Part shown: piece by piece, positions 1-39,677 of the stretch | Layout of the letters: every line of letters begins with the position of its first letter | Numbering within the stretch: the first letter of the stretch is position 1 | From: a virus | UHGV virus genome: UHGV-1472620 | Length of the DNA stretch: 39,677 nucleotides | Strand: one strand, 5' to 3' | Program-made: the position numbers and the translations under genes | Notes under the pieces: generated by a model | Seen by the model: the letters and a program-made list of their open reading frames with translations, nothing else | Databases searched by the model: none | Told to the model about the DNA's origin: nothing

Positions 1-17
1 AATCATTCCCACTCAAT
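1..17. repeat. attL core direct repeat AATCATTCCCACTCAAT
   Basis: Exact 17-nt identity with 39661-39677; may extend beyond the window edge. Confidence 0.8.
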
Positions 18-127
18 TATTTACGGATACCATAACCAATTGAGTGATAACATTTTTCCAAAGATGAATTTTTCTCGTACCGTTTTATATACCGTCACCG
101 GAAATCAGTACCATGAAAAATGCCATG

Positions 128-610
128 CTATCTGGTCAGGGTGTCGTACTGTTTTTCGCAGACTCTTCCGGCTTCGGCTGCCCGGTCAGCATACTCTGCC
201 AGTTGTCTATTTCTCTCGAGAGATTTGCTGAACACGTCGGCAAGCAAAACTCCGGTGTCTGCGGCTGACGACCCAGCGCCGACAATGGCGTTATAGTGCC
301 TGAGCTGCTCACGGATGGCAACGAGCTGTTGCTGCAACCGGCCAGCGCGAGCGGCAGCATCAAGAGCATCATTGCGCGCCTGGTCGATCCTCTGCTGCGC
401 TTCACGTTCATTGATCGATTTCTCCTGTTCGTAGTGCTGACGAATTCTCTCATCTTCGGTTTTGCGGTCTTCTTTCGCCTGTGCATACCCAGCGTCGTAC
501 TGACGACTGCCGTGCACATTCCAGGCAACAACTCCTGATATGACCAGAACAGCAAGCACCGCCATGATAATCAACTGTTTACGGTATGCTTTTACGAATG
601 ACCAGATCAT
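128..610 (-). CDS. Rz-like i-spanin
   Basis: N-terminal TM helix then charged coiled-coil region; last gene of lysis cassette; ATGA start overlap with endolysin stop. Confidence 0.6.
136..411 (-). CDS. Rz1-like o-spanin lipoprotein embedded in Rz in another frame
   Basis: Alternate-frame ORF inside Rz with basic n-region, hydrophobic core and lipobox LAGC ([26 protein letters not shown]); start codon uncertain. Confidence 0.5.
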   Translation of the reverse strand: MNVKRSRGSTRRAMMLLMLPLALAGCSNSSLPSVSSSGTITPLSALGRQPQTPEFCLPTCSANLSREIDNWQSMLTGQPKPEESAKNSTTP

Positions 611-1236
611 ACAGCCAGCACCTTACTGGCAGTGACGTACCGCGCGCGCCGGTCGTCGATGCCATTCCTGCCACCATTGATAATCAGAGTTACACGTGCA
701 ATATCGCCGGTATACTTCATGCAACCTTTGCTGGAGAAGAACCACGCCGCGCTACGAGCCGCGTATTCGTCCTGCGCCAACAGTTCAGGATTCTCCAGCA
801 GGTCCACTTTCAGGCCGTTTCCGCAATCACGATAGTTATTCAAACCGGTAATCTGGATAAGTCCGCGGCCACGGTAATTCCAGCCATCGCCGGGGGCATT
901 GTTCCCCATGCGTTTGCTGTACACCAGATTGGCAATCGCTCGCTGGCGCTCGAGTGGCAATGGTGGTTCACCAGCATGGCGACCCAGTGCATTAGCCTGC
1001 CCCTGAGTGAGACGCCCAGCCCGAACGAAGTTAGCCAGTCCGCTGACACTGTAGTTGAAATTCTCCTGCAACCTGGTGAAGCCCCCAGACTCATGCCCGA
1101 CTTGAGCAATAAACATTGCCTGATCTTCTGCTTTGCTGATACCAAACTCTTTCATCGCAGAAGTTATATGCGAGAACCAGCGTGCGGCCAGCGCCTCGCT
1201 AATACCAGCAGCTCGCTGGAATTGTTTAATCTCCAT
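607..1236 (-). CDS. Endolysin, glycoside hydrolase family 19 (chitinase-like) fold
   Basis: Motifs [23 protein letters not shown] and AARSAAWFF match GH19 signatures; ATG at 1236 is the internal Met of the 286-aa track ORF. Confidence 0.85.
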
Positions 1237-1534
1237 GTTTAGACCTCGATATTTTGAAAATCTGAACAACGTTACCGCGTGTTTTAATAACCGCGGCAAG
1301 CATGACAGCGTTGATAATGACCTCAGATAAATCCACAGCCATTGGCGTGCGTAACCAGATTGCATAGACGACACGAACAGGCATACTGGCCGCAGCAACA
1401 ATAAGGAAATAAGCAAGCCACCCTCCCCATCTTCGATGTTGAGAGCCGTTACGCCGGAATGTGACAACGCGAATTGCTATGCCAGTACAAATAACTGCAT
1501 TGGTGATAAGCAAAAAAAACTCATGCGTTACCAT
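1226..1534 (-). CDS. Holin-like membrane protein
   Basis: About 100 aa with three hydrophobic segments, immediately upstream of endolysin. Confidence 0.5.
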
Positions 1535-1934
1535 CGTCTTTTCTCCCCGGAATTAAATCGCGTGGATTGTCTGAACGGTGGTAGAGCCATATACCAATAC
1601 GCACAGCGACAATTGCTGACACGAATGCGCCAGCAGAGAAAACAATCCCTTTTTCAAAAGAGTCCTGCGTGATGGTAGGGATCAGGCTGGCTATGCCGAT
1701 AAGAATTGATGCTGCTGGTTTGTAGAAAAGAAGTCCACAGAGAAAGCTAAGCATCGATAAGAGTACGCGACGATGAATTGGGTACTCTACCGCAGAGGTA
1801 ACAAAAATTACCGCACCAGCAAGAGCACCGAGCGCCACCTCTGGCGGAACGCCTACGATAACTGCAGCAAGAGAGCTCACACTAAGCCATTGATTTAAAG
1901 AATCAGTAGTTAGATGGGCTGACATAATGAACAC
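1521..1934 (-). CDS. Small multi-TM membrane protein (second holin or antiholin candidate)
   Basis: 137 aa, several hydrophobic helices, first gene of lysis cassette. Confidence 0.4.
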   Translation of the reverse strand: MFIMSAHLTTDSLNQWLSVSSLAAVIVGVPPEVALGALAGAVIFVTSAVEYPIHRRVLLSMLSFLCGLLFYKPAASILIGIASLIPTITQDSFEKGIVFSAGAFVSAIVAVRIGIWLYHRSDNPRDLIPGRKDDGNA

Positions 1935-2154
1935 CGTTTATTACACATAACAATCTCCTTACTATTGAAGATTCACACATAATAAACCATTTAAGGATAA
2001 TAGTTACCTCAAAACGCTGTATTTCTACCTTCTACGGCAATGAAAATTTCGTTCAGAAAATGGTCTAGTGTACCTCTCAGTCACAATTAAAGAAGAAAGA
2101 AGCCGAACTTACTTCGTAATAAGCAAGCCGGCTACTAAGATTAATCCTCAATAT

Positions 2155-4911
2155 TTAGCTACTTTCAAGCATTGCAAGACGTGATTCTATTTTTTCGATT
2201 CTTCTACGCAAATAAGCTGACTCAAGCCATAAACACTGGTCAGTACGGATACCCCACCTATTTCCAGCCTTGCAAACCAGAGTTCGCTCTTCTGTTTCGT
2301 ATTCTTCTTCCATCTCAATTTCGACGCCATCCACAACTTTAGTGATCATCCTTACCGCCATCACTGGCGCGTATTTATCATCCCATTCATCGTAACAGAG
2401 AAGGCCAAATCTGGTTCCATCAATCCCATGCGCGAGGAAAGTGTCTCTCACTTGTTGTGCTATAACACCAAAATGCCAGCGGGCACCATCTCCCTTTTCC
2501 CTGACGGCATCAAGCCAGCGAAAAGCTACAATCCTGATATCTCCCCATGCATCCAGAATTGCATCACCTTCATAACCACGAGACATATACAAGCTGAGCT
2601 CACTTGTACTAATCGGTTCACTTTTTTCTCTACCATCTGATGTGTTTATCGAACCGTTCGCAGAATAAACCTGTGCCCATCTAAATGATGGTGCACCAAG
2701 AGATTTGCTGTTATCAATAATTGGTGAAAAATTACCTTTAATGGCAATATTTCCAGAGTCGCCGAATACATTAATAACTGCAGAGTCATCACCATGGTTT
2801 TTTACGCTTAAGTTTCTTGATGAAATATTTATATCTTTGTTATATCCACTAACATTAATCCATCTTTTACCATCAGTGTGATACCCGTAAATATTTCCGT
2901 CTGATTGTTCGTCAGGTGACTCTCTAAGAACAATAGCATCTGCTCCAGACGACCATTGTATTTTTGTATCTGTAGGCCTCCAGTTCTTTATAATGAACGA
3001 ACCATCAGTAAACTCCGTTTTTATTTGTCTATTGTCTACAAATGCGTCTCTTGGTTTAAACTCACTTGTGTTAACGCTGCTCTGAAGATCAGAAGCAAAA
3101 AATCTAAGATTTCCTGTATAACCCTGAGTCTCGGTCAGGTTATACGCAATCATAATTCCATTTTCAAACTCAGATGATGTTATTTTAACATCACGGCAAT
3201 CACCAAAAATGCAATTTCCTTTATCAAAGGTTGTTTGAGCTTTGAATTTATCAAACCTTAAATTACGAACAGGGAAACCATCAACCTCTAATGCAAAGGA
3301 TGCAGGAAGGCCAAAGTATTCTGATGGCTTACCTGATGTATGATCAAGAGTAGTGGCTACTGTATTCTCAAAAACAGTCCCGCTAAAATTATTACCAATT
3401 GACGGAAACCTGATTACACTTATTGTACCTTGTATTTCAGGAGAAATACCAGATAGTGTGATGTTAGTTCCATCAAATGATGCATCTGAATACGTATATA
3501 CTGATTCACTGCCAGCAATTTTAAACTGTTTAACTGAAGTTATTCTCATCGACTTTTTATGTTTAAATGTCACTGAGCTTTCAGTATTACTTACAAGATC
3601 AATCTGAGGGCTATTCCTTATCGCGATCCCTGACTGGACATAAACGTTATTAAAGTGCGTTTTTTCAGGATTTCCCTTCATTGAAAGGCTCCCGTCATTT
3701 TCTGTCAGTAGTAGTCCTTTTACCCTCCAATAGCCGACAATCTGTACGTTATCAATAACTGAATCACAGCTATCGTATACATGCAACCCTATATCCCAGT
3801 CATCACCCAATGAATAAGAATCAGGGTTATTGTATCCTTCAATACCATTTTTACTTACCATTATTCTCAGGTTGCGTAACTGTGATGCCCTGTTGATACT
3901 AACAGCTACGCTCATGGCTTTTGGTGTAGCAGGAGTAACACCTACAGAATCTTCATTTGTAAACTCAGTGAACTTACAAGATATCCCTTCAACAATTTTA
4001 ACTGGTCTTTCATTAGAGATGTTAAAAAAATATTTGTTTTTTTCTCCATCACCAGTAAATACAAGATGGGTTCCTTTACTCCAACTTTTTAATAATCTTT
4101 CAGGCGCTGGTCTATATGTATCCCAATAATCAATGCCATCACCAATTAATGACACTCCAGGAGGCACATCTATGTTCTTAGAAATCATCCATTTACCTGC
4201 AGGTATTCTAACGACACTTGCACCAGAATTTATCGCATTAATTAACCATTCAGACGCATCAACTTCAAAATTTAATGCAGCATATCTTTGCTCAAACGGA
4301 ACAAAATCAAGAGCGTTAACGTTATCCCGCATCTTATCCTGGAACGTTCGGTATACTGCTCCAGAACCATACTGAATAAACCAACCAAAACCACCAACAA
4401 CTCCGGCGATTGCAGCATCAACATAATTGCGCATTGATCGATTATTTACAGCATCCTGCTCAAATGATGGATCTGCAAGGTTAGAAATTTTGTTTTGCTT
4501 TGCATCGTAATATTTTGCAAGCAAAGATGGTTTCATCAATGCACGTCTGAACCACCCAAAACATTGCTGGATCAGCATCGTCAGGTAGTCAAAGGCATCT
4601 TCATGCACTTCGGGGAAAAATTTTCCCTGATTGCGAAGGTCTGTCTCCTGCACTACATCAAGCACACGATCTATCGTAATTCGCCATCCAGTAGCAAGCG
4701 GAGACGGAAGAACCACAGAACCGCCACTATAAGTGCCCGCCCCAGTTACCGTATAACCGGTATCCAGAACCAATTCTGTTACGTTTCCGTTCAGATCAGA
4801 CACCTGAACAACCAGGTCTGATTTTCTGAAAATTCGAAAAGTATACGGAAACGATGTCGTAACGCCGTTACCGGTGTATTCGTTGTGGTCAACTTCGGTT
4901 GAGACCGTCAT
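2155..4911 (-). CDS. Tailspike / tail fibre with C-terminal intramolecular chaperone (peptidase S74-like) domain
   Basis: 918 aa; C-terminal SDGREKSEPI ... HFGVIAQQV pattern typical of self-cleaving chaperone domains; AT-rich central region. Confidence 0.8.
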   Translation of the reverse strand: MTVSTEVDHNEYTGNGVTTSFPYTFRIFRKSDLVVQVSDLNGNVTELVLDTGYTVTGAGTYSGGSVVLPSPLATGWRITIDRVLDVVQETDLRNQGKFFPEVHEDAFDYLTMLIQQCFGWFRRALMKPSLLAKYYDAKQNKISNLADPSFEQDAVNNRSMRNYVDAAIAGVVGGFGWFIQYGSGAVYRTFQDKMRDNVNALDFVPFEQRYAALNFEVDASEWLINAINSGASVVRIPAGKWMISKNIDVPPGVSLIGDGIDYWDTYRPAPERLLKSWSKGTHLVFTGDGEKNKYFFNISNERPVKIVEGISCKFTEFTNEDSVGVTPATPKAMSVAVSINRASQLRNLRIMVSKNGIEGYNNPDSYSLGDDWDIGLHVYDSCDSVIDNVQIVGYWRVKGLLLTENDGSLSMKGNPEKTHFNNVYVQSGIAIRNSPQIDLVSNTESSVTFKHKKSMRITSVKQFKIAGSESVYTYSDASFDGTNITLSGISPEIQGTISVIRFPSIGNNFSGTVFENTVATTLDHTSGKPSEYFGLPASFALEVDGFPVRNLRFDKFKAQTTFDKGNCIFGDCRDVKITSSEFENGIMIAYNLTETQGYTGNLRFFASDLQSSVNTSEFKPRDAFVDNRQIKTEFTDGSFIIKNWRPTDTKIQWSSGADAIVLRESPDEQSDGNIYGYHTDGKRWINVSGYNKDINISSRNLSVKNHGDDSAVINVFGDSGNIAIKGNFSPIIDNSKSLGAPSFRWAQVYSANGSINTSDGREKSEPISTSELSLYMSRGYEGDAILDAWGDIRIVAFRWLDAVREKGDGARWHFGVIAQQVRDTFLAHGIDGTRFGLLCYDEWDDKYAPVMAVRMITKVVDGVEIEMEEEYETEERTLVCKAGNRWGIRTDQCLWLESAYLRRRIEKIESRLAMLESS

Positions 4912-5015
4912 GTTAAATCTCCAGATAGTCGCAGCACCCGTTGCGCCGCATATCTGGTTATTCTATTACCTGGAAAACCACATATGGATAGAAAGGCTGT
5001 AAATACGAATAGATA

Positions 5016-5030
5016 TTACCTTTCAGGTAA
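5016..5030. promoter_or_regulatory. Operator-like palindrome TTACC-N5-GGTAA
   Basis: TTACCTTTCAGGTAA, about 75 bp upstream of ATG 5107. Confidence 0.55.
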
Positions 5031-5106
5031 TTTGCAAAACGTGCTGGATAGCAAACAAATTATTTGCTACTGTATAAATATACAGTTATTGCATGGAGAA
5101 GATAAG

Positions 5107-5364
5107 ATGCAGCGGTATCACTATCCACTGGAAGACGGATTTACCGAAAGGATTCACACGCCGGGAGGCGTCAGGTCACTGGTGGAGGGATCGCACTTGA
5201 TGAAATTACTCCGGGATCTCGATAAGGATGGATTTAATGTCGATGGCCCACTTGCCGAACTGACTGCACTGATTAACTACGTCACCAGCTCACAGATGTC
5301 TATGCAGGATCTGCAAACACATCTCGACTATTGTGCCGAACAATTACGAAAACAAACCACATAA
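5107..5364 (+). CDS. Stand-alone paralog of the antirepressor C-terminal domain
   Basis: RIHTPGGVRSLVEGSHLMKLLRDLDKDGFNVDGPLAELTALINY...DLQTHLDY aligns with C-terminus of Bro-N protein 6819-7511; start chosen downstream of the operator. Confidence 0.5.
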   Translation: MQRYHYPLEDGFTERIHTPGGVRSLVEGSHLMKLLRDLDKDGFNVDGPLAELTALINYVTSSQMSMQDLQTHLDYCAEQLRKQTT

Positions 5365-5370
5365 AGAAAA

Positions 5371-5386
5371 GGCCGCGAAAGCGGCC
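5371..5386. terminator. Hairpin GGCCGCGAAAGCGGCC between convergent genes
   Basis: Perfect 6-bp GC stem with GAAA loop between stops at 5364 and 5388; identical hairpin at 8716-8731. Confidence 0.55.
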
Positions 5387-5387
5387 A

Positions 5388-5894
5388 TTAACAGTCGTAA
5401 AATTCTGGGTCCCACAAACTTGCATCGCGCGGCATGGATTCTAACTTTTTCAGCCGCAAAATTCTGTCACACTCGACAACTAATTTTTGCTTCTGCTCGT
5501 CAATTTCTACTGTCTTATGCGCTGGTTCATCCCAATAATCCAGAAGGAAGGCATGGCGTTCAGATGTGACCAGATAAATCACATACACGTCACTGGTTGG
5601 GATCTTTTTATGCTTGTTAGTGGTCTTGTCTTTCTTCCCAGACGCCCAGTTTTTCCAGCATTGTTCCGTACCGCTCTCACCAAACTTGTCAGTATAGTTT
5701 CCGATGTTTAAGTGAACGTGGCGTATGTGATATTCCAGCATCTCTTTCGGTGGATCTCGAAACAGAGTGTCCTTTCCGAAATCCTTATGATGACCGTAGC
5801 GCCAGTGATCTATGAACGCGTTTTTGATAGGTATTAGCTCAGGGTCCTTCCCAAAAATTCCAGGGTGAACCAACCCCTGGAATTTATTCGGCAT
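5388..5894 (-). CDS. Toxin-like protein A, paralog of 7954-8466 (possible YafO-like family)
   Basis: Shares HWRxGHH, GKDTLF, VHxNIG, CTEQCW and YWDxPAH motifs with protein B; ATG overlaps upstream partner stop by 11 nt. Confidence 0.6.
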   Translation of the reverse strand: MPNKFQGLVHPGIFGKDPELIPIKNAFIDHWRYGHHKDFGKDTLFRDPPKEMLEYHIRHVHLNIGNYTDKFGESGTEQCWKNWASGKKDKTTNKHKKIPTSDVYVIYLVTSERHAFLLDYWDEPAHKTVEIDEQKQKLVVECDRILRLKKLESMPRDASLWDPEFYDC

Positions 5895-6399
5895 CGTCGT
5901 AGAGCTCCTGAGCCATGTCTTCAGCAGTGCGTGCAAACATCCTTCGAGAAATTGCATGCGATTTTTCAACAGACATCTTTGGTACTTCTCGCATTACAAC
6001 CTCATGTGACGCTGTAGGCTTAAAAGATGACTTATAATACCGCTTTATCATCTCAACTAATTGCTGCTTATCCTTGGAGCGTCCAGTTTCGATTAGCCTT
6101 GACTCGTAAGGTCGCATTATATTCGTTTGACATGAGGCACGATGAAGCTTATCTGCCAAGATTCCTTCAAAAGATGTGCCCCGGATTTTTAACAATGCCT
6201 CATGCTGGTCGTATTCAGTGATGAACATAACCGGGTATTTTTGCTCAACTTCTTCATCATGAATCCTGATGGCATTGGCAGTTGCTATGGCAGCAGCATA
6301 AGCGGCTGCTTCAATCACCATCTTTTTCTCTTTTTCTTTTTCAGACTTTTTCAAGGTCAAGCGTCTATGCCTCATCGCTGCAACTCTCTTCGTGTTCAT
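5884..6399 (-). CDS. Upstream partner of protein A (antitoxin-like), basic N-terminus and acidic C-terminus
   Basis: Overlaps A start; ends ELYDDAE; track ORF starts at TTG 6411, ATG at 6399 preferred. Confidence 0.5.
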   Translation of the reverse strand: MNTKRVAAMRHRRLTLKKSEKEKEKKMVIEAAAYAAAIATANAIRIHDEEVEQKYPVMFITEYDQHEALLKIRGTSFEGILADKLHRASCQTNIMRPYESRLIETGRSKDKQQLVEMIKRYYKSSFKPTASHEVVMREVPKMSVEKSHAISRRMFARTAEDMAQELYDDAE

Positions 6400-6536
6400 G
6401 GGCACCCCCAACTACCTCTAGGGTAAACATTCTATCGAAAGTATACGCATACTGGCAAAAAAATAGGCAGGCATTTTCTGAAATGGGATCAATCAAACCA
6501 CATAGGGTTGAAATAACGTGAGTTATGCATTTATTA

Positions 6537-6551
6537 TTACCTTTACGGTAA
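6537..6551. promoter_or_regulatory. Operator-like palindrome TTACC-N5-GGTAA
   Basis: TTACCTTTACGGTAA in divergent intergenic region between A' and Bro-N gene. Confidence 0.55.
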
Positions 6552-6818
6552 ATTTACATCGCACTCCTCTTGTGCCATAGTAATCGGGCACTGGCAAAAT
6601 CCAGTGCCGGGATTGGTCTCCCGGATTACTACAGAGGCACATATGCCGCATAAGCGGTTTTTTTATGTGTAAAGCGCACCTATTCTATGGTGGGCTGTGT
6701 GGGGGCACCGAAAGGTGCGCCGGGTTCCTTTGTAGCCGGTAAGACCAACTCTGCACAGTTCACCACCATCTGATTGGTCTCAGCGGTGGTGATTAACCTA
6801 ACTACAAAGGTGATCGCC

Positions 6819-7511
6819 ATGAATACCAAACCTTCCATCTTTTCCTTTGAGTCATCCTGCCAGATCCGTATGTTCATGATTGACGGAGAACCTTGGTTTG
6901 TCACCAAAGATGTGTGCAATGCTTTGAATATTGATGTTACACAAGCGAGAAAACTTGATAAAAAAGGCTGGAACAAAAAGGGGCTGTATTCAATACAGAC
7001 CCCTGGTGGAATACAAGAACTATCCATCGTTTCAGAATCAGGTCTCTACATCCTTATTCTGCGTTGCAAAGAGGCAATGACTGAGGGAACGAGAGCATTC
7101 AGATTTCTTGAATGGGTTACAGGTGAGGTTCTTCCTCAGATCCGCCGCACCGGAAGTTACATTAAAAACTCGCTCCCGCAGGAAGAACGCATAAAGATGG
7201 TTGCCGACCAGGTAGCCAACGCCACGGCGTCAGCAGTGATGCAGGCAATGAAGATAGAGAACAAAACCTACAGTGCCCCGCTGAAGCCCGGCTACCGCAG
7301 TCTGATTCATTCTCCGTCTGGTGTTCTCGGCCTGACGGAGAACTCACTGCTGATGAATCTGCTGAACCAGTTGCAGGACGACGGGCATGATGTATCGGGC
7401 GCGGCGGCGGAACTGACCACCATGTTCTGCTACATTGTCGGTGTGAGCAAATGCCTGCGTGATATCCAGACGCACGCGGAGTACATCAACGACAAGGCAG
7501 GGTTCTTCTGA
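6819..7511 (+). CDS. Antirepressor with N-terminal Bro-N domain
   Basis: N-terminal FESSCQIRMFMIDGEPWFVTKDVCNALNI ... SESGLYILILRCKE resembles Bro-N/Ant; AAGGTGA Shine-Dalgarno before ATG 6819. Confidence 0.75.
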   Translation: MNTKPSIFSFESSCQIRMFMIDGEPWFVTKDVCNALNIDVTQARKLDKKGWNKKGLYSIQTPGGIQELSIVSESGLYILILRCKEAMTEGTRAFRFLEWVTGEVLPQIRRTGSYIKNSLPQEERIKMVADQVANATASAVMQAMKIENKTYSAPLKPGYRSLIHSPSGVLGLTENSLLMNLLNQLQDDGHDVSGAAAELTTMFCYIVGVSKCLRDIQTHAEYINDKAGFF

Positions 7512-7583
7512 CGGGCGGTGGCACAGGGATGTGCCTTTAAATAATTCTGTACAGATTGCAGACCGGGGGTGAATAGCGTACTA

Positions 7584-7598
7584 TTACCTTAAAGGTAA
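7584..7598. promoter_or_regulatory. Operator-like palindrome TTACC-N5-GGTAA
   Basis: TTACCTTAAAGGTAA, 43 bp upstream of B' start. Confidence 0.55.
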
Positions 7599-7640
7599 AC
7601 CTGTTTTTATTTTATACCTGTAACTTACCGGAGATTAAAG

Positions 7641-7967
7641 ATGACAAAACTTGGATTCGTGATGAGAGGTCCGGTAAGAAGCGGAACTCATGCAAAGCGT
7701 AGCAAGAGTCGTATTTTTACTGGTAAGGTTGTAGCACGTAAATCAGCTATTGGCTCGTTCAATAGTGAAAATGCGGCATTGCGCCATATTTTTATCAGCA
7801 CAAAGCCAAGAGCATCCGCTGATGTGCATACAATGTCTATTCCTATCACAAAGAATATAAAGCGGATAAAAAAGCTCTCATCTGCAGAATCAAAAGAGAT
7901 ATCTTTCCGCCAGCTTAACTCATTAGAAACGCATATGAAGGAAGAGGAATTCGATGTTTTTGAGTGA
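7641..7967 (+). CDS. Upstream partner of protein B (antitoxin-like), basic N-terminus and acidic C-terminus
   Basis: 108 aa, ends KEEEFDVFE; stop overlaps B start by 14 nt; GGAG Shine-Dalgarno before ATG. Confidence 0.5.
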   Translation: MTKLGFVMRGPVRSGTHAKRSKSRIFTGKVVARKSAIGSFNSENAALRHIFISTKPRASADVHTMSIPITKNIKRIKKLSSAESKEISFRQLNSLETHMKEEEFDVFE

Positions 7968-8466
7968 GTATAGCGGGAAGGTTATACCTACTGGTGAGTT
8001 TAAAACTGATGACTTTCTGATTTCGCTAAAAGATGCTTTTAAACAACACTGGCGTCATGGTCATCATCCTGATCTGGGAAAAGATACTCTTTTTGAAAGA
8101 CCAGAGGAAGTATTAGGCTTCCATCTCAGAAAGGTTCATGTCAATATTGGTGAATATGCATCATATTCATACTCATGTACTGAACAGTGTTGGGATGAGT
8201 GGTCATATGGATTGATTGATGAACAAGGAAATTACAGGCCAAAACCAACCAGTAACGCATATCTCATATATGCAGTCAATGAAATAAGAGATGCAGCCTT
8301 ACTAGCTTATTGGGACCCGCCCGCACACACCAAAGCTAACGCAAAAGTTTGGATGGATTCCGTATTGAATTTCACAAAATTATTTCATGAACGAACGAAT
8401 ACAGCTCCACTTAGTAGAAATGTTTATCCGTGGGATTATTCGTACAAATCCAAAAAGCCTGCATAG
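7954..8466 (+). CDS. Toxin-like protein B, paralog of 5388-5894 (possible YafO-like family)
   Basis: Motifs shared with A (see above); strong GAAGGAAGAGGA Shine-Dalgarno; AT-rich coding region. Confidence 0.6.
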   Translation: MFLSEYSGKVIPTGEFKTDDFLISLKDAFKQHWRHGHHPDLGKDTLFERPEEVLGFHLRKVHVNIGEYASYSYSCTEQCWDEWSYGLIDEQGNYRPKPTSNAYLIYAVNEIRDAALLAYWDPPAHTKANAKVWMDSVLNFTKLFHERTNTAPLSRNVYPWDYSYKSKKPA

Positions 8467-8547
8467 TAGTTTTTTATGGACGAAACAAAAGTCAGTGCTA
8501 CACTCATTGACGCCACATTGAGGTGGTTTATAGATGGAAATTTCACA

Positions 8548-8709
8548 ATGAAAAAAGCATTTGCTGCACTGTTCGTTTTGTTGTCTCTGGTAGCTTCAAC
8601 TCAGGCCTTTGCCGGTCGTTGTCAGCACGACAGCGATACTGCCGCTGACGGCTCCCGCTGCGGTGGGCGTTCTGCGGATTCCCGCCCGGGCGGCGGTGGC
8701 ATTCGTTAA
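8548..8709 (+). CDS. Small secreted peptide (signal peptide plus about 30-aa Cys/Gly-rich mature part)
   Basis: MKKAFAALFVLLSLVASTQAFA signal-like N-terminus; track ORF begins at 8476 but signal peptide favours 8548; weak Shine-Dalgarno. Confidence 0.35.
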   Translation: MKKAFAALFVLLSLVASTQAFAGRCQHDSDTAADGSRCGGRSADSRPGGGGIR

Positions 8710-8715
8710 AAACAA

Positions 8716-8737
8716 GGCCGCGAAAGCGGCCTGTTTG
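8716..8737. terminator. Hairpin GGCCGCGAAAGCGGCC plus T-tract
   Basis: Same hairpin as 5371-5386, followed by TGTTTG; sits between convergent stops 8709 and 8739. Confidence 0.6.
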
Positions 8738-8738
8738 A

Positions 8739-9590
8739 TCACTGTGCAGTTTTCGCTGATCGATTTTCAGCTCTAAATTCAAGAACCGTTTCAATATTTC
8801 TTTCCTTCAGCATATCAATAACATTTTTATTCATTTGACTATCACTGGTTAATAACTGGTAAACGTTGCTTCTCTCTTTATCAGAGTTTTCTTTAACAGC
8901 TGCTTTGCATGCCAAATGCTTATTGAAATTTTCTACATCGCTAGTACAGGAATTTACGGCTGCTGATGAAATATCAGACGCTGAAGAAACACCATCATCC
9001 AAACGTTTTATAGCATTTTCTATACATGAGTTAAGGGAATAAACGACAACTGAGCGATACCCTTCAGACGCACACCATTCTAAATTTCTTGAAGGATCGA
9101 GTGGTTTTACTTCGCTGGATTGAATTAACTTGTCAAAAACTGACTTATATTCAATCTGTTTTTTATCTATAGCCCATACTTCAGTAGCTGATTTATAATT
9201 CCCCGTATGCCTATTAACATCAAATCCATGCTTTATAAGCAAATCTGCCCATGAAAGATTTATTGATTCATTGTTATGAGGCCATTTTCCTGTCAGAACC
9301 GCCCCCATAGACCCCATATATCCGCCATATGATGGTATAGCACCATGGCTCAGTAACTTCTCAGCAACCACAGGGCAATTAATTACATAAGAGGCGTAAA
9401 GCCCATTCCATAAAGCCCCTCTATAGTAATCGCCACGATTAGGTTCTTTTAAGTCGATAGCCTTTGATAATTGTTCACACGTTTTGCATGCATCAAAGTT
9501 ATCCTTATTGCATTGCAATGAACTGGCAGCTGTAGGATTTACAGAGACTATTGAAAGCACTATGCCAAAAAACAAATTTATTTTTTTCAT
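8739..9590 (-). CDS. Secreted or periplasmic protein of unknown function
   Basis: N-terminal signal peptide MKKINLFFGIVLSIVSVNPTAASS; AT-rich; start abuts stop of 1129-aa virion protein (TAGGATG). Confidence 0.6.
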   Translation of the reverse strand: MKKINLFFGIVLSIVSVNPTAASSLQCNKDNFDACKTCEQLSKAIDLKEPNRGDYYRGALWNGLYASYVINCPVVAEKLLSHGAIPSYGGYMGSMGAVLTGKWPHNNESINLSWADLLIKHGFDVNRHTGNYKSATEVWAIDKKQIEYKSVFDKLIQSSEVKPLDPSRNLEWCASEGYRSVVVYSLNSCIENAIKRLDDGVSSASDISSAAVNSCTSDVENFNKHLACKAAVKENSDKERSNVYQLLTSDSQMNKNVIDMLKERNIETVLEFRAENRSAKTAQ

Positions 9591-9591
9591 C

Positions 9592-12500
9592 CTATTTCAT
9601 CTGCTCTTCAACTTTATTTAGTAATGGTGATATCGCCCACAGATTCTGAAAAGGTAGCATTTTACGGACAGCGTGGGTTTGCTGGCTGTCAAATTCTCCG
9701 TTAAGTACACCATTTGCAACCGTCGCGGCATCACCGCCAAGATCAAAGGTAGGACCAAGTAAAGCACCAATAGCATTACGACTCTGAAACCTTGATACCG
9801 GAGGCGCACCAAACATCGCGCCAAGACCAAACCTACCGCCGCTTATGTTCTCAACGGTATTCAGCGGCTCAGAGAGCCAGCCAAGCATTCCGCCCCGGTC
9901 GATCCCCTCTTTCACAAGGTTATTCCAGCTGTAGTCGATATCGCGACCGCTTAACTTCTGTTTCATCATATAGACCATTGAGCCAAGCGCAATCGTGCCA
10001 AGCGCACCAAGATAGAATGCAGCATCGCCCTGCTGGATACCAGATACCAGCACCCTGTTATGCTGTGCGAAGATAAACGTTTTGAACTGCGTGATCATCT
10101 TCCAGCCTTCTTTACTAAAAAACAGCGGTGTATCACCTACGCCAGGCGTTACAATCACTGAGTCTACATCTTTCAGCACTGCAGACTGGAAAATCTCTCT
10201 AGCGAAACGGTCATCCCACAGATGACTATGCCCGGTTAACAGCCCGTCCATATCCTCTCCGTGCTTCCCGAATTGCTCCCCGATTCGGCGCAGAACATCT
10301 TCATTGATGCCGACCTGTGCCATCTTCCGCATTTCACTTTTGGAGAGCGTGCCACCAGCAGAAACTTGGCGAGCCGCGTCAAGTATCCTCGACTGCACTA
10401 TCATCCCGGACCATGATTTAAGTGCGCTGTTCCACTGATTCATCAGCGTCCAGTTACCGAATTTCTGCGTCATCCAGTTCAGACCTCGCTCAGCGGCGCT
10501 TCTCCGGCTATAGGGGTCAGTAAGATCCGCTATAGCCTTTGTACGCGTAGACAGGACATAATCAAGCCCAACGGCCATTTCTCGCAAATCCCTGGTTGCA
10601 ATTTTCACTGAGTCCATATTTTTAAGCATGCTTACCATTGGTCCGAGAGATTTTCTCAGGCCATGCTGCATCATCGGTCGCATCAGATCAGTTGCAGCGG
10701 AGACAGTCATTCCACCAAGCAAACGGAGGAAGTTAATATTCCTAGCAACTCGCCCGGCACGAACAAAGAAACTGCGTGGATCTTGAGGTGCGCCGTAAGT
10801 ACCAAGCAGTCGATCACGCATAGCCGTAATATCCCTAATATCAGCCTCCCGTTGCTTCTCAAGAGCTGCACGTCGTTTAGGTGTTTTAGCCTCTTTTATT
10901 AGCCGGGTATATTCCTCACTAACCTGACGGATTTGCTCCCCCATATCTTTACGGCCAAACTGCGCAGTCAGCTCAATTTCTGGCGCCACCTGCCGGAGAT
11001 AACTTTCCATGATGTAGTTAACATCTGATTCAAGAAAATCTTCTATACGCTCATCAGGAATAAGCAGCGTTCGGCTTTTAGTGAAACCAGCCCGACCAAC
11101 GAGTCTCTCTGGGATAATATCGGCTGGTACAAGCCCGGAAGGTGCGCCTATTATTTTATTCACGATCTCGTCAGCAGCGTCCTCTGCTTCCTCTCGGGAT
11201 AGAGGCTCCATCTGCTTCAGTGCTCGTTCGCGGCTTGCATTCAGCCTTGTGGTTGAATTTGCCCGTTTTTGCAGTCGGCGAAGCTCAGAACGATATTTCC
11301 GTGGATTATCCAGCAACTCCATATGGCGCTGATAGACAGGAAGCTCACTCTTTGCCTGCGCTATATCATCAAGGCGTGTTTTAAGGTCAGAGCTTTCTTT
11401 CATCATTCTTGCCTGAAGTTTTTCTGATGAAGTCTCGGCCAACTCTTTTTCTATTCTTGTAAGACGCGCCTGTGTGTCAGTCTCCTGAGATATAAGCTTA
11501 TTTCGTTTATCCAGTTCTTCCATGAGTAGAATTTTTTTACCAGACCATTTCTCCGCTTCAGCGATTTCACTAGCGAGAGCATCAGCGCGCGGTGCTGATT
11601 CCTCTGCAGTTTTTAGCAATGAATTTATCCTTTCAATTCGCTGACCTGCTTTGTCAGCACCTTTGGCACTAATCCCTTGTATCCAGTTGGCAATTCGCCC
11701 TCTGAATTCAGTGCGGTCGGAAAGTATCTTATCGAACTTATAAATGCGGGGAAGATAACTTTTCGCCGTCACGACATCGATATCCTCAGGAAGGATCCCC
11801 AGTTCCTGCATACGGGCTTTTGTGGTCTCGAAAATGGGGCGGATTCTGGCGGCTGCTTGTGAAACCTCAGGAATATCACTCTGATCACCACGGCGCATAG
11901 CCATGCCAACAGCTTCATTGAAATCAATAAAGTTCATCCTCTTCACGCCGCGGTCGCTAACAGATTTGCTGTACTGCTGGTAAGCATCACGAGTAGCTTC
12001 CATCTGCTTATAAAGCATGGCGTCGTATTGCTTAATCTTAGTCTCGACTGCCGTAAACGTAGCCAACCCCTCATCATTTTTGGCGAAGAAATAGTTATTT
12101 TCGGCAAGCTGCTGGTTAATCTGACGGGAAACAAGAGATGGTGATTGCGCCAAGCGGCCAGCAGGAGTGACACTCAACGTTTTGTTAGCAAGTCCAAGTC
12201 CAGCGAGCTGTTCCTGATCGAGTGTGGTATTGAAAACCTGAGCTGCACCAATGCTTTGAGGAGAATCCATACCTCGCAAATGATTACCTACTGAGTTAAC
12301 CACTGCCTCGCGCGCGCTAGGTCCAGCAAGTAGCTGTGCACCAGCACCAAGGATCCCACCAACGAGAGCATCAACAACAACGTTCGATACGCTCTCCATC
12401 GGTGAGCGAGCTTCCTGAGTGGCCTGCAATGCGGCCTCTGAAGCAACACTGCCAGCAGCATTGGCTAAAGCAAAACGTCCGGCTGTTTCTGCAATACGAC

Positions 12501-12981
12501 CGCCACGAACGACAGCGCCGAACGGAATAAACATAGAAATCGCATTGAATGGATCTGCTAATCTCATTGCTACAGAAGAGACTGTACCAGCAAATCCCAA
12601 GCCTGAATTGTATTCCATGTCAGCTCTCTGCTGATCGATTCGATGTTTAATTGCCATTGTTTCTTCAGGCGAACCGGAGTTGATAAACGAATCTGCAAAA
12701 TCTTCATAGCCTTTAATATCTGCTGCATCGTTATCAAATGGGTTATATCCTTCAACCCTGTCAAACTGACTGAAAGGAGCACTGGCAATAAAGCTACCCA
12801 GCGTGTTATCTATACGAAATGCTGCTTGTCTAGACCTTTGAACGCGTTGATCACTGGTAAATGGGTTCACAGCAGAAAGCAAAGAAGGTGTTTCCATATA
12901 GAAATTACTGTCATCAGGTGCTGCTATTTGCTGAATATCCTCGCCAAGCAACTCTTTAGGATCCTGTTCATATATCGGCAT
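9592..12981 (-). CDS. Very large internal virion / ejection protein
   Basis: 1129 aa with long charged coiled-coil centre and Gly/Ala-rich N-terminus; position in late operon. Confidence 0.7.
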   Translation of the reverse strand: MPIYEQDPKELLGEDIQQIAAPDDSNFYMETPSLLSAVNPFTSDQRVQRSRQAAFRIDNTLGSFIASAPFSQFDRVEGYNPFDNDAADIKGYEDFADSFINSGSPEETMAIKHRIDQQRADMEYNSGLGFAGTVSSVAMRLADPFNAISMFIPFGAVVRGGRIAETAGRFALANAAGSVASEAALQATQEARSPMESVSNVVVDALVGGILGAGAQLLAGPSAREAVVNSVGNHLRGMDSPQSIGAAQVFNTTLDQEQLAGLGLANKTLSVTPAGRLAQSPSLVSRQINQQLAENNYFFAKNDEGLATFTAVETKIKQYDAMLYKQMEATRDAYQQYSKSVSDRGVKRMNFIDFNEAVGMAMRRGDQSDIPEVSQAAARIRPIFETTKARMQELGILPEDIDVVTAKSYLPRIYKFDKILSDRTEFRGRIANWIQGISAKGADKAGQRIERINSLLKTAEESAPRADALASEIAEAEKWSGKKILLMEELDKRNKLISQETDTQARLTRIEKELAETSSEKLQARMMKESSDLKTRLDDIAQAKSELPVYQRHMELLDNPRKYRSELRRLQKRANSTTRLNASRERALKQMEPLSREEAEDAADEIVNKIIGAPSGLVPADIIPERLVGRAGFTKSRTLLIPDERIEDFLESDVNYIMESYLRQVAPEIELTAQFGRKDMGEQIRQVSEEYTRLIKEAKTPKRRAALEKQREADIRDITAMRDRLLGTYGAPQDPRSFFVRAGRVARNINFLRLLGGMTVSAATDLMRPMMQHGLRKSLGPMVSMLKNMDSVKIATRDLREMAVGLDYVLSTRTKAIADLTDPYSRRSAAERGLNWMTQKFGNWTLMNQWNSALKSWSGMIVQSRILDAARQVSAGGTLSKSEMRKMAQVGINEDVLRRIGEQFGKHGEDMDGLLTGHSHLWDDRFAREIFQSAVLKDVDSVIVTPGVGDTPLFFSKEGWKMITQFKTFIFAQHNRVLVSGIQQGDAAFYLGALGTIALGSMVYMMKQKLSGRDIDYSWNNLVKEGIDRGGMLGWLSEPLNTVENISGGRFGLGAMFGAPPVSRFQSRNAIGALLGPTFDLGGDAATVANGVLNGEFDSQQTHAVRKMLPFQNLWAISPLLNKVEEQMK

Positions 12982-15731
12982 TATTTGCCCCCTGCGTATA
13001 TATTGCTCGGAAGGTAATTGGCTGAACCATAACCGAATGGTTTGGTCAGATCTGGAGGAGTATATCCATCTTTATTGCTGAACTGCGGCAGCGGATTGCC
13101 TTCTCTCCGCACTCTAGCCTCATCAACACGCTGTTGCTGGAACTGAATGGTTTGCCTGTACATTGGAGATGTCAGCTGATCCGGCTTGAAACGAACAGGG
13201 AGACCATTTTCTCCAATATAATTTCTCGGTTCTATCGCTCCGTTTGCGTCAGGCTGTAAAACCATAACAGCATAACTCCTATCCCTTGCCGTAAGGCCAT
13301 CAGAAACAAGTATTAAGTCCGTATCACTGCGAGGACCGCCAAAGGATTTTGATTTAAGCTCGCGTTTTTCCTGCTCCCACTGCCCCTGTATCCAGTTACC
13401 AGCACCATTATTTACTCCGTACAATGCCTCAGGTGCATACTTCATAACCTCTGCTTTGCCATTAACCGTAGAAACTCCCCAGGTGGTTCTGATCATGGCA
13501 TTGGTCATTTTCTCAGCCTGTTCTGCATCGCCACCTGTCTGTACAAAGTTAGCATCGTAAATTGTCTGGTAATCTCGCTGATAGGCCGCATTTGATTTTC
13601 CTGGATCGGTAATATCCGGAGACCACGAACCAAAGGAAGTCAGACTGCTGGCGTTATTTTGTGCAGCAGTTGCCCTCGCCGCGACATATTTTTTGTCTCG
13701 CATGGCAGTGGAAAGCATCTGTTTCATTCGGTCATCCTGTTGGAAAACCTGGCTGTAAGCCATATCAACAGCCTTATCCTCCGGCATGCCAGCGCGGGAA
13801 TAATCGTAAACCTTGCCGTAAAATGCCATCGTACTTTTATCAAGTGTTGCCGCTGCCGCCGGATTATTATCGAATAACTGACCGTAGAATTTTGCCATCG
13901 GGACAACCAGCGCAGGATCTCTTGATGTTGCTCCACTGTTAAGCATTGTTTTAACCTGAGTTGGTATCATGCCGCTTTTAGTTGTGACGGTGACCAGTGT
14001 ATTGATGCTCTGCGGATCAGATATGGAAAACGAAGGCGCGATATCCTGCGCGAAATAACGGTCTACCGCTGCCTGATTGTTTTTGTCGTTCGGGTCCAGC
14101 GGGAAGTTATTTTGCATTGAAGACACGAACCTGTTTCTTCCCTGCTGAATCTCCCACTCCCTATCCATCTCTTTAAATTTGGCCTGCATTTTCTCCCAGC
14201 GTTGCTGGTTAGCTGCAAATCCAGGAGTGTTTGGATCCTGTGGACGTAAACGTTCAAGAATGTCTTGTCGTCCTTCTGGAGTGAGGTCTTTAGCGGCACC
14301 AATGACACCTCCATATTGTATCTGCGCCTGCATATCCTTCCACTTCATAGCGCCAATGCGCGGACCATTGGCCCGGATAAAATCGTCCTCAGAAGGTAAC
14401 TTCTCAGGTTTCAATCCTTCATCAAGGGCTGAATATGCATCTTTAACTACGGTGCTAAGCTGGTCCGCATACTGCTGGCGGTACTGATTTCTCAGCTCAT
14501 TAGCCTGCCTCAATGCCTGTATTTGCATTTGAGGGCTCATAGCGTCAAATGCCGCATTGCCCGTATAACGCTTAGGTGAATCAAGGTTAGTTAGACCAAG
14601 GGCTGCCGAGATACCAGTTTCAAGCTGTTCGGTGCTATAAGGCATACTGCCATTTTCGTGTTTAATAATCCCAGCACATAAAGCAGCTAGTGTCTTTGGG
14701 TTAGAGATATCAAGCTGATCATTCTCCCCAACACCAAGCTCACTACACAATGCCCTAATATAAGCATCAGTATTATTACCATCACTAGCCGGAGCATAGC
14801 GATTAACAATCTCGCTAACGGTGTCATAGCCTTGACGCTGGTAAGACAACATATTTTTACCCAACGCGCGGATTCCATGCTCAGGGGTAGCAAACGTTGC
14901 AAAACGTCCATCGCTACCGATCTGACCTTCCCACGGGTTAGATTTGCTCGCTTCAATATTACCAGGGTTATTATTACGTAAACCACGAGCATCCAATGAA
15001 TTACCATGTGATATTGCACGACTCACACCATCAAGATCCCCTGGCTCTCCATTAACCTGAAGAAACTCGTTGTATTTTTGAGCGATATTTCCTATCCATG
15101 CTTGCTGCCCCATTTGTTCCTTGAGCTGAGTTTTCTGCTGAACACGCCACTCATCAGGAAGCCCATGCGCATCAGCGTATTGATCAATAGATTCAAATCG
15201 CTGCTTGGCTAAATCGACAAATGCTTGGTTATCGCTATATAGCCCCGCAGACTGAGTGACAGCCAATGCATTTCCTGACAAATACGTTTGATCTTGGAAT
15301 TGCTGAAACTGCCCAACTTCATATCGACGTGCCTGATTGTAATAAGACTGCATAGACTGCTGGAGTTGAAAGGATAATTTATTCCTTTCCTCACTTTCAG
15401 GAATTGAGCCTAATAATGCCTGAGCCCTTTCCTGCATATTTTTCATAACAGCGTCACTCTGACCAAGAGCGTTTTTACCCTGTTTAGAAATCAGCCCATT
15501 TTCAGGGTTGTTAATCTGGTCATCTGCAAATTGGTTAAATTGCAGTAACGCCTCCTGGGCCATAGCAACATTCGCTTTCTGCCTGGCTTCACCATATGCC
15601 ACCGCATACTGATCTGCGACATTCGCCAGCACCTGACCTGCTTGAGGAACATCGAAGGTCTGAAAACCACCGGTTTGCACACCACGACTTTGCACCTGGC
15701 GTCCGGATGTAGTAGGAACAACAGGCATCAA
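12981..15731 (-). CDS. Large internal virion protein
   Basis: 916 aa, Gln-rich, follows small hydrophobic core proteins in late operon; function inferred from size and position only. Confidence 0.65.
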   Translation of the reverse strand: MMPVVPTTSGRQVQSRGVQTGGFQTFDVPQAGQVLANVADQYAVAYGEARQKANVAMAQEALLQFNQFADDQINNPENGLISKQGKNALGQSDAVMKNMQERAQALLGSIPESEERNKLSFQLQQSMQSYYNQARRYEVGQFQQFQDQTYLSGNALAVTQSAGLYSDNQAFVDLAKQRFESIDQYADAHGLPDEWRVQQKTQLKEQMGQQAWIGNIAQKYNEFLQVNGEPGDLDGVSRAISHGNSLDARGLRNNNPGNIEASKSNPWEGQIGSDGRFATFATPEHGIRALGKNMLSYQRQGYDTVSEIVNRYAPASDGNNTDAYIRALCSELGVGENDQLDISNPKTLAALCAGIIKHENGSMPYSTEQLETGISAALGLTNLDSPKRYTGNAAFDAMSPQMQIQALRQANELRNQYRQQYADQLSTVVKDAYSALDEGLKPEKLPSEDDFIRANGPRIGAMKWKDMQAQIQYGGVIGAAKDLTPEGRQDILERLRPQDPNTPGFAANQQRWEKMQAKFKEMDREWEIQQGRNRFVSSMQNNFPLDPNDKNNQAAVDRYFAQDIAPSFSISDPQSINTLVTVTTKSGMIPTQVKTMLNSGATSRDPALVVPMAKFYGQLFDNNPAAAATLDKSTMAFYGKVYDYSRAGMPEDKAVDMAYSQVFQQDDRMKQMLSTAMRDKKYVAARATAAQNNASSLTSFGSWSPDITDPGKSNAAYQRDYQTIYDANFVQTGGDAEQAEKMTNAMIRTTWGVSTVNGKAEVMKYAPEALYGVNNGAGNWIQGQWEQEKRELKSKSFGGPRSDTDLILVSDGLTARDRSYAVMVLQPDANGAIEPRNYIGENGLPVRFKPDQLTSPMYRQTIQFQQQRVDEARVRREGNPLPQFSNKDGYTPPDLTKPFGYGSANYLPSNIYAGGK

Positions 15732-16294
15732 TAACCTCCTATTTTGAATCGGGAGTCAGAATTCATAAAACCTGAGTTAGATAACATTGGCGTGTTTCCT
15801 TGCTTACTAATCGGATTGATACTTCCGCCACCCAACTTATATGCACCGTATGCTTTTAGTGGTGCCGTTAACAAAGTGCTGGTCATCGATGATTTAGCAG
15901 CCGACTGAGCAGCAGCCCCCTGTGCCTGAGCATTCATTCCCTGAACCTGATACCCATATGCCTCACGCTGAGCATTATTCACTGTCGTTAACGCATCAAG
16001 AGTGCCGAACTGAGCATTATCCGCAAAAACGTCAAGAGCTGTTCCGCTACTTAATTCCGCACCGGTAGCCCCCATAGTGGCCGCCGCAGTGCCTGAGCGT
16101 TGACGCATTTCACGACGACGCTGATCCGCTTCAATATTCCCACGATTGATTGAATCCTGTGCCTGAGCTTCAGCAATTTCAGCATTCCGATCAGCTATGG
16201 CTGACTGGTATTTTGCCTGCTTGCTCTGGCTGTACATTGACGCGGCTGTGGATGCCACTGTGACGGCAACCAAAGCGATGGCTGGGTTACACAT
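15728..16294 (-). CDS. Internal virion protein (hydrophobic N-terminus, Ala/Gln-rich)
   Basis: 188 aa; coupled to neighbours in structural operon. Confidence 0.5.
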   Translation of the reverse strand: MCNPAIALVAVTVASTAASMYSQSKQAKYQSAIADRNAEIAEAQAQDSINRGNIEADQRRREMRQRSGTAAATMGATGAELSSGTALDVFADNAQFGTLDALTTVNNAQREAYGYQVQGMNAQAQGAAAQSAAKSSMTSTLLTAPLKAYGAYKLGGGSINPISKQGNTPMLSNSGFMNSDSRFKIGGY

Positions 16295-16758
16295 TATTTT
16301 CTCTCCATGTGAAATCTGTGGAAATTAAGACCAAGAGCACCATAAGGCGCGGCTTCTTCAAGCCTGAATCCAAGCCAGTGCAGCCATGCTTTGGCAACAT
16401 GGTTTCGCTCGTCGACATAGTTTTCCAGGCGCGGATAAACTGCCAGCATCTGCTGCAATACAGGTCGGCAGTGGCGAAGAAATGTCTTCTGATATTTTTC
16501 AATACGGCTGGTTCCGACCAGCCAGGGCGTACCATTGCCACCGATCATTGACGCCGGAGATACGCCAAACATGGTTACCAGTTCTCCGTTCGCAAATCCT
16601 GACCAGGCCATAGTCGCAGTGCGAAGACCAACACGCAGCGCATCTTCGGTAGTCATCAGCGATACCGCATACAGTTCGTCAATATCAGCCTGACGAACAT
16701 CCGGCAAAATCATCTGAAGATGCTCTTCGGTGGCGGGAATAATTCGAACCTCGATCAT
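16294..16758 (-). CDS. Virion-associated protein of unknown function
   Basis: 154 aa ORF tightly coupled between tail and core genes. Confidence 0.45.
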   Translation of the reverse strand: MIEVRIIPATEEHLQMILPDVRQADIDELYAVSLMTTEDALRVGLRTATMAWSGFANGELVTMFGVSPASMIGGNGTPWLVGTSRIEKYQKTFLRHCRPVLQQMLAVYPRLENYVDERNHVAKAWLHWLGFRLEEAAPYGALGLNFHRFHMERK

Positions 16759-19229
16759 CAGAATCCCCCAACAGTAAGGCGAGGAATAACGGCAAGAACA
16801 GACAGCGGCAACGGGTCAAGCTGACGGATTCTTACACGTCCGTTTTTGCCCCAGTTACTGTCCAGTTTCACTTCTACTTTTCCGGTAGCGTCATCAACAG
16901 GATCATCGTAGAACTCGAATTCACGCTGTGGATATTCGTACCATTTACCGCCGGGCGTAGTCGCCCAGATGCCGCGACTGGCATTCACAACCAGAGTAAC
17001 GGACGGGATCACCAGTTTTTTGTCCAGCAGCGTTTCCTGTCCGTTAATGTTGATATCCAGTGTTTCGAATTCAGCAGTTATTGGCAGGCCGATGTGCACT
17101 ACAGCCCCCGGAGATTCCAGCGTGACGGCACCTCCGGAAACCACTTTCTGTGGTTCCACGTTCGCATCAGAGAGAATGTTTACGGCCTGGCCTTCAAGAT
17201 GAGACAGGCCTCCAAATGTCCGGCGCGCCATCTGCCAGTTCGTGGTGGCCACACTCCTGAGGGATGGCGGGACGTTCCTGTTAGCACGAACCACTACAGC
17301 GGTATTGCTGGTTACAGAAATAATGTCGCAACGTAATTCTTTTGACACTTCATCGCCAGTATCAGGATCAGTTCCGGTATAAGGGAACTGTAGTTGCGCG
17401 CCGACATCACTACTGGTGAAGTACGCACCACCAGAAACACTGATTGTATATTCCGCACGGTAATCCCATTCACCAGAACCACCAGTGATGGTCATCGTTC
17501 TGTCAGACGTATTTCTTCCATCATAGCTAAGGCCAGAATCAACAAAGAAAGCATCTTCATCGCTGATAAATAAACGGCTGGACAGCCGCTCGATGTATCT
17601 CACTGTTTGCCCGTTAACGGTTCGGTTAACGACGAAATACACCGCATCTTCATTTCCTTCGCTGATACTGCATGTGCTTTCATATTTTCCGGTACTGGAC
17701 TGTGGTGCCCATGCAAAAACCTGTTGATCACGCAAATAGGTCATCACCAGTAATTTACCGTCATCACGAATGCAGAAGGCGCTGGAGTAAGGGACAATAG
17801 AGAAGCACCAGTCAACGATGCTGTGCTTCTGAAAAAGATGATTAGCAAGGATGGTCAGGTCGTTCCCCTGATAGCCGTCAACATCGAATGAGTAGGCCAG
17901 ATCACGGACAACACTGCCTTTCTCCTGGACGAACAGAGCAATATTCGCCACAGCAATTGGTGGGACGTTGCTTGAGCCATTTGATCCCTGAGAGCTGAAT
18001 GCAAATGATGATGGGGTTAACACTTTGTTCTGGTCGCCGGTGATGACGTACTCACCTCCGGAAGTCAGCGCCACCAGAGAGCCAACATCAATCAGGTGAC
18101 GGATCTCATTAACCTGACGCCCGGCATAGGTGTAGATAATTCTGTCGTCATCCTGCGTAGGATTGCTTTTGCCAAAATCCTTATAATCCCCGGTACGGCT
18201 GGCCCAGATAGTCTGAGGGAACGCAGTCGATGCGGCGAAGTAAAGACGTTGTTGATAATAAACAACAGTGCCAGGATAACCATTAACACTGTTCCAGGCA
18301 TATTTAGCCCATTTATAGCTGGCATTATCCTCGCCAACGACCTGCGAAGGGATATAGGAAATCACCTCGGCAGTTGCAGTAGTTCCATTTGCAGCAGTGA
18401 TACGGGCAATGCCAAAACCACTGTGCAGATATTCCCACTCAATGCCAGTATCATCATCACCGGATCCGCCCCAGCCATCCCATGATGTGCCTTCTGTATG
18501 CGAAGGGCGCAAAGTGCCTGTTTTGCCTGCTGTAACGGCGCGATAGTAGTTACTGTCTGCACGGCGAATATCGCCAATCGACGTACTCTTACTGGTTTCC
18601 CATACCGGCACTGAATCCACTGCAGGCTGTTCCAGATAGAACAATTTGCCTACCTGCTCCGCGCCAAAAATAGAGGCGCTTGCCGTTAACGTAATTGTCC
18701 CGGTGCTGGCGCTGGCATAAACCGTCACTGACTCGTCAATATTGATATCTTCAAATGGCCCGTTCTTCGTTACCACATCAACCAGTTGCCAGTTGTCATG
18801 CGCGTAGCGGCGCAACTCTTTCGGCGGGTATGCCGGGTGAACCAGCGTAAGCACGTCGGCGCTTTGCGTGAATTTAATTCGGAACAGATCGGCTTCAGTA
18901 TATGGCGTGGCAATTTCATAAATAACATTGCTGCTGTTCAGCACCAACGCACCATCTTTGATAACGCGCATGTACTGGTGCCCGAACTCCAGAGCATAGG
19001 TCTGAACCGTCGAGAACTGGAACGGGATCAGGCGGCATTTCCGATTTGGGTATTTGGCGGCACCAACAAAACGCGTACCAGGTCGATTCTCAACGCCGCC
19101 ATACTGCCGCACGATAAAGTTATCGCACTTGCGCAATGCCACCTGGTACTTCGCCATGTCGATACGACCGTACAACGACGGTCCAATCTCACCACCGGCA
19201 AAGCTGGGCTGGATCCAACTGATAGCCAT
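16758..19229 (-). CDS. Tail tubular protein B-like (nozzle)
   Basis: 823 aa directly downstream of adaptor-like gene; role inferred from size and gene order in podoviruses. Confidence 0.6.
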   Translation of the reverse strand: MAISWIQPSFAGGEIGPSLYGRIDMAKYQVALRKCDNFIVRQYGGVENRPGTRFVGAAKYPNRKCRLIPFQFSTVQTYALEFGHQYMRVIKDGALVLNSSNVIYEIATPYTEADLFRIKFTQSADVLTLVHPAYPPKELRRYAHDNWQLVDVVTKNGPFEDINIDESVTVYASASTGTITLTASASIFGAEQVGKLFYLEQPAVDSVPVWETSKSTSIGDIRRADSNYYRAVTAGKTGTLRPSHTEGTSWDGWGGSGDDDTGIEWEYLHSGFGIARITAANGTTATAEVISYIPSQVVGEDNASYKWAKYAWNSVNGYPGTVVYYQQRLYFAASTAFPQTIWASRTGDYKDFGKSNPTQDDDRIIYTYAGRQVNEIRHLIDVGSLVALTSGGEYVITGDQNKVLTPSSFAFSSQGSNGSSNVPPIAVANIALFVQEKGSVVRDLAYSFDVDGYQGNDLTILANHLFQKHSIVDWCFSIVPYSSAFCIRDDGKLLVMTYLRDQQVFAWAPQSSTGKYESTCSISEGNEDAVYFVVNRTVNGQTVRYIERLSSRLFISDEDAFFVDSGLSYDGRNTSDRTMTITGGSGEWDYRAEYTISVSGGAYFTSSDVGAQLQFPYTGTDPDTGDEVSKELRCDIISVTSNTAVVVRANRNVPPSLRSVATTNWQMARRTFGGLSHLEGQAVNILSDANVEPQKVVSGGAVTLESPGAVVHIGLPITAEFETLDININGQETLLDKKLVIPSVTLVVNASRGIWATTPGGKWYEYPQREFEFYDDPVDDATGKVEVKLDSNWGKNGRVRIRQLDPLPLSVLAVIPRLTVGGF

Positions 19230-19834
19230 CAGGACAACCTCGCAATGGTAAACTCGTCAACCGGTGGCTGTGGTTCCTGTGATTCATTCTGGCTATGCGA
19301 GCCAGCACTAAGAATCACGCGATTGTACATATTGAGGGCAAACGTACCGAGGTCTGCATTCCCAGTCAGCGCCATGTTAATAGCTGCCGCAAGACGCCAA
19401 GCCAACGCCTCCATAAAAATGGCATCAAACATGTTCACATCTGTAACGCGAGAGACATACTTGAGCCATGCCTGCGGCTGGTCTGTGTAGATCAATTTTC
19501 CTGTTCCGTTGGTGTCTGCACCAACTTCGTACTGAACACGCATTGCTGCTGTTGGATTGCGTACACCAGGAAGCATAATTTCAGTAATGCGCAGACAATC
19601 GGACGGGTACTGATACGCATATTCCCAGTCAGGCGGTGGATTGCTCGTATCTGCAAGCGCCACGCGTTTGGTAGCAAAGTTCCAGTCAAAATCAGAAAGC
19701 ACAGCATCACGGCAGGCCTCAAAGTGCAGCGAACATTCCCCCGCTTCCTTGCTGGCTTCCGTCAGGCTGTTAATGCTGCGGCTGTTGCCAATATTGGACA
19801 GCGCACGATTACAGATCTCTACTACAGAGGCCAT
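19229..19834 (-). CDS. Tail tubular protein A-like (adaptor)
   Basis: 201 aa; position between head genes and the 823-aa tail gene. Confidence 0.5.
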   Translation of the reverse strand: MASVVEICNRALSNIGNSRSINSLTEASKEAGECSLHFEACRDAVLSDFDWNFATKRVALADTSNPPPDWEYAYQYPSDCLRITEIMLPGVRNPTAAMRVQYEVGADTNGTGKLIYTDQPQAWLKYVSRVTDVNMFDAIFMEALAWRLAAAINMALTGNADLGTFALNMYNRVILSAGSHSQNESQEPQPPVDEFTIARLS

Positions 19835-20163
19835 TACTCACCCCCATTGCCGTACAGAGTTTCAGCCGCTGATTTTTCTACATCCCCGGAAACAGGAGCG
19901 ATCGCCATATCAGTGATCTGCAGATCGGCGCTGCGATTAACACCATCGTCAGTTTCTCTGGCAGACAGGCCTCGAATAACAGCCTTTGCAGTTATCATCA
20001 CTTCTGTTCCGACGCCCTGAGGTTGCGCCTTCAGCTTATTCAATGTGTCGTTATTAAGAGTGATGCACAGCCCCCACGGGTATTCATCGCGAGTTCTGGT
20101 TTCTCCGCTCTCATCCTGGTAGCTGTCAGTGCCGGTTTTGAGGTTTACGAGTTCCATATACAC
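19834..20163 (-). CDS. Small head-tail region protein
   Basis: 109-aa ORF coupled in late operon. Confidence 0.4.
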   Translation of the reverse strand: MYMELVNLKTGTDSYQDESGETRTRDEYPWGLCITLNNDTLNKLKAQPQGVGTEVMITAKAVIRGLSARETDDGVNRSADLQITDMAIAPVSGDVEKSAAETLYGNGGE

Positions 20164-20207
20164 TCCTGCAATAAAGGGGCCGAAGCCCCTTGTCGGATTC
20201 GCGAGGC

Positions 20208-20552
20208 TTACACGCCCAGTTCTTTACGCTTATCTGCGATCTTCTCGCGGAGCGTTTCGGCTTTGGCGTTATGGTGTGGCTTCTCGTTAAAGAGCAATTC
20301 GTACTCTTCACGGAGCTTATCCAGTTCACCATCATCTGACACATCGTTGATGATTTTGGTGCTGGTTGCTGCCATAGACACCTTTCCTGCTACCTTTGCT
20401 TTTGCCTGTCTGGCTGCATCGTTAACAGGTTCCAGTGCGCTACCAGGCTCACCTTCGTATTCGATTTCTGCCCCCTCCGGCCACAGTGTGTTATGGATAT
20501 GAGAGAGGCGCAGAACGCGGTATCTTGGTTTCTCACCTGACATCGATATCAC
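20208..20552 (-). CDS. Small head-associated protein
   Basis: 114-aa ORF after capsid genes. Confidence 0.4.
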   Translation of the reverse strand: MISMSGEKPRYRVLRLSHIHNTLWPEGAEIEYEGEPGSALEPVNDAARQAKAKVAGKVSMAATSTKIINDVSDDGELDKLREEYELLFNEKPHHNAKAETLREKIADKRKELGV

Positions 20553-20553
20553 C

Positions 20554-20991
20554 TTAACCAGTTACTTTTGAGCGGATCGGATACGGCGTATTGGCATCAA
20601 CATCAAGACTGATACCAGCAGTGAATTCGCCAGCCGTTAGTGGGCCAGTTGCGACGGAGTAGTTAACACGCAGATATCGCTGAACACCGGCAGGCACCTT
20701 TGCAGAAACAACTCGTTTACCTGCTGTCATGGCGGTCTTTGCCAGTGCGCCACTATCATAAATAGTGGTCCATGAGCTGTTATTCTCACTCGTCTGCAAC
20801 TGGATGTTTACAGTTGCATCACCGCTTGCCGCGGCGGCTGTGTTAACCAGCGCCCAAAACTCAAGCGGGTAACCCACGCCGATATCACGACGTTTTCCGT
20901 CAATTGGACCGAGATCGATTACGTCAGTAGAAGCCGCGGTATTCGTAACCGCCTGAGCTTCGGAGAACATCAACAGTTTGTCGGTGATCAT
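20554..20991 (-). CDS. Putative capsid accessory / decoration protein
   Basis: 145 aa, Thr/Ala/Gly-rich, immediately downstream of major capsid gene. Confidence 0.45.
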   Translation of the reverse strand: MITDKLLMFSEAQAVTNTAASTDVIDLGPIDGKRRDIGVGYPLEFWALVNTAAAASGDATVNIQLQTSENNSSWTTIYDSGALAKTAMTAGKRVVSAKVPAGVQRYLRVNYSVATGPLTAGEFTAGISLDVDANTPYPIRSKVTG

Positions 20992-21042
20992 CTTCTTTCT
21001 CCATTAGTGGGTCTGTTACGATCCACAGGTTAATAACAGGCG

Positions 21043-22035
21043 TTACACCACGCGGGCTTCTGTTTCCAGAAGCGCATCAGTTTCACGGATTGGTACACCA
21101 CGGAATGAAGTCCACCACTCGCCTTCTGTCTCTTTTACGCTGATCGCCAGAGATGTTTTCTCCAGAGATTGCAGATCAAGAGCCTGGCCTACAGTGCGGT
21201 TCATGTAGAACACCGGGCGACCCATGCCACGATTTGGAATGCGATGCAGTGCTTTAACCATCAACTTCGCAATATTTGCGGCAGAGGAAGGTTCTGAAAG
21301 ATTGCTGACATCGATGTTTGCAATGCGAACAACATAACGCCAGTCACGCAGAGCAAGTCCGTTGTCCCATTTGTAATGGGTACGGTAGCCTTCGTACTTG
21401 CCGCCATTCGCATCTTCCAGTGTCACCTGGCCTTTATCTTCCATCTGGATGCCAGCCTTCTGCCCTTTCGGGAAGATGCCATGCACGGTGTTTTCGCCCC
21501 ACACCACTAACCAGATTGAGGTGTTATCTGTACCCGTGCCACCAGCATCAATGATGTTCTGAGCATTACCCGCAGACAGGCTGGAATAGCGGGAGGACAG
21601 TCCCATAAACTGCTGAGGGTTAACGCTGGAATCACCATAAAACAACGTCTGCGCCATCTGCTGATTCATCGCTTCAATAAATGCGCGGTCTTCAGACAGG
21701 CGGAATTCGGCGGTATTACCGTTCAGATCAGCCAGTGACTTATCGACTTCAGCATAGGTTTCCAGCATTCCAACGGAATCGGTGACCTGCACTGTGGTTG
21801 ATTTGCTTGGCTGTACGCCATAGTTCAGCAAACGCCAGGTGGCCGAAGGTAAACCAGAACGAATGGTGGTTCGGTGTCCGGTAGGAAGGTTCCCTTCGAC
21901 AAAAGGCATATCCTGAAGGATCGGGTTAGTTTGACCGAGAAGCTCGATAATCTTATCGACTTTCCCGTTTGGATCGACGCGCTTACCCCAGTCAGCCAGC
22001 GTTAGCGCAGTTAAGCCTTTAACAGCCATTGTCAT
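21043..22035 (-). CDS. Major capsid protein
   Basis: 330 aa directly after scaffold-like gene in canonical order. Confidence 0.7.
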   Translation of the reverse strand: MTMAVKGLTALTLADWGKRVDPNGKVDKIIELLGQTNPILQDMPFVEGNLPTGHRTTIRSGLPSATWRLLNYGVQPSKSTTVQVTDSVGMLETYAEVDKSLADLNGNTAEFRLSEDRAFIEAMNQQMAQTLFYGDSSVNPQQFMGLSSRYSSLSAGNAQNIIDAGGTGTDNTSIWLVVWGENTVHGIFPKGQKAGIQMEDKGQVTLEDANGGKYEGYRTHYKWDNGLALRDWRYVVRIANIDVSNLSEPSSAANIAKLMVKALHRIPNRGMGRPVFYMNRTVGQALDLQSLEKTSLAISVKETEGEWWTSFRGVPIRETDALLETEARVV

Positions 22036-22043
22036 TTCCTCTC

Positions 22044-22745
22044 TTATTTGCCATAGAGCACTTCGGCCGCACTACGCTGGCCTTCATTACCACCGGTGAC
22101 CATGCCATCTTCAGACATCGCCTTTCCGATTTTCACGAACGTTTTGACCAGATCAGGGTGATTACCCAGCCCGGTGGTGTTCAGATATTCTTTGAGCTCA
22201 GGTGTCCCGAACTGGTCAAGCGCACGCTGTGCGGCGCTAAGGTTAGAAATCAACTTGTCGCCACCGATTTCTTTGTCAGCTTTTACATCCGCAGCCCACT
22301 GCTCGGTTGTTTTCTGCCAGGCTTCTGCCTGGCGCTGCTGAACACCTGCCAGAATCTTCGGATAAGCATCAACCAGCTTTTGCGCTTGCTCGTTGGTCAG
22401 GTTAAGTCCTCGCGCCACAGGCTCGAATTCCTTCAACGCTTCTGTATCCAGCTCTACGCCTTCGGCAGCCTGAAACTCGTACTTCTCAGGCGCACCCTCT
22501 GGTTTATTGCCGTCCTTTTTTTCATCCTGCTTATCGTTTTCAGGCTTTTTGTCATCAGCAGGTTTATCGCCATCAGCAACAGGTTGTGGCTTATCACCTT
22601 CCTGTTGTGATGGATCACCAACTGGAGCATGGTTATCACCTGCAGGCGCTGATGGTTCTGACGCAGCCGGAGCTGCTCCACCATCGACTGGTTGCTCATT
22701 GCAAAGACGGCGATACAGCAAACGCTCAAATAAATTCATGATCAC
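22044..22745 (-). CDS. Scaffolding protein
   Basis: Acidic, Pro/Ala/Lys-rich low-complexity N-terminal half then helical region; between portal and capsid. Confidence 0.55.
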   Translation of the reverse strand: MIMNLFERLLYRRLCNEQPVDGGAAPAASEPSAPAGDNHAPVGDPSQQEGDKPQPVADGDKPADDKKPENDKQDEKKDGNKPEGAPEKYEFQAAEGVELDTEALKEFEPVARGLNLTNEQAQKLVDAYPKILAGVQQRQAEAWQKTTEQWAADVKADKEIGGDKLISNLSAAQRALDQFGTPELKEYLNTTGLGNHPDLVKTFVKIGKAMSEDGMVTGGNEGQRSAAEVLYGK

Positions 22746-23038
22746 TCCTGTTCACTGGCCTCTTTGGCCATCTTCAAATACTGTTCAGGGCAATGCGCCA
22801 TAACGCGCTGAAACAGTTCCAGCGCCAGATTGCGTTGCCCCTCATTAAATGCCATTGCCATAGCGTCCATCGGTGAGATAGCGGAAAACACACGGCCTTT
22901 CTCCAGCACCGACCAGACAACGCGACGCCCCTGTTCACTGCTCATGACAAAGCGAATGTCATCAATTTCACGCTGCGCCATGTCACGTTGCTTACGGGCG
23001 TTTTCTTCTTTCAGTTGATCGTCTTCGTAATCTGTCAT
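22742..23038 (-). CDS. Small head assembly protein
   Basis: 98 aa, start and stop overlap neighbours. Confidence 0.45.
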   Translation of the reverse strand: MTDYEDDQLKEENARKQRDMAQREIDDIRFVMSSEQGRRVVWSVLEKGRVFSAISPMDAMAMAFNEGQRNLALELFQRVMAHCPEQYLKMAKEASEQE

Positions 23039-24714
23039 TGTGATTGCCCACCCTGACCACTAACTGCATTCGCCATAGCTGACAAAACACTCGGATCCGA
23101 AGTTTTAGCTTCGCTTAGCGTCTTGGCACCCTGTGCCGCCGCCATCCCCATCGCCATCATTTGTTGCTGCTGTTGCTGCTGTGCCCGTTGCTGGCGAGCC
23201 TGCTCAACCTGTTCCTGCGGAACAATGACGGTTGGAGACACTCCGGACATATCAGCGAATGCATCGATCGCCTGATCAACGTTGAGTTTGTCGAGAGCTT
23301 CTGGTTTCGCTTGCGCAAGTTGACCAATGAAGTTAACCGTGGACGCCAGACTGGACAGGCCGATAGACTTCTGCGCCTGAGCCATGACGGAAATGTATTC
23401 GACCTTCAGGGGCATACCTTCCATCGCGTCAGGCGGTGGCGGCAGCATGTTTTTACGCACCATCATCGAGAAAGCGCGGTCAATGAGAGGGTTAAGACAT
23501 TCGTCGTTCAGACGCTCCAGAACCGGCCCCAACATCAGAAGTTTTTCTTCTTTCATTTCGATCACCGCTTCAACAGGCATCGAGCGGGTATTGATGTTCT
23601 GCAACATCATGAACAGATCGACAAAGTAGGCGCTGTTAATGATTTGACGAGTGTCCTGAATGTCTGCTACCAGATCTGCTGTACTGGGGTTAACCAGATA
23701 AGCAGGCCTGAAACCATCCTGACCAGTAATCTGATCGATATACGTGATGTCGCCAGGAAGAAGGGAGGCGCGCTGATTCTTGAGGGAAGTCGGAGCAACC
23801 ATCGGCGGATTGGTGGCTTTATCAATCAACTGCGACTTGCGCTTCTGGAGAAGCTGCAATGCCTTAACAGGTCCAAGCGCCAGCATACCCGGGCATGATG
23901 ATCCATAAACATCTTCGCCATTAACTTCCCAGCGCGGAGCCATAATTGGAAACTCATCAAATCCGGACTCACGCAACAACTTGTCGTTATCGCCACCAAC
24001 CTCGTAATAAACCGATTTGAATGGCTTGTTCTTGCTATCCAGCTTCGATGTATCGCGGTCAATGTTCGGGTAAACCGAATGCATCACGTCAATCCACTTC
24101 TCGTAGGTGCCGCTTTCCCACATGCTTTTTACGGATTCGCTGACGTTATTTAGCCCGAACTCCTGAACAAGCTGACGAACAGTCATAGAGAACTTGCGAA
24201 AACAGGTGTCCACACTGCCACGAGGTGAGTTAGCCAGGTAGTAACTGCCTATCGGGAATGGCATTGTGCGAATGATGTCCTCGTCATCCTCCAGCACCGC
24301 CATTGCACCAGTGCTGTATGTGCCGAGGCTTCCGTATAACTGCGGAAGAGACTGGTAGAGATTCGACTTATTGAACATATCGTTCATGCGGTTCTGCACC
24401 GCCTCAAGCCACAACTTAACAGGGCCATAATCCATCATTTCAGGATCTGGCGTAGCCAGGCGAAACCACGGACGCGCGGGGCTTGTGATGCCTGACATCA
24501 TGCCGCTGGCGAGAGTGCGCGCCGCCATAGTCCCGGTCGAATCAATAATGCGTGTATTGCGTCGATCGTTACGGTTGACCTCAGAAGTCAGAAAGCGGGA
24601 ACCACGCGGGTTGATGTAATCACTCAACTCGCGCCAGTGCGGCTCGAACGACTGACGCTCGCTTTCAAGTTGTGCGAACTGTTTGTTCAATCGCTCTTTA
24701 GTTGTTTCCGCCAT
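23035..24714 (-). CDS. Portal protein
   Basis: 559 aa with Gln-rich C-terminus; first large gene of head module; GGAG Shine-Dalgarno before ATG 24714. Confidence 0.8.
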   Translation of the reverse strand: MAETTKERLNKQFAQLESERQSFEPHWRELSDYINPRGSRFLTSEVNRNDRRNTRIIDSTGTMAARTLASGMMSGITSPARPWFRLATPDPEMMDYGPVKLWLEAVQNRMNDMFNKSNLYQSLPQLYGSLGTYSTGAMAVLEDDEDIIRTMPFPIGSYYLANSPRGSVDTCFRKFSMTVRQLVQEFGLNNVSESVKSMWESGTYEKWIDVMHSVYPNIDRDTSKLDSKNKPFKSVYYEVGGDNDKLLRESGFDEFPIMAPRWEVNGEDVYGSSCPGMLALGPVKALQLLQKRKSQLIDKATNPPMVAPTSLKNQRASLLPGDITYIDQITGQDGFRPAYLVNPSTADLVADIQDTRQIINSAYFVDLFMMLQNINTRSMPVEAVIEMKEEKLLMLGPVLERLNDECLNPLIDRAFSMMVRKNMLPPPPDAMEGMPLKVEYISVMAQAQKSIGLSSLASTVNFIGQLAQAKPEALDKLNVDQAIDAFADMSGVSPTVIVPQEQVEQARQQRAQQQQQQQMMAMGMAAAQGAKTLSEAKTSDPSVLSAMANAVSGQGGQSQ

Positions 24715-24728
24715 TTCAATGACTCCGG

Positions 24729-24935
24729 TTACTGACCAAGCAGCGTTTTACCGCTGGTATTAGCGGTTGATGTGTCGCCCTGAGAACCGGTAAGCAGCGT
24801 AGAACTACGACCAGCAGCAGCGCGACGGCGACGAGTTTCTTCGTCTCGGGCATCAACAACGGCGGAATCCTGCTCCTGTGGTGCTGCCTGAACTTCTGGT
24901 GTTGCAGGCACTGATGGTGAGCTACCCATGCACAT
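24729..24935 (-). CDS. Small ORF upstream of portal
   Basis: 68-aa ORF ending 15 nt before portal ATG; low complexity. Confidence 0.3.
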   Translation of the reverse strand: MCMGSSPSVPATPEVQAAPQEQDSAVVDARDEETRRRRAAAGRSSTLLTGSQGDTSTANTSGKTLLGQ

Positions 24936-25025
24936 ATCAATGACTCCGTACGCAATTAAATTATTACCAATTTAACCACATATGATTTATTTATCGTAGG
25001 CAGTTGACATTTAACGCGCGAATTA

Positions 25026-25040
25026 TTACCCTTCGGGTAA
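25026..25040. promoter_or_regulatory. Operator-like palindrome TTACC-N5-GGTAA
   Basis: TTACCCTTCGGGTAA upstream of portal/head operon. Confidence 0.5.
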
Positions 25041-25362
25041 CAAAAAAGTTCATTCCGGTTACTAACCTGACTGGCTTGTCGTTAAATTGAACAGGTGGAG
25101 TGAGCTTTTATTTTGAGCAGTACGGCGTATGGCACATGCGACGATAGCGGTCTGGATACGTTTAAGGGGCACCCTACCTTGCTCGGGCAAACGAACCAGG
25201 TAGCCGGAATGTGCAAGTCGAGCGGTTTTATTCCGCGCACGGGGATTCACCATCCCGGCGATTCGGTGTGACGCCTCGGAAGAGACGAGGGTACAACGAT
25301 GAGAGCATTTATGGAGCCGCGACAAAGTGTGGCGCCTTAACAGGCTAAGTGCTCTCAGCGTT

Positions 25363-25439
25363 GTGGCATTAGCTCAGTTGGACAGAGCAACCGCCTTCTA
25401 AGCGGTTGGTCGCAGGTTCGAATCCTGCATGCCACACCA
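25363..25439 (+). tRNA. tRNA-Arg, anticodon UCU
   Basis: Cloverleaf folds by eye: acceptor GTGGCAT/ATGCCAC, D-stem GCTC/GAGC, anticodon stem ACCGC/GCGGT with loop CTTCTAA, T-arm GCAGG-TTCGAAT-CCTGC, encoded CCA. Confidence 0.9.
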
Positions 25440-25637
25440 GAATCACGCCTAAGGACCGTGATGCCAGAAGTTCCAGGGGCTTGGCGGTGATGGTTTCCCT
25501 TGAAGGACTATCACCGCCCTTTTTACAGCAGGACGCCATTGCGATGACTTCATGCTGTAAACCCGTACAGCCACGGAAGGCATAACTCATTGCTTCCAGT
25601 TCGCCCGGTTCGCCGGGCATTTTTTTAAGGTGAGATT

Positions 25638-25994
25638 ATGAACGACCAGCAAATCGAAAAAGAAATCGTTGAGAAAGGCAAAACCGCTCCGCGAGTTACG
25701 CCTCAATATATCGAAAGCATCATTCTTGAAGAGCATTTCTTTACTGCTTATGACGGCATTCGTGCTGCCAATATGGGCGTTGGCGATTCATGGACAGCGC
25801 ATAAATCTACAGACCTCCTGACTTTCTGCGTATTGGTACTGAAGAATGGCTTCACCGTCACCGGAGAGAGTGCCTGTGCAAGTCCGGAAAATTTTGATGC
25901 AGAAATTGGTCGGAAGATTGCCCGGCAGAATGCTGTAAACAAAATCTGGATGCTCGAAGGTTACTTGCTGAAGCAGAAGTTAAGCGAGCAATAA
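25638..25994 (+). CDS. Small conserved phage protein (resembles the N4 gp49 / Sf6 gp66 family by recollection)
   Basis: 118 aa with strong AAGGTGAG Shine-Dalgarno; on + strand inside the minus-strand late region. Confidence 0.55.
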   Translation: MNDQQIEKEIVEKGKTAPRVTPQYIESIILEEHFFTAYDGIRAANMGVGDSWTAHKSTDLLTFCVLVLKNGFTVTGESACASPENFDAEIGRKIARQNAVNKIWMLEGYLLKQKLSEQ

Positions 25995-25998
25995 CACC

Positions 25999-26010
25999 GT
26001 GACATGTCAC
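25999..26010. promoter_or_regulatory. Perfect 12-bp palindrome GTGACATGTCAC
   Basis: Identical to 28264-28275; sits just after the stop of 25638-25994. Confidence 0.5.
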
Positions 26011-26014
26011 AAAC

Positions 26015-26042
26015 AGCCAGCCGATGAGCTGGCTTTGTTTTA
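26015..26042 (+). terminator. Intrinsic terminator
   Basis: Stem AGCCAGC / GCTGGCT with loop CGATGA then TTGTTTTAT. Confidence 0.65.
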
Positions 26043-26084
26043 TCCTCACCAGAGGATATCAACGACATTATCCCCACCAGCGGA

Positions 26085-27560
26085 TTAAGCATAGGGATCG
26101 TAATCTGTGATGGCCTTGCCTTGCTGGTTCTGCTGACCGGGAATTCGCAGACGCTTCGACACAGGGAACGCAAACGTCAGCAGTAGCGCATCGCCTTTAC
26201 CAGGAGAACGCCCAAGCCGCTCTTTGATATCTTCCTTCGGTTCGATAACGATTTTACCGTCCACTCGAACTTTGTACTCTGCCGCCGACAGGTCGTCCGC
26301 TGTTTCATGGTCATCCAGCATGCCGCCAAGCCTCAGCCATGTCTTGCATGAGTTGAACATCTCCCCACGCTTGTTGAGCATCTGCGGGTCAGTAGACGCG
26401 CCACCGAACGGAACAAGTTGCCATGTACGACCCCAGCCGTCACCGATTGACTTCAAACCGGTTCCGTAACCAAAGTCGATGAACACCGCGTCAGCCTGAT
26501 ACTGGTCTTCAAAGTCAGCGATACGCTTCGCCATAATCAGATCGTCGGTAGTCTTGTTTCCAGTCCACAGCACCTTACTGTGTAGCCCCTGCCGCAGGTA
26601 TATCACAGCGTCATCAACGCCGGAGTATGCCGGGTCAACGCCGATTATCACCGGAGCATGTGCAACCTGCGCAGCGGTTACCACCCGTTTTATTGCCTCG
26701 TCAGTAAGACCGGTAGGGATAAACTGCAATTCAGATGCATCAGGGAATATGCCACGCACACGGATTTTAACGAAGTCGCTGTCTTCCCCGTAGTCATCAA
26801 CCCATTTCTGCAACTGCTGTTTGTTGGTACCTTCCACCGTCCGACTGTCAATCTGCGCAGTTTTCCAGCGGTGTTTATACTTGCGGAAACATTCACGGAA
26901 ACGTCCGGTATTACGCGTCGGGTTTCCGAACGCCACCCAGATAATCTCAGTGTCTTCGTCCGTTAGCGCACCCTCGGCAACTTCCCACACCAGATCCGCA
27001 ATGTTCGACGCTTCATCGAATACCACGATGATGCGTTTGCGCTCATTGTGTAATCCGGCGAATGCCTCAGTGTTGTGCTCAGACCAGGGGATTGCGTCAG
27101 CTCGCCACCGCTTGTCGTGCCCAGGGTCATTGCTGTACATCGCGGTAGCGGTACAGGTAAACCAGTCTTTCGTGATAGCAAGGTTCGACCACTTGATAAT
27201 TTCCGGCCAAGTCTTCGTTCGTAGCTGGTTGTCGGTGTTGGCGGTCACCACGACCTTACAATCCTCGCAAGTGGACATGCCCCAGTTGATCAGCATTGAG
27301 ATGAATGCGGATTTACCAATACCGTGACCAGAAGCGCGTGCCAGCATAAGCGGCTGATAGCGCGTCTCTGGATTCTGCAGGTGATCACGTATCTCTCGGA
27401 ACGCATCAGCCTGCCACTGACGTGGGCCGGTGGCATGTGCCAGTTCAGTCCCCTCTTCCCCCCACGGGAACGCATAGAGGGCATAGCCAAGCGGATCGTG
27501 AGTGAACCCTGCAATATCTTCGATTAACTGCTCTTCAGGAGATAACACTGCATCTGTCAC
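26085..27560 (-). CDS. Terminase large subunit
   Basis: 491 aa, Walker A-like GHGIGKS, overlaps terS stop. Confidence 0.9.
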   Translation of the reverse strand: MTDAVLSPEEQLIEDIAGFTHDPLGYALYAFPWGEEGTELAHATGPRQWQADAFREIRDHLQNPETRYQPLMLARASGHGIGKSAFISMLINWGMSTCEDCKVVVTANTDNQLRTKTWPEIIKWSNLAITKDWFTCTATAMYSNDPGHDKRWRADAIPWSEHNTEAFAGLHNERKRIIVVFDEASNIADLVWEVAEGALTDEDTEIIWVAFGNPTRNTGRFRECFRKYKHRWKTAQIDSRTVEGTNKQQLQKWVDDYGEDSDFVKIRVRGIFPDASELQFIPTGLTDEAIKRVVTAAQVAHAPVIIGVDPAYSGVDDAVIYLRQGLHSKVLWTGNKTTDDLIMAKRIADFEDQYQADAVFIDFGYGTGLKSIGDGWGRTWQLVPFGGASTDPQMLNKRGEMFNSCKTWLRLGGMLDDHETADDLSAAEYKVRVDGKIVIEPKEDIKERLGRSPGKGDALLLTFAFPVSKRLRIPGQQNQQGKAITDYDPYA

Positions 27561-28153
27561 TGATTACCATCCTGACGTTCTTTGAGTCGCTTCCTGGCTG
27601 CCGCTATGCGATCAGCAATTGTCACATTCACATTAACATCCAGGCGCTCTTTGAACGCGTTGACGTCGACGTGCTTACCGATAAGCTCGAGGTTCTTCAC
27701 CTTGTCAGGCCATTTAATTTTTTTGAGGATTGTCTCTATCGAATCCTCGTTCATGTTCATGATGGTCGATGACAGATCAAAGCCGCTAAGCGTAGTGCGC
27801 CAGATTTTCGGCCACTCGCGGATTGGCTTAAGGCTCCCATCGTCGTTGAGGATGTCGATCACGTCCATCTGGTCGATCTCCACCAGGCGCATGAGAACGT
27901 AATCAGCACTGACGCGCATTCGTTTGTTGCGCTCCTCCATCAGCTCGGCAATCCGTTTTTGAATGCGTTCATCGCGCATCATGACACTGGCTTTAACTGC
28001 CGCTGTATTTGGGGAGAATCCTGCGTTAATCGCTGCCTGAGTCTGGTTTTCAGGCGTTTTGATGTATGACTGGCAATAAGCCTCCTGCATTGCTGTTAGT
28101 GGCTTAAATTGCGTTGATTTGCGTTTATAGGTTTTAGGTTCAGCAGGCATCAT
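27557..28153 (-). CDS. Terminase small subunit
   Basis: Upstream of and overlapping terL; start placed at ATGATG 28153 rather than the TTG 28231 used by the ORF track. Confidence 0.7.
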   Translation of the reverse strand: MMPAEPKTYKRKSTQFKPLTAMQEAYCQSYIKTPENQTQAAINAGFSPNTAAVKASVMMRDERIQKRIAELMEERNKRMRVSADYVLMRLVEIDQMDVIDILNDDGSLKPIREWPKIWRTTLSGFDLSSTIMNMNEDSIETILKKIKWPDKVKNLELIGKHVDVNAFKERLDVNVNVTIADRIAAARKRLKERQDGNQ

Positions 28154-28194
28154 AACCACCGTGGTAATAGTTACCGTTGTGGTAATAGTACCAT

Positions 28195-28222
28195 GCAAAA
28201 TAAAGCCGCCATAGTTGGCGGC
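28195..28222 (-). terminator. Intrinsic terminator upstream of terS (tR'-like)
   Basis: On minus strand GCCGCC-AACTAT-GGCGGC followed by TTTATTTTG. Confidence 0.5.
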
Positions 28223-28263
28223 AGTATTCAAAACCCATCAAATTCATCATGCATAATCTACTC

Positions 28264-28275
28264 GTGACATGTCAC
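28264..28275. promoter_or_regulatory. Perfect 12-bp palindrome GTGACATGTCAC (late promoter / regulator site candidate)
   Basis: Identical to 25999-26010; contains GTGACA -35-like hexamer on both strands. Confidence 0.5.
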
Positions 28276-28613
28276 ACTATTAATTTCGTTTCATGCCAGC
28301 CTTTAGTCACCCAGCATTGCGAGTCACCATTACACGGGCATGAATTAACGGGAACTCTCTCGCCGCACTTACCGCAAAGTTTTCTGCTGATCGATTTTAT
28401 ACGCCCGCGCACACGTGCATCATCCTGGCGGATCAGCAGCGCGATGTACTCGGCCATTTCATAGGGATCGCGACTAGGGCGCCGGGCGGCGCAGTTCCGC
28501 GCCAGCATTTCAATTTCCTGAGCATCAAGCACAATTTCCAGCTTACACACACCAGATGCAGCTTGTCTGGCTCTCTGAGCGGCTTTGCGCTCTGCTGCTG
28601 ATTTAGCCATCAA
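28272..28613 (-). CDS. Small Cys-rich protein, candidate late-gene regulator (Q-like antiterminator?)
   Basis: 113 aa, C-terminal CGKCG ... CPCNGDSQC zinc-ribbon-like cluster; last early gene before terS. Confidence 0.4.
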   Translation of the reverse strand: MMAKSAAERKAAQRARQAASGVCKLEIVLDAQEIEMLARNCAARRPSRDPYEMAEYIALLIRQDDARVRGRIKSISRKLCGKCGERVPVNSCPCNGDSQCWVTKGWHETKLIV

Positions 28614-28884
28614 TATTTACCTTTATCGCGAACACCTTTACCGGTTTATCACCGAAGTGGGGATGTGTGATTGTCTTGATTTCATATCCGTCATACTGGA
28701 CGTTAATTCTGCGGCTGGAGTCGTCGCGCTTCGGATATCCCTTTGTGATAATCAGGCGGTCATACTCCCGGAACATAATTCGCTTATTCCAGTAGTCATT
28801 ACACAGGCGATACTCTTCCGTTTTCTCTCCGCGAATCATGGCATCGAAGTATTCACCTTTAACGGCAAGTTGCAGGTTAGCCAC
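28603..28884 (-). CDS. ASCH/DUF3850-like small protein
   Basis: VKGEYFDAMIRGEKTEEYR pattern; GTG start with GCAAGGAG Shine-Dalgarno. Confidence 0.5.
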   Translation of the reverse strand: MANLQLAVKGEYFDAMIRGEKTEEYRLCNDYWNKRIMFREYDRLIITKGYPKRDDSSRRINVQYDGYEIKTITHPHFGDKPVKVFAIKVNIDG

Positions 28885-29236
28885 GGTTAACTCCTTGCTG
28901 TGTGGCGTCGAGTAATAAATCCCACAACCGCTGAGAGCAATTTCCGCATGTACAGCGTTGACCCACAACGTTTATCGCGTTGCTGATTTCCGGCGTTACC
29001 TGTTTAGGAACCATAACCCAACCATCCGGAGTTACCGGAGAGTTGCCATCCAGCGCGTTCAACTTGTAAGCCTGGCTTACAGGTTCTGCACTATCAGCTT
29101 CGCGCCGCTTCTGTAGCTCTGCTGCCATCGCTCTCACGACTTCAACTGGTGCCCTTGCAGCAAACTCTATGTTGGTGATCAGCTCATTAAGATATTGCTC
29201 GCTGGGATACTGTTTCTTATTGGTAATAGTGGTCAT
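28877..29236 (-). CDS. Hypothetical early protein
   Basis: 119-aa ORF coupled to neighbours. Confidence 0.45.
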   Translation of the reverse strand: MTTITNKKQYPSEQYLNELITNIEFAARAPVEVVRAMAAELQKRREADSAEPVSQAYKLNALDGNSPVTPDGWVMVPKQVTPEISNAINVVGQRCTCGNCSQRLWDLLLDATQQGVNRG

Positions 29237-29239
29237 GTG

Positions 29240-29527
29240 TTAGTCCTCATCCACTTCAACGCCATCTTTCAGCGTGATGCCGTGCCAATCATCAGCCCAA
29301 CTGGTTAGCCCTGGCGCATCAATGCTAGGCATATAGACGCTTGCAGTGTGGTAGCCCTTATCGTTATCAATGCTGGCAACGTGCTCGCCGTTGTATGCGC
29401 TCAGCGTGTCCAGGACGCTATAAAACTTTCCTCCGGCTGCCCTGAAATCCTTTACAGCCTTCACAAGGCGATTCCACGCTTTTTCCTGTTCTGGCGTCAG
29501 GTCGATTAATTCCTGCAAAGTTGCCAT
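29240..29527 (-). CDS. Hypothetical early protein
   Basis: Start placed at internal ATG adjacent to stop of upstream gene. Confidence 0.4.
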   Translation of the reverse strand: MATLQELIDLTPEQEKAWNRLVKAVKDFRAAGGKFYSVLDTLSAYNGEHVASIDNDKGYHTASVYMPSIDAPGLTSWADDWHGITLKDGVEVDED

Positions 29528-29528
29528 A

Positions 29529-30152
29529 TCACTCTCCTTTGATGCGAATGCCAGCGGCGCGCTCGGATTCACTTTGTTCCCAAAACCACTTGTGAAGCTC
29601 CATAAGCTTTTCGTCAATCGGTGCATATTTGCGATTAAAGTAGGCCTGAGCATCTTTCTCAGATTCGTCCGGCAATTCGCCAGGGCCAAACAGTGTGTTA
29701 TAAATCCATGCCAGTCCGCTCTTAGCGTCGCCAGTTGCCTGCCATTCGATAATCGCAGCCTGCATGACCAGAATGTTTTTCCCGATTAACAGGTCCAGTT
29801 CTTTGAACCGGTTGCGGATGTATGCATTCTCGCTTTGTAATTCAGCGTTGCGCTTCTCTGCGGCTTCCAGCTCAACTCGCAGCTTCCCAACCGTAAGCGC
29901 AATATCCTCGTTCTCCTGGTCACGGCGTTTTATGTATTGCTGGTTTCTTTCCCGTTCATCCAGCAGTGCCAGCACCGTTTCCGGGCCGGTCAGCAGTTTG
30001 AAGTTGTTAATCGCATCAATATCAACATCGCTATCTTTAAGCTCCTTTTCGCTTAACAAGTCATCATCGGCTGGCAACGTTAACAGGCGTTCCATTGCCG
30101 GAATTGCGCGTTCTGCCGCTTCACGCAGTGCCTGATAGTCAATCTTGCTCAC
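29529..30152 (-). CDS. Coiled-coil early protein (possibly ead/Ea22-like)
   Basis: 207 aa, highly charged helical; family call from recollection only. Confidence 0.45.
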   Translation of the reverse strand: MSKIDYQALREAAERAIPAMERLLTLPADDDLLSEKELKDSDVDIDAINNFKLLTGPETVLALLDERERNQQYIKRRDQENEDIALTVGKLRVELEAAEKRNAELQSENAYIRNRFKELDLLIGKNILVMQAAIIEWQATGDAKSGLAWIYNTLFGPGELPDESEKDAQAYFNRKYAPIDEKLMELHKWFWEQSESERAAGIRIKGE

Positions 30153-30682
30153 TGGTTGCCTCCTTTGCGAAGCTTCGCCGCAAAATCAGCCGCAACCTCT
30201 TTGACCATATTGGATAGCGGAGTGCCACCTCCGAATTTTTCTGAGAACATCTCTACCCCCTGCGCCCGTACTTCAGCCAGGAAAGCATCGGTGGCTGGGG
30301 TTTCGATATCGTTAATTTCAGGAAGAATCTCTTCCCATGTAGCGATATCGCCATTCAAATGCCATCCGGCAATTCCACTGGAGTTATCCGCAACACTCCG
30401 AACGGCTTCAATAGCTTCATGCATTGCCGCATTCTCCGCCGCCAGCGCCGAAAACTTCTCGTGTGCCAACTTAACAGCCGAATCAGCCTGCTTAATTGAC
30501 TCAATCGCTTTCTGCTGGTCTTCGGCCATCGCATTAGCACGCACCAGTTGCACTTCCAGTTGCGTTGCCAAATCGCTGATCAGCTTTGCCACACTGCGCA
30601 TATCAACGGCACCACATTCTGCTTTCAGTTCCGAAGCCATCTCATGCCCGGCGGCAACTAACCCTTTGATATTACTTTCCAT
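30149..30682 (-). CDS. Hypothetical early protein, Ala/Glu-rich helical
   Basis: 177-aa ORF overlapping next gene start. Confidence 0.45.
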   Translation of the reverse strand: MESNIKGLVAAGHEMASELKAECGAVDMRSVAKLISDLATQLEVQLVRANAMAEDQQKAIESIKQADSAVKLAHEKFSALAAENAAMHEAIEAVRSVADNSSGIAGWHLNGDIATWEEILPEINDIETPATDAFLAEVRAQGVEMFSEKFGGGTPLSNMVKEVAADFAAKLRKGGNQ

Positions 30683-30743
30683 CTTTACCCTCGCTTATCC
30701 ACATAACTTATTGATTACATTGATAACTAAAAAGATCGTCGAT

Positions 30744-31088
30744 TCAGAACTCTTCGATGTTCCAGCCACCACCTGCTTTCTTTGGTTTAACCGTTACCCC
30801 GATGATTCGGAACGGATACTGATCTGCGGCGACTTTGGTTTTCACCCTGGCGTCGTCGGTCCAGAAACCTTTCACTTCGTGCAGTTCCATCTCGCCGGTG
30901 GCGAGCATCACAGCAAAATCTGGCGTATAGAACGTGTTGTCAGCTAACCGCAGCTTGATACCCTCAAATCGATACCAGACGATTTCTCCTGCACGTTTAC
31001 GCAACTCAAGGTGCTGGCAATACGCAGATTCTGTTTTGTTCATCTGGCCTGTTTTGAGTCGACCAAGAGCCTGTATCTGTTTTCTCAT
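30744..31088 (-). CDS. PD-(D/E)xK nuclease-like protein (VRR-NUC / DUF1064-like)
   Basis: YTPDF ... ELHEVKG motif arrangement; downstream of replication genes. Confidence 0.5.
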   Translation of the reverse strand: MRKQIQALGRLKTGQMNKTESAYCQHLELRKRAGEIVWYRFEGIKLRLADNTFYTPDFAVMLATGEMELHEVKGFWTDDARVKTKVAADQYPFRIIGVTVKPKKAGGGWNIEEF

Positions 31089-31153
31089 AATTTACCCCTG
31101 AGGTAATTAAAAACCACATAAGACACGAAATCAATAGAGTTTAGAATACTTTG

Positions 31154-31168
31154 TTACCCAGAAGGTAA
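31154..31168. promoter_or_regulatory. Operator-like palindrome TTACC-N5-GGTAA
   Basis: TTACCCAGAAGGTAA between P-like gene and nuclease-like gene. Confidence 0.5.
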
Positions 31169-31205
31169 CTATCAAGGCGTAAAAAAATGCGCTATCGCGC
31201 TGGTA

Positions 31206-32006
31206 TTACTTGATAAATCCTGCCGCCTTTCCCCGCCTGTATTCCTCCATCAGCCACTGTGCCGGTGTTATTCCCCCCAATGTGGCGGCGTTAGGCATAC
31301 ACCCGAAACTTCGCCCTGGTGGATGGTAAACGTCTCTCCCTGTGTCCGGAGGCGTACTCATGGGTTCTGGCTTTGCCTGTATGCTGATCACCGGATCGGG
31401 TATCTGCTGTCCGGAAGCTACCTTTTTCGCCCAATCATCGAGCAGCCTGCGCGCGTGTTTCTCAACCTCAATCTCGCTAAGCTGGCGCTGATACATTGCA
31501 CGGCGGGTATCACATACGACCCAGTACATAACCGGATGTCGCCACGGGAATCTTTCGGGACCACCAGGATATAAACTTTTTTCCTTGCTGTACCGGTGAA
31601 ACTCCGCCATCACATCGTCAATGGTGACGCCAAGAACCATCTTGCTGTCTTTACACCACTTGATGAATTGCCCTGGCGACGGCCAGAACGGAGATTCACT
31701 GGCGCGGGCGTGGCGCATACCAGCAGAAACCTGTTCACGGGTTCGGATCCCCCCTTCGGCAAACGCAGCAATCCACTGCTGTTTTGCAGCAACTTCCTGC
31801 TCTGGAGTCTTCAGGTTGGTTACTACTGCCGCCGGAAACAGTTGTTTCAGCTGTTTGAAAAGGGCATCAACAAGCCTCTCTGCTGACATGTTCACCACAT
31901 TGTCATTGTTGACGTACTGATGCTCATAACCTGACATGCGAGAAAGGGCTTCTCCGTCACGGTTTTGTATCGCGGTAAAAACGTTGTTCACAAGAAATCC
32001 TCCCAC
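31206..32006 (-). CDS. Replication protein P-like (helicase loader)
   Basis: REQVSAGMRHARASESPFWPSPGQFIKWCK aligns with lambda P (EQVNAGMRVARRQNRPFLPSPGQFVAWCR) as recalled. Confidence 0.75.
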   Translation of the reverse strand: MGGFLVNNVFTAIQNRDGEALSRMSGYEHQYVNNDNVVNMSAERLVDALFKQLKQLFPAAVVTNLKTPEQEVAAKQQWIAAFAEGGIRTREQVSAGMRHARASESPFWPSPGQFIKWCKDSKMVLGVTIDDVMAEFHRYSKEKSLYPGGPERFPWRHPVMYWVVCDTRRAMYQRQLSEIEVEKHARRLLDDWAKKVASGQQIPDPVISIQAKPEPMSTPPDTGRDVYHPPGRSFGCMPNAATLGGITPAQWLMEEYRRGKAAGFIK

Positions 32007-32803
32007 GCTTCAGGGCTGTTCCAGTGCGGAACGTTGTTATCAGGTAATGTTGATTGCTTCTGTCTGCTAATCTGCAGCCGCCTTGCCAGCTTCTGCTCCC
32101 ACTGTGCCTGATGGTATGCCTTACCCTCAGCCATCCAGTAAATTCTGAACTCTGCAAGCTCCTGTGCCGTTGGCAGACTGTCCAGGTAGATCCCCTGCAA
32201 TGAGCTTTTCCGAAGAAAGTCATCTGATGGCTGCCATTGTTCATGCATGACAAATTTGCCTAATTGCCCTGGCCCACCAGGAGGAACAAAGTTATTCATC
32301 ACGGCGTTGTTTGCGCCGGGGTCATGAGGCACAGAATCCCCGCTTTTTGTCCTGCTCTCCCTCTCTTGGTTAAATGACTGGTTATATGACTGGTTCTGGA
32401 TCCCGTTTTTGGGATCATTCAACATCCCGTTTTTGGGATCATTCAACATCCCGTTTTTGGGTATATTCCCGTTTTCGGTAACATTACCGTTTTCGGGTTC
32501 ATTACCCCCTTCCCGGTTGCCTTTAATGTTCCCGTTTTTGGTTATATTAAGAGAGAAAACCCGCACTCTTTTCGTCGCACCCTTTCTCTCTCCGGTATCT
32601 GAAATAAGCCCCATTTTCATGAGCGATATAAGCCCGGCCTGCACGGTTTTTTTATTCAGGCAAGTGTCTTTAACGAGGCGTTCTATGCTGGGGTAGCAGA
32701 GGTTATATTCATCGGCTCTGTCAGCCATCGAGAGCAGTATGAGCTTTAATGACGAGCTACCTGGATCTGTCTCCCAGGCCCAATCTGTTGCATGTCTGCT
32801 CAT
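31988..32803 (-). CDS. Replication initiator O-like
   Basis: N-terminal HTH-like domain, Asn-rich repeat linker encoded by the iterons, then C-terminal domain; immediately upstream of P-like gene. Confidence 0.7.
   Translation of the reverse strand: MSRHATDWAWETDPGSSSLKLILLSMADRADEYNLCYPSIERLVKDTCLNKKTVQAGLISLMKMGLISDTGERKGATKRVRVFSLNITKNGNIKGNREGGNEPENGNVTENGNIPKNGMLNDPKNGMLNDPKNGIQNQSYNQSFNQERESRTKSGDSVPHDPGANNAVMNNFVPPGGPGQLGKFVMHEQWQPSDDFLRKSSLQGIYLDSLPTAQELAEFRIYWMAEGKAYHQAQWEQKLARRLQISRQKQSTLPDNNVPHWNSPEAWEDFL
32373..32550. repeat. Origin of replication iterons inside O-like gene
   Basis: Direct repeats TCCCGTTTTTGGGATCATTCAACA x2 (32401-32448) plus at least four degenerate CCGTTTT(T/C)GG copies and ATGACTGGTT x2. 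Confidence 0.75.
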
Positions 32804-32818
32804 GATTAATCTCCGCTA

Positions 32819-33019
32819 TCAGCTTGAATGTTGTGGGGAGGAATTAATCATGATCTGCTTAATCTCTGCCCTGATGCGACGGTTTGATTCCATAGTGCAC
32901 TCAACACAGTGTCCGTTGTAAACCCAGCGTTCACTGTCATGTCCGTGCTTACATGGTTTTCCGGTGTAGTAGCGTTTAAGTCCGCGCTTTGCGGCATCAA
33001 TACGTGTAATAATTTCCAT
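32819..33019 (-). CDS. Small zinc-finger protein
   Basis: CKHGHDSERWVYNGHCVEC cluster; between Cro-like and O-like genes. Confidence 0.45.
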   Translation of the reverse strand: MEIITRIDAAKRGLKRYYTGKPCKHGHDSERWVYNGHCVECTMESNRRIRAEIKQIMINSSPQHSS

Positions 33020-33099
33020 GGTAAGCCCTGTTATTAGTATTGGGATTACGGTCATTTTGTGCTGACACAAAAAAAAGATCAACCAGATTTGGTTTTTTA

Positions 33100-33114
33100 T
33101 TACCTTTGAGGTAC
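33100..33114. promoter_or_regulatory. Operator-like palindrome (one mismatch)
   Basis: TTACCTTTGAGGTAC. Confidence 0.4.
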
Positions 33115-33169
33115 GAATAGATATGAAAAGACCGCCGGATGGCGGTCTACAGAGGGTTGTGGATGGATA

Positions 33170-33400
33170 TCATGAGTAGAAGAAGTATGCCAGTTCTGCT
33201 TTTGAGCGCAGCCATTGTCTTGTTTTACAGGCTTTAAAAAGCCCATTCATCAATACCTTACCTGGCATTTTGCGCTTACCTGTTAAGTGAGTCTGGATAT
33301 AGTGACTCGTCGTTCCGGCTTCCTGTGCGAAGGCTTCACGCTCATCCGGAGTAAGTGCAAGCCAGTGCTTTTTGAAATCGAAATGTCCGTTATCGCTCAT
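33170..33400 (-). CDS. Cro-like regulator
   Basis: 76-aa ORF divergent from repressor; first gene of minus-strand early operon. Confidence 0.5.
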   Translation of the reverse strand: MSDNGHFDFKKHWLALTPDEREAFAQEAGTTSHYIQTHLTGKRKMPGKVLMNGLFKACKTRQWLRSKAELAYFFYS

Positions 33401-33436
33401 AGCTATTGCCTGATATTTATTTCAGATAATAAATAT

Positions 33437-33499
33437 TCACCCATAAGGTAACAAAAATCAAGGATAGTTACCTATGAGGTGCATTTACCTGTTGGGTAA
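33437..33499. promoter_or_regulatory. Immunity region operators (three sites)
   Basis: TCACCCATAAGGTAA, TTACCTATGAGGTGC and TTACCTGTTGGGTAA between divergent Cro-like and repressor genes. Confidence 0.65.
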
Positions 33500-33554
33500 T
33501 ATTGCTTTAAATTGAATCATCTACTGATTCATATATGAGGCGATTTTCCAGAAA

Positions 33555-34139
33555 ATGAAAAGTATCCAGGACGTCCGCAGGCAAAATCTCAACGACTTGA
33601 TCGACCGTGAATTCAATGGTGTTCAGACGCGGATGGCAGAAAAACTTGGAACTCAGGCAAATCTGGTAAACCGCTGGGCTCTTGGCAAGAAGGTTATCGG
33701 CGACCAGGTTGCGCGAAAAATTGAAGCTGCCGCCAATAAACCCCGTAACTGGCTTGATATCGATCGCTCGCTTTCTCAGGAAGGTTTTCAGCCTGTCGGC
33801 CCAAGCGACATTGGTCAGCTGGCGGCTCACAACCTGGAACGCTGGATGAGCGAAAGCCGCGACCTTTCAACGCAGGGAAAACTTCACCGCGCATCCGGCG
33901 TCGCCCAGGTGACAATCAGTCGCCTGTTAAACAATGAGGTCAGCGTTTCCATTTCCACCCTGGAGAATGTTGCATCCGCATTCGGGCGTCACGGATATGA
34001 ACTACTGATTCACCCGCACGACCCTGCGACTATCAACTATGACCGCTCGCGCTACGCATTGTTACCCGAAACCGAGAAAGCAAAGATCGAAAGTTACATT
34101 GAATTTGTCATCAACCAGAACGAAAAAAGCAAACAATAA
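33555..34139 (+). CDS. Prophage repressor with tandem HTH domains and no peptidase domain
   Basis: Two Cro/C1-type HTH-like segments; no Ser-Lys autopeptidase region seen. Confidence 0.7.
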   Translation: MKSIQDVRRQNLNDLIDREFNGVQTRMAEKLGTQANLVNRWALGKKVIGDQVARKIEAAANKPRNWLDIDRSLSQEGFQPVGPSDIGQLAAHNLERWMSESRDLSTQGKLHRASGVAQVTISRLLNNEVSVSISTLENVASAFGRHGYELLIHPHDPATINYDRSRYALLPETEKAKIESYIEFVINQNEKSKQ

Positions 34140-34159
34140 AACTATATTTTTCAGTAAGT

Positions 34160-34186
34160 AAGCCGCCTCATGGCGGCTTTTTTATT
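34160..34186 (+). terminator. Intrinsic terminator after repressor gene
   Basis: AAGCCGCC-TCAT-GGCGGCTT then TTTTATT. Confidence 0.7.
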
Positions 34187-34196
34187 GCCAGATAGA

Positions 34197-34273
34197 TTAC
34201 CTTACGGGTAATTTTTTTAACTCATATCTATTGACACCAAACCAAATAAGCATAATTATTACCTCAACGGTAA
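34197..34273. promoter_or_regulatory. Early-left promoter region with two operator palindromes
   Basis: TTACCTTACGGGTAA (34197-34211) and TTACCTCAACGGTAA (34259-34273) flanking a TTGACA -35-like hexamer at 34241. Confidence 0.55.
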
Positions 34274-34292
34274 CAGACCGAGGTAACAAGTT

Positions 34293-34445
34293 ATGCAGTG
34301 GAAAATCATCAACGGTTGGTACTGCGTTACTGCATGCGGATTCATGAGCTGGAAGTTCCGCACCTTACAGGAAGGCATTAAGTGGGCTTTCGTCAGCAAA
34401 GAAGCTCGCGATGTAGCCAACGATAATGAGATATGGGAGGGCTGA
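34293..34445 (+). CDS. Small ORF (50 aa), first gene of early-left operon
   Basis: GAGGT Shine-Dalgarno before ATG; stop 2 nt before next ATG; not in the ORF track. Confidence 0.3.
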   Translation: MQWKIINGWYCVTACGFMSWKFRTLQEGIKWAFVSKEARDVANDNEIWEG

Positions 34446-34447
34446 TA

Positions 34448-34747
34448 ATGAACGTTAATCAGCAGAAAAATCTTCAAAAAATCATGCTGGCATTCGACAA
34501 GGACTACCGCCTGTCAGAACAGCTATATGACCGACAAGTTGAACTGATTGAGAGCATCCGACTTCATCAACTGTCCTCAACTTTCGACGTTGTAACAGGC
34601 AAAGGCGTTCGTCAGGAAGTGCTGGAGGCTGCTAAAGACAGCCCTGAGTTCGAAGAACTGATGGATGCCTACCGGCGCGAGGCAATGGCAATTATAGCGC
34701 GCTGGGATCTGGCGGATCAGCTTGATGGGCAGAGGGACGCGGCATGA
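34448..34747 (+). CDS. Hypothetical early protein
   Basis: 100 aa from ATG 34448; overlaps exonuclease start. Confidence 0.45.
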   Translation: MNVNQQKNLQKIMLAFDKDYRLSEQLYDRQVELIESIRLHQLSSTFDVVTGKGVRQEVLEAAKDSPEFEELMDAYRREAMAIIARWDLADQLDGQRDAA

Positions 34748-35643
34748 TGCGGAACGCTGGAATCATGGATAGAACAAAATACATCGGAGGAAGCGATGTT
34801 GCAGGGATTCTTGGAATTAGCCCATGGCGCACCCCGCTTGAGGTTTATCTGGATAAGGTCCAGCCACGTGTCAAACCAGTAGACCAAAGCAAGCAGAAAG
34901 TTTTCACGCGTGGCCAGCGTATGGAGCCATACGTAATAGACCTGCTTTCTGAGGAAACAGGGATGGAAATCGTTCATCGCGGAAACCGCTATATCCACCG
35001 TGATTACGATTTTATTGCAGCTGAGATCGATGCAGAAGCAGCGTCAGGCGAGAACATTGAGATCAAAACAGTTAGTCCGTTCAAGGCCAAAGAATGGGGA
35101 GAAATCCAGACAGATGCAATTCCTGTGCATTACACGGCCCAGGCCATGCACGGGTTGATGGTTACAAACAAACAGGTATGCGTTTTCGGTGTGCTTATCG
35201 GTGGCGACGACTTCCGAATCTATCGGGTTGAGCGTGATGAAGAAACTATCCAGGCGATCTTAGAAAAAGAAATCGCTTTCTGGGACCGAGTGAAAAATCT
35301 TAACCCGCCGGAAGCTACCAGCGTAAGCGATGTATCGCTGATGTTTGAGAAAGATGCCGGGACAAGTATCGAGGCTGACGGAAAGGCACTCGCACTATTC
35401 AACGATCTACGAGACATGAAATCACGCAGAAAATCACTGGAAGAAGAAATAGCTATATCAGAAGAGAAGCTGAAGATGTACATGCAAGAGCACTCAGTCC
35501 TGACCCTGGACGGAAAGCCGCTCTGCACATGGAAATCTCAGATCAGCAACAGATTCGACCAGAAGCTATTCCAGTCAGTACACCCTGAGTTATTCGAAAA
35601 ATTCAAAACAACAACGACACAACGCGTCTTCAGAATGAAGTAA
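34744..35643 (+). CDS. YqaJ-like recombination exonuclease
   Basis: N-terminal GGSDVAGILGISPWRTPLEVY pattern; immediately upstream of RecT. Confidence 0.75.
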   Translation: MMRNAGIMDRTKYIGGSDVAGILGISPWRTPLEVYLDKVQPRVKPVDQSKQKVFTRGQRMEPYVIDLLSEETGMEIVHRGNRYIHRDYDFIAAEIDAEAASGENIEIKTVSPFKAKEWGEIQTDAIPVHYTAQAMHGLMVTNKQVCVFGVLIGGDDFRIYRVERDEETIQAILEKEIAFWDRVKNLNPPEATSVSDVSLMFEKDAGTSIEADGKALALFNDLRDMKSRRKSLEEEIAISEEKLKMYMQEHSVLTLDGKPLCTWKSQISNRFDQKLFQSVHPELFEKFKTTTTQRVFRMK

Positions 35644-35652
35644 GGAGAAAAA

Positions 35653-36675
35653 ATGTCTATCAATGCACTTAAGGCAGCGGCTACCGGTAACCAAGTTGCA
35701 CATCATAATGAGAAACCAACAACTCTGGCCGGACTTCTGGCAGACCCAAAAATTAAAGCTCAGATGGCTTTGGCACTTCCAAAGCACATGACAGCAGACC
35801 GTCTGGCGCGCATAGCAACCACAGAGATCAGAAAGGTTCCAAAACTTGCATCATGCGACCAAGCCAGCTTCCTGGGGGCAATTATGCAATGTGCCCAATT
35901 GGGTCTTGAACCAGGCGGAGCTCTTGGACACGCTTACCTGATACCGTTCGACAAACGCCAGAAAGTAAATGGAAGATGGGAAACCGTATCTACAGAAGCA
36001 CAGCTGATTATCGGCTATCGCGGAATGATTGACCTTGCCCGCCGCTCTGGGCAGATCCTGAGTATCTCGGCTCGTACCGTACATACAAACGACAAATTCA
36101 GCTACTCATACGGCCTGGAAGAAACGCTCGAGCATTTACCTTGCGAAACAGGTGACCGCGGAGAATTAACGCACGTTTACGCCGTTGCACGACTGAAAGA
36201 TGGCGGAGTCCAATTTGAAGTTATGAGCCGGGCAGACGTTGAGAAAGTTCGTGCACTGAGCAAAGCCGGTAGCAGTGGCCCATGGGTTGATCACTTCGAT
36301 GAGATGGCTAAAAAAACAGTAATTCGCCGACTGTTCAAATATCTTCCTGTTTCTATTGAAATGCAGAAGGCTGTTGTTATGGATGAGCGCGCTGAAGCTG
36401 GACTTAGCCAAGATAACGCAGCTGTTATCACTGGTGAATATTCCGTAGTTGACGATGAGCGTCAACACCTGTCGCCAATTTCAGATTCAGAACGAGAAGA
36501 AGCTCGAGAATATATCATCGCGATACTTAATAGCCTGGATCCATCTGCTGAAGATGCAAAAACGATGTTCAAGCGCGCTGAAAATGAAATTAACACCATG
36601 GCTGAAAAGCTCGGTGATGAATATCACCAAAAATTCATGATGACGCTTAACGATATGCGTCCAGAATTCGAGTAA
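35653..36675 (+). CDS. recT: RecT-family single-strand annealing protein
   Basis: 340 aa with RecT-like N-terminal region; paired with exonuclease. Confidence 0.8.
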   Translation: MSINALKAAATGNQVAHHNEKPTTLAGLLADPKIKAQMALALPKHMTADRLARIATTEIRKVPKLASCDQASFLGAIMQCAQLGLEPGGALGHAYLIPFDKRQKVNGRWETVSTEAQLIIGYRGMIDLARRSGQILSISARTVHTNDKFSYSYGLEETLEHLPCETGDRGELTHVYAVARLKDGGVQFEVMSRADVEKVRALSKAGSSGPWVDHFDEMAKKTVIRRLFKYLPVSIEMQKAVVMDERAEAGLSQDNAAVITGEYSVVDDERQHLSPISDSEREEAREYIIAILNSLDPSAEDAKTMFKRAENEINTMAEKLGDEYHQKFMMTLNDMRPEFE

Positions 36676-36724
36676 CCACCACCGCGGCGCCACGTGCGCC
36701 GCACTGCAACCAAGAGAGGTATTC

Positions 36725-36973
36725 ATGAAAGGTGCATTAGGTAAGAAAGAACTCCTGGCGGTGGTGCCACTGTCATGGAGCACTATCGACCGTATGGAGC
36801 GCGCAGGGGAATTTCCTAAACGCTGGTATATCACCGATAAACGCTGCGCATGGAACCGTGATGAAGTTGAGCGTTGGCTTGATGAACGTCAGGCAGCAAG
36901 CCCGGCAGAGTTCCAGGGTAAAAAGCCTCCTGTTCAGCAACGTGTATATCGTCCCGTGAGCAACGCTGCATGA
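36725..36973 (+). CDS. AlpA/excisionase-like HTH regulator
   Basis: 82 aa; GEFPKRWYITDKRCAWNRDEVERWL pattern; GAGAGG Shine-Dalgarno. Confidence 0.55.
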   Translation: MKGALGKKELLAVVPLSWSTIDRMERAGEFPKRWYITDKRCAWNRDEVERWLDERQAASPAEFQGKKPPVQQRVYRPVSNAA

Positions 36974-37082
36974 GTGCGCTGCTAAGGCACTGGAGCAAAT
37001 GGTCAGGATGGTACTTATTCCTGGCCTCTGTTTCAGCATGGCTTTATCTGCTGGCATTAATTTTCAGAGAGGGTTGGATTAA

Positions 37083-37382
37083 GTGAGAAAGTTAAGCCGA
37101 CTTGAAAAATATCACATGAATAAGGTTTCAATGCGCAGTCCGTCAAAGATTGTCGCCGTTACTCCTGCGGCGATAGAGATCGAAAAACGCGCGATTGAAA
37201 GAGAGAAAAAAGGGCAATTCCGCATTGCCGCTCACCTTTGGCTTCAGTGTATGGATGTTGCTTCTGGTGATGTTGAACGTGCAAGGATCGCGGTTCGCAG
37301 GGACCAATGTATCACAAAAGGTAACGGCCTTCGCCGTGGCGACTATAGCGGCATAGGATGTTGTGGGGTGGTTTATGACTAA
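37083..37382 (+). CDS. Hypothetical protein
   Basis: 99-aa ORF ending at methylase start. Confidence 0.35.
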   Translation: MRKLSRLEKYHMNKVSMRSPSKIVAVTPAAIEIEKRAIEREKKGQFRIAAHLWLQCMDVASGDVERARIAVRRDQCITKGNGLRRGDYSGIGCCGVVYD

Positions 37383-38025
37383 GAAATACACACTAATCTA
37401 TGCAGATCCACCCTGGGTATACCGGGACAAAGCCGCAGATGGTAATCGCGGTGCCGGTTTTAAATATCCGGTTATGAGTGTGCTGGATATCTGCCGCCTT
37501 CCTGTGTGGGATTTGGCCGATGAAAACTGTCTGTTGGCCATGTGGTGGGTGCCAACACAACCACTCGAAGCACTAAAAGTTGTTGAAGCCTGGGGATTCC
37601 GTCTGATGACGATGAAGGGCTTCACGTGGATAAAATGTGGTAGTCGACAACCAGATAAACTGGTTATGGGTATGGGACACATGACTCGCGCCAATAGTGA
37701 AGATTGCCTGTTTGCGGTAAAGGGAAAACTACCTACGCGCATTAATGCAGGGATCGTTCAGTCATTTACCGCACCGCGGCTTGAGCATTCAAGAAAGCCA
37801 GATATCGTTCGTGAAAAACTTGTGCAATTATTAGGCGATGTTTCTCGCATTGAACTGTTCGCCCGCCAGACGTCTCATGGCTTCGATGTTTGGGGTAATC
37901 AGTGCGAAGACCCGGCAGTGCAACTACACCCTGGATACGCGTTGGATATTGGCGGATTAACAAATGCATTCAGCAATGCTCCGCTGTCACCAACAGACAT
38001 CCAGGGGCGGGAGCGTGCTGCATGA
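37363..38025 (+). CDS. MT-A70-family DNA N6-adenine methyltransferase
   Basis: Catalytic DPPW motif (IYADPPWVY) near N-terminus. Confidence 0.8.
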   Translation: MGWFMTKKYTLIYADPPWVYRDKAADGNRGAGFKYPVMSVLDICRLPVWDLADENCLLAMWWVPTQPLEALKVVEAWGFRLMTMKGFTWIKCGSRQPDKLVMGMGHMTRANSEDCLFAVKGKLPTRINAGIVQSFTAPRLEHSRKPDIVREKLVQLLGDVSRIELFARQTSHGFDVWGNQCEDPAVQLHPGYALDIGGLTNAFSNAPLSPTDIQGRERAA

Positions 38026-38216
38026 ACAGGGCATCACCAGCAGATTTAAGAAAATGCCTTGAAACTGCAAACATGCTTGCACACAGCGGGATCAGGTTTG
38101 TTCCAATTCCCGCTGTCACTGATGCTGAATTTGCAACACTGTCAGCAATATTCGAAAACAAAATTGAATCACTGGCAGCAGAAGCAGAGATGGAAGAAAA
38201 TCAGCAGAACTATTAA
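38022..38216 (+). CDS. Small hypothetical protein
   Basis: ATGA overlap with methylase stop; 64 aa. Confidence 0.35.
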   Translation: MNRASPADLRKCLETANMLAHSGIRFVPIPAVTDAEFATLSAIFENKIESLAAEAEMEENQQNY

Positions 38217-38219
38217 ACG

Positions 38220-39470
38220 TTATTCCCCCGCCATCCACTTCTCAAACTTCGACGGGGAGAACGGAATCAGATCCGTATGCTCCCCGTCAATCCATGAATC
38301 AATCATATCGGCCCACTGCTGCAACATGTAGGCGCGCTGTCTGGCGTATTCCGCTTTGTTATATACGGCGCGCACACCTTTCTGCTCATGTGCCAGAGCC
38401 TTTTCAATCCAGTCTGAAGGATAACCAGCCTCATGCAACAACGTACTGGCTGTACGGCGCATATCATGTACAGTGAAGTCCTGAATATGCTCACCATCTT
38501 CATTTATTATTTTCACCGTTCTGTCGATCAGAGAGTTCAGCGCGGCATTAGATAATGGCTTCCGGATATTGTAACGACCAGGAACCAGATATTCACTTCC
38601 ACCAGCGCACATCTGCAACCCGACCAATATATCCTGTGCCTGTTTAGGCAGGTAAATAACGTGCGCCCGGCTTCCCTTCATGCGGTCTGGAGGAATTGTC
38701 CATGTCCATTTTTTAAAATCTATTTCATCCCACGTTGCATTGGTGAATTCGCCCTTACGAACCATAGTGATAAGCACCAGTTTTAAAGCCATTTTCATAG
38801 TGCCCATAGCACCAATGGCATCCAGCGTGCGGAAGAACAGGCCAATTTCTTCTGGTGTCAGTGTTCGCTCTCGTGGTTTAAATATGGCGATAGACGAAGG
38901 TTTAATGTCAGCCGCAGGATTAAACAAACCATGACCACGGTCATTGGCGTGACGGTATACGCTACTGATGATCTCCCTGGCCTGCACTGCTGTTGCCCGG
39001 CCACCGCGTTCGACAATCCGGTCACACAAATCACGAACCATCGATGTGGTAATTTCAGCCATCATTTTATTGCCAAGAACCGGAAGTATGTCACGGTCGA
39101 TCACCGCCTGTTTCATTGCGCGGGTACTGTCAGCCAGGATGACGTGTTTCATATAACTGTCGGTATGTACCGCAAACGTCTCGGCACCACGAATCTTTTT
39201 GATACCGTCACGTTTAGCCGCAGCCGGTGACTGGCCTGCTTTAAGCAGCTTCTTTGCAGCAATCAGTTCTTCTCGCGCTTCTGCCAGGCTGATACCGTCA
39301 CGCCCATACTGCCCGATTACCAGTGTTTCGCGGCGACCGTTGATACGGTAGTCATAGCGAAACGAGACCGTGCCTGACGTAAGCACAGCTACATACAGCC
39401 CGTCACGATCGGAAACCTTGTACAGTTTGTCCTGCGGCTTGAGGTTTTTTAATTTTGTATCGGTAAGCAC
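38220..39470 (-). CDS. int: Tyrosine integrase
   Basis: 416 aa; C-terminal HDMRRT and downstream Tyr region typical of phage integrases; adjacent to attR. Confidence 0.9.
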   Translation of the reverse strand: MLTDTKLKNLKPQDKLYKVSDRDGLYVAVLTSGTVSFRYDYRINGRRETLVIGQYGRDGISLAEAREELIAAKKLLKAGQSPAAAKRDGIKKIRGAETFAVHTDSYMKHVILADSTRAMKQAVIDRDILPVLGNKMMAEITTSMVRDLCDRIVERGGRATAVQAREIISSVYRHANDRGHGLFNPAADIKPSSIAIFKPRERTLTPEEIGLFFRTLDAIGAMGTMKMALKLVLITMVRKGEFTNATWDEIDFKKWTWTIPPDRMKGSRAHVIYLPKQAQDILVGLQMCAGGSEYLVPGRYNIRKPLSNAALNSLIDRTVKIINEDGEHIQDFTVHDMRRTASTLLHEAGYPSDWIEKALAHEQKGVRAVYNKAEYARQRAYMLQQWADMIDSWIDGEHTDLIPFSPSKFEKWMAGE

Positions 39471-39512
39471 AATTCACCCGTATAGAAACCATTTTCATGA
39501 CGGCATGAGAGT

Positions 39513-39527
39513 ATACCTTTAAGGTAA
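39513..39527. promoter_or_regulatory. Operator-like palindrome upstream of int (one mismatch)
   Basis: ATACCTTTAAGGTAA about 45 bp upstream of int ATG. Confidence 0.45.
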
Positions 39528-39580
39528 TACCGTCACCTGTACCGACGAAAAATATGGTGTAGAGTGAATAGAAATGAATA

Positions 39581-39616
39581 CATAAAAACAAAAACCCTCT
39601 GTAAAAACAGAGGGTT
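39581..39616 (-). terminator. Intrinsic terminator reading leftward from attR
   Basis: Hairpin AACCCTCTG-TAAAAA-CAGAGGGTT; on minus strand followed by TTTGTTTTTATG. Confidence 0.6.
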
Positions 39617-39660
39617 AAATTAGTATCTGAATAGGAATGAGTTGCTATGAGTTAGCTGTT

Positions 39661-39677
39661 AATCATTCCCACTCAAT
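39661..39677. repeat. attR core direct repeat; reverse complement encodes IEWE-stop (likely guaA 3' end)
   Basis: Exact copy of 1-17; reverse complement ATTGAGTGGGAATGA = I E W E stop. Confidence 0.8.

Follow-up and report, generated by a model that had tools for sequence, protein, structure and literature searches.

Prophage identity and host flanks

Comparison with phage genomes, annotated lysogens and an empty site makes it very probable that the 39,677-nucleotide stretch of viral DNA analyzed here (UHGV-1472620; hereafter the window) is a complete prophage of the phiV10/epsilon15 type (genus Uetakevirus) that extends from attL to attR and resides in the 3′ end of guaA; this is the best explanation overall. 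Genome comparison with phiV10-type phages revealed synteny and a DNA identity of 96 to 98%. The differences are those of cargo and mosaic regions: within the first 25 kb, 48 to 82% is common to the window and these phages, at 96 to 98%. The window has no identical match among the complete genomes examined. Its best match, Combat2C1, shows a length difference of 280 bp and a divergent block around 28.9 to 33 kb. Host flanks were taken from two close relatives, the annotated E. coli lysogens FDAARGOS_1257 and Combat2C1. An int-guaA junction of this type was found in 547 of 5,426 complete E. coli genomes (~10%).

In the two annotated lysogens, the gene immediately adjoining the right end of the window is guaA, encoded on the minus strand with guaB upstream; the location of guaA had been proposed from the sequence. 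The gene product contains the Pfam domains GATase and GMP_synt_C, and the guaA stop codon corresponds to window positions 39663 to 39665, within attR. To the left of attL, FDAARGOS_1257 and Combat2C1 carry yfgI and the native bidirectional guaA/yfgI terminator. The flanking sequence of both lysogens thus contains a guaA gene ending at attR, which was the check suggested with the original prediction.

The 17-bp attachment core

The 17-bp direct repeat AATCATTCCCACTCAAT is present exactly at both ends of the window, at positions 1 to 17 (attL core; left copy of the identity segment, with its flank known from the two lysogens) and 39661 to 39677 (attR core). The right copy is the same as the published attP/attB core attgagtgggaatgatt (PMC9782041), and the published core in the form ATTGAGTGGGAATGATT also occurs exactly at both window ends. 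In an attP alignment, the block GTAAATAATTGAGTGGGAATGAT is invariant in eight phages. As predicted, the reverse complement of the repeat, ATT GAG TGG GAA TGA TT, reads IEWE followed by a stop codon; according to the ends of the RefSeq guaA coding sequences of the two lysogens, positions 39663 to 39677 (minus strand) are the last four codons and the stop codon of guaA.

A chance match, a duplication introduced by assembly or the target-site duplication of a transposon could in principle also give a short terminal repeat, and the shortness of the 17-mer is all that favors such an origin. No further copy with up to two mismatches was found in the window, and shuffled sequences gave an expectation of zero. 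The repeat also ends sharply: the preceding base is A in the host flank versus T in the phage arm, and the bases that follow are GGT or AGT in the host versus TAT in the phage. Since the flanking bases diverge at once, an assembly artifact, which would have extended the repeat further, is excluded. Moreover, hundreds of independent complete genomes carry these same junctions, the empty site in E. coli K-12 contains one copy of the 17-mer, located at the guaA stop codon as foreseen for an unoccupied site, and the core has been published with experimental proof. We therefore rejected these three origins, to which we assign a negligible probability.

Based on these sequences, a tyrosine integrase would act on attP of the phage and attB of the bacterium to recombine them, and attB comprises the last 12 coding bases of guaA, its stop codon and two more bases. 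Because phage and host are identical over the 17 bp, the reading frame and C terminus of guaA remain unchanged after integration. The prediction that the last codons are preserved was borne out: GuaA of the lysogen and of K-12 are both 525 amino acids long and identical at 524 of 525 positions, the one differing residue being internal, and their C termini are the same. After integration, the native terminator is left with yfgI at attL, 39.7 kb away from guaA.

Integrase, predicted arm sites, and neighboring genes

The integrase gene (38220 to 39470, minus strand; 416 amino acids) starts 190 bp from the core and is located on the same strand as guaA. Its product shows 99% identity to phiV10 Int and 87% to epsilon15 Int and contains the Pfam domains Arm-DNA-bind_3, Phage_int_M and Phage_integrase, all above the cutoff. 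The motif residues in VRKGE (R238), MKGSR (K265), HDMRRT (H335, R338), LAHEQ (H361) and AVYNK (Y370), assigned as catalytic by motif rather than by structural alignment, are invariant in the three integrases. By its domain content and motifs, the protein is a lambda-type tyrosine integrase with an arm-binding domain.

The 10-mer ATACCGTCAC occurs in five exact copies, compared to 0.04 expected. One is found on the lysis-gene (Rz) side of attP (89 to 98, plus strand) and four on the int side, i.e., at 39527 to 39536 (plus strand) and within int at 39202 to 39211 (plus strand), 39292 to 39301 (plus strand) and 38949 to 38958 (minus strand). The same 10-mer is labeled as an "integrase" protein-binding feature in the epsilon15 record; here and below, statements on epsilon15 sites rest on its GenBank feature table and on later papers. 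From their sequence and distribution, the repeats on both arms are predicted to be arm-type integrase sites.

Two further genes near the attachment sites are of note. An AlpA-family small DNA-binding protein (36725 to 36973, plus strand; Pfam Phage_AlpA, 24.2 bits versus a cutoff of 21) is a candidate excisionase, i.e., recombination directionality factor. The lysis operon ends with a gene (128 to 610, minus strand) for an Rz-like spanin, identified by Pfam DUF2514 and by annotation in relatives; this gene reads toward attL and, in the free phage, across attP into the terminator described below.

Inverted repeat next to attL

Next to attL, the original prediction had noted a 9-bp inverted repeat and proposed it as an integrase core-type site. 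The repeat itself was confirmed: its arms, CACTCAATT (10 to 18) and AATTGAGTG (38 to 46), are exact and form the core of an imperfect repeat with arms at 10 to 26 and 30 to 46, of which 14 of 17 positions are complementary. No other short-range inverted repeat in the window is as long as the one from 10 to 46. The assignment as a core-type site was not supported, given the spacing of the arms and the variation of the distal arm. Core-type integrase sites flank an overlap of 6 to 8 bp. The 9-bp arms are 19 nt apart (3 nt for the 17-nt arms), and the second arm lies outside the core, wholly in the phage arm, so that the half-sites do not flank such an overlap inside the identity segment, and the geometry of the 9-bp repeat does not fit a core-type site.

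A better fit to the core-type layout is AATCATT-CCCACTC-AATTATT at positions 1 to 21. The near-palindromic heptamers AATCATT (1 to 7) and AATTATT (15 to 21) are candidate core-type half-sites around a candidate 7-bp overlap, CCCACTC (8 to 14, and 39668 to 39674 in attR; GAGTGGG on the guaA strand), and strand exchange would probably occur inside this central GAGTGGG.

Most likely, the palindrome beside attL is a pair of integration host factor (IHF) bending sites, as judged from its similarity to the IHF consensus. It contains two inverted consensus-like elements, ACTCAATTATTTA at 11 to 23 (plus strand) and ACTCAATTGGTTA at 33 to 45 (minus strand), each with one mismatch to the consensus WATCAANNNNTTR, and two IHF sites are predicted at the homologous positions in the record of epsilon15. 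Across 73 attL/attP variants, the conserved columns of the repeat are TCAA-N4-TTA, a pattern in agreement with the IHF consensus.

Binding of the core-binding domain of the integrase, or of an excisionase, at 10 to 46 instead of IHF is unlikely. In its favor, the repeat exceeds all others of its kind in the window in length and extends into the core, and its distal arm is much better conserved than the surroundings, reading CA[C/G]TCAATT in most of the 73 variants and CA[C/G/A/T]TCAATT overall. However, apart from the spacing, which is unlike that of core-type sites, the perfect repeat depends on a base that is variable, only six of the nine bases are kept in epsilon15, and the most diverged variants lose CAC but retain ATCAA-N4-TTA, a perfect IHF consensus. 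Two IHF sites thus remain the preferred reading.

A phage-borne terminator downstream of guaA

The prophage supplies a terminator on the minus strand, as had been predicted for positions 39581 to 39616. We delimited it to 39583 to 39616, where AACCCTCTGT-TTTT-ACAGAGGGTT, followed by TTTGTTTTTA, forms a unidirectional intrinsic terminator 46 nt downstream of the guaA stop codon. The stem (39616 to 39593) has 10 bp, including five G-C pairs, and a loop of 4 nt, with a hairpin energy of −15.9 kcal/mol; the tail TTTGTTTTTA reaches 39583, and the U-tract tail reads UUUGUUUUUA. The structure is kept in 12 attP variants and in every relative examined, and a rho-independent terminator is annotated at this place in the GenBank records of phiV10 and epsilon15.

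Alignment of the stem-loop with the K-12 guaA/yfgI terminator revealed 25 of 27 identical bases, and none of 2,000 shuffles reached the alignment score. Beyond the core, this 27-nt terminator is the only part of the phage arm that aligns with the host attB; the spacers (46 versus 26 nt) do not align. From its structure and position, the phage terminator most likely stops the guaA (guaBA) transcript. In this way, it would keep the strong guaBA transcript out of int, which begins 113 nt further on the same strand; the interval from the terminator to int revealed no sigma-70-like promoter.

In the free phage, the terminator would close the lysis operon ahead of int, on the strand that carries Rz/Rz1. 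Its service to guaA would probably be a second use, next to closure of the lysis operon in the free or circular phage. It is possible, though on balance improbable, that the terminator serves the phage alone, ending the late lysis operon before int, and has no selected role in its position after guaA, so that guaA mRNA would end at the terminator or at the upstream hairpin by accident. Its location in attP directly downstream of the Rz/Rz1 genes and on their strand agrees with this, and its retention in a Klebsiella phage, from a type of host perhaps having a different native guaA terminator (GCCCGCG...CGCGGGC, judged from Raoultella and Tatumella genomes and the flanks of IMG/VR prophages), suggests the same. 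On the other hand, the match of 25 of 27 bases is to the native Escherichia guaA terminator, with no shuffle as good, and, relative to the core, the element is placed on the side where attB has its terminator, as expected of a substitute for the host 3′ end that was displaced. The phage role and the host role are mutually compatible.

Comparison with known integration systems

The site, the 17-bp core and the host gene are already published for Uetakevirus (PMC9782041), and the phage terminator is already annotated in the phiV10 and epsilon15 reference genomes. For vB_EcoP_ZX5, the core of attP and attB at the guaA 3′ end was proven by PCR and Sanger sequencing, int also starts 190 bp from the core, and the same core is cited for phiV10 and epsilon15 (PMC9782041). 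Integration and excision PCR, covering the attP circle and the empty attB, has likewise been done for ZX5, a close relative (PMC9782041). The three phages thus share core, host gene and int distance with the window. The attP arms of phiV10 and epsilon15 align base for base with those of the window in the terminator, arm repeats and IHF-like sites; the integration modules of the three phages do not differ from that of the window, and the differences are confined to cargo and mosaic regions elsewhere.

The resistance island GIsul2 and CMGI-3 also integrate at the 3′ end of guaA. Among the IntSXT-type tyrosine recombinases, they belong to the epsilon15 cluster, for which guaA targeting has been described in the literature. 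GIsul2, itself a guaA-targeting island, recombines at GAGTGGGA, the center of the 17-mer (PMC9376610). Unlike the window, both elements are genomic islands rather than phages, with an identity segment of 8 bp in a 19-bp attB, and the likeness concerns the target site. Among at least 121 exact matches of the guaA-end 15-mer listed in GTDB species genomes, 101 end a GuaA-type open reading frame of the form ...KPPxTIEWE*. The matches listed are mostly nonenteric, and no Salmonella or Klebsiella empty site was among them. The use of the guaA end by several kinds of mobile elements is partly explained by this 15-mer, which ends guaA across many bacterial phyla.

Integration into the 3′ end of a protein-coding gene with provision of a replacement end is known from e14 and phage 21, both in icd (Campbell, prophage insertion sites), and P4-type elements integrate into the 3′ ends of tRNA genes. 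As in these cases, attP of the window duplicates the displaced 3′ end and the host gene stays functional. In contrast to e14 and phage 21, only 15 coding bases are replaced here, they are identical to those of the host, and the notable replacement is the terminator.

A predicted core-arm hairpin and possible implications for guaBA expression

In guaA-sense RNA, the phage-arm segment UCAUUCCUAUUCA (39628 to 39640, minus strand) is predicted to pair with the core and stop codon (39663 to 39675) in a 13-bp hairpin that includes three G·U pairs (minimum free energy of the fold, −36.2 kcal/mol; z = −6.9). Over 12 distinct attPs, 98.7% of alignment cells are paired, with adjoining columns variable, and the epsilon15 record has a predicted "RNaseIII" feature overlapping the hairpin. 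Because guaA fixes the 5′ strand of the hairpin, covariation lends it no support: the changes among the distinct attPs are one-sided throughout, and column shuffling is uninformative.

The discovery value of the window is small, with the att site published for the genus and the terminator annotated in reference genomes. It can nevertheless serve as a clean positive control, since a real att site together with its target gene had been named from the sequence alone. Two points are worth annotating, namely the occurrence of the guaA-end 15-mer across many phyla and the resemblance of the phage terminator to the displaced host one.

A more far-reaching suggestion, which we consider quite doubtful, is that the prophage swaps the whole 3′ untranslated end of guaA, bringing a near-copy of the terminator and a conserved strand-specific hairpin, with effects on guaBA mRNA. 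If so, int would also be protected by the terminator against read-through from the host, and the match of the phage terminator to the host terminator would be a record of host DNA captured by an ancestral phage. In the hairpin, phage sequence would be paired with the stop codon of guaA and the four codons before it, and lysogeny could alter the stability, RNase III processing or translation termination of guaBA mRNA and therefore the supply of purine nucleotides.

A phiV10-type element inserted at the 3' end of guaA

By sequence comparison, the first 25 kb of the window matched phiV10-type podophages of the genus Uetakevirus, with 98% identity to EC.W1-9 over 82% of the query and 96% identity to phiV10 over 48% of the query; more remote matches were Salmonella epsilon15 and SPN1S as well as Enterobacter and Klebsiella phages. 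The integrase, a 416-amino-acid ORF on the minus strand (38220-39470), carries arm DNA-binding, integrase central, and tyrosine-recombinase catalytic domains. It is 99% and 87% identical to the integrases of phiV10 and epsilon15, respectively, with invariant catalytic motifs.

The original prediction had interpreted a 17-bp direct repeat as an att core that reads, in reverse complement, as the end of GuaA. The repeat, AATCATTCCCACTCAAT, is exact at both window ends (attL, 1-17; attR, 39661-39677), and no further copies with up to two mismatches were found within the window (0 expected by chance). On the minus strand, it reads ATT GAG TGG GAA TGA TT, i.e., I-E-W-E-stop. Beyond these 17 bp, the bases on the host and phage sides are unlike and the repeat is not extended, which rules out an assembly duplication as its source.

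Of 5,426 complete E. coli genomes, 547 contain the window's right end (38400-39677) at 95 to 100% identity, and among the matches listed, guaA was annotated beneath the match. Two annotated lysogens, FDAARGOS_1257 and Combat2C1, were read closely and show the gene order yfgH, yfgI, prophage, guaA, guaB. As predicted, the host gene to the right is guaA, encoded on the window's minus strand and ending at 39663, within attR. Its last codons are indeed preserved upon integration: the lysogen protein, with GATase and GMP-synthase C-terminal domains, is identical to K-12 GuaA at 524 of 525 residues and shares the end ...KPPATIEWE. At the unoccupied site of K-12, which lacks the prophage, a single copy of the 17-mer was found at the guaA stop, and beyond it lie a spacer of 26 nt, a terminator active in both directions by sequence, and yfgI, which is convergent with guaA; at attL of both lysogens, this spacer and native terminator still adjoin yfgI. 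The Combat2C1 element is 280 bp longer than the window and 99 to 100% identical to it at both ends, with a divergent mosaic block in the early/replication region (~28.9-33 kb). No exact copy of the window prophage was found among the complete E. coli genomes examined.

The guaA interpretation is thus correct, and the att site is one already described for a well-known phage genus. In vB_EcoP_ZX5, attgagtgggaatgatt is both the attP core, 190 bp from the int 5' end, and the attB core at the guaA 3' end; attB, attL, and attR were confirmed by PCR and Sanger sequencing, the attP sites of phiV10 and epsilon15 were stated to share this core, and no growth effect of lysogeny was reported (PMC9782041). 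The window likewise has 190 bp between the int start (39470) and the core (39661). In a tyrosine-recombinase survey, the epsilon15 cluster includes CMGI-3 and related elements, every one targeting the guaA 3' flank. Another integrator at the guaA 3' end is the resistance island GIsul2, which inserts at GAGTGGGA (PMC9376610).

Among the matches listed for exact ATTGAGTGGGAATGA in GTDB species-representative genomes, 101 of 121 were the end of a GuaA-type ORF (KPPxTIEWE-stop), in cyanobacteria, Firmicutes, Bacteroidota, Proteobacteria, and some archaea. This conserved 15-mer is a likely reason why several mobile-element families target the guaA end. Its conservation at the nucleotide level is unusually strong for a gene end.

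Anatomy of attP

The window's phage arms were joined and aligned with those of seven relatives in GenBank, whose hosts span four genera, and 120 IMG/VR junctions were compared further. The alignment contains an invariant block, GTAAATAATTGAGTGGGAATGAT, in which GAGTGGG is flanked by the near-palindromes AATAATT and AATGATT. Core-type sites are usually arranged 7-7-7 in this way, with the overlap region in the middle, and the GIsul2 crossover site falls at the same centre; on these grounds, we propose that strand exchange would occur within 8-14 and 39668-39674. Five copies of the decamer ATACCGTCAC are present where 0.04 would be expected; one (89-98) is on the lysis side and the other four are on the side of int. 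These decamers are likely arm-type integrase sites, and identical ones are annotated as integrase binding sites in the epsilon15 record. An AlpA-family ORF (36725-36973) is a candidate excisionase.

A 9-bp inverted repeat beside attL (10-18 and 38-46) had been suggested as an integrase core-type site. The repeat is exact and forms the middle of a longer, imperfect one (10-26 and 30-46, 14 of 17 positions); no other short-range inverted repeat in the window reaches this length. The core-type reading is probably wrong, since a gap of 19 nt separates the arms (3 nt if the long arms are taken) and the distal arm falls beyond the identity segment. That arm is CA[C/G]TCAATT in most of 73 distinct variants and retains only 6 of 9 positions in epsilon15; the constant columns are TCAA-N4-TTA. 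The two most diverged variants, AATCAATATATTA and AATCAATTGGTTA, match the IHF consensus WATCAANNNNTTR perfectly; the window arms do so with one mismatch each, at 11-23 (plus strand) and 33-45 (minus strand), the same two places where IHF sites are predicted in the epsilon15 record. Two inverted IHF-like sites, which necessarily resemble a palindrome, therefore appear to be the better reading.

A prophage terminator downstream of guaA

It had also been predicted that a minus-strand terminator (39581-39616) ends the host transcript inside the prophage. A scan found a terminator-like hairpin on this strand (stem 39616 to 39593, 10 pairs, loop of 4) with the tail TTTGTTTTTA and a U tract on the minus strand only. 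Its folding energy is -15.9 kcal/mol; that of the guaA terminator in K-12 is -17.8 kcal/mol. The element is conserved in 12 of 12 distinct attP variants within variable surroundings, and its homologs in the phiV10 and epsilon15 records are annotated as rho-independent terminators. While the hairpin itself was found, its effect on the transcript we infer from position: in the lysogen, the guaA stop is 46 nt upstream of the hairpin and the int start codon, on the same strand, 113 nt downstream, and hence the hairpin would end the guaBA transcript and keep it out of int. In the circular phage, the Rz/Rz1 lysis genes precede the same terminator across attP, so it serves the phage as well.

The phage stem-loop (AACCCTCTGT TTTT ACAGAGGGTTTTT) and the E. 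coli guaA/yfgI terminator (AACCCTCTGT TACT ACAGAGGGTTTTT) agree at 25 of 27 bases, and none of 2,000 shuffles gave as high an alignment score; the spacers on both sides of the two terminators gave no match. No mention of this similarity was found in the accessible literature. Raoultella and Tatumella genomes, and some IMG/VR prophage host flanks, have a different guaA terminator (GCCCGCG...). Klebsiella phage BUCT711 nevertheless retains the CCCTCTGT form, and the match is therefore a trait of the phage lineage. The simplest reading is that an Escherichia-like attB region was captured long ago, as is usually supposed for phages that rebuild a displaced gene end.

One IMG/VR attL host flank keeps an E. 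coli-like spacer (TTGACCCTGCACTATGAATGAA) with a different terminator (CCTCCGGCATAGCCGGAGG), and another keeps the E. coli terminator beside a neighbour other than yfgI. The region downstream of guaA seems to be reshuffled among close hosts.

In the guaA-sense RNA, the core from UGAGUGGGAAUGA, stop codon included, pairs with UCAUUCCUAUUCA at 39628-39640 (minimum free energy, -36.2 kcal/mol; z, -6.9). Pairing is kept in 98.7% of cells across 12 distinct attPs, and the hairpin arm is conserved among them, the adjoining ten columns not. Three positions form G.U pairs, making the complementarity strand specific, i.e., at the RNA level; as the opposite strand is fixed by guaA, covariation cannot be demonstrated. 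The epsilon15 record has a predicted RNase III site at this location. Within the finding, only this core-arm hairpin could hold anything new.

Other prophage features

A tRNA-Arg (anticodon TCT; 25363-25439, plus strand) was found by ARAGORN and Rfam and is also annotated in Combat2C1. Tandem repeats at 32367-32506 (24 bp, 2.6 copies, 100% matches; 18 bp, 3.1 copies) lie in a replication-initiator-like ORF (31988-32803, minus strand) that carries a DnaT-like annotation in a relative. These repeats probably represent origin iterons, comparable to those inside the O gene of lambda.

Rfam matches to the Hfq-binding sRNA isrK (6588-6664, 74.7 bits) and a C4 antisense RNA (6683-6770, 78.6 bits) are adjacent on the plus strand, immediately upstream of a BRO-N/antirepressor ORF (6774-7511), and together form a P1/Gifsy-type RNA-controlled antirepressor module. 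The palindrome TTACC-N5-GGTAA (15 nt) occurs in 10 exact copies (0.01 expected), at 5016, 6537, 7584, 25026, 28171, 31092, 31154, 33485, 34197, and 34259, with a one-mismatch copy between terminator and int (39513-39527) that overlaps an arm-type repeat. Three copies flank an HTH repressor-like gene (33555-34139), and the palindrome is probably the phage repressor operator. If so, int and the antirepressor region would also be under repressor control.

Follow-up and report, generated by a model that had tools for sequence, protein, structure and literature searches.

A palindrome repeated across the promoters of a Uetakevirus prophage as the putative operator of its SPC32H/epsilon15-type repressor

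The stretch of DNA analyzed here (UHGV virus genome UHGV-1472620, 39,677 nucleotides; termed the window) is exactly one integrated, complete Uetakevirus prophage of the epsilon15/phiV10 type, with att cores at both ends (Table 1). Judged by homology, it encodes the full SPC32H-type switch, composed of the repressor Rep, the antirepressor Ant behind a LexA box, and a Cro-like protein. According to the structural work as quoted in PMC9986798, Rep binds DNA through its N-terminal HTH alone, dimerizes through the second, HTH_3-like domain, and uses its p53-like C-terminal domain for looping/tetramerization and for binding Ant. The preliminary description of this DNA had proposed a tandem-HTH repressor as the binder of a scattered palindrome; the full-length Rep homologue agrees with this, but only its N-terminal HTH would bind DNA, the second domain being for dimerization. 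A domain search found no S24 autocleavage domain in Rep, and its inactivation would therefore proceed via an antirepressor.

TABLE 1 Features of the prophage, in positions of the window
Feature	Position	Strand	Remarks
att core (attL/attR copies)	1-17 and 39661-39677		Core sequence used for the search from PMC9782041
Putative operator (perfect)	5016-5030		Between divergent tailspike (ATG 4911, minus) and ant (ATG 5107, plus)
LexA (SOS) box, perfect	5070-5085		CTGTATAAATATACAG; directly upstream of ant
ant, small SPC32H-type antirepressor	5107-5364	+	88% identity to SPC32H Ant, E 5e-57
Putative operator (1 mismatch)	6412-6426		Precedes accessory module 1 (6396 down to 5388)
Putative operator (perfect)	6537-6551		Operator base 1 is the last base of predicted promoter TTGAAA-18-TATTAT
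P1 immI-like RNA leader	6575-6770	+	a1/b1 target and isrK-like element 6575-6664; C4 antisense RNA 6683-6770
Bro-N domain antirepressor-like gene	6819-7511	+	PF02498, E 2e-13
Putative operator (perfect)	7584-7598		50 bp ahead of accessory module 2 (7641-8709)
Putative operator (perfect)	25026-25040		98 bp upstream of gp3/portal (head) operon, minus strand
Putative operator doublet	28153-28185		28171 perfect, 28153 one mismatch; centers 18 bp apart
nin-type early promoter cassette	31092-31168	-	Distal operator 31154-31168; proximal 31092-31106
Putative operator (1 mismatch)	33100-33114		Conserved GTACC arm; just past gp39 terminator, ahead of gp40 and replication genes
Cro-like HTH gene (gp39 homologue)	33170-33400	-	phrog_35, E 5.6e-13; 76% identity to epsilon15 homologue
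OR cluster	33437-33499		OR1 33437-33451; OR2 33468-33482 (2 mismatches); OR3 33485-33499 (perfect)
rep, SPC32H-type repressor, 194 aa	33555-34139	+	PDB 5D50 match, E 3.5e-42, full length
PL cassette	34197-34273	+	Distal operator 34197-34211; proximal 34259-34273; then ATG 34293
Putative int operator (1 mismatch)	39513-39527		50 bp ahead of int (ATG 39470, minus strand)

The palindrome, TTACC-N5-GGTAA (extended consensus A-TTACC-WWWWW-GGTAA-T), occurs in the window in 10 perfect copies, starting at 5016, 6537, 7584, 25026, 28171, 31092, 31154, 33485, 34197, and 34259, against 0.01 expected from dinucleotide shuffles. Sixteen copies have at most one mismatch (0.64 expected), the six imperfect ones lying at 1787, 6412, 28153, 33100, 33437, and 39513. 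The annotations of three relatives were carried over to give a gene map, on which 7.2% of the window is intergenic. All 10 perfect copies (binomial P = 4e-12) and 5/6 of the one-mismatch copies (P = 1e-5) are intergenic; the sixth, at 1787, is within a gp23-like membrane-protein gene and is probably a chance occurrence. Among the 21 two-mismatch copies, that at 33468 alone is intergenic, and the remaining 20 look like background, yet 20 is also the maximum reached in shuffles (mean, 11.1). The preliminary description had proposed such a mismatch scan. The 12 copies that it had listed are all present at the quality given (8 perfect; 33100, 33437, and 39513 with one mismatch; 33468 with two), and none is inside a confident coding region. 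It had missed the perfect copies at 28171 and 31092 and the conserved one-mismatch copies at 6412 and 28153, as well as 1787, and its "twelve promoter regions" give way to a conserved set of 16 sites in 10 intergenic regions (10 perfect, 5 one-mismatch, and 33468). The copies at 28153 and 28171 fall only in a mechanically called, over-extended terS open reading frame, whose true start is ATG 28150 (gene map; EC.W1-9 and epsilon15 annotations). The units preceded by sites are int, the portal operon, terS, two accessory modules, two antirepressor genes, PL, PR, and the nin-type promoter, and terminators adjoin several copies.

We found that the sites around rep and at the nin-type promoter keep a close register with predicted promoters. 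In the OR cluster, the centers are 31 and 17 bp apart and OR1 is inside predicted PR (TTGTTA-17-TATTAT). At both PL and the nin-type promoter, a pair of sites exactly 62 bp apart brackets conserved -35 and -10 elements. The predicted PL has its -35 (TTGACA) at 34231-34236 and a -10 (AATTAT, 34254-34259) that ends on base 1 of the proximal site; likewise, the predicted nin-type promoter (TTGATT, 17 bp, TTTAAT) ends on base 1 of the site at 31092, after which comes ATG 31088 of a DUF1064 gene.

A similar register was found elsewhere. The site at 6412 lies 2 bp past a predicted minus-strand promoter (TTGCCA-18-TAGAAT), and the promoter predicted at 6537 would drive a C4-RNA/Bro-N antirepressor cassette, the RNA leader of which scores 78.6 bits for RF01695 (gathering threshold, 45), 74.7 for RF01394 (gathering, 50), and 39.9, below gathering, for RF03163. 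A -10-like TACTAT ends on base 1 of the site at 7584. The accessory modules had been called toxin-like; operators do precede both of them, but the label comes down to a YafO match below the Pfam cutoff, and a PADLOC search returned zero matches. Upstream of int, the conserved "mismatch" GGTAT yields a predicted -10 (TATACT, with -35 GTGACG), and the operator therefore fills the spacer of Pint. The terS doublet is flanked by the early-right terminator on one side and the terS start on the other, its right arm GGTGG doubling as Shine-Dalgarno sequence. Overall, sites overlap the -10/+1 region or fill the spacer at the predicted PL, nin-type, PR, Pint, terS, 6412, 6537, and 7584 promoters, and four of the best promoter-like matches fall on operators in a register that suits repression; by consensus matching in the window, promoter-like matches as a whole were not enriched over shuffles. 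Several late promoters are without a good -35. The portal site lies upstream of a conserved core-promoter-like block; the tailspike/ant and gp40 sites are likewise upstream of their likely core promoters. At all three, it is not obvious how simple occlusion would work, and direct repression of the portal and tailspike promoters is less certain.

We then compared the window with six related phages. TTACC-N5-GGTAA was the top 5-mer palindrome in 7/7 genomes in an unbiased scan (8 to 11 perfect copies each), and the relatives' copies occupy syntenic positions with the 62-, 18-, and 17-bp spacings kept. The site at 25026, the 62-bp nin-type spacing, and the same imperfect int site recur in 7/7 genomes, the site at 5016 in 6/6 relatives, and the terS doublet in five. 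The OR triplet is also found in epsilon15, SPC32H, and phiV10, and phiV10, EC.W1-9, and Tyrion have the 33100 site in synteny, at +337 bp; EC.W1-9 also has a 6412-type site, 125 bp from its partner, and a counterpart of the 7584 site at 26831. Across clades, identity amounts to 100% in the operator arms, 81 to 93% in the -35/-10 elements, 27 to 60% in the operator spacers, and about 40% in other DNA, and the arms are thus unchanged although the Rep proteins share only 43% identity.

Repressor operators of epsilon15 are reported to have been predicted before. In agreement with the parallel drawn in the preliminary description, the epsilon15 RefSeq record (NC_004775) contains seven dispersed "protein_bind: repressor, lysogeny" features with the sequence ATTACC-N5-GGTAAT, an annotation that is itself a prediction and marks only 7 of the 15 epsilon15 sites that are perfect (11) or have a single mismatch. 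The identical palindrome lies at the terS, portal, ant/tailspike, PL, and nin promoters of epsilon15, with the 62-bp pairs and the OR triplet. The window differs in a Rep only 43% identical, in extra accessory-cassette operators (6412, 6537, and 7584), and in missing the lysis-promoter operator. As identical sites are already annotated in epsilon15, our finding is well supported but ordinary. The phage SPC32H, whose Rep-Ant lysis-lysogeny switch has reportedly been described (PDB 5D50/5D4Z), shares with the window a full-length Rep homologue, the closely similar Ant, a LexA box preceding ant, and this set of palindromes; its Rep is about 43 to 48% identical, and the window adds a second, P1 immI-like antirepressor cassette.

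We propose that the palindrome is very probably the operator of Rep, set on nearly every promoter, so that this one protein would silence the whole prophage. The putative recognition helix of Rep (NLVNRW) and neighboring HTH residues are invariant wherever the motif is found, at an overall Rep identity of 43 to 45%. Moreover, in the Pseudomonas phage PseuP_224, whose cI shares only the N-terminal domain of Rep and which has no gp49-like regulator, four TTACC-N4-GGTAA sites bracket cI; the half-site thus tracks the N-terminal domain of Rep even in an unrelated phage, and does not track the gp49-like regulator. Placement, Rep homology, and the invariant helix together support the earlier suggestion of a single operator through which one protein would control immunity and integration as well as accessory and some late functions.

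It is possible, though we consider it distinctly less likely, that the palindrome mainly serves the Cro-like protein, or that Cro and Rep use it to an equal extent, as in lambda, the genus-wide constancy of the motif being due to Cro. This protein has a match to phrog_35, "transcriptional repressor," its HTH weakly resembles the N-terminal domain of Rep, and it is encoded divergently from rep with the OR triplet in between. The window and epsilon15 versions share 76% identity, the HTH stretch being the same in both, against only 43% for Rep. However, the putative recognition helix of Rep is itself invariant, the PseuP_224 half-site accompanies a cI with the Rep N-terminal domain, and the epsilon15 annotation, a prediction, gives the sites to the repressor. 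This reading complements the one based on Rep more than it competes with it, and the Cro-like protein is probably a second ligand of the same operators.

Other ligands are much harder to reconcile with these data. The gp49-like regulator (28272-28610) matches phrog_536, "transcriptional regulator," is 75 to 92% identical across the genus, and is encoded immediately before the terS doublet; as a late-gene activator it would also fit the late promoters that lack a good -35. We regard this as very unlikely, and genome comparison already disfavors it: N15 and the Yersinia phage vB_YenM_42.18 have a gp49-like homologue without Rep and contain zero perfect TTACC-N5-GGTAA copies and no enrichment, PseuP_224 and Mcat9 have TTACC-type sites without a gp49-like homologue, and the densest clusters flank rep in a classical OL/OR layout that overlaps early promoters. 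That the phages exploit a transcription factor conserved among their enterobacterial hosts is similarly improbable; the motif is common to phages that infect E. coli, Salmonella, Klebsiella, and Enterobacter, divergent as their Rep proteins are, but the half-site recurs with a different spacer around a Pseudomonas phage cI, the sites are arranged as in a phage immunity region, and no E. coli factor is known to us to recognize such a consensus. A hairpin (terminator, processing, or packaging signal) in place of a duplex protein site is hardly credible: the copies can fold (5 to 7 bp, -3.5 to -5.7 kcal/mol) and terminators adjoin several, but the weak stems lack U-tracts of their own, covariation of the arms is absent (68/68 perfect copies have the same arms), imperfect TCACC, GTACC, and GGTAT arms are preserved though unpaired, and many copies are located at the predicted start of transcription or ahead of it.

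Returning to Rep, we infer its sites, the exact promoter positions, and DNA looping from the sequence and propose the following model. In the lysogen, dimers of the Rep N-terminal HTH domain would bind the palindromes. Palindromic sites are bound by Rep in its tetrameric form (bioRxiv 10.1101/2021.09.07.459249), and the literature reports that Ant disassembles this tetramer. Because the tetramer has two DNA-binding units, it could hold two operators at once and would bridge the 62-bp pairs (about six helical turns) around PL and the nin-type promoter, the adjacent 17- to 18-bp pairs at terS and OR2-OR3, and the 125-bp pair at the divergent accessory promoters. Where an operator covers the -10/+1 region or lies in the spacer, bound Rep would therefore exclude RNA polymerase. 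Rep would in this way directly silence recombination/excision, cro/replication, the nin-type genes, integrase, packaging, head, the two accessory modules, and the C4-RNA/Bro-N cassette, each unit being insulated by a terminator directly upstream. Upon DNA damage, by homology, LexA would leave its box and Ant would be made; Ant would bind the Rep C-terminal domain and take the tetramer apart, freeing all operators together. During lytic growth, the Cro-like protein would probably use the same operators.

This arrangement has parallels in other phages. The C1 repressor of P1/P7 acts at numerous operators scattered over the genome, one of which, Op51, belongs to the immI operon (c4 RNA - icd - ant), and the window likewise has scattered operators on separate units, one of them at a C4 antisense RNA/antirepressor promoter. 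The P1 operator is an asymmetric 17-mer, which was sought in the window and is absent; P1 is a 94-kb plasmid prophage, and C1 is, to our knowledge, unrelated to Rep. Lambda CI binds OL and OR cooperatively, looping 2.4 kb. As in lambda, operators in the window flank the repressor gene and overlap PL and PR, a Cro-like gene is divergent, and a higher oligomer may act; unlike in lambda, there is no S24 domain, operators extend beyond the immunity region, and the implied loops are about 62 bp. The "stoperators" of mycobacteriophage L5 gp71 are asymmetric, orientation dependent, and often inside transcribed regions, whereas the sites in the window are palindromic and 15/16 of the copies with at most one mismatch are intergenic. 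In both phages, repressor sites are dispersed genome-wide, some just past terminators or at operon heads.

Compared with shuffled sequence, the window held 10 perfect copies of the palindrome TTACC-N5-GGTAA vs 0.01 expected, 16 copies with ≤1 mismatch vs 0.64 expected, and 37 copies with ≤2 mismatches vs a shuffle mean of 11.1. Genes were mapped by tblastn transfer from three annotated relatives (EC.W1-9, phiV10, and epsilon15), and this map replaced a greedy longest-ORF map that had chosen wrong-strand ORFs. Intergenic DNA, 7.2% of the window on the transferred map, contained all 10 perfect copies (P = 4e-12), 5/6 of the one-mismatch copies, and 1 of the 21 two-mismatch copies, namely, 33468 within the OR cluster. 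The other 20 two-mismatch copies lie in genes and resemble background, though 20 equals the shuffle maximum (mean, 11.1). Drawn from this intergenic placement, with 1787 and the 20 two-mismatch copies set aside, the real operator set is therefore 16 sites in 10 intergenic regions, and not the twelve promoter regions of the preliminary description. The twelve positions listed there were all correct when checked in the window, and the list missed two perfect copies (28171 and 31092) and three one-mismatch copies (6412, 28153, and 1787). Its statement that none of its copies is inside a confident coding region is correct. The additional match at 1787-1801 lies inside the coding sequence of a gp23-like membrane protein and is probably due to chance, about 0.6 one-mismatch matches being expected. 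EC.W1-9 has its one-mismatch counterpart at 32310.

The 17-bp att core known from phiV10, epsilon15, and ZX5 (PMC9782041, from which we took the core sequence) was found at both ends of the window, which is therefore exactly one integrated prophage, attL to attR. Megablast assigned it to Uetakevirus (the epsilon15/phiV10 group), with Escherichia phage EC.W1-9 as the nearest record (98% identity across 82% of the first 25 kb), and its genes run in the same order as those of phiV10 and epsilon15, with the orientation reversed. When every 5-mer palindrome with a spacer from 0 to 12 was counted without bias, the TTACC family with a spacer of 5 ranked first in the window and in six relatives (phiV10, epsilon15, SPC32H, Klebsiella phage BUCT711, Enterobacter phage Tyrion, and EC.W1-9), each genome having 8 to 11 perfect copies; 68 perfect copies gave the extended consensus A-TTACC-(A/T-rich 5)-GGTAA-T. 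Across all genomes compared, the sites keep syntenic positions. Directly upstream of terS stands a doublet, 18 bp apart; the portal operon is preceded by a single site, and the ant/tailspike region has one or two. An imperfect, conserved site precedes int. PL has a pair separated by exactly 62 bp (63 bp in the Klebsiella phage), PR/PRM has a triplet with spacings of 17 and 30-31 bp, a single site follows the gp39 terminator, and a second 62-bp pair precedes the nin-type genes. An operator at the lysis promoter is present in phiV10, epsilon15, SPC32H, and Tyrion and absent from the window (region 1934-2155), where the tailspike differs and is co-oriented with the lysis genes and there is no oac gene. 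The epsilon15 RefSeq record carries seven features annotated "protein_bind, repressor, lysogeny" with the sequence ATTACC-N5-GGTAAT, the same core as in the window, in agreement with the scattered epsilon15 operator motif named in the preliminary description. The motif and its assignment to the repressor are thus already public for epsilon15, the type phage, and structures of the repressor family have been solved. Literature searches by keyword, on the motif and on Uetakevirus operators, yielded no relevant paper, and the ZX5 paper treats operators as speculation only (PMC9782041).

Residues 1 to 190 of the 194-aa repressor homologue (Rep) align with residues 2 to 197 of the SPC32H repressor (PDB 5D50) over its full length (E value, 3.5e-42). 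According to a secondary source, SPC32H Rep is tetrameric and recognizes palindromic DNA sites (bioRxiv 10.1101/2021.09.07.459249); it has an N-terminal DNA-binding domain, a middle dimerization domain, and a C-terminal p53-like domain for tetramerization and looping that also binds the antirepressor (PMC9986798). Rep identity is only 43 to 45% between the E. coli, Salmonella, and Klebsiella clades. The N-terminal domain is its best-conserved part (54 to 56%), and the putative recognition helix N36-L-V-N-R-W41 and nearby HTH residues are invariant across the three clades, which, at the sequence level, matches the invariant operator half-site. By all its sequence features, the system in the window is the epsilon15/SPC32H Rep-operator system.

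The Cro-like protein, a gp39 homologue of phrog_35, probably shares these operators and would complement Rep rather than compete with it: it and its epsilon15 counterpart have the same HTH and 76% identity, and lambda Cro likewise shares operators with the repressor. The gp49-like regulator is disfavored as the binder by two presence/absence tests, which separate it from Rep as the candidate. Pseudomonas phage PseuP_224, with an unrelated siphovirus backbone and no gp49-like gene, encodes a cI sharing only the N-terminal domain of Rep, and this cI is bracketed by four TTACC-N4-GGTAA sites (three of them perfect and the fourth with a single mismatch) that have the Uetakevirus half-site and a spacer one base shorter. 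Conversely, N15 and Yersinia phage vB_YenM_42.18, which have a gp49-like regulator but no Rep, showed no perfect site and no enrichment. Similar TTACY-N5-RGTAA sites adjoin the homologue in Moraxella phage Mcat9. A host factor as the binder is disfavored by the Pseudomonas case and by the OL/OR layout. A function as an RNA hairpin or terminator is also disfavored, as the stems have little stability (-3.5 to -5.7 kcal/mol), no covariation occurs between the arms, and pairing is broken in imperfect copies that are nevertheless conserved.

Using the operators as anchors, we built an alignment of both 62-bp cassettes that covers all clades. Each reads terminator, distal operator, ∼16 bp, ctaTTGAca (-35), 17 bp, and a -10 (AATTAT, GATTAT, or TTTAAT); the proximal operator shares its first T with the end of this -10. 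Pairwise identity across clades was 100% in the operator arms, 27 to 60% in the operator spacers, 81 to 93% in the -35 region, 81 to 89% in the -10, ∼40 to 60% in the promoter spacer and downstream DNA, and 37 to 72% in the upstream flanks. Independently, a promoter scanner placed four predicted promoters on operators. The register in which the -10 ends on operator base 1 recurs at 7584 and at terS, where the -10 (TGgTACTAT) is extended -10-like and kept in all genomes. The conserved "mismatch" GGTAT of the int site yields a TATACT -10, with GTGACG as the -35, so that the spacer between the two is taken up by the int operator. The right arm of the operator (GAGG, GGGG, or GGTGG) doubles as a ribosome-binding site at the nin promoter and at terS, with the start codon no more than 3 to 4 nt after it. 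Operator clusters flank the repressor gene on both sides and overlap the divergent early promoters, and the 62-bp and 125-bp spacings correspond to about six and twelve helical turns. These arrangements fit promoter occlusion, in which a single Rep tetramer would grip two operators. How repression works is uncertain for the portal, tailspike/ant, and gp40 sites, whose operators are upstream of the probable core promoters; no convincing consensus match was found for the PRM, tailspike, and ant core promoters. A second conserved palindrome, aaCCATATATGGtt, occupies the place expected for a -35 at the tailspike, lysis, and gp40 promoters, 20 to 35 bp downstream from the Rep operators; it is a possible late-activator box and did not reach significance in the window alone. 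For the box CCATATATGG, which is syntenically conserved, the window alone gave 1 match vs 1.13 expected, which is not significant.

Features of the window and sites in other genomes
Feature	Position	Detail
att core	1-17; 39661-39677	reads ATTGAGTGGGAATGATT, minus strand
Operators listed in the preliminary description	5016, 6537, 7584, 25026, 31154, 33100, 33437, 33468, 33485, 34197, 34259, 39513	
Palindrome aaCCATATATGGtt	4978-4987	
SOS box CTGTATAAATATACAG	5070-5085	perfect
ant	5107-5364 (+)	
Accessory module 1	5388-6396 (-)	phrog_1651 protein, 5388-5894
Predicted promoter	ends 2 bp before operator 6412-6426	TTGCCA-18-TAGAAT; scanner
Predicted promoter	ends 6537	TTGAAA-18-TATTAT; scanner
P1 immI-like RNA cassette	6575-6770 (+)	
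isrK-like/a1b1 leader	6575-6664	RF01394, 74.7 bits; a1/b1 target RF03163 sub-threshold
C4 antisense RNA	6683-6770	RF01695, 78.6 bits (Rfam)
Bro-N antirepressor-like gene	6819-7511	
Accessory module 2	7641-8709 (+)	phrog_1651 protein, 7954-8466
gp49-like regulator	28272-28610	
DnaT-like replication gene	31988-32803	
Tandem-repeat arrays	32367-32506	periods 12, 24, 18
Cro-like protein	33170-33400 (-)	
Predicted promoter	contains OR1 (33437-33451)	TTGTTA-17-TATTAT; scanner
rep	33555-34139 (+)	
Predicted promoter	ends 34259	TTGACA-17-AATTAT; scanner
aaCCATATATGGtt, related genome L001	24738; 33134	
aaCCATATATGGtt, related genome L002	24750; 33751	
aaCCATATATGGtt, related genome L003	24828	
aaCCATATATGGtt, related genome L005	26454; 34217; 35387	
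TTACC-N4-GGTAA, PseuP_224	10906; 10932; 11768; 11807	

The small antirepressor Ant is 88% identical to SPC32H Ant; its mechanically called ORF (4984-5364) was over-extended. A perfect SOS box lies 21 bp before the ant ATG, and operator 5016 is 40 bp upstream of this box. Rep had no Peptidase_S24 match in Pfam, and its C-terminal half aligns with the oligomerization domains of SPC32H Rep. By homology, cleavage of LexA would lead to production of Ant, which would take the Rep tetramer apart, so induction should go from LexA to Ant to Rep and not through repressor cleavage. Ant is far more conserved between clades than its target (85 to 88% vs 43% for Rep). Three more perfect CTGT-N8-ACAG matches occur at 3890, 21013, and 25555 (4 in total vs 0.49 expected), that at 21013-21028 lying in the short gap between a gp8-like gene and the major capsid gene; they may not be LexA sites because their spacers are not AT-rich.

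Beside Ant, we found a P1 immI-like RNA cassette between the 6537 operator-promoter and the Bro-N antirepressor-like gene; the prophage therefore has two antirepressor modules. The immI-type features present are a predicted promoter on operator 6537, a C4 RNA, and the Bro-N gene. Two accessory modules each stand behind their own predicted Rep operator-promoter, which implies that these cassettes are silent in the lysogen. They encode paralogous phrog_1651 proteins with different small partners, and neither matched a known defense system in PADLOC. The modules had been described as toxin-like with an operator in front: the operators are there, and the one basis of the toxin label is a weak YafO_toxin match, below the cutoff, in the protein at 7954-8466.

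The layout resembles that of lambda in having operators on both sides of the repressor gene, on divergent early promoters. In contrast to lambda CI, which has an S24 autocleavage domain, Rep has none (its Pfam matches are HTH_3/XRE-type only), and operators in the window also lie outside the immunity region. Functionally, the system is like P1 C1, one repressor with many dispersed operators, and the C4 antisense RNA cassette is a likeness to P1 immI. However, the asymmetric 17-bp C1 operator ATTGCTCTAATAAATTT had no match in the window with ≤3 mismatches allowed, and the system is therefore not of the P1 family. L5 stoperators are asymmetric, transcription oriented, and often in transcribed or coding DNA, whereas the window sites are palindromic and 15/16 intergenic. 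Classical morons differ from the accessory cassettes, given the implied silence of the latter in the lysogen.

Although Rep has diverged to 43% identity, phages of E. coli, Salmonella, Klebsiella, and Enterobacter share an invariant putative recognition helix in Rep and invariant operators, ∼15 per genome. Plausibly, operator specificity is constant because ∼15 dispersed operators plus Cro cannot covary. We consider it possible, if somewhat doubtful, that immunity specificity cannot be swapped as a cassette, because operators sit on about ten promoter regions, including portable accessory cassettes, and that it may be frozen genus-wide. If so, cross-immunity would be predicted between phages of different host genera, and a 39-kb podophage would have a flat, P1-like design with one repressor on every promoter, in which single Rep tetramers clamp promoters via 62-bp micro-loops instead of a lambda-style cascade. 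The anonymous repeat becomes a working regulatory map, predicting the ten promoter regions that stay silent in a lysogen, and the accessory modules and the second antirepressor cassette (C4-RNA/Bro-N) would belong to the same circuit. Current understanding is unchanged, as the operator was previously predicted for epsilon15; modest further interest may lie in the 62-bp geometry, the constancy of specificity across host genera, and the self-operated accessory cassettes. The genus offers a compact natural example of dispersed-operator immunity, and its strict 62-bp promoter-bracketing geometry suits tests of tetrameric SPC32H-type Rep repression, a mechanism not extensively characterized according to a 2023 structural paper (PMC9986798).

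Two minor observations concern other parts of the prophage. In the phiV10 RefSeq record, terS (224 aa) appears to be given a start 78 nt too early (window region, 28150-28231); ATG 28150 is backed by the epsilon15 and EC.W1-9 annotations and by the position of the operator doublet and terminator. Three tandem-repeat arrays lie side by side in the DnaT-like replication gene, one with 2.6 copies of the 24-mer ATCCCGTTTTTGGGATCATTCAAC at 100% identity, and look like origin iterons embedded in an initiator gene, as in lambda O.

Follow-up and report, generated by a model that had tools for sequence, protein, structure and literature searches.

Two genes of one prophage encode proteins that share a domain, which raises the question of whether the shorter gene is a remnant of the longer, a modulator of it, or a gene with a task of its own. 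The window analysed here is a DNA stretch of 39,677 nucleotides (UHGV virus genome UHGV-1472620), the whole of which is a Uetakevirus (epsilon15/phiV10-like) prophage of E. coli. An earlier note, made from the sequence alone, had described a short open reading frame as a stand-alone copy of the C-terminal domain of a "full" antirepressor carrying a Bro-N domain.

The short gene, ant, is no leftover copy: it encodes the antirepressor that epsilon15-like prophages are known to deploy upon DNA damage. The Bro-N protein, which contains a diverged version of the Ant domain, is probably a second antirepressor under the control of RNA. It is proposed, with a probability of roughly 80%, that the prophage has one repressor, Rep, which is unable to cleave itself, and two antirepressors built on a common Rep-binding domain. 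Phage switches of this kind are well understood, and the present case does not overturn the current understanding of them.

A domain common to a short and a fused protein

The coding sequences 5107-5364 and 6819-7511 (window coordinates) are also called by PGAP on an identical E. coli chromosome. The 85-aa Ant (5107-5361) and the 230-aa Bro-N protein (6819-7508) align without gaps over 74 residues (residues 2-75 of Ant, 149-222 of its longer partner), 31 of which are identical (42%, with 57% positives and a BLASTP E-value of 2e-15). The likeness between the short frame and the C-terminal ~70 aa of the Bro-N protein, which the earlier note had pointed out, is thus significant when the pairwise alignment is computed. 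Both proteins match PHROG 450 (E=2e-47 for Ant, E=5e-37 for the Bro-N protein) and chain E of the structure 5D50 of the SPC32H Rep-Ant complex: residues 2-85 of Ant match residues 3-86 of this chain (E=3e-47), and the C-terminus of the Bro-N protein matches it over 77 residues (E=1.6e-13). In addition, 24 alignment columns are invariant among the stand-alone homologs and the fused copy. These three independent results agree and confirm the homology of the shared domain.

The family is tiny: an exhaustive HMM search among 1.84 billion representatives returned 59 clusters. The fused architectures surfaced in that search, while a word-index protein search with Ant gave close stand-alone homologs only. 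No similarity of Ant to anything outside the SPC32H family was detected by the 5D50 search and the exhaustive HMM search. In the phylogeny, stand-alone and fused copies form separate clades, which are old, so that a recent local duplication is not the origin of the pair. The C-terminal domain of the Bro-N protein, called Ant-C below, is an old paralog of the stand-alone Ant domain. The dN/dS ratios across both copies (0.02-0.3) are well below 1 and denote purifying selection.

All 32 phage records that contain the Ant domain also encode a Rep homolog. Of 5426 complete E. coli genomes, 529 carry the small ant (with at least 95% identity in nearly all) and 470 carry the fused C domain; the two are usually adjacent. 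The pairing of ant with a fused gene is seen again in two distant lineages, L008 and L009.

The stand-alone gene ant and its control

The identification of ant (5107-5364, plus strand) as the ortholog of the SPC32H antirepressor is based on the match to 5D50, on synteny and on dN/dS. The annotated SPC32H protein has the same length as that of the window and is 88% identical to it (tblastn), and its gene has the same tailspike-side position, the same LexA box and the same operator. In the window, ant lies beside the tailspike gene, divergent from it, between this gene and the virion genes. It has a Shine-Dalgarno sequence, GGAG, 8 nt 5' of its ATG. In comparisons with the SPC32H and Tyrion orthologs, dS reaches 1.0-1.5 or more, while dN/dS is 0.05-0.08. 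The longer frame of cluster P0001 (4984-5364, 126 aa) was not adopted: it starts upstream of the promoter and of the LexA box, and the SPC32H protein gives no support for it.

The SPC32H Rep-Ant structures are available as PDB 5D50 and 5D4Z. The rep gene of the window (33555-34139, plus strand) encodes a repressor of the same type, which matches chain A of 5D50 over residues 1-190 (E=3.5e-42) and is a full-length homolog of SPC32H Rep (~43% identity). The Pfam search of Rep returned HTH families only (two HTH domains) and found no Peptidase_S24 autocleavage domain; SPC32H Rep has no autocleavage domain either. Judging from its sequence, Rep would be incapable of RecA-dependent self-cleavage. 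It is the presumed common target of both antirepressors.

The palindromic motif TTACC-N5-GGTAA, with at most one mismatch, occurs 16 times in the window versus 0.64 expected, and four operator-like sites surround rep (33437, 33485, 34197 and 34259). In SPC32H, the motif is likewise enriched and clustered around rep. Its enrichment and its positions suggest that it is the Rep operator. One predicted operator, TTACCTTTCAGGTAA (5016-5030), is located in the ant/tailspike intergenic region, directly 5' of a -35-like TTGCAA (5032-5037), and occupies the same place in SPC32H, phiV10 and TL-2011b. The earlier note had attributed an operator-associated promoter to the short gene, and this palindrome supports that attribution.

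A predicted LexA (SOS) box, TACTGTATAAATATACAGTT (5068-5087, plus strand), lies 20 nt 5' of the ant start codon and agrees with the consensus at 18 of 20 positions. A scan of the window for the 20-nt LexA consensus, allowing up to three mismatches, returned this site alone (0 expected). The core of the box, CTGT-N8-ACAG, is kept in SPC32H, TL-2011b, L005 and Tyrion, and has one mismatch in phiV10, L008 and L009. With one mismatch allowed, the bare core shows no enrichment in the window (18 sites versus 14 expected), so the significance of the box comes from the match to the 20-nt consensus and from its positional conservation and not from the core pattern. The box does not appear in the description given by the earlier note.

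Downstream of ant, a GC-rich hairpin, GGCCGCTTTCGCGGCC (5371-5386), separates it from a convergent YafO-like gene and is a probable terminator. The scan detected it as terminator-like on the minus strand, and it may also serve the plus-strand ant transcript.

According to reviews that cite the SPC32H work, the antirepressor of this phage is produced once LexA is cleaved, and citing papers describe Ant as a tetramer that binds two Rep dimers and frees them from DNA. The LexA control and the Rep-Ant complex are reportedly the subject of two studies, by Kim and Ryu (2013, J Virol) and by Kim et al. (2016, PNAS). If the prophage of the window follows this paradigm, host LexA would silence its ant promoter, probably together with Rep bound to the adjacent operator. 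DNA damage would remove LexA and allow Ant to be made; tetrameric Ant would then bind Rep and strip it from its operators, and the prophage would be induced.

Tum of coliphage 186 and GfoA/GfhA of the Gifsy prophages obey the same logic: a non-cleavable repressor is combined with a LexA-repressed small antirepressor gene, so that the SOS response induces the prophage, as proposed here for ant. These proteins are analogs of Ant and not homologs. The LexA-controlled small antirepressors are said to have been described by Shearwin in 1998 (Tum) and by Lemire in 2011 (GfoA/GfhA).

The fused gene and its RNA leader

The fused antirepressor (6819-7511, plus strand, 230 aa) is recognised by its Pfam Bro-N match, by its match to chain E of 5D50 and by its identity to ORF4 of phage ZX5. 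The Bro-N head spans aa 16-106 (nt 6864-7136; PF02498, E=1.8e-13, 51.4 bits for a gathering score of 25.6). It is followed by a linker (aa ~117-155, low confidence) and by the Ant-C domain (aa 147-229, nt 7257-7505), a module for which no Pfam model was found. The ATG at 6819 is preferred as the start codon because the sequence AAGGTG is present 8 nt upstream and because PGAP makes the same choice. An in-frame TTG at 6774 was rejected; it has no Shine-Dalgarno sequence and sits in b2, one of the RNA target sites described below.

Ant-C is found behind exchangeable heads: Bro-N, AntA, Rha, ORF6N and P22_AR_N. When heads are swapped at the same locus, the tail is retained at 95-99% identity (dN/dS 0.02-0.18). 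Over all comparisons, the dN/dS of the fused-gene C domain is 0.02-0.3, and this domain diverges faster than stand-alone Ant. The fused gene carries a frameshift within Ant-C in phiV10 and in two O157 typing phages, which indicates that it is dispensable; the ant gene of phiV10 is intact.

The AF2 model of the fused protein, obtained from a 20-sequence alignment, has two domains and a mean pLDDT of 63.8 (58-70 for Ant-C). A Foldseek search of the PDB with this model returned nothing at E<=0.001 and did not recover 5D50; it says nothing about the tail, for which the intertwined tetrameric fold of Ant is the probable reason. The head has weak matches (E about 0.02) to the N-domain of baculovirus Orf22 (Bro-N), to Ski/Dachshund and to Mbp1 (APSES). 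Ant-C would bind and inactivate the resident Rep. Its identity to Ant, only 42%, and the low confidence of its model speak against this; the strict co-occurrence of the domain with Rep and the overexpression phenotype of ZX5 ORF4 described below lend it indirect support.

The region upstream of the fused gene differs in kind from that of ant. A predicted Rep operator with an exact match to the motif, TTACCTTTACGGTAA (6537-6551), abuts the -35 of a promoter-like site (TTTACA-17-CATAGT, TG-extended, 6553-6581, plus strand) found by consensus scan. The operator is therefore immediately 5' of the -35, as it is at the ant promoter. The candidate promoter would place the transcription start close to the 5' end of an IsrK-like RNA (6588-6664, plus strand), which matches the Rfam family RF01394 from position 6588 with 74.7 bits (gathering score 50, E=2e-15). 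This RNA contains two mimics of the C4 targets, b1 (TTGGTCT, 6613-6619) and a1 (CTACAGAGG, 6629-6637, with one G-U pair with the C4 loop), and ends in an intrinsic (Rho-independent) terminator detected by scan at 6645-6664. The Rfam c4-a1b1 model scores 39.9 bits on the leader, under its gathering score of 46.7.

A C4-type antisense RNA follows (6683-6770, plus strand; RF01695, 78.6 bits, gathering score 45, E=7e-15). In its minimum free energy fold, it exposes the loop a' (CCUUUGUAG, 6727-6735) and the single-stranded segment b' (AGACCAA, 6742-6748). Sites exactly complementary to both are located just downstream (6774-6810, plus strand): b2 is TTGGTCT (6774-6780) and a2 is CTACAAAGG (6802-6810), which overlaps the Shine-Dalgarno sequence AAGGTG of the fused gene (6806-6811). 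The 48 nt from the end of C4 to the ATG at 6819 contain no separate, icd-like ORF.

IsrK and C4 matches above the gathering scores also precede the counterparts of the fused gene at seven other loci, which carry four different N-terminal heads. Across the eight loci, a', a1 and a2 covary, as do b', b1 and b2, and a2 covers the Shine-Dalgarno sequence at every locus. Compensatory loop/target changes are seen in phiV10 and TL-2011b (CCTTTTAG/CTAAAAGG and ACGCCAA/TTGGCGT) and in L005 (CCACTTAG/CTAAGTGG). Whole-molecule RNAduplex energies between C4 and its flanks are no better than those of shuffled sequences, so the evidence for C4 pairing is carried solely by the loop-specific complementarities and by their covariation.

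These elements suggest the following course of events. From a Rep-controlled promoter, transcription would produce the terminated IsrK-like small RNA, then the C4 antisense RNA and then the fused gene. The a' and b' segments of C4 would base-pair with a2 and b2, straddling the Shine-Dalgarno sequence, and prevent translation; it is proposed that the second antirepressor is silent in the lysogen for this reason. The decoy sites a1 and b1 of the IsrK-like RNA could titrate C4. Synthesis of the fused protein would await conditions in which C4 is lacking or loses the competition, such as entry into a new cell or superinfection, a use that would be anti-immunity as in P1, P7 and P22; an altered IsrK:C4 ratio could likewise allow its synthesis.

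Alternative roles and related switches

The closest functional information comes from phage ZX5 (vB_EcoP_ZX5), a member of the same genus. Its ORF4, at the same locus, is 80% identical overall to the fused protein of the window: the first 106 residues, which include the Bro-N head, are ~57% identical, while residues 107-230 have a single difference. The Rep proteins of the two are 99.5% identical. Overexpression of ORF4 lowers the number of lysogens from 10^9 to 10^6 per mL (~1000-fold) and the repressor mRNA by 75%, in what is a crude test (PMC9782041). The authors of this study took the Bro-N protein as the "anti-repressor" and mention neither the small ant, nor the C4/IsrK leader, nor the SPC32H structures (PMC9782041).

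The result in ZX5 bears on a very unlikely reading, in which Ant-C would be a mere oligomerisation module and the Bro-N head, with a KilA-N/APSES-like DNA-binding fold, would do the work and leave Rep untouched. The fused protein would then be a regulator of transcription or replication, or an antirepressor directed against the repressors of other phages. The variety of the heads joined to the tail, the weak resemblance of the model to Bro-N, Ski/Dachshund and APSES DNA-binding folds and the faster divergence of the fused domain are compatible with this reading. However, the conservation of the tail under head swaps fits a constant, phage-specific function of the tail, the Ant domain occurs only alongside a Rep homolog in the 32 phage records, and ORF4 antagonised lysogeny in a phage whose Rep is the same (PMC9782041).

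Equally in need of consideration is what the short protein does to the long one. The earlier note had suggested a functional competitor that tunes the full antirepressor. This is superfluous, since SPC32H, epsilon15 and their Salmonella relatives carry the short gene without the fused one, and the short protein thus works alone. The direction implied by the note, from a full protein to its copy, is the reverse of the one found here: the short protein represents the primary antirepressor in minimal form, and the "full" one is one of several Ant-domain fusions. A related and quite unlikely possibility is that Ant and Ant-C form mixed oligomers, in which one partner would modulate or poison what the other does. 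It draws on the 24 invariant columns of the homologous domain, on the tetrameric state of Ant described in citing papers, and on the association of the two genes in E. coli and in L008 and L009. It is opposed by the autonomy of ant in SPC32H and in the epsilon15-type Salmonella phages, and by phiV10, where the fused gene is broken and ant is not; the long separation of the clades, with ~40% identity, argues against preserved hetero-oligomer interfaces, and under LexA control on one side and C4 RNA control on the other, the two proteins would seldom be made together. The other option of the earlier note, a decayed duplicate, would make the short frame a copy of the Bro-N 3' end that is degenerating or no longer translated, and its likelihood is next to nil. 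Sequence similarity alone and the "unknown function" label of PHROG 450 speak for it, but the short frame is uninterrupted and has a good Shine-Dalgarno sequence; it occurs in 529 complete E. coli genomes; its dN/dS is low at a high dS; it belongs to a clade apart from all fused copies; and its ortholog has been crystallised with its repressor and studied functionally.

SPC32H has neither the fused antirepressor, nor the isrK/C4 leader, nor YafO-like modules. Compared with this phage, the window has about 3.3 kb of extra genes inserted after ant.

The leader of the fused gene resembles the immI region of P1 and P7 (c4 - icd - ant1/ant2). Both have a repressor-controlled promoter, a leader with a1 and b1, a C4 RNA (processed in P1/P7), and a2 and b2 sites that cover a ribosome-binding site 3' of C4. 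The covariation of loops and targets in the window family is reminiscent of P1/P7 heteroimmunity. In contrast to P1, where ant expression depends on the translation of icd, the window has no icd-like ORF and its C4 aims directly at the Shine-Dalgarno sequence of the antirepressor itself, which is Bro-N::Ant-C, and the master repressor is an SPC32H-type Rep instead of C1. In P1, too, the antirepressor exists in a long and a short version (Ant1/Ant2), which have their C-terminus in common. These two forms are in-frame products of one gene, whereas those of the window come from separate genes under separate controls.

A second parallel is the isrK-orf45-anrP-isrJ region of Gifsy-1. Hershko-Shalev et al. 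(2016, PMC4825925) showed that IsrK supplied in trans activates the translation of the downstream antirepressor and that AnrP turns on antQ transcription. The Gifsy-1 IsrK RNA ends at a terminator of its own, past which read-through reaches an antirepressor-like gene, and the same layout is predicted in the window, where the isrK match is full-length. In Gifsy-1, the processed RNA STnc1160 occupies the position of C4. No equivalent of orf45 is evident in the window, the downstream effector and target differ, and the Uetakevirus version is a prediction from sequence. The window family adds natural covariation data for the control by C4/IsrK beyond P1 and Gifsy-1.

A more speculative extension, which we consider unlikely, is a two-input switch on Rep in which the heads add a second specificity, the fused protein is bifunctional and the C4/IsrK variants define immunity types independent of Rep. 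If it were true, the heads (Bro-N, AntA, Rha, ORF6N, P22_AR_N) would bind, for instance, the repressors of heterologous prophages or DNA, and the fused protein would be a cross-talking anti-immunity factor; the loop variants of C4/IsrK would set RNA-level immunity types, comparable to P1 versus P7. To our knowledge, no two-input switch, head specificity or RNA immunity type has been described for the Uetakevirus-like group.

The modular phage "antirepressor" proteins built from KilA-N, Bro-N, Rha, AntA and ORF6N domains were reportedly described by Iyer, Koonin and Aravind in 2002. Like them, the fused protein of the window combines a DNA-binding-like N-terminal head with a variable C-terminal module. 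Unlike most of their tails, Ant-C has a stand-alone homolog of solved structure whose repressor partner is known. This ties a repressor-binding domain of solved structure to the large and poorly understood Bro-N/Rha/AntA/ORF6N class, and the locus offers a concrete case in which the C-terminal tail would be the repressor-specific part and the head the exchangeable one.

PGAP currently gives ant, the SOS switch of a prophage carried by ~10% of the complete E. coli genomes, the label "hypothetical protein", and the small ant of ZX5 has the same annotation. PHROG 450, the family of ant, is labelled "unknown function". These labels amount to a likely mis-annotation of the switch gene, which is corrected here.

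Two proteins with a common domain

The small gene (5107-5364, +; 85 aa) and the Bro-N protein gene (6819-7511, +; 230 aa) encode related sequences: residues 2-75 of the small protein align without gaps with residues 149-222 of the Bro-N protein (BLASTP, 42% identity over 74 aa, E=2e-15), and both match PHROG 450 and the same PDB chain (5D50 chain E). The C-terminal similarity read from the sequence in the earlier note is thus real, and its coordinates there are right. A prophage of E. coli Combat2C1 matches the region at 100% identity, and the Uetakevirus phages phiV10, TL-2011b, vB_EcoP_ZX5 and EC.W1-9 match it at 92-98%.

The small protein matches over its full length (E=3e-47) the "Anti-repressor protein" of 5D50, the 86-aa Ant of Salmonella phage SPC32H, whose gene, annotated ant, has a product 88% identical to it. 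The SPC32H ant adjoins the tailspike gene, as in the window, where the order is tailspike gene (-), small gene (+), accessory genes and virion genes (-). By sequence and position, the small gene is the ortholog of the crystallised antirepressor. The rep gene (33555-34139, +) matches chain A (Rep) of 5D50 (E=3.5e-42); the window Rep consists of HTH domains only, and a domain search found no S24 peptidase domain in it.

Antirepressors of the SPC32H type are described, in papers that cite the SPC32H work, as being produced after LexA cleavage and as inactivating the repressor by protein-protein contact; Ant is described there as a tetramer which binds two Rep dimers. A LexA box, TACTGTATAAATATACAGTT (5068-5087), lies 20 nt upstream of the small gene. 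It agrees with 18 of the 20 consensus positions, is the sole such match within the window, and aligns with the box preceding SPC32H ant. In their abstracts, Kim & Ryu 2013 and Kim et al. 2016 reportedly give the same account of LexA-dependent production and of the tetramer with two Rep dimers.

The dN/dS of the small gene is 0.05-0.08 against SPC32H and Tyrion (dS at least 1), so it is under strong purifying selection, and the gene is found in 529 of 5426 complete E. coli genomes. The earlier note had considered a decayed duplicate of the Bro-N protein gene. This idea is refuted, because the small gene is a known antirepressor, preceded by a LexA box, under purifying selection and widespread. 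In some public annotations (cluster P0001, 126 aa, 833 member sequences) it begins at an upstream ATG (4984-5364). With this start the LexA box and the promoter would fall inside the ORF, and the 126-aa call is very probably wrong.

Among 1.84 billion representative proteins searched exhaustively with a profile, only 59 clusters have the Ant domain, either stand-alone (about 85-95 aa) or C-terminal behind a head of the Bro-N, AntA, Rha or ORF6N type; a P22_AR_N head is known in addition from TL-2011b. The SPC32H-type stand-alone clade is separate from the fused-tail clades in a neighbour-joining tree, and therefore the small ant and the fused tail are old paralogs rather than products of a local duplication. 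The same locus of another E. coli prophage (L005) carries an AntA head on a tail 95% identical to that of the window: heads are swapped and the tail is retained. The dN/dS of the fused tail is 0.02-0.3. A Rep homolog is encoded in 32 of the 32 phage records with an Ant domain, among 50,697.

TL-2011b has two fused antirepressors, at 5406-6101 (+) and 7277-8221 (-), whose tails are 93% identical and whose heads differ (Bro-N and P22_AR_N); counting the small ant, the phage has three Ant-domain genes. Such a double fusion probably explains the 2-3 tail copies of some E. coli genomes. Between the window and SPC32H, the stand-alone Ant is 88% identical and Rep only about 43%; the divergence of the fused tail, unlike that of the stand-alone Ant, is roughly in step with that of Rep.

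The isrK/C4 leader of the fused gene

Upstream of the ATG of the fused gene (6819), an Rfam search returns, in order, the a1/b1 target sites (6575-6627, under the gathering score), the IsrK sRNA (6588-6664, 74.7 bits) and the C4 antisense RNA (6683-6770, 78.6 bits). Complementarity is exact between the C4 loop CCUUUGUAG and CTACAAAGG (6802-6810), a site that overlaps the Shine-Dalgarno AAGGTG. The unpaired C4 segment AGACCAA has its complement, TTGGTCT, on either side, upstream at 6613-6619 and downstream at 6774-6780. The P1/P7 immI operon has this architecture, as does the Gifsy-1 isrK-anrP locus, in which IsrK activates in trans the translation of the antirepressor-like gene (PMC4825925). 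P1 has an icd-like ORF but the window cassette has none, and therefore C4 would act on the antirepressor's own ribosome-binding site.

IsrK and C4 also precede the fused genes of phiV10, TL-2011b, Tyrion, a Klebsiella phage and three other prophage loci; the pair is absent from the ant locus of SPC32H, which has no fused gene. In the divergent lineages L008 and L009, a LexA-boxed small ant and an isrK/C4 fused gene recur beside a tailspike-like gene. The window, Tyrion, the Klebsiella phage and L009 have a' CCTTTGTAG, a1/a2 CTACAAAGG, b' AGACCAA and b1/b2 TTGGTCT (the window a1 is CTACAGAGG, with one G-U in its pairing with the a' loop). The corresponding elements are CCTTTTAG, CTAAAAGG, ACGCCAA and TTGGCGT in phiV10 and TL-2011b, and CCACTTAG, CTAAGTGG, AGACCAA and TTGGTCT in L005. 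L008 combines CCTTTGTAG with imperfect CTATAAAGG / CTACGAAGG, ACGCCAA and TTGGCGT. C4 loops and target sites thus covary from locus to locus, and these compensatory changes are good evidence for a functional pairing.

Function of the fused protein and rival readings

ORF4 of ZX5 is 80% identical to the window fused protein overall, with a single difference from position 107 onwards, and the two Reps are 99.5% identical. Overexpression of ORF4 lowers lysogens from 10^9 to 10^6 per mL and the repressor mRNA by 75% (PMC9782041); that paper mentions neither the small ant, LexA, C4 nor SPC32H. The fused gene is frameshifted within its tail in phiV10 and in two O157 typing phages (9 and 10), and so is dispensable. 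In phiV10, a laboratory phage, the second antirepressor is thus broken and ant is intact; the frameshift (4219-4454) leaves an annotated 194-aa "anti-immunity protein" and a 29-aa ORF.

Most likely, two antirepressors built on one domain inactivate Rep, Ant in response to SOS through LexA and Bro-N::Ant-C under C4/IsrK control. SOS would free Ant expression, and the departure of Rep from the adjacent operator may boost it further, a positive feedback. In the lysogen, C4 would keep Bro-N::Ant-C untranslated; the protein would be made when C4 is missing or titrated by the IsrK-like RNA, for example during infection or superinfection, and would serve anti-immunity as in P1, P7 and P22. We infer that the fused tail binds Rep. 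In the AF2 model (pLDDT 63.8), the Bro-N head is followed by a linker of low confidence and a helical tail; a fold search with the model recognised the head alone, weakly, with no match for the tail. That the tail is merely an oligomerisation module for a DNA-binding head is improbable, and mixed Ant/Ant-C oligomers that would tune activity, a form of the competitor idea of the earlier note, likewise have a low probability.

Every component of this two-antirepressor arrangement is already known, the small gene being the ortholog of a crystallised protein. In the literature searched, we found no statement that an Ant paralog is part of the Bro-N-type antirepressors in this phage group, that one Ant copy is controlled by LexA and the other by C4/IsrK, or that heads are swapped on a constant Ant tail. 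The result usefully draws these parts together and corrects the annotation, and is not a new type of system.

Operator-like sites and flanking genes

The palindrome TTACC-N5-GGTAA has 10 exact copies in the window, and 16 copies when up to one mismatch is allowed, versus 0.64 expected. Copies flank rep (33437, 33485, 34197 and 34259) and lie immediately 5' of -35-like hexamers of ant (5016-5030) and of the Bro-N leader (6537-6551). SPC32H is also enriched (18 versus 0.5 expected), with copies clustered around rep and one in the ant-tailspike spacer. Because of this enrichment and placement in both phages, the motif is a candidate Rep operator; its core is the same in both despite the divergence of Rep. 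The operator-associated promoter which the earlier note assigned to the small gene is therefore supported by the site at 5016-5030, but the LexA box had been overlooked.

Putative toxin-antitoxin-like pairs lie on either side of the Bro-N gene: a YafO-family-toxin-like gene (5388-5894, -) overlapping a 171-aa partner (5884-6399, -; PHROG 9503), and another (7954-8466, +) overlapping a 108-aa partner (7641-7967, +; PHROG 5933). The YafO-like paralogs are 46% identical over 150 aa, their upstream partners are unrelated, and both pairs are missing from SPC32H and phiV10. Operator-like sites precede each pair, exact at 7584-7598 and with one mismatch at 6412-6426 for the 5388-6399 (-) pair. Further palindromes, intergenic in the early and late regions and remote from rep and ant (25026, 28153/28171, 31092/31154 and 39513), suggest that Rep controls many promoters throughout the prophage.

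Follow-up and report, generated by a model that had tools for sequence, protein, structure and literature searches.

Twin copies of a predicted terminator hairpin at the edges of a mosaic accessory locus in a phiV10/epsilon15-like E. coli prophage

The lambdoid 'boundary sequence' idea builds on conserved boundary or linker sequences where the modules of temperate phages join. Hairpins are also known at the borders of variable cargo in integrons, whose cassettes carry attC hairpin sites. In the immI operon of P1 and P7 a C1-controlled promoter is followed by the c4 antisense RNA, icd and ant. Phage morons, a concept that comes from HK97 and HK022, are extra transcription units that are present in some relatives only and often have a deviant GC content (PMC3594210). 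Relaxed homologous recombination by Rad52-like recombinases has been described in temperate phages (PMC3945230). A close counterpart of the hairpins discussed here is a rho-independent terminator annotated in phiV10 (DQ126339.2, 19505-19522), an annotation that is itself a prediction.

The DNA analysed, referred to as the window, is UHGV-1472620, 39,677 nucleotides of a phiV10/epsilon15-like (Uetakevirus) E. coli prophage. Prophages of this family are found in about one in ten complete E. coli genomes (approximately 500 genomes). The 16-bp hairpin sequence GGCCGCGAAAGCGGCC occurs exactly at 5371-5386 (HP1) and 8716-8731 (HP2), both times on the plus strand and 3345 bp apart, and each copy lies between convergent stop codons, as the original prediction had reported. 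HP1 lies between the stop codon of a p19-like gene (5362-5364, plus strand) and the end of a YafO-like ORF (5388, minus strand), and HP2 between the stop codon of a 53-aa peptide gene (8707-8709, plus strand) and the end of a 283-aa ORF (8739, minus strand). The distance to the plus-strand stop codon is 6 nt for both, and to the minus-strand stop codon 1 nt for HP1 and 7 nt for HP2. The gene content predicted between the hairpins is also correct: two YafO-like genes, a Bro-N antirepressor and a 53-aa product resembling a signal peptide. It had been proposed that the hairpins are the ends of one cassette that was acquired or can be exchanged as a unit. We favor a different reading, with a probability of roughly 0.8, in which the hairpins are predicted Rho-independent terminators derived from one family-wide terminator and mark the edges of a module-shuffling hotspot, not the ends of a cassette. 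The locus is ordinary moron or mosaic-boundary architecture. Its features are as follows.

5016-5030, no strand: TTACC-N5-GGTAA palindrome upstream of the p19-like gene, candidate repressor operator
5107-5364, plus: p19-like gene, RefSeq CDS, epsilon15 gp19 homologue, phrog_450
5353-5364, plus: left copy of a 12-bp direct repeat, CAAACCACATAA, the 3' end of p19
5371-5386, minus: HP1, 6-bp GC stem and tetraloop, then UUUUCUUUAU; predicted intrinsic terminator of the YafO-like unit
5388-5894, minus: left YafO-like gene, RefSeq 'YafO family toxin', phrog_1651
5884-6411 (RefSeq start 6399), minus: upstream partner ORF, putative antitoxin, phrog_9503, unknown function
6429-6458, minus: sigma-70-like promoter of the left module, TTGCCA-18-TAGAAT, a consensus match only
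6495-6506, plus: right copy of the 12-bp direct repeat, CAAACCACATAG
6508-6551, plus: promoter-like site, TTGAAA-18-TATTAT at 6508-6537, overlapping a palindrome at 6537-6551
6575-6770, plus: immI-like leader RNAs (Rfam), comprising the next three features
6575-6627, plus: c4-a1b1 target, RF03163, 39.9 bits, below the gathering threshold of 46.7
6588-6664, plus: isrK, 74.7 bits (gathering 50), with a terminator-like end hairpin at 6645-6658
6683-6770, plus: C4 antisense RNA, RF01695, 78.6 bits (gathering 45)
6819-7511, plus: Bro-N antirepressor gene, Pfam Bro-N 51.2 bits, phrog_130 Ant
7584-7598, no strand: TTACC-N5-GGTAA palindrome upstream of the right module
7641-7967, plus: right partner ORF, putative antitoxin, phrog_5933, overlapping the right YafO-like gene by 14 nt
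7954-8466, plus: right YafO-like gene, Pfam YafO_toxin 20.1 bits, below the gathering threshold of 25
8548-8709, plus: 53-aa signal-peptide-like product, phrog_14503 'membrane associated protein'
8716-8731, minus: HP2, then UUGUUUUUAAC; predicted terminator of the late structural operon
8739-9590, minus: 283-aa AT-rich ORF, GC 0.37, outside the hairpin pair
9592-12981, minus: DUF919 internal virion protein, the right-hand conserved backbone

In a 20 kb scan HP1 and HP2 rank as the two best terminator-like sites. Both score on the minus strand, where each has 6-7 GC pairs plus a T-run. Their fold energies are -14 to -17.5 kcal/mol, with z of about -4. On the minus strand each has a GC-rich stem-loop followed by a U-tract, from which we infer terminator activity. 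The plus strand does not have this arrangement; the U-tract is poor both 3' of HP1 (ATTAACAG) and 3' of HP2 (UGUUUGAU), which makes a bidirectional role weak. The homologue of HP2 annotated in the phiV10 GenBank record has the identical 16-mer and the same left flank, ending in ggcattcgttaaaaacaa, and closes the structural operon on the same strand and in the same place. Unlike the window, phiV10 has one copy only and lacks HP1 and both YafO-like modules. Our literature searches found no description of the HP1 and HP2 hairpins. The terminator assignment made in the original prediction is therefore supported by the predicted folds, the scan and the phiV10 annotation, however, the identity of the pair is not usual in relatives.

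HP2 is conserved, its stem being invariant and its loop variable, in relatives from E. coli, Klebsiella, Enterobacter, Salmonella, Citrobacter, Kluyvera and Erwinia. The stem is exact in 132 of 135 hairpin copies, and the loops read GAAA, AAGA, TAGA, TCTA, TTTT, TATT or TTCG. The three stem variants are single substitutions and no compensatory changes occur among the 135 copies, therefore covariation support for the structure is unavailable and the conservation of the stem could reflect recent common ancestry instead of selection. In loci with two hairpins the loop of HP1 is AAGA in 27 of 35 and that of HP2 is GAAA in 53 of 55, and the two loops differ in 30 of 35. Of 131 hairpins from 80+ loci, 122 are at predicted convergent junctions. 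Only this hairpin-centred count was used for the junction rule. An ORF-based count was rejected; it gave 44 junctions without a hairpin, many of which were spurious short ORFs over the C4 RNA (offset -36). HP1 occurs only where the p19-like gene is followed by a minus-strand unit. Of the 72 viral contig loci, all 35 with a later hairpin, in which a minus-strand ORF begins 22-25 bp past p19, have HP1, as do all 12 empty sites. It is absent in 20 of 20 loci where the plus-strand Bro region follows p19.

Are the two copies in the window related by descent? No further copies of GGCCGCGAAAGCGGCC were found in the window on either strand with up to 2 mismatches allowed, and 0 of 100 shuffles had two or more copies. 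Outside the window, at least 83 viral contig stretches that match it little or not at all at the nucleotide level contain the same 16-mer (some are relatives from other genera), and about half of these have the A- or T-tracts typical of terminators. Many unrelated viral contigs use this 16-mer as a hairpin, which counts against the proposal of one cassette. This abundance is what would be expected if HP1 and HP2 were unrelated and had become identical by convergence on an optimal GC stem and GNRA tetraloop. Convergence is nevertheless very improbable. The similarity between the two extends 9 nt leftward of the hairpin up to the stop codon of the upstream plus-strand gene (TAAAGAAAAGGCCGCGAAAGCGGCC and TAAAAACAAGGCCGCGAAAGCGGCC match at 23 of 25 bases and share an exact run of 18 bp), the loops drift across the family around an invariant stem, and single-hairpin relatives, described below, fuse the left flank of HP1 to the right flank of HP2.

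The comparison with relatives bears directly on the proposal of one cassette. BLAST matches in hundreds of E. coli genomes stop at 5364, 5386 and 8734. The hairpins are therefore exact breakpoints, and empty relatives exist, but the interior is not a single exchangeable unit. Breakpoints of the mosaic are found at 5364/5386, 6491-6531, 7553-7600, 8470 and 8734, and at least four segments assort independently (5365-6494, approximately 6495-7553, approximately 7600-8469 and 8470-8734). The same slots are filled by different cargo genes among relatives, and the right module is swapped for DUF2335 and other genes. In 20 of 72 relatives the Bro region and HP2 are present but HP1 is missing. The AT-richness noted at 7600-9600 is real for 7600-8469 (GC 0.39) and for 8739-9590, however, the latter is outside the hairpins. 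The intergenic region and Bro have a GC of 0.49, as does the backbone (0.48-0.50), and the tailspike receptor-binding part is equally AT-rich (0.38). The hairpins do not bound low GC. GC borders were rejected as a sign of a foreign cassette because low GC continues beyond the hairpins, in the 283-aa ORF and the tailspike, and because Bro is backbone-like. As in morons, accessory units are present in some close relatives only (the left module in 58 of approximately 500 E. coli genomes), and the left unit (0.44) and right unit (0.39) deviate from the backbone (0.49-0.50). Unlike morons, the Bro/immI part has a backbone-like GC and the plus-strand units bear a motif resembling the operator of the prophage repressor. 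These units may therefore be repressed in the lysogen and not expressed.

A single hairpin with nothing in between is found in 12 of the 72 viral contigs, at least 45 E. coli genomes and the Salmonella phage E15. The flanks of these sites are chimeric; the left is that of HP1 (the p19 stop and AGAAAA) and the right is that of HP2 in phiV10-type relatives (TGTGACATGTCAC). Such genomes are either ancestral or the product of a deletion between HP1 and HP2. Their loops are GAAA in 9 and AAGA in 3, compared with 5 GAAA and 27 AAGA for HP1 (Fisher p=0.0004, samples not independent), and because they resemble HP2 more than HP1, although the left flank is that of HP1, a deletion is hinted at. It is possible, though less likely than the terminator reading, that the hairpins serve as short direct repeats at which recombination or replication slippage excises or restores the whole 3.3-kb block as a population-level unit, in line with the original prediction. 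The repeats are direct, share the 18-bp run and agree at 23 of 25 positions, and the phage encodes a YqaJ-family recombination gene. However, Red-beta and RecA are reported to need at least 23-27 bp and 31-34 bp, respectively, for efficient pairing (PMC3945230), which is more than 18 bp, and the differing loops in most two-hairpin relatives leave an exact identity of 8 bp plus 6 bp. An ancestral empty state would look identical, and the variation is mostly module by module rather than all-or-none. As with the boundary sequences of temperate phages, short conserved gene-end sequences coincide with breakpoints, and a YqaJ-family function is encoded. The element here differs in that it spans only 16-25 bp, less than the minimum reported for pairing, and in that a terminator function would explain its conservation.

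Like integron cassettes, the variable cargo is bordered by hairpin-forming repeats. Unlike in integrons, there is no adjacent integrase, the repeats are a plain GC stem-loop and T-run, the cargo recombines elsewhere too and the left hairpin is missing in many relatives with the same cargo. The combination expected of a site-specific cassette (adjacent recombinase, repeats at both ends and movement as a unit) was not found, and 4900-9700 contains no recombinase gene. In some relatives the hairpin has an adjacent GTGACATGTCAC palindrome that is conserved across genera, and two to three Bro cassettes of alternating orientation lie tail-to-tail at one hairpin and palindrome (L056, L061, L070). Both could suggest an attachment site at which immI/Bro cassettes insert in either orientation by an integron-like, site-specific or hairpin-targeting process. 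This is highly unlikely. No recombinase gene lies within or adjoining the region, HP2 of the window lacks the palindrome, breakpoints are found away from the hairpins too, and the palindrome also occurs elsewhere in the genome (25999, 28264). The Bro copies in these arrays are not identical in sequence and therefore did not arise by recent duplication. A genome-wide scan for the hairpin and palindrome gave six Enterobacterales prophage-like loci and six matches in high-GC genomes, which is close to a rough chance estimate, and two that were inspected lacked the full hairpin. There is little chance that the GGCCGC-N4-GCGGCC hairpin and GTGACATGTCAC form a protein-recognised landing pad that captures immI/Bro-type cassettes in either orientation. 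If such a pad were real, it would mean arrays of up to three antirepressor cassettes and terminator-anchored cassette exchange in Uetakevirus-like prophages.

Under the terminator reading, an ancestral terminator would have closed the minus-strand late operon where it meets the plus-strand p19-like gene. Accessory transcription units would have split that convergent junction in the present prophage: a YafO-like pair on the minus strand with a predicted promoter of its own, an operon on the plus strand that is similar to P1 immI (an operator and promoter, the isrK/C4 RNA and the Bro antirepressor), another YafO-like pair whose own predicted promoter bears an operator, and the small secreted peptide. 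The result would be two convergent junctions with one hairpin copy each. HP2 would halt the late operon and HP1 the left YafO unit, and both may also cap the 3' ends of plus-strand transcripts. The hairpins coincide with recombination breakpoints, probably because they are conserved short sequences at gene ends, and the modules on either side are gained, lost or exchanged independently. The exact identity of HP1 and HP2 here is probably incidental, through shared descent and possibly short-patch loop conversion. On the minus strand both hairpins precede the tailspike and lysis genes, which would need either their own promoter or late read-through of the two terminators. The 283-aa ORF is the variable final gene of the structural operon; phiV10, phiv142-3 and TL-2011b have other genes instead.

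The middle of the locus resembles P1 and P7 immI. The C4 RNA and a candidate, sub-threshold a1b1-like target lie directly upstream of the antirepressor gene and a candidate operator overlaps the promoter. Differences are the Bro-N antirepressor, an isrK-like segment with a terminator-like hairpin and extra cargo of the same orientation after Bro, and no icd-like ORF was identified. Overexpression of a related Uetakevirus antirepressor promotes lytic growth (PMC9782041). The p19-like product is 42% identical to Bro residues 149-222 and, by sequence, is a stand-alone homologue of the antirepressor C-terminal domain. The TTACC-N5-GGTAA palindrome has 10 exact copies in the window compared with 0.01 expected, some of which flank an HTH repressor-like gene, and it is a likely repressor operator. 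Of the own promoter and terminator that a moron would have, the terminators are predicted, and promoter-like hexamers are found at 6458-6429 (minus), 6508-6537 (plus) and 7518-7545 (plus), with divergent promoter-like sites at 6429-6581. The hexamers are weak evidence because the scan gave fewer such sites than shuffled sequence (16 vs 32).

Both YafO-like genes, which are 46% identical to each other, form putative toxin-antitoxin pairs with their partner ORFs, judging from sequence and gene order. The partner ORFs are unrelated to each other and have no recognisable antitoxin domain; the left one overlaps the start of its YafO-like gene by 11 nt. The left YafO-like product has no Pfam match at E<=0.1, and neither copy reaches the 25-bit gathering threshold of the YafO family (PF13957). 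The right protein is 33% identical to TL-2011b gp44, which itself scores 26.3 bits against Pfam YafO_toxin. An NCBIfam search gave no matches. RefSeq names both proteins YafO family, however, on these searches they are distant relatives at best. The left module is flanked by the 12-bp direct repeats, and in Tyrion two segments of the window overlap by these 12 bp. Its 58 E. coli genomes equal in number those that carry the p19-HP1-YafO junction. Mobility elsewhere was considered and rejected, as no plasmid was found to carry the module and in E. coli it was seen at the p19 junction only.

The twin-hairpin finding opens no new mechanism. It illustrates how one convergent-junction terminator may be duplicated as accessory units accumulate, and that an island bordered by identical repeats is not necessarily mobile. 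Two short, conserved predicted terminators delimit a hypervariable accessory locus and could be used as anchors for cataloguing its cargo, which includes YafO-like pairs, Bro antirepressors, DUF2335 proteins and many proteins of unknown function. PADLOC gave no defence-system match among the eight window proteins or ten alternative cargo proteins of relatives, and Pfam searches of the alternative cargo returned only DUF2335 and one YafO match. The gene for the 53-aa peptide is kept beside HP2 in most E. coli relatives.

The exact 16-mer GGCCGCGAAAGCGGCC occurs twice in the 39,677-bp window, both times on the plus strand, at 5371-5386 (HP1, the left hairpin) and 8716-8731 (HP2, the right hairpin), each flanked by convergent stop codons. 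A search of the window for additional copies with up to two mismatches found none, and two copies were present in 0 of 100 dinucleotide-preserving shuffles. The original prediction of an exact 16-bp hairpin placed twice between convergent stops is therefore borne out. The likeness between HP1 and HP2 continues to the left as far as the TAA stop of the upstream plus-strand gene, with 23 of 25 bases matching and an 18-bp exact run. The gene content predicted between the hairpins was also recovered, namely two YafO-like genes, a Bro-N gene and a 53-aa product that resembles a signal peptide.

Features of the hairpin-bordered region
5107-5364, plus strand: p19-like gene (epsilon15 gp19 homologue), a free-standing homologue of the C-terminal domain of the antirepressor
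5371-5386, minus strand: HP1, terminator-like hairpin
5388-5894 and 5884-6411, minus strand: left YafO-like gene and the partner ORF that overlaps it; promoter-like site at 6458-6429
6508-6537, plus strand: promoter-like site overlapping a TTACC-N5-GGTAA palindrome
6575-6770, plus strand: isrK, c4-a1b1 and C4 antisense RNA matches (Rfam)
6819-7511, plus strand: Bro-N antirepressor (Bro)
7584-7598: another copy of the TTACC-N5-GGTAA palindrome
7641-7967 and 7954-8466, plus strand: second partner and YafO-like pair
8548-8709, plus strand: small peptide
8716-8731, minus strand: HP2, terminator-like hairpin

HP1 and HP2 were the top two terminator-like sites in a 20-kb scan, both for the minus strand. 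The predicted folds give a clean GC stem of 6-7 bp with a tetraloop (-14 to -17.5 kcal/mol), and the minus-strand tract after the hairpin is TTTTCTTTAT for HP1 and TTGTTTTTAAC for HP2. HP2 is already known, in that its homologue in phiV10 carries a terminator annotation on the same strand. From these predictions both hairpins look like terminators for the minus strand. Any termination on the plus strand is probably partial because the downstream tracts on that strand are poor.

The comparison of the hairpins drew on 14 annotated relatives and on 80 IMG/VR loci, with the p19-like gene as anchor for the latter. Virtually all relatives, the Klebsiella and Enterobacter phages included, carry HP2 where the structural operon ends, and it is also found with a TTCG loop in prophage-like loci of Buttiauxella, Erwinia, Citrobacter, Scandinavium and Kluyvera (L216, L220, L223-L225). 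The stem is exact in 132 of 135 hairpin copies, and the loops seen are GAAA, AAGA, TAGA, TCTA, TTTT, TATT and TTCG. In other Enterobacterales genera TTCG (UNCG-type) replaces GAAA (GNRA-type) on the same stem, which thus accommodates both classes of stable tetraloop. HP1 was found only where a minus-strand unit follows p19, as judged from 72 informative IMG/VR loci. HP1 and a later hairpin are both present in 35 of these loci, 20 have the later hairpin only with p19 leading directly into the Bro region, and 12 have a single hairpin and no cargo; the other five comprise two with HP1 only, two without an exact hairpin and one with several later hairpins. The two hairpins are usually non-identical in relatives, the HP1 loop being AAGA in 27 and GAAA in 5 of 35 loci and the HP2 loop being GAAA in 53 of 55. 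The exact 16-mer also occurs in at least 83 viral contig stretches that match the window little or not at all at the nucleotide level, and about half of these have terminator-like tracts.

The simplest account of this distribution is a single ancestral terminator sited at the convergent junction between p19 and the late operon, a junction that would act as a hotspot gathering accessory transcription units. A minus-strand unit arriving beside p19 would be served by the p19-proximal terminator and the late operon would retain its own copy, the outcome being two paralogous hairpins. BLAST matches break off exactly at 5364, 5386 and 8734, and further breakpoints occur within the region at 6491-6531, 7553-7600 and 8470. 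In relatives the same slots are filled by other cargo, namely DUF2335 proteins, a different minus-strand gene and further hypothetical proteins. The hairpins serve as breakpoints since they are the sole sequence conserved amid variable cargo. A 12-bp direct repeat of the p19 3' end lies on either side of the left module (5365-6494); in E. coli this module is present in 58 genomes, only at the p19 junction, and it was never found on plasmids.

In the 12 empty loci and in Salmonella phage VB_ST_E15 the order is p19 stop, AGAAAA, hairpin, TGTGACATGTCAC and structural gene. This junction, which joins the left flank of HP1 to the HP2 right flank of phiV10-type phages, is present in at least 45 complete E. 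coli genomes. Complete absence of the cargo could have come about by deletion between direct repeats, leaving one hairpin. The empty state with a single hairpin does exist, and its combination of an HP2-like loop with the left flank of HP1 (Fisher p=0.0004; the samples are not independent) hints at such a deletion. The window phage encodes a YqaJ-family recombination function, and phage Rad52-like recombinases act on short or diverged homology (PMC3945230). However, the 18-bp identity between HP1 and HP2 is below the minimal pairing lengths reported and the variation among relatives is mostly modular, so the block does not behave as one discrete mobile cassette. The suggestion that the block was acquired or can be exchanged as a unit holds only as far as its complete absence in some relatives. 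The hairpins are probably duplicated terminators bordering a modular accessory hotspot, an ordinary explanation, and the locus agrees with what is described for morons and mosaic boundaries in temperate phages (PMC3594210, PMC3945230).

The original prediction also described the cassette as AT-rich in parts. GC is 0.447 between the hairpins and 0.479 in the whole window, and the left (0.44) and right (0.39) YafO-like modules account for the low values. Bro and its leader have a GC of 0.49, and the most AT-rich stretches lie outside the hairpins, in a 283-aa ORF (0.37) and the receptor-binding part of the tailspike (0.38).

Directly upstream of the Bro-N gene, Rfam matches isrK (74.7 bits) and C4 antisense RNA (78.6 bits), with the c4 a1b1 target below threshold. 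This arrangement indicates a putative antirepressor operon of the P1/P7 immI-like type, under antisense-RNA control, in a podovirus-type prophage, and the Bro operon resembles P1 immI. Lytic growth has been shown to be promoted by a related Uetakevirus antirepressor (PMC9782041). The p19-like protein and the C-terminal domain of Bro are 42% identical over 74 aa; the former may be a relic or may modulate how the antirepressor functions. In L056, L061 and L070 (IMG/VR), two or three immI/Bro cassettes alternate in orientation and converge tail-to-tail on one hairpin and palindrome, and the Bro copies within these loci differ in sequence. The YafO assignment by Pfam is weak (20.1 bits for the right copy, no match for the left); both genes are named YafO family in RefSeq and a homologue passes the Pfam threshold. 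No known defence system was detected in a search of eight window proteins and ten alternative cargo proteins from relatives.

The 15-bp palindrome TTACC-N5-GGTAA has 10 copies in the window (5016, 6537, 7584, 25026, 28171, 31092, 31154, 33485, 34197 and 34259) with 0.01 expected. It lies between divergent cro-like and HTH repressor-like (33555-34139) genes, precedes the YqaJ-containing early operon and each plus-strand accessory unit, and probably serves as the operator of the prophage repressor. Immunity control would then extend to p19, Bro and the right YafO-like pair. The repeat around the left module, AAACCACATA (5353-5364 and 6495-6506), recurs at 4975-4984, some 41 bp before the operator-like site of p19, and at 31111-31120, beside the operator-like pair 31092/31154; it may be a regulatory element and not merely a recombination scar. 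A perfect 12-bp palindrome, GTGACATGTCAC, directly adjoins the hairpin in most relatives (L002, L004, L005, L007, L008, L016 and others) and in all empty sites. It is absent beside HP2 in the window, where its copies at 25999-26010 and 28264-28275 adjoin another terminator-like hairpin (about 26014-26045) and precede the first late-operon ORF by about 33 bp.

The hairpin region is 100% identical to prophages of E. coli Combat2C1, for which 6.5 kb (4000-10500) was compared, and one further genome, and matches to it occur in about 585 of 5,426 complete E. coli genomes. Further matches are to phiV10, phiv142-3, TL-2011b and EC.W1-9, with more distant ones to Enterobacter phage Tyrion, one Klebsiella phage and Salmonella E15-type phages. 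These matches to E. coli prophages, phiV10 and epsilon15-type relatives identify the window, by sequence, as a Uetakevirus (epsilon15/phiV10-like) prophage. The minus-strand structural operon ends with DUF919 (9592-12981) and then the 283-aa ORF (8739-9590), and the tailspike (2155-4911, minus strand) lies further along. Both minus-strand terminators, like the plus-strand accessory genes, lie upstream of the tailspike and of the lysis genes further on. A promoter scan flagged no sigma-70-like minus-strand promoter at 4911-5107. In the identical Combat2C1 prophage the tailspike is flagged as a partial gene by RefSeq.

Follow-up and report, generated by a model that had tools for sequence, protein, structure and literature searches.

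Paralogous YafO-type toxin–antitoxin-like cassettes flanking the antirepressor gene in a Uetakevirus prophage

Prophages are well known to carry toxin–antitoxin (TA) modules, and such modules are well known to swap partners. The closest described relative of the genes considered here is YafN–YafO of Escherichia coli K-12, a type II TA pair of the dinB operon (toxin family PF13957). YafO arrests growth by cleaving mRNA and is neutralised by YafN (PMC2814082); the ribosome dependence of YafO itself is disputed (PMC8546651). The order listed for PF_YafO modules is antitoxin first (PMC11980606). In the related Uetakevirus ZX5 (vB_EcoP_ZX5), overexpression of the antirepressor ORF4 shifted the balance between lysis and lysogeny (PMC9782041). 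Antirepressor genes also lie in the immI region of phages P1 and P7 (c4 antisense RNA-icd-ant) and in the IsrK-antirepressor locus of Salmonella Gifsy-1. To our knowledge, neither locus has been described as a carrier of YafO-type modules. Studies of long-form or Uetakevirus-borne YafO-like modules were not found in the literature searched.

The DNA analysed here (39,677 nt, UHGV virus genome UHGV-1472620; hereafter the window) belongs to an epsilon15/phiV10-like prophage (Uetakevirus) of E. coli in which two gene pairs, A'-A and B'-B, lie on either side of a gene for a BRO-N antirepressor, ant (Table 1). The pairs are probably antitoxin-first, type II TA-like cassettes encoding YafO-type RNases, which would be neutralised by the tails of their partners and expressed under the control of phage immunity. 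The original prediction, made from the letters and open reading frames alone, had placed the four genes and called A and B paralogs. Both statements hold: E. coli Combat2C1 is 100% identical to the window over 4900-9700 and is annotated there by RefSeq with the same four coding sequences, and A and B share 46% identity across 150 aa (E 2e-38). The shared motifs HWR(Y/H)GHH, GKDTLF, VH(L/V)NIG and YWD(E/P)PAH are all found as listed, but the supposed CTEQCW is GTEQCW in A, leaving TEQCW as the common part. The gene between the modules had rightly been called an antirepressor, since PHROG anti-repressor Ant families match its product, in which a BRO-N domain is present. The toxin assignment is already known and is not new, because both genes have been named by RefSeq/PGAP (A is WP_001673565.1, 'YafO family toxin'); A also matches phrog_1651 (E 7e-46).

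Table 1. Features of the two cassettes and of the intervening antirepressor region, in window coordinates.
Feature	Position	Strand	Basis or remark
Hairpin GGCCGCGAAAGCGGCC at outer edge of left slot; resembles a minus-strand terminator	5371-5386	.	Sequence
Toxin A, long-form YafO-family (RelE/BECR-fold) protein, 168 aa	5388-5894	-	ORF
Partner A' (putative antitoxin), 171 aa	5884-6399	-	ORF; phrog_9503
Conserved C-terminal tail of A' (MREVPKMSVEKSHAISRRMFARTAEDMAQELYDDAE), putative toxin-binding segment	5884-5994	-	Tail HMM, breakpoints, dN/dS
N-terminal/middle part of A', replaceable and under weak constraint	5999-6366	-	Allele comparison, dN/dS
A'A promoter-like site TTGCCA-18-TAGAAT (putative function)	6412-6458	-	One-mismatch operator TTACCCTAGAGGTAG abutting, 6412-6426
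ant promoter-like site TTGAAA-18-TATTAT	6508-6551	+	Perfect operator overlapping, 6537-6551
a1/b1 targets in ant leader	6575-6627	+	a1b1 39.9 bits, below gathering score
isrK-like RNA in ant leader	6588-6664	+	Rfam 74.7 bits, above gathering score
C4 antisense RNA in ant leader	6683-6770	+	Rfam 78.6 bits, above gathering score
Antirepressor (BRO-N domain, Ant-type C-terminal domain)	6819-7511	+	PF02498 E 1.8e-13; phrog_130 E 2e-50
B'B promoter-like site TTGCAG-17-TACTAT	7556-7598	+	Read from sequence; perfect operator overlapping, 7584-7598
Partner B' (putative antitoxin), 108 aa	7641-7967	+	ORF; phrog_5933; conserved tail 7857-7967
Toxin B, long-form YafO-family (RelE/BECR-fold) protein, 170 aa	7954-8466	+	ORF

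Sequence comparison marks both pairs as exchangeable cassettes, inserted independently into two slots that flank ant. The cassette breakpoints fall at 5387/6526 in the left slot and at 7554/8469 in the right slot; relatives carry alternative, unrelated cargo in both slots, and in phiV10 both are empty. A near-identical copy of the hairpin GGCCGCGAAAGCGGCC lies at 8715-8732, bounding the right side. The ant leader (6575-6770; folding z -4.8) matches the isrK and C4 antisense RNA families of Rfam, and the cassettes therefore lie within an immI-like secondary immunity region.

Perfect TTACC-N5-GGTAA sites number 10 in the window, against 0.01 expected; sites of this kind flank the HTH_3 prophage repressor gene at 33555-34139. 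An operator abuts the -10 of every cassette promoter, those of alternative cargo and of modules from other contigs included. In B- and C-type modules on other contigs, the operator precedes the start of the partner gene by 40-60 bp. The earlier suggestion that both modules sit behind an operator-like palindrome is thus upheld at the level of sequence, B'B having a perfect site and A'A a site with one mismatch, equally placed with respect to the -10. An ATTACC...GGTAAT operator is reportedly given in the epsilon15 genome paper; open-access text yielded no description of an epsilon15/phiV10 operator. Each cassette would bring its own promoter, and, since an operator abuts the -10, the phage immunity switch probably sets its transcription, which would be low during lysogeny and turned on together with ant at infection or induction. 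Autoregulation by the antitoxin is probably not the control. If the promoters were truly shut in the lysogen and a labile antitoxin were expressed on infection, new lysogens would be poisoned, so repression may be leaky, the partner may be stable, or the module may work only when derepressed.

This paradox also favours some expression in the lysogen, as would be expected if the pairs were ordinary constitutive (leaky) prophage TA modules, active in the lysogen in retention or abortive-infection defence, with the operators as partial or incidental control. Such an arrangement is possible, if distinctly less probable than control by the immunity switch. A role in defence or stabilisation is commonly discussed for prophage TA modules (PMC11980606), and a yafO-like pair has been noted in the Salmonella prophage mTmII (PMC9836087). 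The slots, with their alternative unrelated cargo, resemble accessory-gene hot spots, and each cassette has a single operator, whereas operators near the repressor gene are paired, which could mean weak repression. However, the placement of an operator directly at the -10 of all cassettes, modules of other contigs included, looks selected rather than incidental, and no PADLOC-DB v2 defence model matches A, B, A', B' or a neighbouring protein at E <= 1.

Within each cassette the genes are closely coupled. The overlaps between the partner stop and the toxin start (A'/A, 11 nt; B'/B, 14 nt) are as originally read and are not due to chance, because the same lengths recur in 42/42 related IMG/VR loci (11 nt in the A type, 14 nt in the B and C types). 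The 3' end of A' contains an AGGAG, 9 nt ahead of the start of A, and distant homologs in a vent metagenome and on a plasmid-like contig also have a small upstream gene on the same strand. Translation of each toxin is coupled to that of the partner upstream, an organisation that, together with the antitoxin-first order, fits that of PF_YafO modules (PMC11980606).

The partners had been described as unlike each other. Whole-protein BLASTP agrees, showing no resemblance between A' and B', but the last ~36 residues of both share an order-specific acidic motif, so the partners are not wholly unrelated. With short, ungapped HMMs anchored at the C-terminus, the A' tail scores 18.6 bits against the B- and C-type tails and the B' tail 13.9 bits against the A and C types (0/2000 shuffles equal the real score in either case); such cross-type HMMs separate partners from noise (E 0.009-0.03 vs a noise floor of 3.6). 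The tail similarity failed the shuffle test where the partner belonged to either of the most distant long-form homologs (L007 and L010). A' matches no Pfam, NCBIfam or PADLOC family, and Pfam searches with A', B' and 10 further divergent partner variants gave no Phd/YefM, antitoxin or DNA-binding domain above noise, although such a negative does not by itself prove that autoregulation is lacking. A likeness of the partner tail to the C-terminus of YafN, suggestive by eye, was dropped as not significant when 439/2000 shuffles scored as well.

The A' tail moves together with its toxin. Of 58 E. coli genomes, 54 match the A-A' query over nt 1-611 and no further. In the comparison with FDAARGOS_497 the breakpoint within A' is at 5998/5999, and the N-terminal/middle part has no DNA similarity to that allele, although the flanking DNA shows 97% identity. 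For toxins that share 96-99% identity, protein identity in the N-terminal/middle part of A' is 25-66%; tail identity tracks toxin identity and that of the N-part does not (e.g. 97/97/25%). Values of dN/dS for A' are 0.01-0.08 in the tail and 0.29-0.49 in the N-terminal/middle part. Most pairs give 0.01-0.10 for the tail, 0.26-0.58 for the partner N-part and 0.02-0.16 for the toxin; one very close pair (L042-L043) has ~0.45 in all three. The partner tail thus co-varies with the toxin under strong purifying selection, and the remaining partner is weakly constrained and often swapped. Homologs of B' are few; their N-terminal 10 residues and C-terminal tail are invariant and the middle is variable. 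AlphaFold predicts B' to be mostly disordered with a C-terminal helix (pLDDT 56 overall; helix 89-107 alone reaches 70-81).

We favour a mechanism in which the acidic C-terminal ~36 residues of each partner, predicted to be helical in B', would bind and neutralise the cognate toxin, with a weakly constrained and probably largely disordered body that is frequently exchanged. The co-variation of tail and toxin, the selection acting on the tail and the helix predicted in B' support neutralisation indirectly. A bolder proposal gives the partner body a function of its own. The modules would form a distinct 'immunity-wired' TA class, in which the repressor operator sets transcription, the cassettes fire together with the antirepressor on derepression or entry, and the fast-changing N-part of the partner serves as a sensor or decoy that times release of the tail (e.g. 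upon competing phage or failed induction). We regard this as speculative and rather improbable.

The toxins A and B are supported by sequence as long-form members of the YafO family, in line with the resemblance first noted from motif spacing. Their PF13957 (YafO_toxin) scores, 17.6 bits for A and 20.1 bits for B, are under the Pfam gathering threshold (25 bits), which is an operational cut-off and not a biological feature. The same model matches 30/49 members of the alignable A/B family at E <= 0.01 (best E 1e-39), and an ortholog of B (P0008, 77% identical) carries a precomputed PF13957 match. The long-form profile aligns with canonical YafO, that of E. coli K-12 included, at an hhalign probability of 99.3% (E 7e-21, 107 columns), a comparison that is partly circular because all canonical sequences except K-12 YafO were recruited by the A/B-family profile; BLASTP aligns A directly with YafO over 54 aa (E 0.003). 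Across 49 sequences including K-12 YafO, F29, G42, H62 and H125 (B numbering) are invariant and D44, P50 and Y106 are conserved at >= 90%, and A and B retain them all; Arg112 is invariant among the long forms. The extra length, put at about 40 aa by the original prediction, amounts to ~38 residues, comprising an insertion that separates core strands two and three (~25-40 residues in the long-form BECR fold) and a C-terminal extension. The toxins are predicted, from an AlphaFold model, to adopt a RelE/HigB-like alpha/beta (BECR) fold. Neither A nor B nor the profile of the 49-sequence family found a relative among PDB sequences, and on this evidence no YafO-family structure has been solved; Foldseek with the B model found no significant match in the PDB or among BFVD viral structures. 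Nothing relevant came from scanning the eight local proteins against NCBIfam and PADLOC.

A and B most likely halt translation through mRNA cleavage with the family-invariant His62 and His125, alongside which Asp44 and Tyr106 (nearly invariant) and Arg112 (long-form-invariant) may be named. It is unlikely that they are instead inactive or non-toxic RelE-fold proteins, such as ribosome- or RNA-binding phage factors, with the upstream genes as co-translated accessories and no TA pairing. The sub-threshold Pfam scores and the partners' want of known antitoxin domains would suit such proteins, and ParE illustrates that a BECR fold need not be an RNase (PMC11980606). However, A and B are strongly constrained, because they keep the invariant residues of canonical YafO and show low dN/dS in most pairs; the antitoxin-first overlap is strictly conserved, and unless a specific complex forms, a partner tail that co-varies with A and B is not easily explained. 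The other family first considered, GHH/HNH-type DNases, has the local 'GHH' string of HWRxGHH as its sole support and is effectively refuted, as Pfam shows neither an HNH or GHH match nor any other nuclease family at E <= 1, the family as a whole does not keep the His pair (the motif reads G(Y/F/H/P)HP, with GYHP, GFHP and GPHP variants, so that one His of 'GHH', the second, varies), and the predicted fold agrees with RelE-type toxins, not with beta-beta-alpha-metal nucleases.

What is new here is the conserved tail of the partners, the exchange of cassettes in two slots and the operator at every cassette promoter. If the favoured mechanism is correct, the YafO family, which is small and has no characterised structure, gains a long-form, phage-borne branch, and previously unannotated antitoxins can be recognised by a short common C-terminal motif. 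Near-identical toxins with very different partner bodies would then provide a natural test set for antitoxin specificity, extended by the two paralogous pairs within one genome. The operator wiring would tie TA expression to the lysis/lysogeny switch, a relation mostly considered in the opposite direction. Current understanding is not overturned, the toxins having already been named in RefSeq.

Compared with known systems, the pairs resemble YafN–YafO most closely. The toxin cores are homologous and have the motifs FG(K/R)D, xHxH-strand, TSD..LxY and AH in common, and the modules are alike in their antitoxin-first order and close gene coupling. In contrast to K-12 YafO, A and B are long forms, with a conserved W..W helix in the insertion, and fall under the Pfam cut-off. 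A' and B' are not of the Phd/YefM type and have no significant similarity to YafN, tail included, although antitoxin type is not usually counted as defining for toxin families. YafN–YafO belongs to the SOS dinB operon, whereas A'-A and B'-B occupy immunity-linked cargo slots of a prophage and are apparently controlled by a phage operator. Sequence identity to HigB2 of Vibrio cholerae and to other RelE, HigB, YoeB and YafQ toxins (BECR, RelE/ParE superfamily) is 6-18%, and Foldseek is not significant; A and B have no sequence-level membership in these families, and HigB modules are toxin-first. The locus is like P1/P7 immI and Gifsy-1 in the isrK and C4 matches of its ant leader, but here operators of the primary repressor also accompany ant and both flanking cassettes. 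Phages TL-2011b (gp45-gp44) and EC.W1-9 (isolated, Uetakevirus-like) carry a long-form YafO-like gene in the same right/left slot beside ant, again preceded by a small gene that overlaps it and by an operator, and gp44 is a 'YafO family toxin' in RefSeq. TL-2011b represents a fourth toxin/partner type, with a toxin 33% identical to B and a 59-aa partner whose tail matches weakly (5/2000 shuffles). Each of these two phages has a single module, whereas the prophage described here has two.

The two gene pairs lie at the coordinates originally predicted, with identical RefSeq annotation, and the putative toxins A and B are paralogs (46% identity across 150 residues, E 2e-38), although CTEQCW, one of the motifs said to be common to both, reads GTEQCW in A. 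The only Pfam family matched by either is YafO_toxin (17.6 and 20.1 bits, under the 25-bit cut-off); both fall in phrog_1651 (function unknown), NCBIfam and PADLOC scans of the two give no match, and RefSeq/PGAP names them 'type II toxin-antitoxin system YafO family toxin'. Only 65 clusters, mostly 'long forms' of 160-200 aa, reach E <= 1e-3 when 1.84 billion cluster representatives are searched exhaustively by profile; the weakest matches are proteins of 133-147 aa that, as E. coli YafO does, end in ..FR(K/N)(R/N)F. PF13957 is matched by 30 of 49 aligned family members (best E 1e-39), and hhalign of a 36-long-form profile against six canonical YafO sequences gives a probability of 99.3% (E 7e-21), a comparison that is partly circular, as all the canonical sequences except K-12 YafO (taken from the genome) were recruited through the A/B profile. 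In all 49 aligned sequences F29, G42, H62 and H125 (numbered as in B) do not vary, and D44, P50 and Y106 reach 90% conservation or more. The alternative that the GHH motif of A and B denotes an HNH-type nuclease is rejected, because the motif reads G(Y/F/P/H)HP in other members and no nuclease family appears among the profile HMM matches. The duplicated modules are real and their YafO toxin-antitoxin interpretation is supported; the definition of a long-form subfamily, with a predicted RelE/HigB-like fold, is new in this analysis.

The predicted stop/start overlaps are present (A'/A, 11 nt; B'/B, 14 nt), and the Shine-Dalgarno of each toxin gene sits within the 3' end of its partner gene. Scanning IMG/VR with A/B motifs returned 42 loci, nearly all on viral contigs of ~25-45 kb; in every one a same-strand upstream ORF overlaps the YafO-like start, by 11 nt in the A type and 14 nt in both the B type and a further 'C' type. 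Four of the 42 are divergent double modules (A+B or A+TL-2011b type). Distant long forms on a hydrothermal-vent contig and a plasmid-like contig both follow a gene of 73-76 aa.

The partners are highly diverse (108 to 175 aa), and a Pfam domain is absent from all 12 variants tested. The claim that A' and B' do not resemble each other holds for whole-length BLASTP but not for a short C-terminal module. The last ~36 residues are conserved inside each type (A, ..PKMSVEKSHAISRRMFARTAEDMAQELYDDAE; B, ..KLSSAESKEISFRQLNSLETHMKEEEFDVFE; C, ..KKMTFTEACNISRELSDSREERLMSASFDGPE), and an ungapped alignment anchored at the C-terminus gives the common pattern (M/L/I)(S/T)..E....(I/L)S.R..(L/F)....E..(M/L)....(F/Y)D..E-COOH. 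With an HMM of B and C tails, most A-type partners rank next-best (E 0.009-0.03, noise from 3.6 among 3,551 ORF segments); the most divergent A-type tails, L056-L058, are not above noise. An HMM of A and C tails recovers every B type (3.5e-5 to 0.1). Among 2000 composition-preserving shuffles each, none matched the tails of A' (18.6 bits), B' (13.9 bits) or one C-type partner (10.7 bits); 5 did as well as the marginal tail of TL-2011b gp45, and 439 as well as YafN, which is not significant. The tail HMMs and shuffles together indicate that the partners are not wholly unrelated. One locus, L051, combines an A-type tail with an N-terminal region known elsewhere from C-type partners (BLASTP against L042 and L043, E 4.5e-6 and 2e-5), so partner bodies and tails recombine independently. 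The common tail, new here, probably marks the unannotated partners as antitoxins whose body can be replaced.

The window belongs to a temperate podophage of the epsilon15/phiV10-like type (Uetakevirus) that is integrated in E. coli. Positions 4900-9700 are 100% identical to the E. coli Combat2C1 chromosome; phage EC.W1-9 is 98% identical to parts of them, and phiV10, TL-2011b, vB_EcoP_ZX5 and phiv142-3 each match portions. Of 5,426 complete E. coli genomes, 69 have B'-B, every copy at least 99% identical, and 58 have A; at least 80% of a 4.8-kb query covering both pairs is matched in four. Of the isolated phages (50,697 records), just two distinct ones encode a long form. In the window the tail-fibre ORF is complete (918 aa), with a C-terminus resembling an intramolecular chaperone domain; RefSeq lists its Combat2C1 counterpart as a partial pseudogene missing the C-terminus, and in relatives the enzymatic head differs here, the products being named endosialidase beta-propeller, glycosyl hydrolase family 28-related and eliminase.

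Comparison with relatives delimits two cargo slots beside the antirepressor gene, ant. In E. coli FDAARGOS_497 the cargo (L005 3162-3963) consists of two overlapping genes, for a 108-aa hypothetical protein and a DUF2335 membrane protein; in E. coli PS_131_S11 (L006 988-1716) it is a Cys-rich protein whose N-terminus is transmembrane. Both cargoes come with an operator of their own.

Features of the accessory region and operator-like sites in the window
Feature	Position	Strand	Details
Tail-fibre gene	2155-4911	-	one flank of A'A/ant/B'B region
gp19-like ORF operator	5016-5030		abuts promoter-like -10
Free-standing 85-aa ORF, epsilon15 gp19-like	5107-5364	+	phrog_450
Near-identical GGCCGCGAAAGCGGCC hairpins	5371-5386, 8716-8731		frame entire accessory region
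Left slot	about 5387-6526		A'-A in window; 242-aa hypothetical protein in PS_131_S11; empty in phiV10
A'A promoter-like site	6412-6426 (site)	-	TTGCCA-18-TAGAAT then TTACCCTAGAGGTAG; one mismatch
ant operator	6537		abuts promoter-like -10
c4 a1/b1 target match, ant leader	6575-6627	+	sub-threshold
isrK Hfq-binding RNA match, ant leader	6588-6664	+	Rfam 74.7 bits, above gathering score
Terminator-like hairpin, ant leader	6645-6658	+	
C4 antisense RNA match, ant leader	6683-6770	+	Rfam 78.6 bits, above gathering score
Right slot	about 7554-8469		B'-B in window; hypothetical protein + DUF2335 protein in FDAARGOS_497
Right slot, isolated phages			fourth YafO-like type in TL-2011b; almost nothing in phiV10
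B'B promoter-like site	operator 7584		TTGCAG-17-TACTAT; operator abuts -10
Small signal-peptide protein, moron-like	8476-8709	+	adjoins right slot; phrog_14503 'membrane associated protein'
283-aa protein, N-terminal signal-like sequence, moron-like	8739-9590	-	adjoins right slot; phrog_6118, unknown
Large DUF919 virion gene	9592-12981	-	other flank of A'A/ant/B'B region
TTACC-N5-GGTAA sites	5016, 6412 (one mismatch), 6537, 7584, 25026, 28171, 31092, 31154, 33485, 34197, 34259		

The window has 10 perfect copies of TTACC-N5-GGTAA against 0.01 expected; allowing one mismatch raises the count to 16 (0.64 expected), which includes further one-mismatch sites beyond the eleven tabulated. The palindrome is most likely the operator of the prophage repressor, because the repressor gene (HTH_3, 33555-34139) has sites on both sides and others precede early operons; those at 25026 and 28171 lie outside the immunity region. 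Every transcription unit in and beside the cassettes (the gp19-like ORF, A'A, ant and B'B) carries a promoter-like -10 with a palindrome site directly against it, with like placement upstream of B- and C-type modules on other contigs and of alternative cargo. Given this arrangement, the suggestion that the modules may be turned on at derepression is reasonable. It carries a paradox, in that new lysogens would be damaged by a module with a labile antitoxin whose expression at entry was followed by repression; the repression may be leaky, the partner stable, or the role confined to the lytic phase.

As predicted, the gene between the pairs encodes an antirepressor, of the BRO-N/Ant type. Overexpression of the antirepressor ORF4 of vB_EcoP_ZX5, a related Uetakevirus, shifted the lysis/lysogeny balance (PMC9782041). 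The ant leader (~270 nt, folding z -4.8) looks like post-transcriptional antirepressor control of the P1/P7 immI type or the Gifsy-1 IsrK type, here in a Uetakevirus. The gp19-like ORF resembles the Ant C-terminal domain (residues 149-222; 42% identity, E 2e-15) and may be a truncated paralog of Ant, acting as its competitor or modulator.

Among the additions of this analysis are the arrangement of the cassettes in two slots around ant and their apparently consistent operator wiring, read from site placement. The toxin assignment of A and B is not new, as RefSeq has it already, and antitoxin swapping in the toxin-antitoxin modules of prophages is already familiar.

Follow-up and report, generated by a model that had tools for sequence, protein, structure and literature searches.

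What is a gene for an exported protein doing at the very end of the operon that encodes the ejection proteins of a phage? The stretch of DNA analyzed here, which we call the window, comprises 39,677 nucleotides of the virus genome UHGV-1472620, and is an epsilon15/phiV10-like temperate podophage. On its minus strand, at 8739..9590, is a gene encoding a two-domain protein of 283 aa with an export signal. The protein falls into PHROG 6118 (phrog_6118), annotated as function unknown, and it has no Pfam family. The original prediction, made from the sequence, was that it might be a late-expressed periplasmic factor acting, for instance, in superinfection exclusion or in modification of the envelope. 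Nothing in our analysis supports envelope modification; superinfection exclusion is taken up below. The nearest record to the window is Escherichia phage EC.W1-9, the only carrier of the gene among 50,697 phage records. A literature search by protein accession gave no mention of the 283-aa protein. The literature on phage EC.W1-9 yielded a single match, a paper on phage-antibiotic combinations.

The stop-to-stop frame of the ORF opens only two codons before the ATG at 9590, so there is a single possible ATG for the 283-aa protein. On the coding strand the junction with the preceding gene reads ...ATG AAA TAG G ATG AAA AAA..., where the TAG (9592-9594) ends a gene encoding a protein of 1129 aa (9592..12981, minus strand). 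The ATG of the 283-aa gene therefore lies 1 nt past that stop codon, as had been stated. The upstream gene product had been called an ejection protein, and the matches of the 1129-aa protein (phrog_342 and phrog_16310, with the label 'internal virion protein with endolysin domain') bear out its assignment as an internal virion/ejection protein. It is preceded by a gene for a 916-aa ejection protein with a muralytic domain (12981..15731, minus strand; phrog_1044, 'endolysin', E = 0), and the whole operon runs in the order 823, 154, 188, 916, 1129 and 283 aa. An intrinsic terminator, consisting of a GC-rich hairpin and a T-run, is found 6 nt past the stop codon of the 283-aa gene (8715..8732, minus strand). 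It is common to this gene and a convergent gene encoding 77 aa, and in phiV10 a terminator is annotated at the homologous sequence. A consensus scan for sigma-70-like promoter sites found none between 8400 and 10400 where 3.6 were expected, although this leaves room for a promoter inside the 1129-aa gene. Since there is a terminator after the stop codon and no promoter-like site, the gene looks like the last member of the late ejection-protein operon, its translation probably coupled to that of the 1129-aa gene. Its expression looks to be late only.

The N-terminus has the character of a Sec-type signal peptide, extending from aa 1 to about 22-24 (9519..9590, minus strand; MKKINLFFGIVLSIVSVNPTAA/S, the slash denoting cleavage). 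A rule-based check on the sequence identifies an n-region MKK with a charge of +2, an h-region LFFGIVLSIV of 10 residues with a mean Kyte-Doolittle value of 2.9, and small-x-small cleavage sites at residues 22-24 (TAA/S and AAS/S). In the structural model aa 1-24 have pLDDT <50. An equivalent leader, divergent in sequence, is present in every homolog. The mature protein contains 8 Cys, all of which are invariant across 15 homologs down to 39% identity. Both the signal peptide and the multiple cysteines that had been noticed originally are thus upheld. The tripartite signal peptide, the signal peptidase I site and the 8 invariant Cys together suggest Sec export and residence in the periplasm, where up to four disulfides might stabilize the protein. 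The same check found no lipobox, and no hydrophobic or TM segment beyond the leader.

A number of phage-encoded accessory envelope proteins block the entry of related phages, including T5 Llp, phi80/N15 Cor, P22 SieA and HK97 gp15. These are lipoproteins or inner-membrane proteins, and they are expressed early or from the prophage. The 283-aa protein differs from them in having neither lipobox nor TM segment, and no detected promoter of its own. A lipoprotein-type exclusion factor was considered and rejected because of the missing lipobox.

The hydrophobic N-terminus might alternatively be a membrane-insertion segment used during ejection, in which case the protein would be a component of the virion or ejectosome. 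Its location inside the structural and ejection operon, with conserved synteny, is what such a component should have. Yet the leader is of a cleavable type with small-x-small sites, the eight conserved Cys imply an oxidizing compartment, close phage relatives either lack the gene or have an unrelated replacement, and stand-alone relatives occur outside phages. We find a virion component scarcely credible. The 283-aa protein is very probably an exported ankyrin-repeat protein and not part of the capsid.

An exhaustive profile search of 1.8 billion representatives split the 283-aa protein into two modules. The N-terminal module (aa about 25-165; 9096..9518, minus strand) has stacked helix-turn-helix repeats of about 33 residues each, i.e. 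the ankyrin solenoid fold. It carries about 3-4 degenerate, disulfide-braced repeats, with four invariant Cys at C27, C35, C38 and C72. Its family profile matches multi-repeat ankyrin proteins (P0061, E = 2e-9, 7 stretches), hhalign aligns aa 59-130 with two ankyrin repeats (70.6% probability, E = 3.9e-5), and the top PDB sequence matches of the domain are ankyrins with E = 0.008-0.017. The segments KLLSHGAIP and DLLIKHGFDVN, in which a faint resemblance to ankyrin had been seen, prove to be the ends of two ankyrin-like repeats. Pfam, including Ank and Ank_2 to Ank_5, gave zero matches for the 283-aa protein even at E <= 10. The same domain is also found as stand-alone proteins of 160-175 aa, all having a leader and the same four Cys; these are 31-42% identical to the window domain over its whole length, and are likewise missed by the Pfam ankyrin models. 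The 283-aa protein is thus a divergent ankyrin-repeat protein by fold that fails curated sequence models, and it belongs to no named family.

The C-terminal module (aa 166-283; 8742..9095, minus strand) is an all-helical domain with pLDDT >90. It bears the motif RLDDGVSSASDIS, and has four invariant Cys (C173, C189, C215 and C228). The family motif (R/K)LDDG(V/I)S(P/S)ASDI is placed between conserved Cys, from which we term it the LDDGxSPASDIA domain. No match to it was found in Pfam, NCBIfam, PDB sequences, PDB folds or a viral fold library. The remote homology search that the original prediction had proposed therefore returned ankyrins for the N-terminal domain and nothing for the C-terminal one. 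No NCBIfam family is matched by either domain, and neither matched the Pfam and NCBIfam models of lysozyme inhibitors (Ivy, PliC/MliC, PliG and LprI/DUF1311). There was also no match for the 283-aa protein among the PADLOC defense models.

Like the ankyrin domain, the C-terminal domain occurs alone, as signal-peptide proteins of 110-160 aa. Three of these were placed in genomic context. One gene lies directly downstream of a CI-like repressor (L124), a second has an integrase and a GH108 endolysin nearby, in the accessory region of a prophage (L123), and the third is beside large unannotated genes (L126). The slot immediately downstream of a CI-like repressor is classical for prophage exclusion genes, and the position of the relative at L124 would fit an exclusion role. 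Both modules of the 283-aa protein are of a binding type, and the C-terminal one may serve to recognize a further target or to anchor the protein.

The distribution of the gene indicates how it is related to its neighbors. Among 5426 complete E. coli genomes, 106 carry it on the chromosome, strains such as IHE3034, APEC O18 and ST95 among them. The 3' end of the neighboring ejection gene is present in 120 E. coli genomes, of which about 14 are without the 283-aa gene. Homologs have 84-89% identity in Klebsiella, about 60% in Serratia and about 40% in Morganella and Providencia. At 36/36 loci, drawn from viral contigs and genomes and spanning Escherichia, Klebsiella, Serratia, Morganella and others, the gene is on the same strand as that of the ~1130-aa ejection protein and comes immediately after it. 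Identities of the 283-, 1129- and 916-aa proteins (in percent) run through 100/100/100, 86/92/83, 61/79/57 and 41/55/44 to 39/41/37. The gene is indeed AT-rich as had been pointed out: its GC content is 0.369, while the upstream 1129-aa gene has 0.481 and the window 0.479, and its GC3 of 0.285 compares with 0.436 in the 1129-aa gene. In every lineage its GC content is 8-16 points under that of its neighbor. The strict synteny, the divergence in step with the ejection genes and the GC gap in every lineage argue that the gene is not a recent insert. It is evidently an old passenger of the ejection module, yet one that can be lost or swapped.

Examples of loss and replacement are found among close relatives. 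In phiV10 the same slot is occupied by a 46-aa protein with two TM segments, after which comes the same terminator sequence. The ejection protein of Klebsiella phage ST512-KPC3phi13.3 is 93% identical, and the slot in this phage encodes an unrelated 204-aa protein (phrog_3383) that is cytoplasmic and has no leader. In TL-2011b nothing follows the ejection gene on that strand. The original prediction implied a loosely attached AT-rich add-on, a picture that has to be qualified. The Klebsiella phage shows that the gene can indeed be swapped, but it has co-diverged with the ejection genes across several genera. As a candidate moron the gene has features on both sides. The terminator, a GC content 11 points lower and the replacement or absence in close relatives are in favor, while the lack of a promoter-like site and the co-divergence with the adjoining structural genes across genera are not. 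That the gene is dispensable in ST512-KPC3phi13.3, in TL-2011b and in the E. coli genomes that lack it weighs against the function we propose below. Such absence would be expected of an accessory exclusion function, but it equally fits any dispensable role.

The presence of the gene in ExPEC/APEC strains such as IHE3034, APEC O18 and ST95 suggests another possibility. Ankyrin repeats are typical of effectors that act on eukaryotes, so the protein could be a virulence factor, released from lysogens and acting on eukaryotic cells. However, a Sec leader alone reaches only the periplasm, and the same gene is found at the same position in Serratia, Morganella and environmental phages. Moreover, relatives in soil and marine bacteria are paired with cell-wall enzymes, and the accession search of the literature gave no mention of the protein. 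A role in virulence seems to us very improbable.

Those cell-wall enzymes point to a possible binding partner in the phage itself. In the 916-aa protein, aa about 248-381 (14589..14990, minus strand) form an Enc34-type (PHA02564) muralytic domain identified by PDB and HMM matches. The domain is ~135 aa in length, running from RNNNPGNIE to IIKHENGS, and it matches PDB 7q47 with E = 9e-17 and the N-terminus of the 1295-aa chain of Gp29 (9vvp_L) with E = 6e-36. The Pseudomonas lysin Pae87 (7q4s/7q4t; Pfam Muramidase, PF11860) is separate from 7q47. [quoted passage not shown] A search with a domain HMM shows that wherever a lineage carries the 283-aa gene, its ~916-aa protein contains the Enc34-type domain. 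Within the window it is present only in the 916-aa protein, because the endolysin of this phage is GH19-like. The endolysin of the Serratia relative is GH24, unrelated to the Enc34 type. Relatives of the Morganella and Providencia type have an Enc34-type endolysin that is 42% identical to their own ejection domain.

The stand-alone relatives of the ankyrin domain provide what we regard, at the level of sequence, as the decisive observation on the partner. At four independent non-phage or environmental loci, a stand-alone ankyrin gene forms a tight two-gene operon with a stand-alone Enc34-type enzyme. In a Bacteriovoracia MAG (L042) the gene for an Enc34-type protein of 219 aa comes first, and the ankyrin gene overlaps its end at an ATGA. 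The other three are non-phage loci in which the ankyrin gene comes first. At L082 it is followed by a stand-alone Enc34-type gene, at L091 the two genes are separated by an 8-nt gap with a Shine-Dalgarno sequence, and at L136/L137 they overlap. In addition, a tail gene cluster (L041) contains the ankyrin gene at a distance of 3.2 kb downstream from the gene for a tape-measure protein with an Enc34-type C-terminus. The leader is absent from all of the paired Enc34-type enzymes, and present in all of their ankyrin partners. At L042, L082, L091 and L136/L137 the ankyrin gene is adjacent to and co-oriented with the hydrolase, in the manner of an immunity gene. In the window the hydrolase domain is encoded two genes upstream of the 283-aa gene, in the same operon.

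Not every relative has such a neighbor. An Enc34-type neighbor is present at only about 5 of some 11 informative stand-alone loci, and none was found at L085, L063, L135, L078 and L084, nor beside MORN-fused forms. L078 is an array of small immunity-like genes, and L084 has a weak GH24-like gene nearby. A profile search of genome contigs gave only two MAG loci, and the taxonomic spread of the stand-alone forms is thinly sampled. A more distant subfamily in Alphaproteobacteria, reached via relatives of P0056, has a conserved context of cytochrome c and a NOX-like reductase, which implies that the scaffold binds different partners in different lineages. We also compared identity matrices. Those of the ankyrin and Enc34-type domains correlate over all pairs with r = 0.84 (Mantel p = 4e-4), but the correlation is not significant among the stand-alone pairs alone. 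This mirror-tree correlation largely reflects shared phage ancestry, and lends weak support.

These data bear on the possibility that the protein is a periplasmic binder of some other target, such as an outer-membrane receptor, an envelope protein or a part of the ejectosome like the 1129-aa protein, the association with Enc34-type domains being incidental. Ankyrin scaffolds bind many partners, and the pairing of the distant subfamily with cytochrome c and a NOX-like reductase and the half or so of stand-alone loci that have no Enc34-type neighbor are in keeping with this. So too are the coupling of the gene to that of the 1129-aa protein and not to that of the 916-aa protein, and the independent prophage distribution of the C-terminal domain. 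But four independent non-phage operons combining ankyrin and Enc34-type genes, overlapping or nearly so, are hard to explain unless the enzyme is the partner. We consider a different target unlikely.

We therefore return to the Enc34-type domain as partner. An exported ankyrin protein, a leaderless hydrolase that is delivered from outside and the co-inheritance of the two conform to the pattern of effector and immunity protein, which leads us to propose inhibition. The 283-aa protein would be a periplasmic immunity or inhibitor protein for the Enc34-type muralytic domain, conferring superinfection exclusion or resistance to lysis from without. We put this reading forward tentatively, giving it slightly less than an even chance. 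On this proposal, the 916-aa ejection protein of an arriving virion would deliver its Enc34-type domain into the periplasm of a cell that is already infected. There the ankyrin domain would bind the peptidoglycan-cleaving domain and block it sterically, preventing local cleavage of the cell wall, so that the infected cell, and possibly also a lysogen, would resist penetration or damage by virions of the same type. The outcome would be either exclusion of further phages of the same type or, where progeny adsorb in large numbers, resistance to lysis from without. Superinfection exclusion was among the roles originally suggested, and it is the direction we favor, now with the Enc34-type domain as candidate target. 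The link between ankyrin and Enc34-type domains is drawn from gene neighborhood. Binding, inhibition and an exclusion phenotype are inferences, as are what the C-terminal domain does and when the gene is expressed.

The effector-immunity pattern has a precedent outside phages. In Stenotrophomonas rhizophila an Enc34-like T6SS effector domain, Tae5, has next to it Tai5a, an immunity protein of 18.5 kDa with a signal peptide, whose gene precedes that of the effector (PMC13340143). The L091, L082 and L136 modules have their genes in this order and of matching sizes, a likeness by description and not by sequence. In the window, by comparison, the 'effector' belongs to an ejection protein of a phage. 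The precedent suggests that the 283-aa protein could instead serve the lysogen, providing immunity against Enc34-type effectors of bacterial competitors (e.g. Tae5-like T6SS effectors) and not against phages. Enc34-like T6SS effectors are flanked by signal-peptide immunity proteins (PMC13340143), the chromosomal modules of enzyme plus ankyrin protein resemble effector-immunity pairs, and the low GC content and own terminator are moron-like. We think this distinctly unlikely. No promoter for expression in the lysogen was found. The gene is also strictly linked to that of the muralytic ejection protein of the phage itself and has diverged in step with it, which indicates that the cognate partner is the phage enzyme. 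Nor were secretion-system genes noticed in the gene lists of the stand-alone loci, which were read without a dedicated screen.

If the phage enzyme is the partner, the inhibitor could also be for self-protection, preventing the muralytic proteins that the phage makes from doing harm in the periplasm before the holin triggers lysis. The inhibitor and enzyme would be co-expressed from the same late operon by the predicted translational coupling, the Enc34 endolysin is membrane-tethered and toxic when expressed (PMC8943055), and the Morganella-type relatives have Enc34-type endolysins. Against this, contact with the cell wall should not occur until the cell lyses, as the 916-aa protein lacks an export signal and its packaging takes place in the cytoplasm. 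Furthermore neither the GH19-like endolysin of the window phage nor the GH24 endolysin of the Serratia relative is related to the Enc34 type, and late inhibition of a lysis enzyme would cost burst timing. A role in lysis timing is in our view quite improbable, and action on the arriving ejection protein is to be preferred.

The closest functional parallel to inhibition of an incoming enzyme is Spackle (gp61.3) of phage T4, a periplasmic, disulfide-bonded helical inhibitor of the tail lysozyme gp5 that leads to superinfection exclusion (PMC7677548). Spackle shares with our proposal that it is phage-encoded, has a cleaved signal peptide and targets a muralytic domain of its own virion (PMC7677548). 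It confers both exclusion and resistance to lysis from without, which for the 283-aa protein are predicted only. There is no detectable relationship of sequence or fold between the two. The proposed binding module here is an ankyrin domain fused to a second domain, and the target class is Enc34-type (PHA02564) instead of T4-lysozyme-like. In addition Spackle is the product of an early gene of a lytic phage, whereas the 283-aa protein comes from a temperate podophage, in which its gene ends the late operon.

For the ankyrin scaffold itself the parallel is with Bdellovibrio bacteriovorus. Bd3460 is a signal-peptide ankyrin protein for self-protection encoded beside a peptidoglycan endopeptidase gene, and it sterically blocks the enzyme in the periplasm (PMC4686830). 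Like the 283-aa protein, it is an ankyrin protein of similar size with a signal peptide that is encoded near a peptidoglycan hydrolase, and the relative with an adjacent enzyme in the Bacteriovoracia MAG (L042) provides a further parallel. They differ in their repeats. Bd3460 has six canonical repeats that are recognized by standard models, while those of the window protein are ~3-4 in number, degenerate and missed by every Pfam ankyrin model. The enzymes differ too, since Bd3460 inhibits DD-endopeptidases, and the proposed target here is a domain of glycosidase type.

Two further points count against the proposed inhibition. The first is timing. The gene for Spackle is early, and lysogens express the Sie genes of their prophages, so expression that looks to be late only would be unusual for exclusion. 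Resistance to lysis from without would agree with such timing better than exclusion of the classical prophage kind does. The second is specificity. In phages of the Morganella and Providencia type, which have an Enc34-type endolysin, an unspecific inhibitor would hinder lysis, so the inhibitor must discriminate between the two enzymes or be sub-stoichiometric.

At a broader level, Enc34-type domains and a dedicated, disulfide-braced periplasmic ankyrin inhibitor might form an effector-immunity pairing that has not been described before, with PHROG 6118 as its founding member in phages, a suggestion to which we attach somewhat less than even probability. Such a pairing would span enterobacterial temperate podophages, the tape-measure protein of a tailed prophage, relatives of predatory bacteria, and free-living bacteria of soil and sea. 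In the phage form the ankyrin inhibitor would be fused to the exported LDDGxSPASDIA module of prophages, giving a bipartite periplasmic exclusion protein directed against incoming ejection machinery.

To our knowledge there is essentially one known case of a periplasmic inhibitor of a virion-borne cell-wall enzyme, that of T4 Spackle. If our proposal is correct, the 283-aa protein would be a second, unrelated and ankyrin-based solution, and blocking an incoming muralytic domain would be a recurrent strategy of exclusion. It would give a function to two families now without one, PHROG 6118 and the LDDGxSPASDIA proteins. The protein would, moreover, be the first natural inhibitor to be put forward for enzymes of the Enc34/PHA02564 class, which are under development as enzybiotics. 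The gene occurs widely among prophages of pathogenic E. coli, and is found also in Klebsiella, Serratia and Morganella. Its action, if as proposed, could explain failures of host range when therapeutic phages of the same type are applied to lysogens.

The position after the last ejection gene, occupied here by the 283-aa gene, behaves as an exchangeable cargo site. In the Klebsiella phage ST512-KPC3phi13.3 (L038) the slot is filled by a 204-aa leaderless protein (4380-4994; phrog_3383) that is unrelated to the 283-aa protein, even though its ejection protein shows 93% identity. Among complete E. coli genomes, 120 contain the 3' end of the gene for the 1129-aa ejection protein at an identity of at least 95% (119 of them at 99% or above), but only 106 contain the 283-aa gene. 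The latter has therefore been lost or replaced in approximately 14 prophages of this type.

The 283-aa gene is faced convergently by a 77-aa ORF (8476-8709, plus strand), with which it shares a hairpin terminator. Its product has a leader resembling a signal peptide, MKKAFAALFVLLSLVASTQAFA, and a tail rich in Gly and Arg; the PHROG matches are phrog_3117 and phrog_14503 (‘membrane associated protein’, moron category). The ORF is also found, at 98-99% nucleotide identity, in phages without the 283-aa gene, e.g. TL-2011b and phiv142-3.

Between the tailspike and ejection genes lies an accessory region with two pairs of similar ORFs. A 193-aa ORF (5388-5969, minus strand) and a 170-aa ORF (7954-8466, plus strand) have in common the motif HWR(Y/H)GHH.D.GKDTLF...P.E.L..H.R.VH.NIG.Y. 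PADLOC returned no match for either paralogue. In the corresponding region of E. coli IHE3034 a nearby gene carries the annotation YafO-family type II toxin, and the two paralogues may be two copies of a toxin. The second pair comprises ORFs at 4984-5364 and 6774-7511 (both plus strand), the longer corresponding to the BRO-N/antirepressor-type gene annotated in relatives. They have a similar C-terminal segment, L..L...G.(N/D)V.G...EL(T/A)..(I/F).Y(V/I), and this looks like a partial duplication within the region. The tailspike gene itself (918 aa; 2155-4911, minus strand) is AT-rich like the 283-aa gene in its central and C-terminal part (2600-4400; GC 0.35-0.40), with the N-terminal head-binding part close to the average of the genome. 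This is the pattern expected of a receptor-binding module that is exchanged horizontally.

Relatives of the two domains of the 283-aa protein occur in other settings. In L124 (1614-2843) an exported protein of 153 aa, related to the C-terminal domain and stand-alone, is encoded on the same strand as a CI-like repressor (HTH_3 plus Peptidase_S24) and 63 nt downstream of it. This is the classical place for prophage-expressed genes. On four marine contigs (L086, L087, L089 and L090), which also carry integrase-like genes, proteins of 458-479 aa have the ankyrin-like domain fused behind MORN repeats and a signal peptide. The exported ankyrin-like domain also has a distant subfamily (gene at 6001-6495) in Alphaproteobacteria MAGs and marine contigs (L127-L132). 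There the gene always comes just after one for a small cytochrome c, and it is transcribed divergently from a gene for a 683-aa EF-hand/ferric-reductase (NOX-like) protein; conservation of these three genes together suggests a redox role in the periplasm, unconnected with phages.

Stand-alone Enc34-type muralytic proteins paired with ankyrin genes (L091, 8483-9030; L082, 8390-9046; L136, 4263-4802) lack a signal peptide, and all have His-rich C-terminal tails, e.g. HHHHHPVHHHHPTHHH, HRHHRH and HRHVRHH, which could serve in export, metal binding or regulation. Within this phage group, prophages of the Morganella and Providencia type encode a 158-aa Enc34-type (PHA02564) endolysin (L003, 12247-12723; L037, 15190-15666) without the C-terminal TM domain that Enc34 endolysin itself possesses. 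This endolysin shares 42% identity with the muralytic domain in the same phages' ejection protein. These phages therefore hold one enzyme class twice, as endolysin and as ejection domain, and they also encode the ankyrin protein.

Follow-up and report, generated by a model that had tools for sequence, protein, structure and literature searches.

What does a small plus-strand island, set between the terminase and portal genes of a prophage and read against them, encode, and when would it be expressed? The window analysed here is the whole 39,677-nt stretch of virus genome UHGV-1472620. Phage phiV10 is about 97% identical to it, which makes the window a prophage of the phiV10/epsilon15 type (Uetakevirus). 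An earlier note had described the island as a tRNA-Arg(UCU) gene and a small gene transcribed opposite to the late genes, ending at a terminator and lying inside the prophage rather than at its attachment site. These claims agree with the present analysis: the terminase and portal genes are both on the minus strand, the small gene has a full-length match to a protein family, and a terminator-like hairpin closes the island at a place where a terminator is annotated in phiV10 as well. With structural genes on both sides and the integrase gene about 13 kb away, the tRNA does not serve as attachment site.

The plus-strand unit extends beyond what was first noted. It spans about 25004-26044 (~1 kb) and is inserted with the large terminase gene on one side and the gp3/portal genes on the other; the tRNA and the small gene are the 3' two-thirds of this transcription unit. 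The coordinates of its parts are collected in Table 1. The earlier note had overlooked the promoter and operator (25004-25040), the structured RNA (25122-25366) and the hairpins at 25483-25518 and 25603-25618. With its own promoter and terminator, an orientation opposite to its neighbours and a cargo that varies among relatives, the unit has the features by which morons and other accessory units are recognised; it differs from classic morons in its apparent repression in the lysogen.

Table 1. Features of the plus-strand unit and flanking genes, in window coordinates.
Feature	Position	Strand	Basis or detail
Portal gene	23035-24714	-	PF12236, E = 1.8e-187
Sigma-70-type promoter (predicted)	25004-25032	+	-35 TTGACA 25004-25009, 17-bp spacer, -10 TACCCT 25027-25032
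Operator palindrome TTACCCTTCGGGTAA	25026-25040		overlaps -10 and start site
Structured non-coding RNA, 245 nt	25122-25366	+	comparative analysis; five covarying helices, two pseudoknots
RNA 5' domain	25122-25293	+	
Helix P1	25123-25127/25139-25143	+	
Pseudoknot PK1	25132-25137 with 25209-25214	+	
Helix P2	25152-25155/25196-25199	+	
RNA core GGTAGCCGGAATGTGCAAG	25199-25217	+	embedded in conserved blocks
Helix P4	25242-25246/25252-25256	+	
Pseudoknot PK2	25248-25251 with 25265-25268	+	
Helix P5	25274-25278/25286-25290	+	
Long closing hairpin P6	25292-25365	+	replaceable apical cassette about 25306-25347
tRNA-Arg, anticodon UCU (TCT)	25363-25439	+	CCA encoded; ARAGORN, Rfam RF00005
Terminator-like hairpin T1	25483-25528 (hairpin 25483-25518)	+	14-bp stem, then CTTTTTACAG; consensus scan and minimum-energy fold
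Terminator-like hairpin T2	25603-25628 (hairpin 25603-25618)	+	GCCCGGTTCGCCGGGC then ATTTTTTT; consensus scan
Acb4-family gene (PF13876, Phage_gp49_66), 118 aa	25638-25994	+	Pfam; ATG start after AAGGTGAG
Terminator-like hairpin T3	26015-26044 (hairpin 26015-26034)	+	tail TTGTTTTATC; consensus scan
Large terminase gene	26085-27560	-	PHROG 2, E = 3.4e-52
Integrase gene	38220-39470		tRNA-Arg about 13 kb away

The predicted promoter scored below the threshold of the consensus scan, and its -10 hexamer matches the consensus at 3 of 6 positions. A TTGACA-N17-TACCTT geometry is present in 24 of the 29 tRNA-linked sister loci, despite a varying spacer sequence, and also in epsilon15; from the sequence and this conservation we infer promoter function. 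The operator palindrome was found in all 29 of these loci. Its motif TTACCnnnnnGGTAA occurs in the window in 16 copies with at most one mismatch (0.64 expected), a number reached by none of 100 shuffles. Operator sites flank an HTH repressor candidate (33555-34139) and also precede the isrK/C4/antirepressor module, and the homologous site of epsilon15 is annotated as a repressor binding site. Since this palindrome lies over the promoter, the unit is probably not expressed in the lysogen and would fire early. Expression of the island is thus to be expected in lytic growth, and a test of lysogens for resistance, such as had been proposed, would probably be ill-suited.

Three terminator-like hairpins follow the RNA. 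T1 is conserved in Salmonella and Klebsiella relatives, and T2, whose epsilon15 homologue is annotated as a rho-independent terminator, sits directly 5' of the ribosome-binding site of the Acb4-family gene. T3 separates the convergent acb4-like and large terminase genes.

The first predicted product of the unit is a structured RNA, for which the evidence is comparative. In an alignment of 24 sequences, 94.7% of cells were paired and 12 pairs were changed on both sides; none of 500 shuffles was as high, and slid controls gave 27-45%. A rerun with loci from about 20 bacterial species gave 92.7% paired cells and 13 of 19 pairs changed on both sides, and the base of P6 was paired in 92.6%. Pairs are maintained by compensatory change more than in controls, which is the generic criterion for a structured RNA. 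Many G-U pairs are compatible with the plus strand only, and the conservation has sharp boundaries at 25122 and 25366. A covariance model of the RNA (R1) found one copy in the window, with 137 bits. Single-sequence folding gave modest z-scores (-2.0 to -2.6), and it is comparison rather than folding energy that supports the structure.

Several further ideas on the RNA were dropped. In 29 of 30 variants the segment from the core to P4, where a third hairpin (P3) had been proposed, does not fold better than its shuffles. The P6 cassettes were considered as tRNA mimics: a T-arm-like GGTTCGATTCC is present in a few (loci L100 and L096, phage SPC32H) and absent from most, and ARAGORN calls no tRNA in them. 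A likeness to the 3' end of 16S rRNA, spotted by eye, was discarded as unsupported.

Searches for further copies, in which the core (25199-25217) served as pattern, placed the RNA in 1840 of 5426 complete E. coli genomes (a third). Enterobacterales and their phages supplied most of the copies, and one match comes from a phage with Stenotrophomonas as its recorded host. The RNA measures 170-245 nt, is kept in more than ten genera and is present in one copy per phage record. No annotation or description of it was found in the databases searched or in the literature, which was covered for put-like RNAs, the tRNA-Arg of phiV10, the ban operon of P1 and the core sequence itself; the P1 record, with 535 features, is blank at its position. 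Rfam 15 gave no RNA-family match in 25122-25362, either at gathering thresholds or at E <= 10, and over 24700-26100 the hits at E <= 10 were the tRNA and chance hits only.

The RNA lies in repressor-controlled early operons of three unrelated phage groups, namely phiV10/epsilon15-type phages, P1 and lambdoid phages. In P1 its neighbours on the two sides are trnI and ban, within the C1-controlled ban operon, which holds a dicF-like segment, three tRNAs and the new RNA; a helicase gene follows. In at least 62 of 127 lambdoid loci the RNA comes directly after an S24/HTH repressor gene, and the genes after it are without known function; in mEp460 it starts about 60 nt past a promoter bearing two operator-like palindromes. 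By a note in the mEp460 annotation, strain UTI89 has a copy too. Transfer RNA genes are recurrent neighbours: about 30 loci have a tRNA-Arg starting right at the 3' end of the RNA, and in about 16 a tRNA(CAT) ends about 15 nt 5' of its start. In the window the two RNAs overlap, as the first three bases of the tRNA (GUG) double as the last paired bases of P6, so that one RNase P cut would serve both.

Known stable RNAs of phages offer partial parallels. DicF is a 53-nt antisense RNA targeting ftsZ; like the new RNA, it is encoded within an early operon that the repressor of a temperate phage controls, and is freed by processing (as would be the case here). The new RNA is five times larger and its conserved parts are structural; a search of the window for antisense targets of the whole RNA or of the P6 cassette returned only chance-level 9-13-mers, all with E > 1. 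The T4 species 1 and 2 RNAs and the C4 RNA of P1/P7, which is cut by RNase P, are stable RNAs matured by tRNA-processing enzymes. They share with the new RNA that a stable RNA other than a tRNA is cotranscribed with a tRNA or tRNA-shaped, one of its ends being set by RNase P; the sequences are unrelated, and for the new RNA this processing is proposed from geometry only, the tRNA +1 falling within the closing helix. GOLLD and ROOL are complex pseudoknotted phage-borne RNAs, often located by tRNA genes and without known function. They measure 580-800 nt, belong to other bacterial groups and are in Rfam, whereas the new RNA measures 170-245 nt, is mainly enterobacterial and matches no Rfam family.

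The tRNA-Arg that follows is the single tRNA called in the window by ARAGORN, and it is well formed: it scores 74.6 bits against RF00005 (gathering score 29, E = 1e-14). The identity elements for ArgRS are A20 and C35. Both are present, together with the UCU anticodon, and the tRNA is predicted to be an arginine acceptor. Its D-arm, anticodon loop (CUUCUAA) and T-arm are those of argU of strain K-12, A20 included. Differences are found in five of the seven acceptor-stem pairs, the anticodon stem and the variable loop, those in the stems being compensatory, and in the discriminator base (A in the phage tRNA, G in argU). The earlier note had suggested that the tRNA might be a spare against anticodon nucleases. 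Phage tRNAs that evade such nucleases are anticodon-loop variants (PMC10264068), and there is no sign of changes of this kind here, because the anticodon loop is identical to that of host argU. The idea of a spare tRNA is nevertheless favoured by the content of the slot after the tRNA, which holds Acb4 or Tad2 genes. The phage tRNA-Arg(UCU) itself is not new; such genes are common in phages. The same gene occupies the same terminase-portal site in other Uetakevirus phages (O157 typing phages 9 and 10, phiv142-3, SPC32H, SPN9TCW), those of E. coli being 97-98% identical to the tRNA of the window, and sister records already annotate it; the phiV10 RefSeq record leaves it unannotated and has an overlapping ORF in its place.

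Codon usage agrees in part with the proposal that this tRNA supplies a rare-codon reader for late genes. AGA accounts for 8.7 per 1000 codons in the ORFs of the window, and for about 2 per 1000 in E. coli by standard codon tables, so that it is about four times commoner in the window than in its host. AGA codons are concentrated in the tailspike (21 AGA and 10 AGG in 918 codons, that is 23 AGA per 1000), in large internal proteins and in early genes. None occurs in the genes for head and packaging (terminases, portal, protease and capsid, at 20.5-28.2 kb). The most abundant late proteins thus do not require the tRNA, and the proposal would apply to the tailspike, internal and early genes.

The protein encoded after the tRNA matches PF13876 over profile positions 1-82 of 82 (118.6 bits, cut-off 27; E = 1.7e-34). 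A 2024 preprint identifies PF13876 as the Acb4 family, tetrameric cyclic-dinucleotide sponges that block CBASS, as known for Acb4 of SPO1, and reports that 8 of 8 tested homologs bind 3'3'-cGAMP (PMC11722364). The 118-aa protein is therefore probably such a sponge against CBASS, its ligand binding being expected from its family. It resembles Acb4 of the Bacillus phage SPO1 in its full-length match to the family profile, its small size and its location in a phage, and differs by an N-terminal extension of about 20 residues; the direct match to the solved SPO1 structure (9e4w) is weak (43 residues, E = 0.006). Cargo in the slot after the tRNA varies: 12 loci have an Acb4-like gene there, the sister loci L090 and L101 a Tad2-like gene (PF11195, E = 3e-24), and further loci other genes.

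Given this anatomy, the covariation and the family assignments, the timing, processing and functions of the unit would be as follows. With a copy of the operator over its promoter, the unit would be off in the lysogen and on upon infection or induction, and its first product would be the 245-nt pseudoknotted RNA. A single RNase P cut would produce both the mature tRNA-Arg and the 3' end of this RNA. T1 and T2 would stop most transcripts after the two stable RNAs, and the Acb4-family gene would be expressed by read-through. We favour, with moderate confidence, the reading that the unit is an early accessory and counter-defence cassette made of an Acb4 sponge, an AGA-reading tRNA and a stable processed RNA. 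In it the Acb4-family protein would sequester CBASS cyclic dinucleotides; the tRNA-Arg would raise the scarce supply of AGA reader for the tailspike, internal and early genes, and may replace host tRNA-Arg when this is cut. The RNA would be discrete, processed and stable, and probably binds a protein or RNA polymerase via its invariant unpaired core rather than acting as an antisense RNA; its link to defence would come only from its neighbourhood in phiV10/epsilon15-type phages. A more speculative proposal, which we put forward tentatively and hold to be somewhat doubtful, is that the RNA founds a new class of RNA-only effectors of early operons, common to P1-like, lambdoid and epsilon15-like phages, either as a protein-free processive antiterminator unrelated to put or as a decoy or sponge neutralising a host target in defence or takeover. 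The swappable P6 cassette would then be the specificity module of the decoy or sponge, and in either mode the RNase P cut of the fused tRNA would make the 3' end of the RNA.

Other explanations of the tRNA and of the RNA have to be weighed against the cassette. The most serious of them, although we would put it at rather less than an even chance, is that the tRNA is a codon-supply gene only, acquired with low-GC, AGA-rich cargo such as the tailspike, the island being unrelated to defence. The AGA frequencies given above, overall and in the tailspike, agree with this, as do two features shared with argU, the anticodon loop and A20 as identity base for ArgRS; moreover, the tRNAs adjoining the RNA are tRNA-Arg(UCU) and tRNA-Ile(CAU), which decode the two codons that are rarest in E. 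coli. Against codon supply alone stand the highly expressed head genes, which contain no AGA, and epsilon15, which has lost the tRNA and is still viable. The tRNA is also predicted to share its transcript with a gene of an anti-CBASS family, in the place of which sister phages have a Tad2-like gene, and five of its seven acceptor-stem pairs are unlike those of argU; recognition of tRNA stems is described for some defence nucleases (PMC12916289). As to the region 5' of the tRNA, it is highly improbable that it is minus-strand coding sequence or a site acting at the DNA level, such as a recombination boundary. Two points speak for it: the records of phiV10 and mEp460 have hypothetical proteins (phiV10p04, mEp460_037) for the minus-strand ORFs, which lie at 25062-25325 and 25369-25620 in the window, and the element borders a variable cargo slot. 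One of these annotated ORFs overlaps the tRNA itself, and they were rejected as protein-coding: variation by codon position is 0.174, 0.218 and 0.164, with no third-position excess, the RNA region shows no codon periodicity, and indel lengths show no preference for multiples of three, being spread evenly over the residues mod 3 (33/31/25). Compensatory changes and abundant G-U pairs fit a plus-strand RNA and no role confined to DNA.

If the region is transcribed as a structured RNA, this could still be a processing or stability platform only, which as a folded 5' or 3' cap shields the adjacent tRNA precursor or the mRNA downstream against RNase E and exonucleases once the tRNA has been processed. 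Such a role would suit an RNA that is always sense-oriented and adjoins something in need of processing or translation, whose P6 tolerates any apical insert, even a tRNA-like one, and whose P1 copy manages without P6. We consider it quite unlikely, as a merely protective fold does not need conserved unpaired segments of 19 and 11 nt and two pseudoknots, and these persist in P1-like, lambdoid and epsilon15-like phages alike, over more than ten genera. An unlikely explanation too, albeit a better one, is that the RNA is a cis-acting processive antiterminator or anti-Rho leader of the put type, which stays with its polymerase and carries it across the ~600-nt, terminator-containing leader as far as the acb4-like gene; the corresponding destinations would be ban in P1 and the early-left operon in lambdoid phages. 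Like putL and putR of HK022, the RNA is cis-encoded, structured and placed just past a repressor-controlled early promoter, as is putL (PMC9378689), with no obvious N gene; in the mEp460/cdtI group the first gene after the repressor gene is not N-like. Two terminator-like hairpins stand between the RNA and the sole protein gene, the approximately 600 nt of untranslated RNA before this gene should invite Rho, and the conserved unpaired core suggests a surface for binding a macromolecule. On the other hand, put RNAs measure about 70 nt, have two stem-loops and come in two copies, one for each early operon, whereas the new RNA is three times larger, pseudoknotted, flanked by tRNAs and present once per phage record. 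No homology to put was detected in the HK022 immunity/early region (no motif match, and no R1 hit at E <= 1 in 21000-33500), and no intrinsic terminators were found after the RNA in mEp460 or P1. The P1 copy lies 2.3 kb from its promoter, and the tRNA flanks suggest an RNA that is cut free, as is proposed for the cassette.

The tRNA and the Acb4-family gene are known kinds of phage cargo, and the slot after the tRNA gains a functional label, as a site for signal-sponge genes (Acb4 here, Tad2-like in relatives). The operator suggests that the whole unit is under repressor control, with early lytic rather than lysogenic expression. The structured RNA is the most unusual part of the island, and one in three complete E. 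coli genomes and the classical model phage P1 carry it; its role is directly testable, because P1, phiV10 and UTI89-type prophages are easily manipulated. This role bears on why phage tRNAs travel with other stable RNAs, and on the means by which termination is avoided in early operons whose untranslated leaders are long.

The earlier note had described a plus-strand island, carrying a tRNA-Arg(UCU) and a small gene and ending at a terminator, set against the surrounding genes between terminase and portal, and this layout was recovered in full. The window is a prophage of the phiV10/epsilon15 type (Uetakevirus), with ~97% identity to phiV10 over this region. ARAGORN detected a single tRNA in the whole window, followed by a 118-aa ORF and a terminator-like hairpin at the island end, the flanking genes being on the minus strand (see table). 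The island exists as described and is of an ordinary kind; the tRNA itself is known, since the records of O157 typing phages 9 and 10, phiv142-3, SPC32H and SPN9TCW already list it. It was missed in the phiV10 RefSeq record, where an ORF is annotated across it instead. The island would correctly be described as an early accessory and counter-defence unit under operator control, its timing and control being deduced from sequence.

Features of the island, its neighbours and the putative repression circuit (window coordinates unless a locus is named)
Feature	Position	Strand	Remark
Portal	23035-24714	-
Small gp3-like gene	24729-24935	-
Promoter-like sequence	25004-25032	+	TTGACA-17-TACCCT, read from sequence
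Structured RNA (245 nt)	25122-25366	+	between promoter and tRNA
tRNA-Arg(TCT)	25363-25439	+	ARAGORN; Rfam tRNA model, 74.6 bits
Terminator-like hairpin T1	25483-25528	+	between tRNA and 118-aa ORF
118-aa ORF	25638-25994	+
Terminator-like hairpin	26015-26034		island end
Large terminase	26085-27560	-
Spurious ORFs antisense to tRNA or structured RNA	25369-25620, 25062-25325; L004 (collected locus) 2943-3311	-	hypothetical proteins in phiV10 (p04), mEp460 (037)
isrK	6588-6664		Rfam, 74.7 bits
C4 antisense RNA	6683-6770		Rfam, 78.6 bits
Bro-N antirepressor gene	6774-7511		directly downstream of isrK/C4
TTACCnnnnnGGTAA sites	1787, 5016, 6412, 6537, 7584, 25026, 28153, 28171, 31092, 31154, 33100, 33437, 33485, 34197, 34259, 39513

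A palindrome, TTACCCTTCGGGTAA, overlaps the -10 and start site of the promoter-like sequence. Allowing at most one mismatch, TTACCnnnnnGGTAA was found in 16 copies against 0.64 expected (a 25-fold excess); paired copies flank the HTH gene at 33555-34139, and two operator palindromes (6412 and 6537) precede the isrK/C4/Bro-N antirepressor module (6.4-7.5 kb). This scattered layout resembles the dispersed C1 operators of P1, and looks like a P1-style repressor acting on many dispersed operators. The isrK/C4/Bro-N block corresponds to a P1-like immI module within an epsilon15-type phage. The epsilon15 record marks the homologous site as a repressor site, and in tRNA-linked sister loci the operator was present in 29/29 and the promoter hexamers in 24/29, with a variable spacer sequence. 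The unit would be repressed in the lysogen and would fire early.

By sequence comparison with K-12 argU, the phage tRNA is identical in the D-arm (including A20), the anticodon loop (CUUCUAA) and the T-arm, and differs in the acceptor stem (5/7 pairs), anticodon stem and variable loop, with pairing kept throughout; CCA is encoded in the gene. Because of the argU-identical arms and loop, and by the identity rules for this enzyme, host ArgRS should charge this tRNA and AGA should be read. Window ORFs use 8.7 AGA and 6.7 AGG per 1000 codons, for roughly 2 and 1.2 in E. coli (standard tables). AGA is absent from the head and packaging genes at 20554-28231 (small and large terminase, portal, protease, capsid and neighbours); the tailspike gene (2155-4911) holds 21 AGA and 10 AGG, and the remaining AGA are mostly in large internal proteins and early genes. 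Codon supplementation, as the earlier note had proposed, is a reasonable role given the AGA enrichment in tailspike, internal and early genes, though one that would not extend to the bulk head proteins. The contrast between AGA-free head genes and an AGA-rich tailspike suggests differing origins or expression constraints inside one phage. The earlier note had also proposed a spare tRNA against anticodon nucleases. Loop mutation is described for other phage tRNAs, and the unchanged loop argues against that route here; the altered stems leave room, as a lead only, for resistance to stem-reading nucleases. Retron Eco2, for one, nicks host tRNAs in the acceptor stem, tRNA-Arg included (PMC12916289).

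The 118-aa product matched the whole PF13876 profile (Phage_gp49_66; E = 1.7e-34) and, weakly, the solved SPO1 Acb4 (9e4w; E = 0.006). PF13876 is the Acb4 family, with 1,331 homologs, of which 8/8 assayed bind 3'3'-cGAMP (PMC11722364, the preprint reporting the discovery of Acb4). Sister loci differ in what follows the tRNA: an Acb4-like gene occupies this slot in 12 loci, a Tad2-like gene (PF11195, E = 3e-24; ~+439 to +736 from the core of the structured RNA) in L090 and L101, and several unrelated small genes without family match (142, 146, ~280 and 138 aa) in others. As Acb4-like and Tad2-like genes share the same place across sister loci, the slot therefore gathers signal-sponge genes.

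The 245 nt between promoter and tRNA are conserved with sharp edges, and recur, unannotated, in unrelated phages. Helices P1, P2, P4, P5 and P6 and two pseudoknots were derived by hand from alignments; a further hairpin, P3, was proposed but did not pass its test and was dropped. PK1 pairs the P1 loop (GCACAU) with the core segment AUGUGC, and PK2 the P4 loop (CACC) with a downstream GGUG. Over 24 diverse sequences, 94.7% of cells were paired and 12 pairs were altered on both sides, values reached by 0/500 shuffles, slid partners giving 27-45% paired. PK2 covaries (CACC/GGUG to AACC/GGUU); PK1, invariant save one wobble, is only consistent with pairing. In non-seed loci from bacterial genomes, 92.7% of cells were paired and 13/19 pairs altered on both sides, in an alignment fitted to the covariance model, which somewhat favours structure. 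For the P6 base the values were 92.6% and six pairs, the apical cassette being replaced by NNNN to permit alignment. Read from the opposite strand, many of the G-U pairs would turn into A-C mismatches. On this comparative evidence, the element is a structured RNA of the plus strand. Variation within it lacks codon periodicity and indel lengths are even over mod 3, which speaks against coding by the minus-strand ORFs; these are almost certainly annotation artefacts.

The covariance model built from the 24-sequence alignment found one copy each in the window (137 bits) and in P1 (138 bits; L127 3501-3678, i.e. NC_005856 71023-71200), the latter restricted to the 5' domain. P1, P7 and D6 carry the first ~170 nt, placed between trnI and ban within the C1-controlled ban operon; the P1 record, with 535 annotated features, is blank over this stretch, including a 14-codon ORF after the element with a stop that overlaps the start codon of ban. 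Among lambdoid phages (mEp460, cdtI, Stx2c phages and others) the element directly follows the repressor gene, as it does in a Stenotrophomonas phage, and in at least 62 of the 127 collected loci the gene next upstream, on the same strand, is an S24/HTH repressor gene. In mEp460 the element starts ~60 nt past a promoter with two flanking operator-like palindromes, and is thus the first thing transcribed leftward. The tRNA-Arg directly follows it in ~30 loci, and a tRNA(CAT) ends ~15 nt before it in ~16. In two Phytobacter ursingii loci (L133 2210-2288, L153 1186-1264), ARAGORN called an unusual 79-nt 'tRNA-Ile(AAT)' ~430 nt downstream, which may be a tRNA-like structure rather than a true tRNA. 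The element was present in 1840/5426 complete E. coli genomes and annotated in none; its exact 19-nt core was found in 24 species-representative genomes, the named ones all of Enterobacterales genera, together with two contigs from metagenome bins labelled Bacillota.

In P6, a conserved 17-19-bp base is topped by an apical cassette of ~42-50 or ~92-104 nt. Cassettes are wholly different in otherwise identical copies (e.g. window and L031), about a dozen discrete types being shuffled among scaffolds; P1-type copies are without P6. L100 carries in P6, ~250 nt after the core, a tRNA-like insert with a good T-arm (AAAGGTTCGATTCCTTT) and an odd anticodon arm, not called by ARAGORN, then a second complete P6 module in tandem. 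The tRNA begins with the three bases (GUG) that are the last to pair in P6, so that one cleavage by RNase P would release both RNAs. At many non-tRNA loci GTGGTGAAT/C often directly follows P6, conserved despite differing downstream sequences, as a candidate start codon region, RNA 3' tail or tRNA-junction remnant. Epsilon15 (L006 1813-1900) keeps the first ~75 nt and has lost the remainder with the tRNA; its junction lies between TTCCCTTGA-like motifs (P2 loop of short-type copies; T1 loop, window 25495-25505), apparently through recombination or deletion between these repeats.

Rfam gave no match to the element, and literature searches, including literal sequence strings, returned no description of it. 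Three facts constrain its functional options: in the collected loci it always sits in early operons under repressor control, tRNAs repeatedly border it, and high conservation of its unpaired segments holds in every recovered copy (the core itself being the search pattern). We favour a discrete, processed RNA that would bind a protein or polymerase soon after derepression. The main alternative is a cis-acting antiterminator. In its favour, acb4 in the window lies behind ~600 untranslated nt and a pair of terminator-like hairpins; it is weakened by a search for terminators after the element in mEp460 and P1, which found none. Identity with put, the antiterminator RNAs of HK022, was rejected: motif searches gave no match, and the covariance model found no copy in the immunity and early region of HK022. 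No antisense target was found in the window. What is new is the structured RNA joined to the tRNA; this RNA is widespread, unannotated and experimentally accessible.
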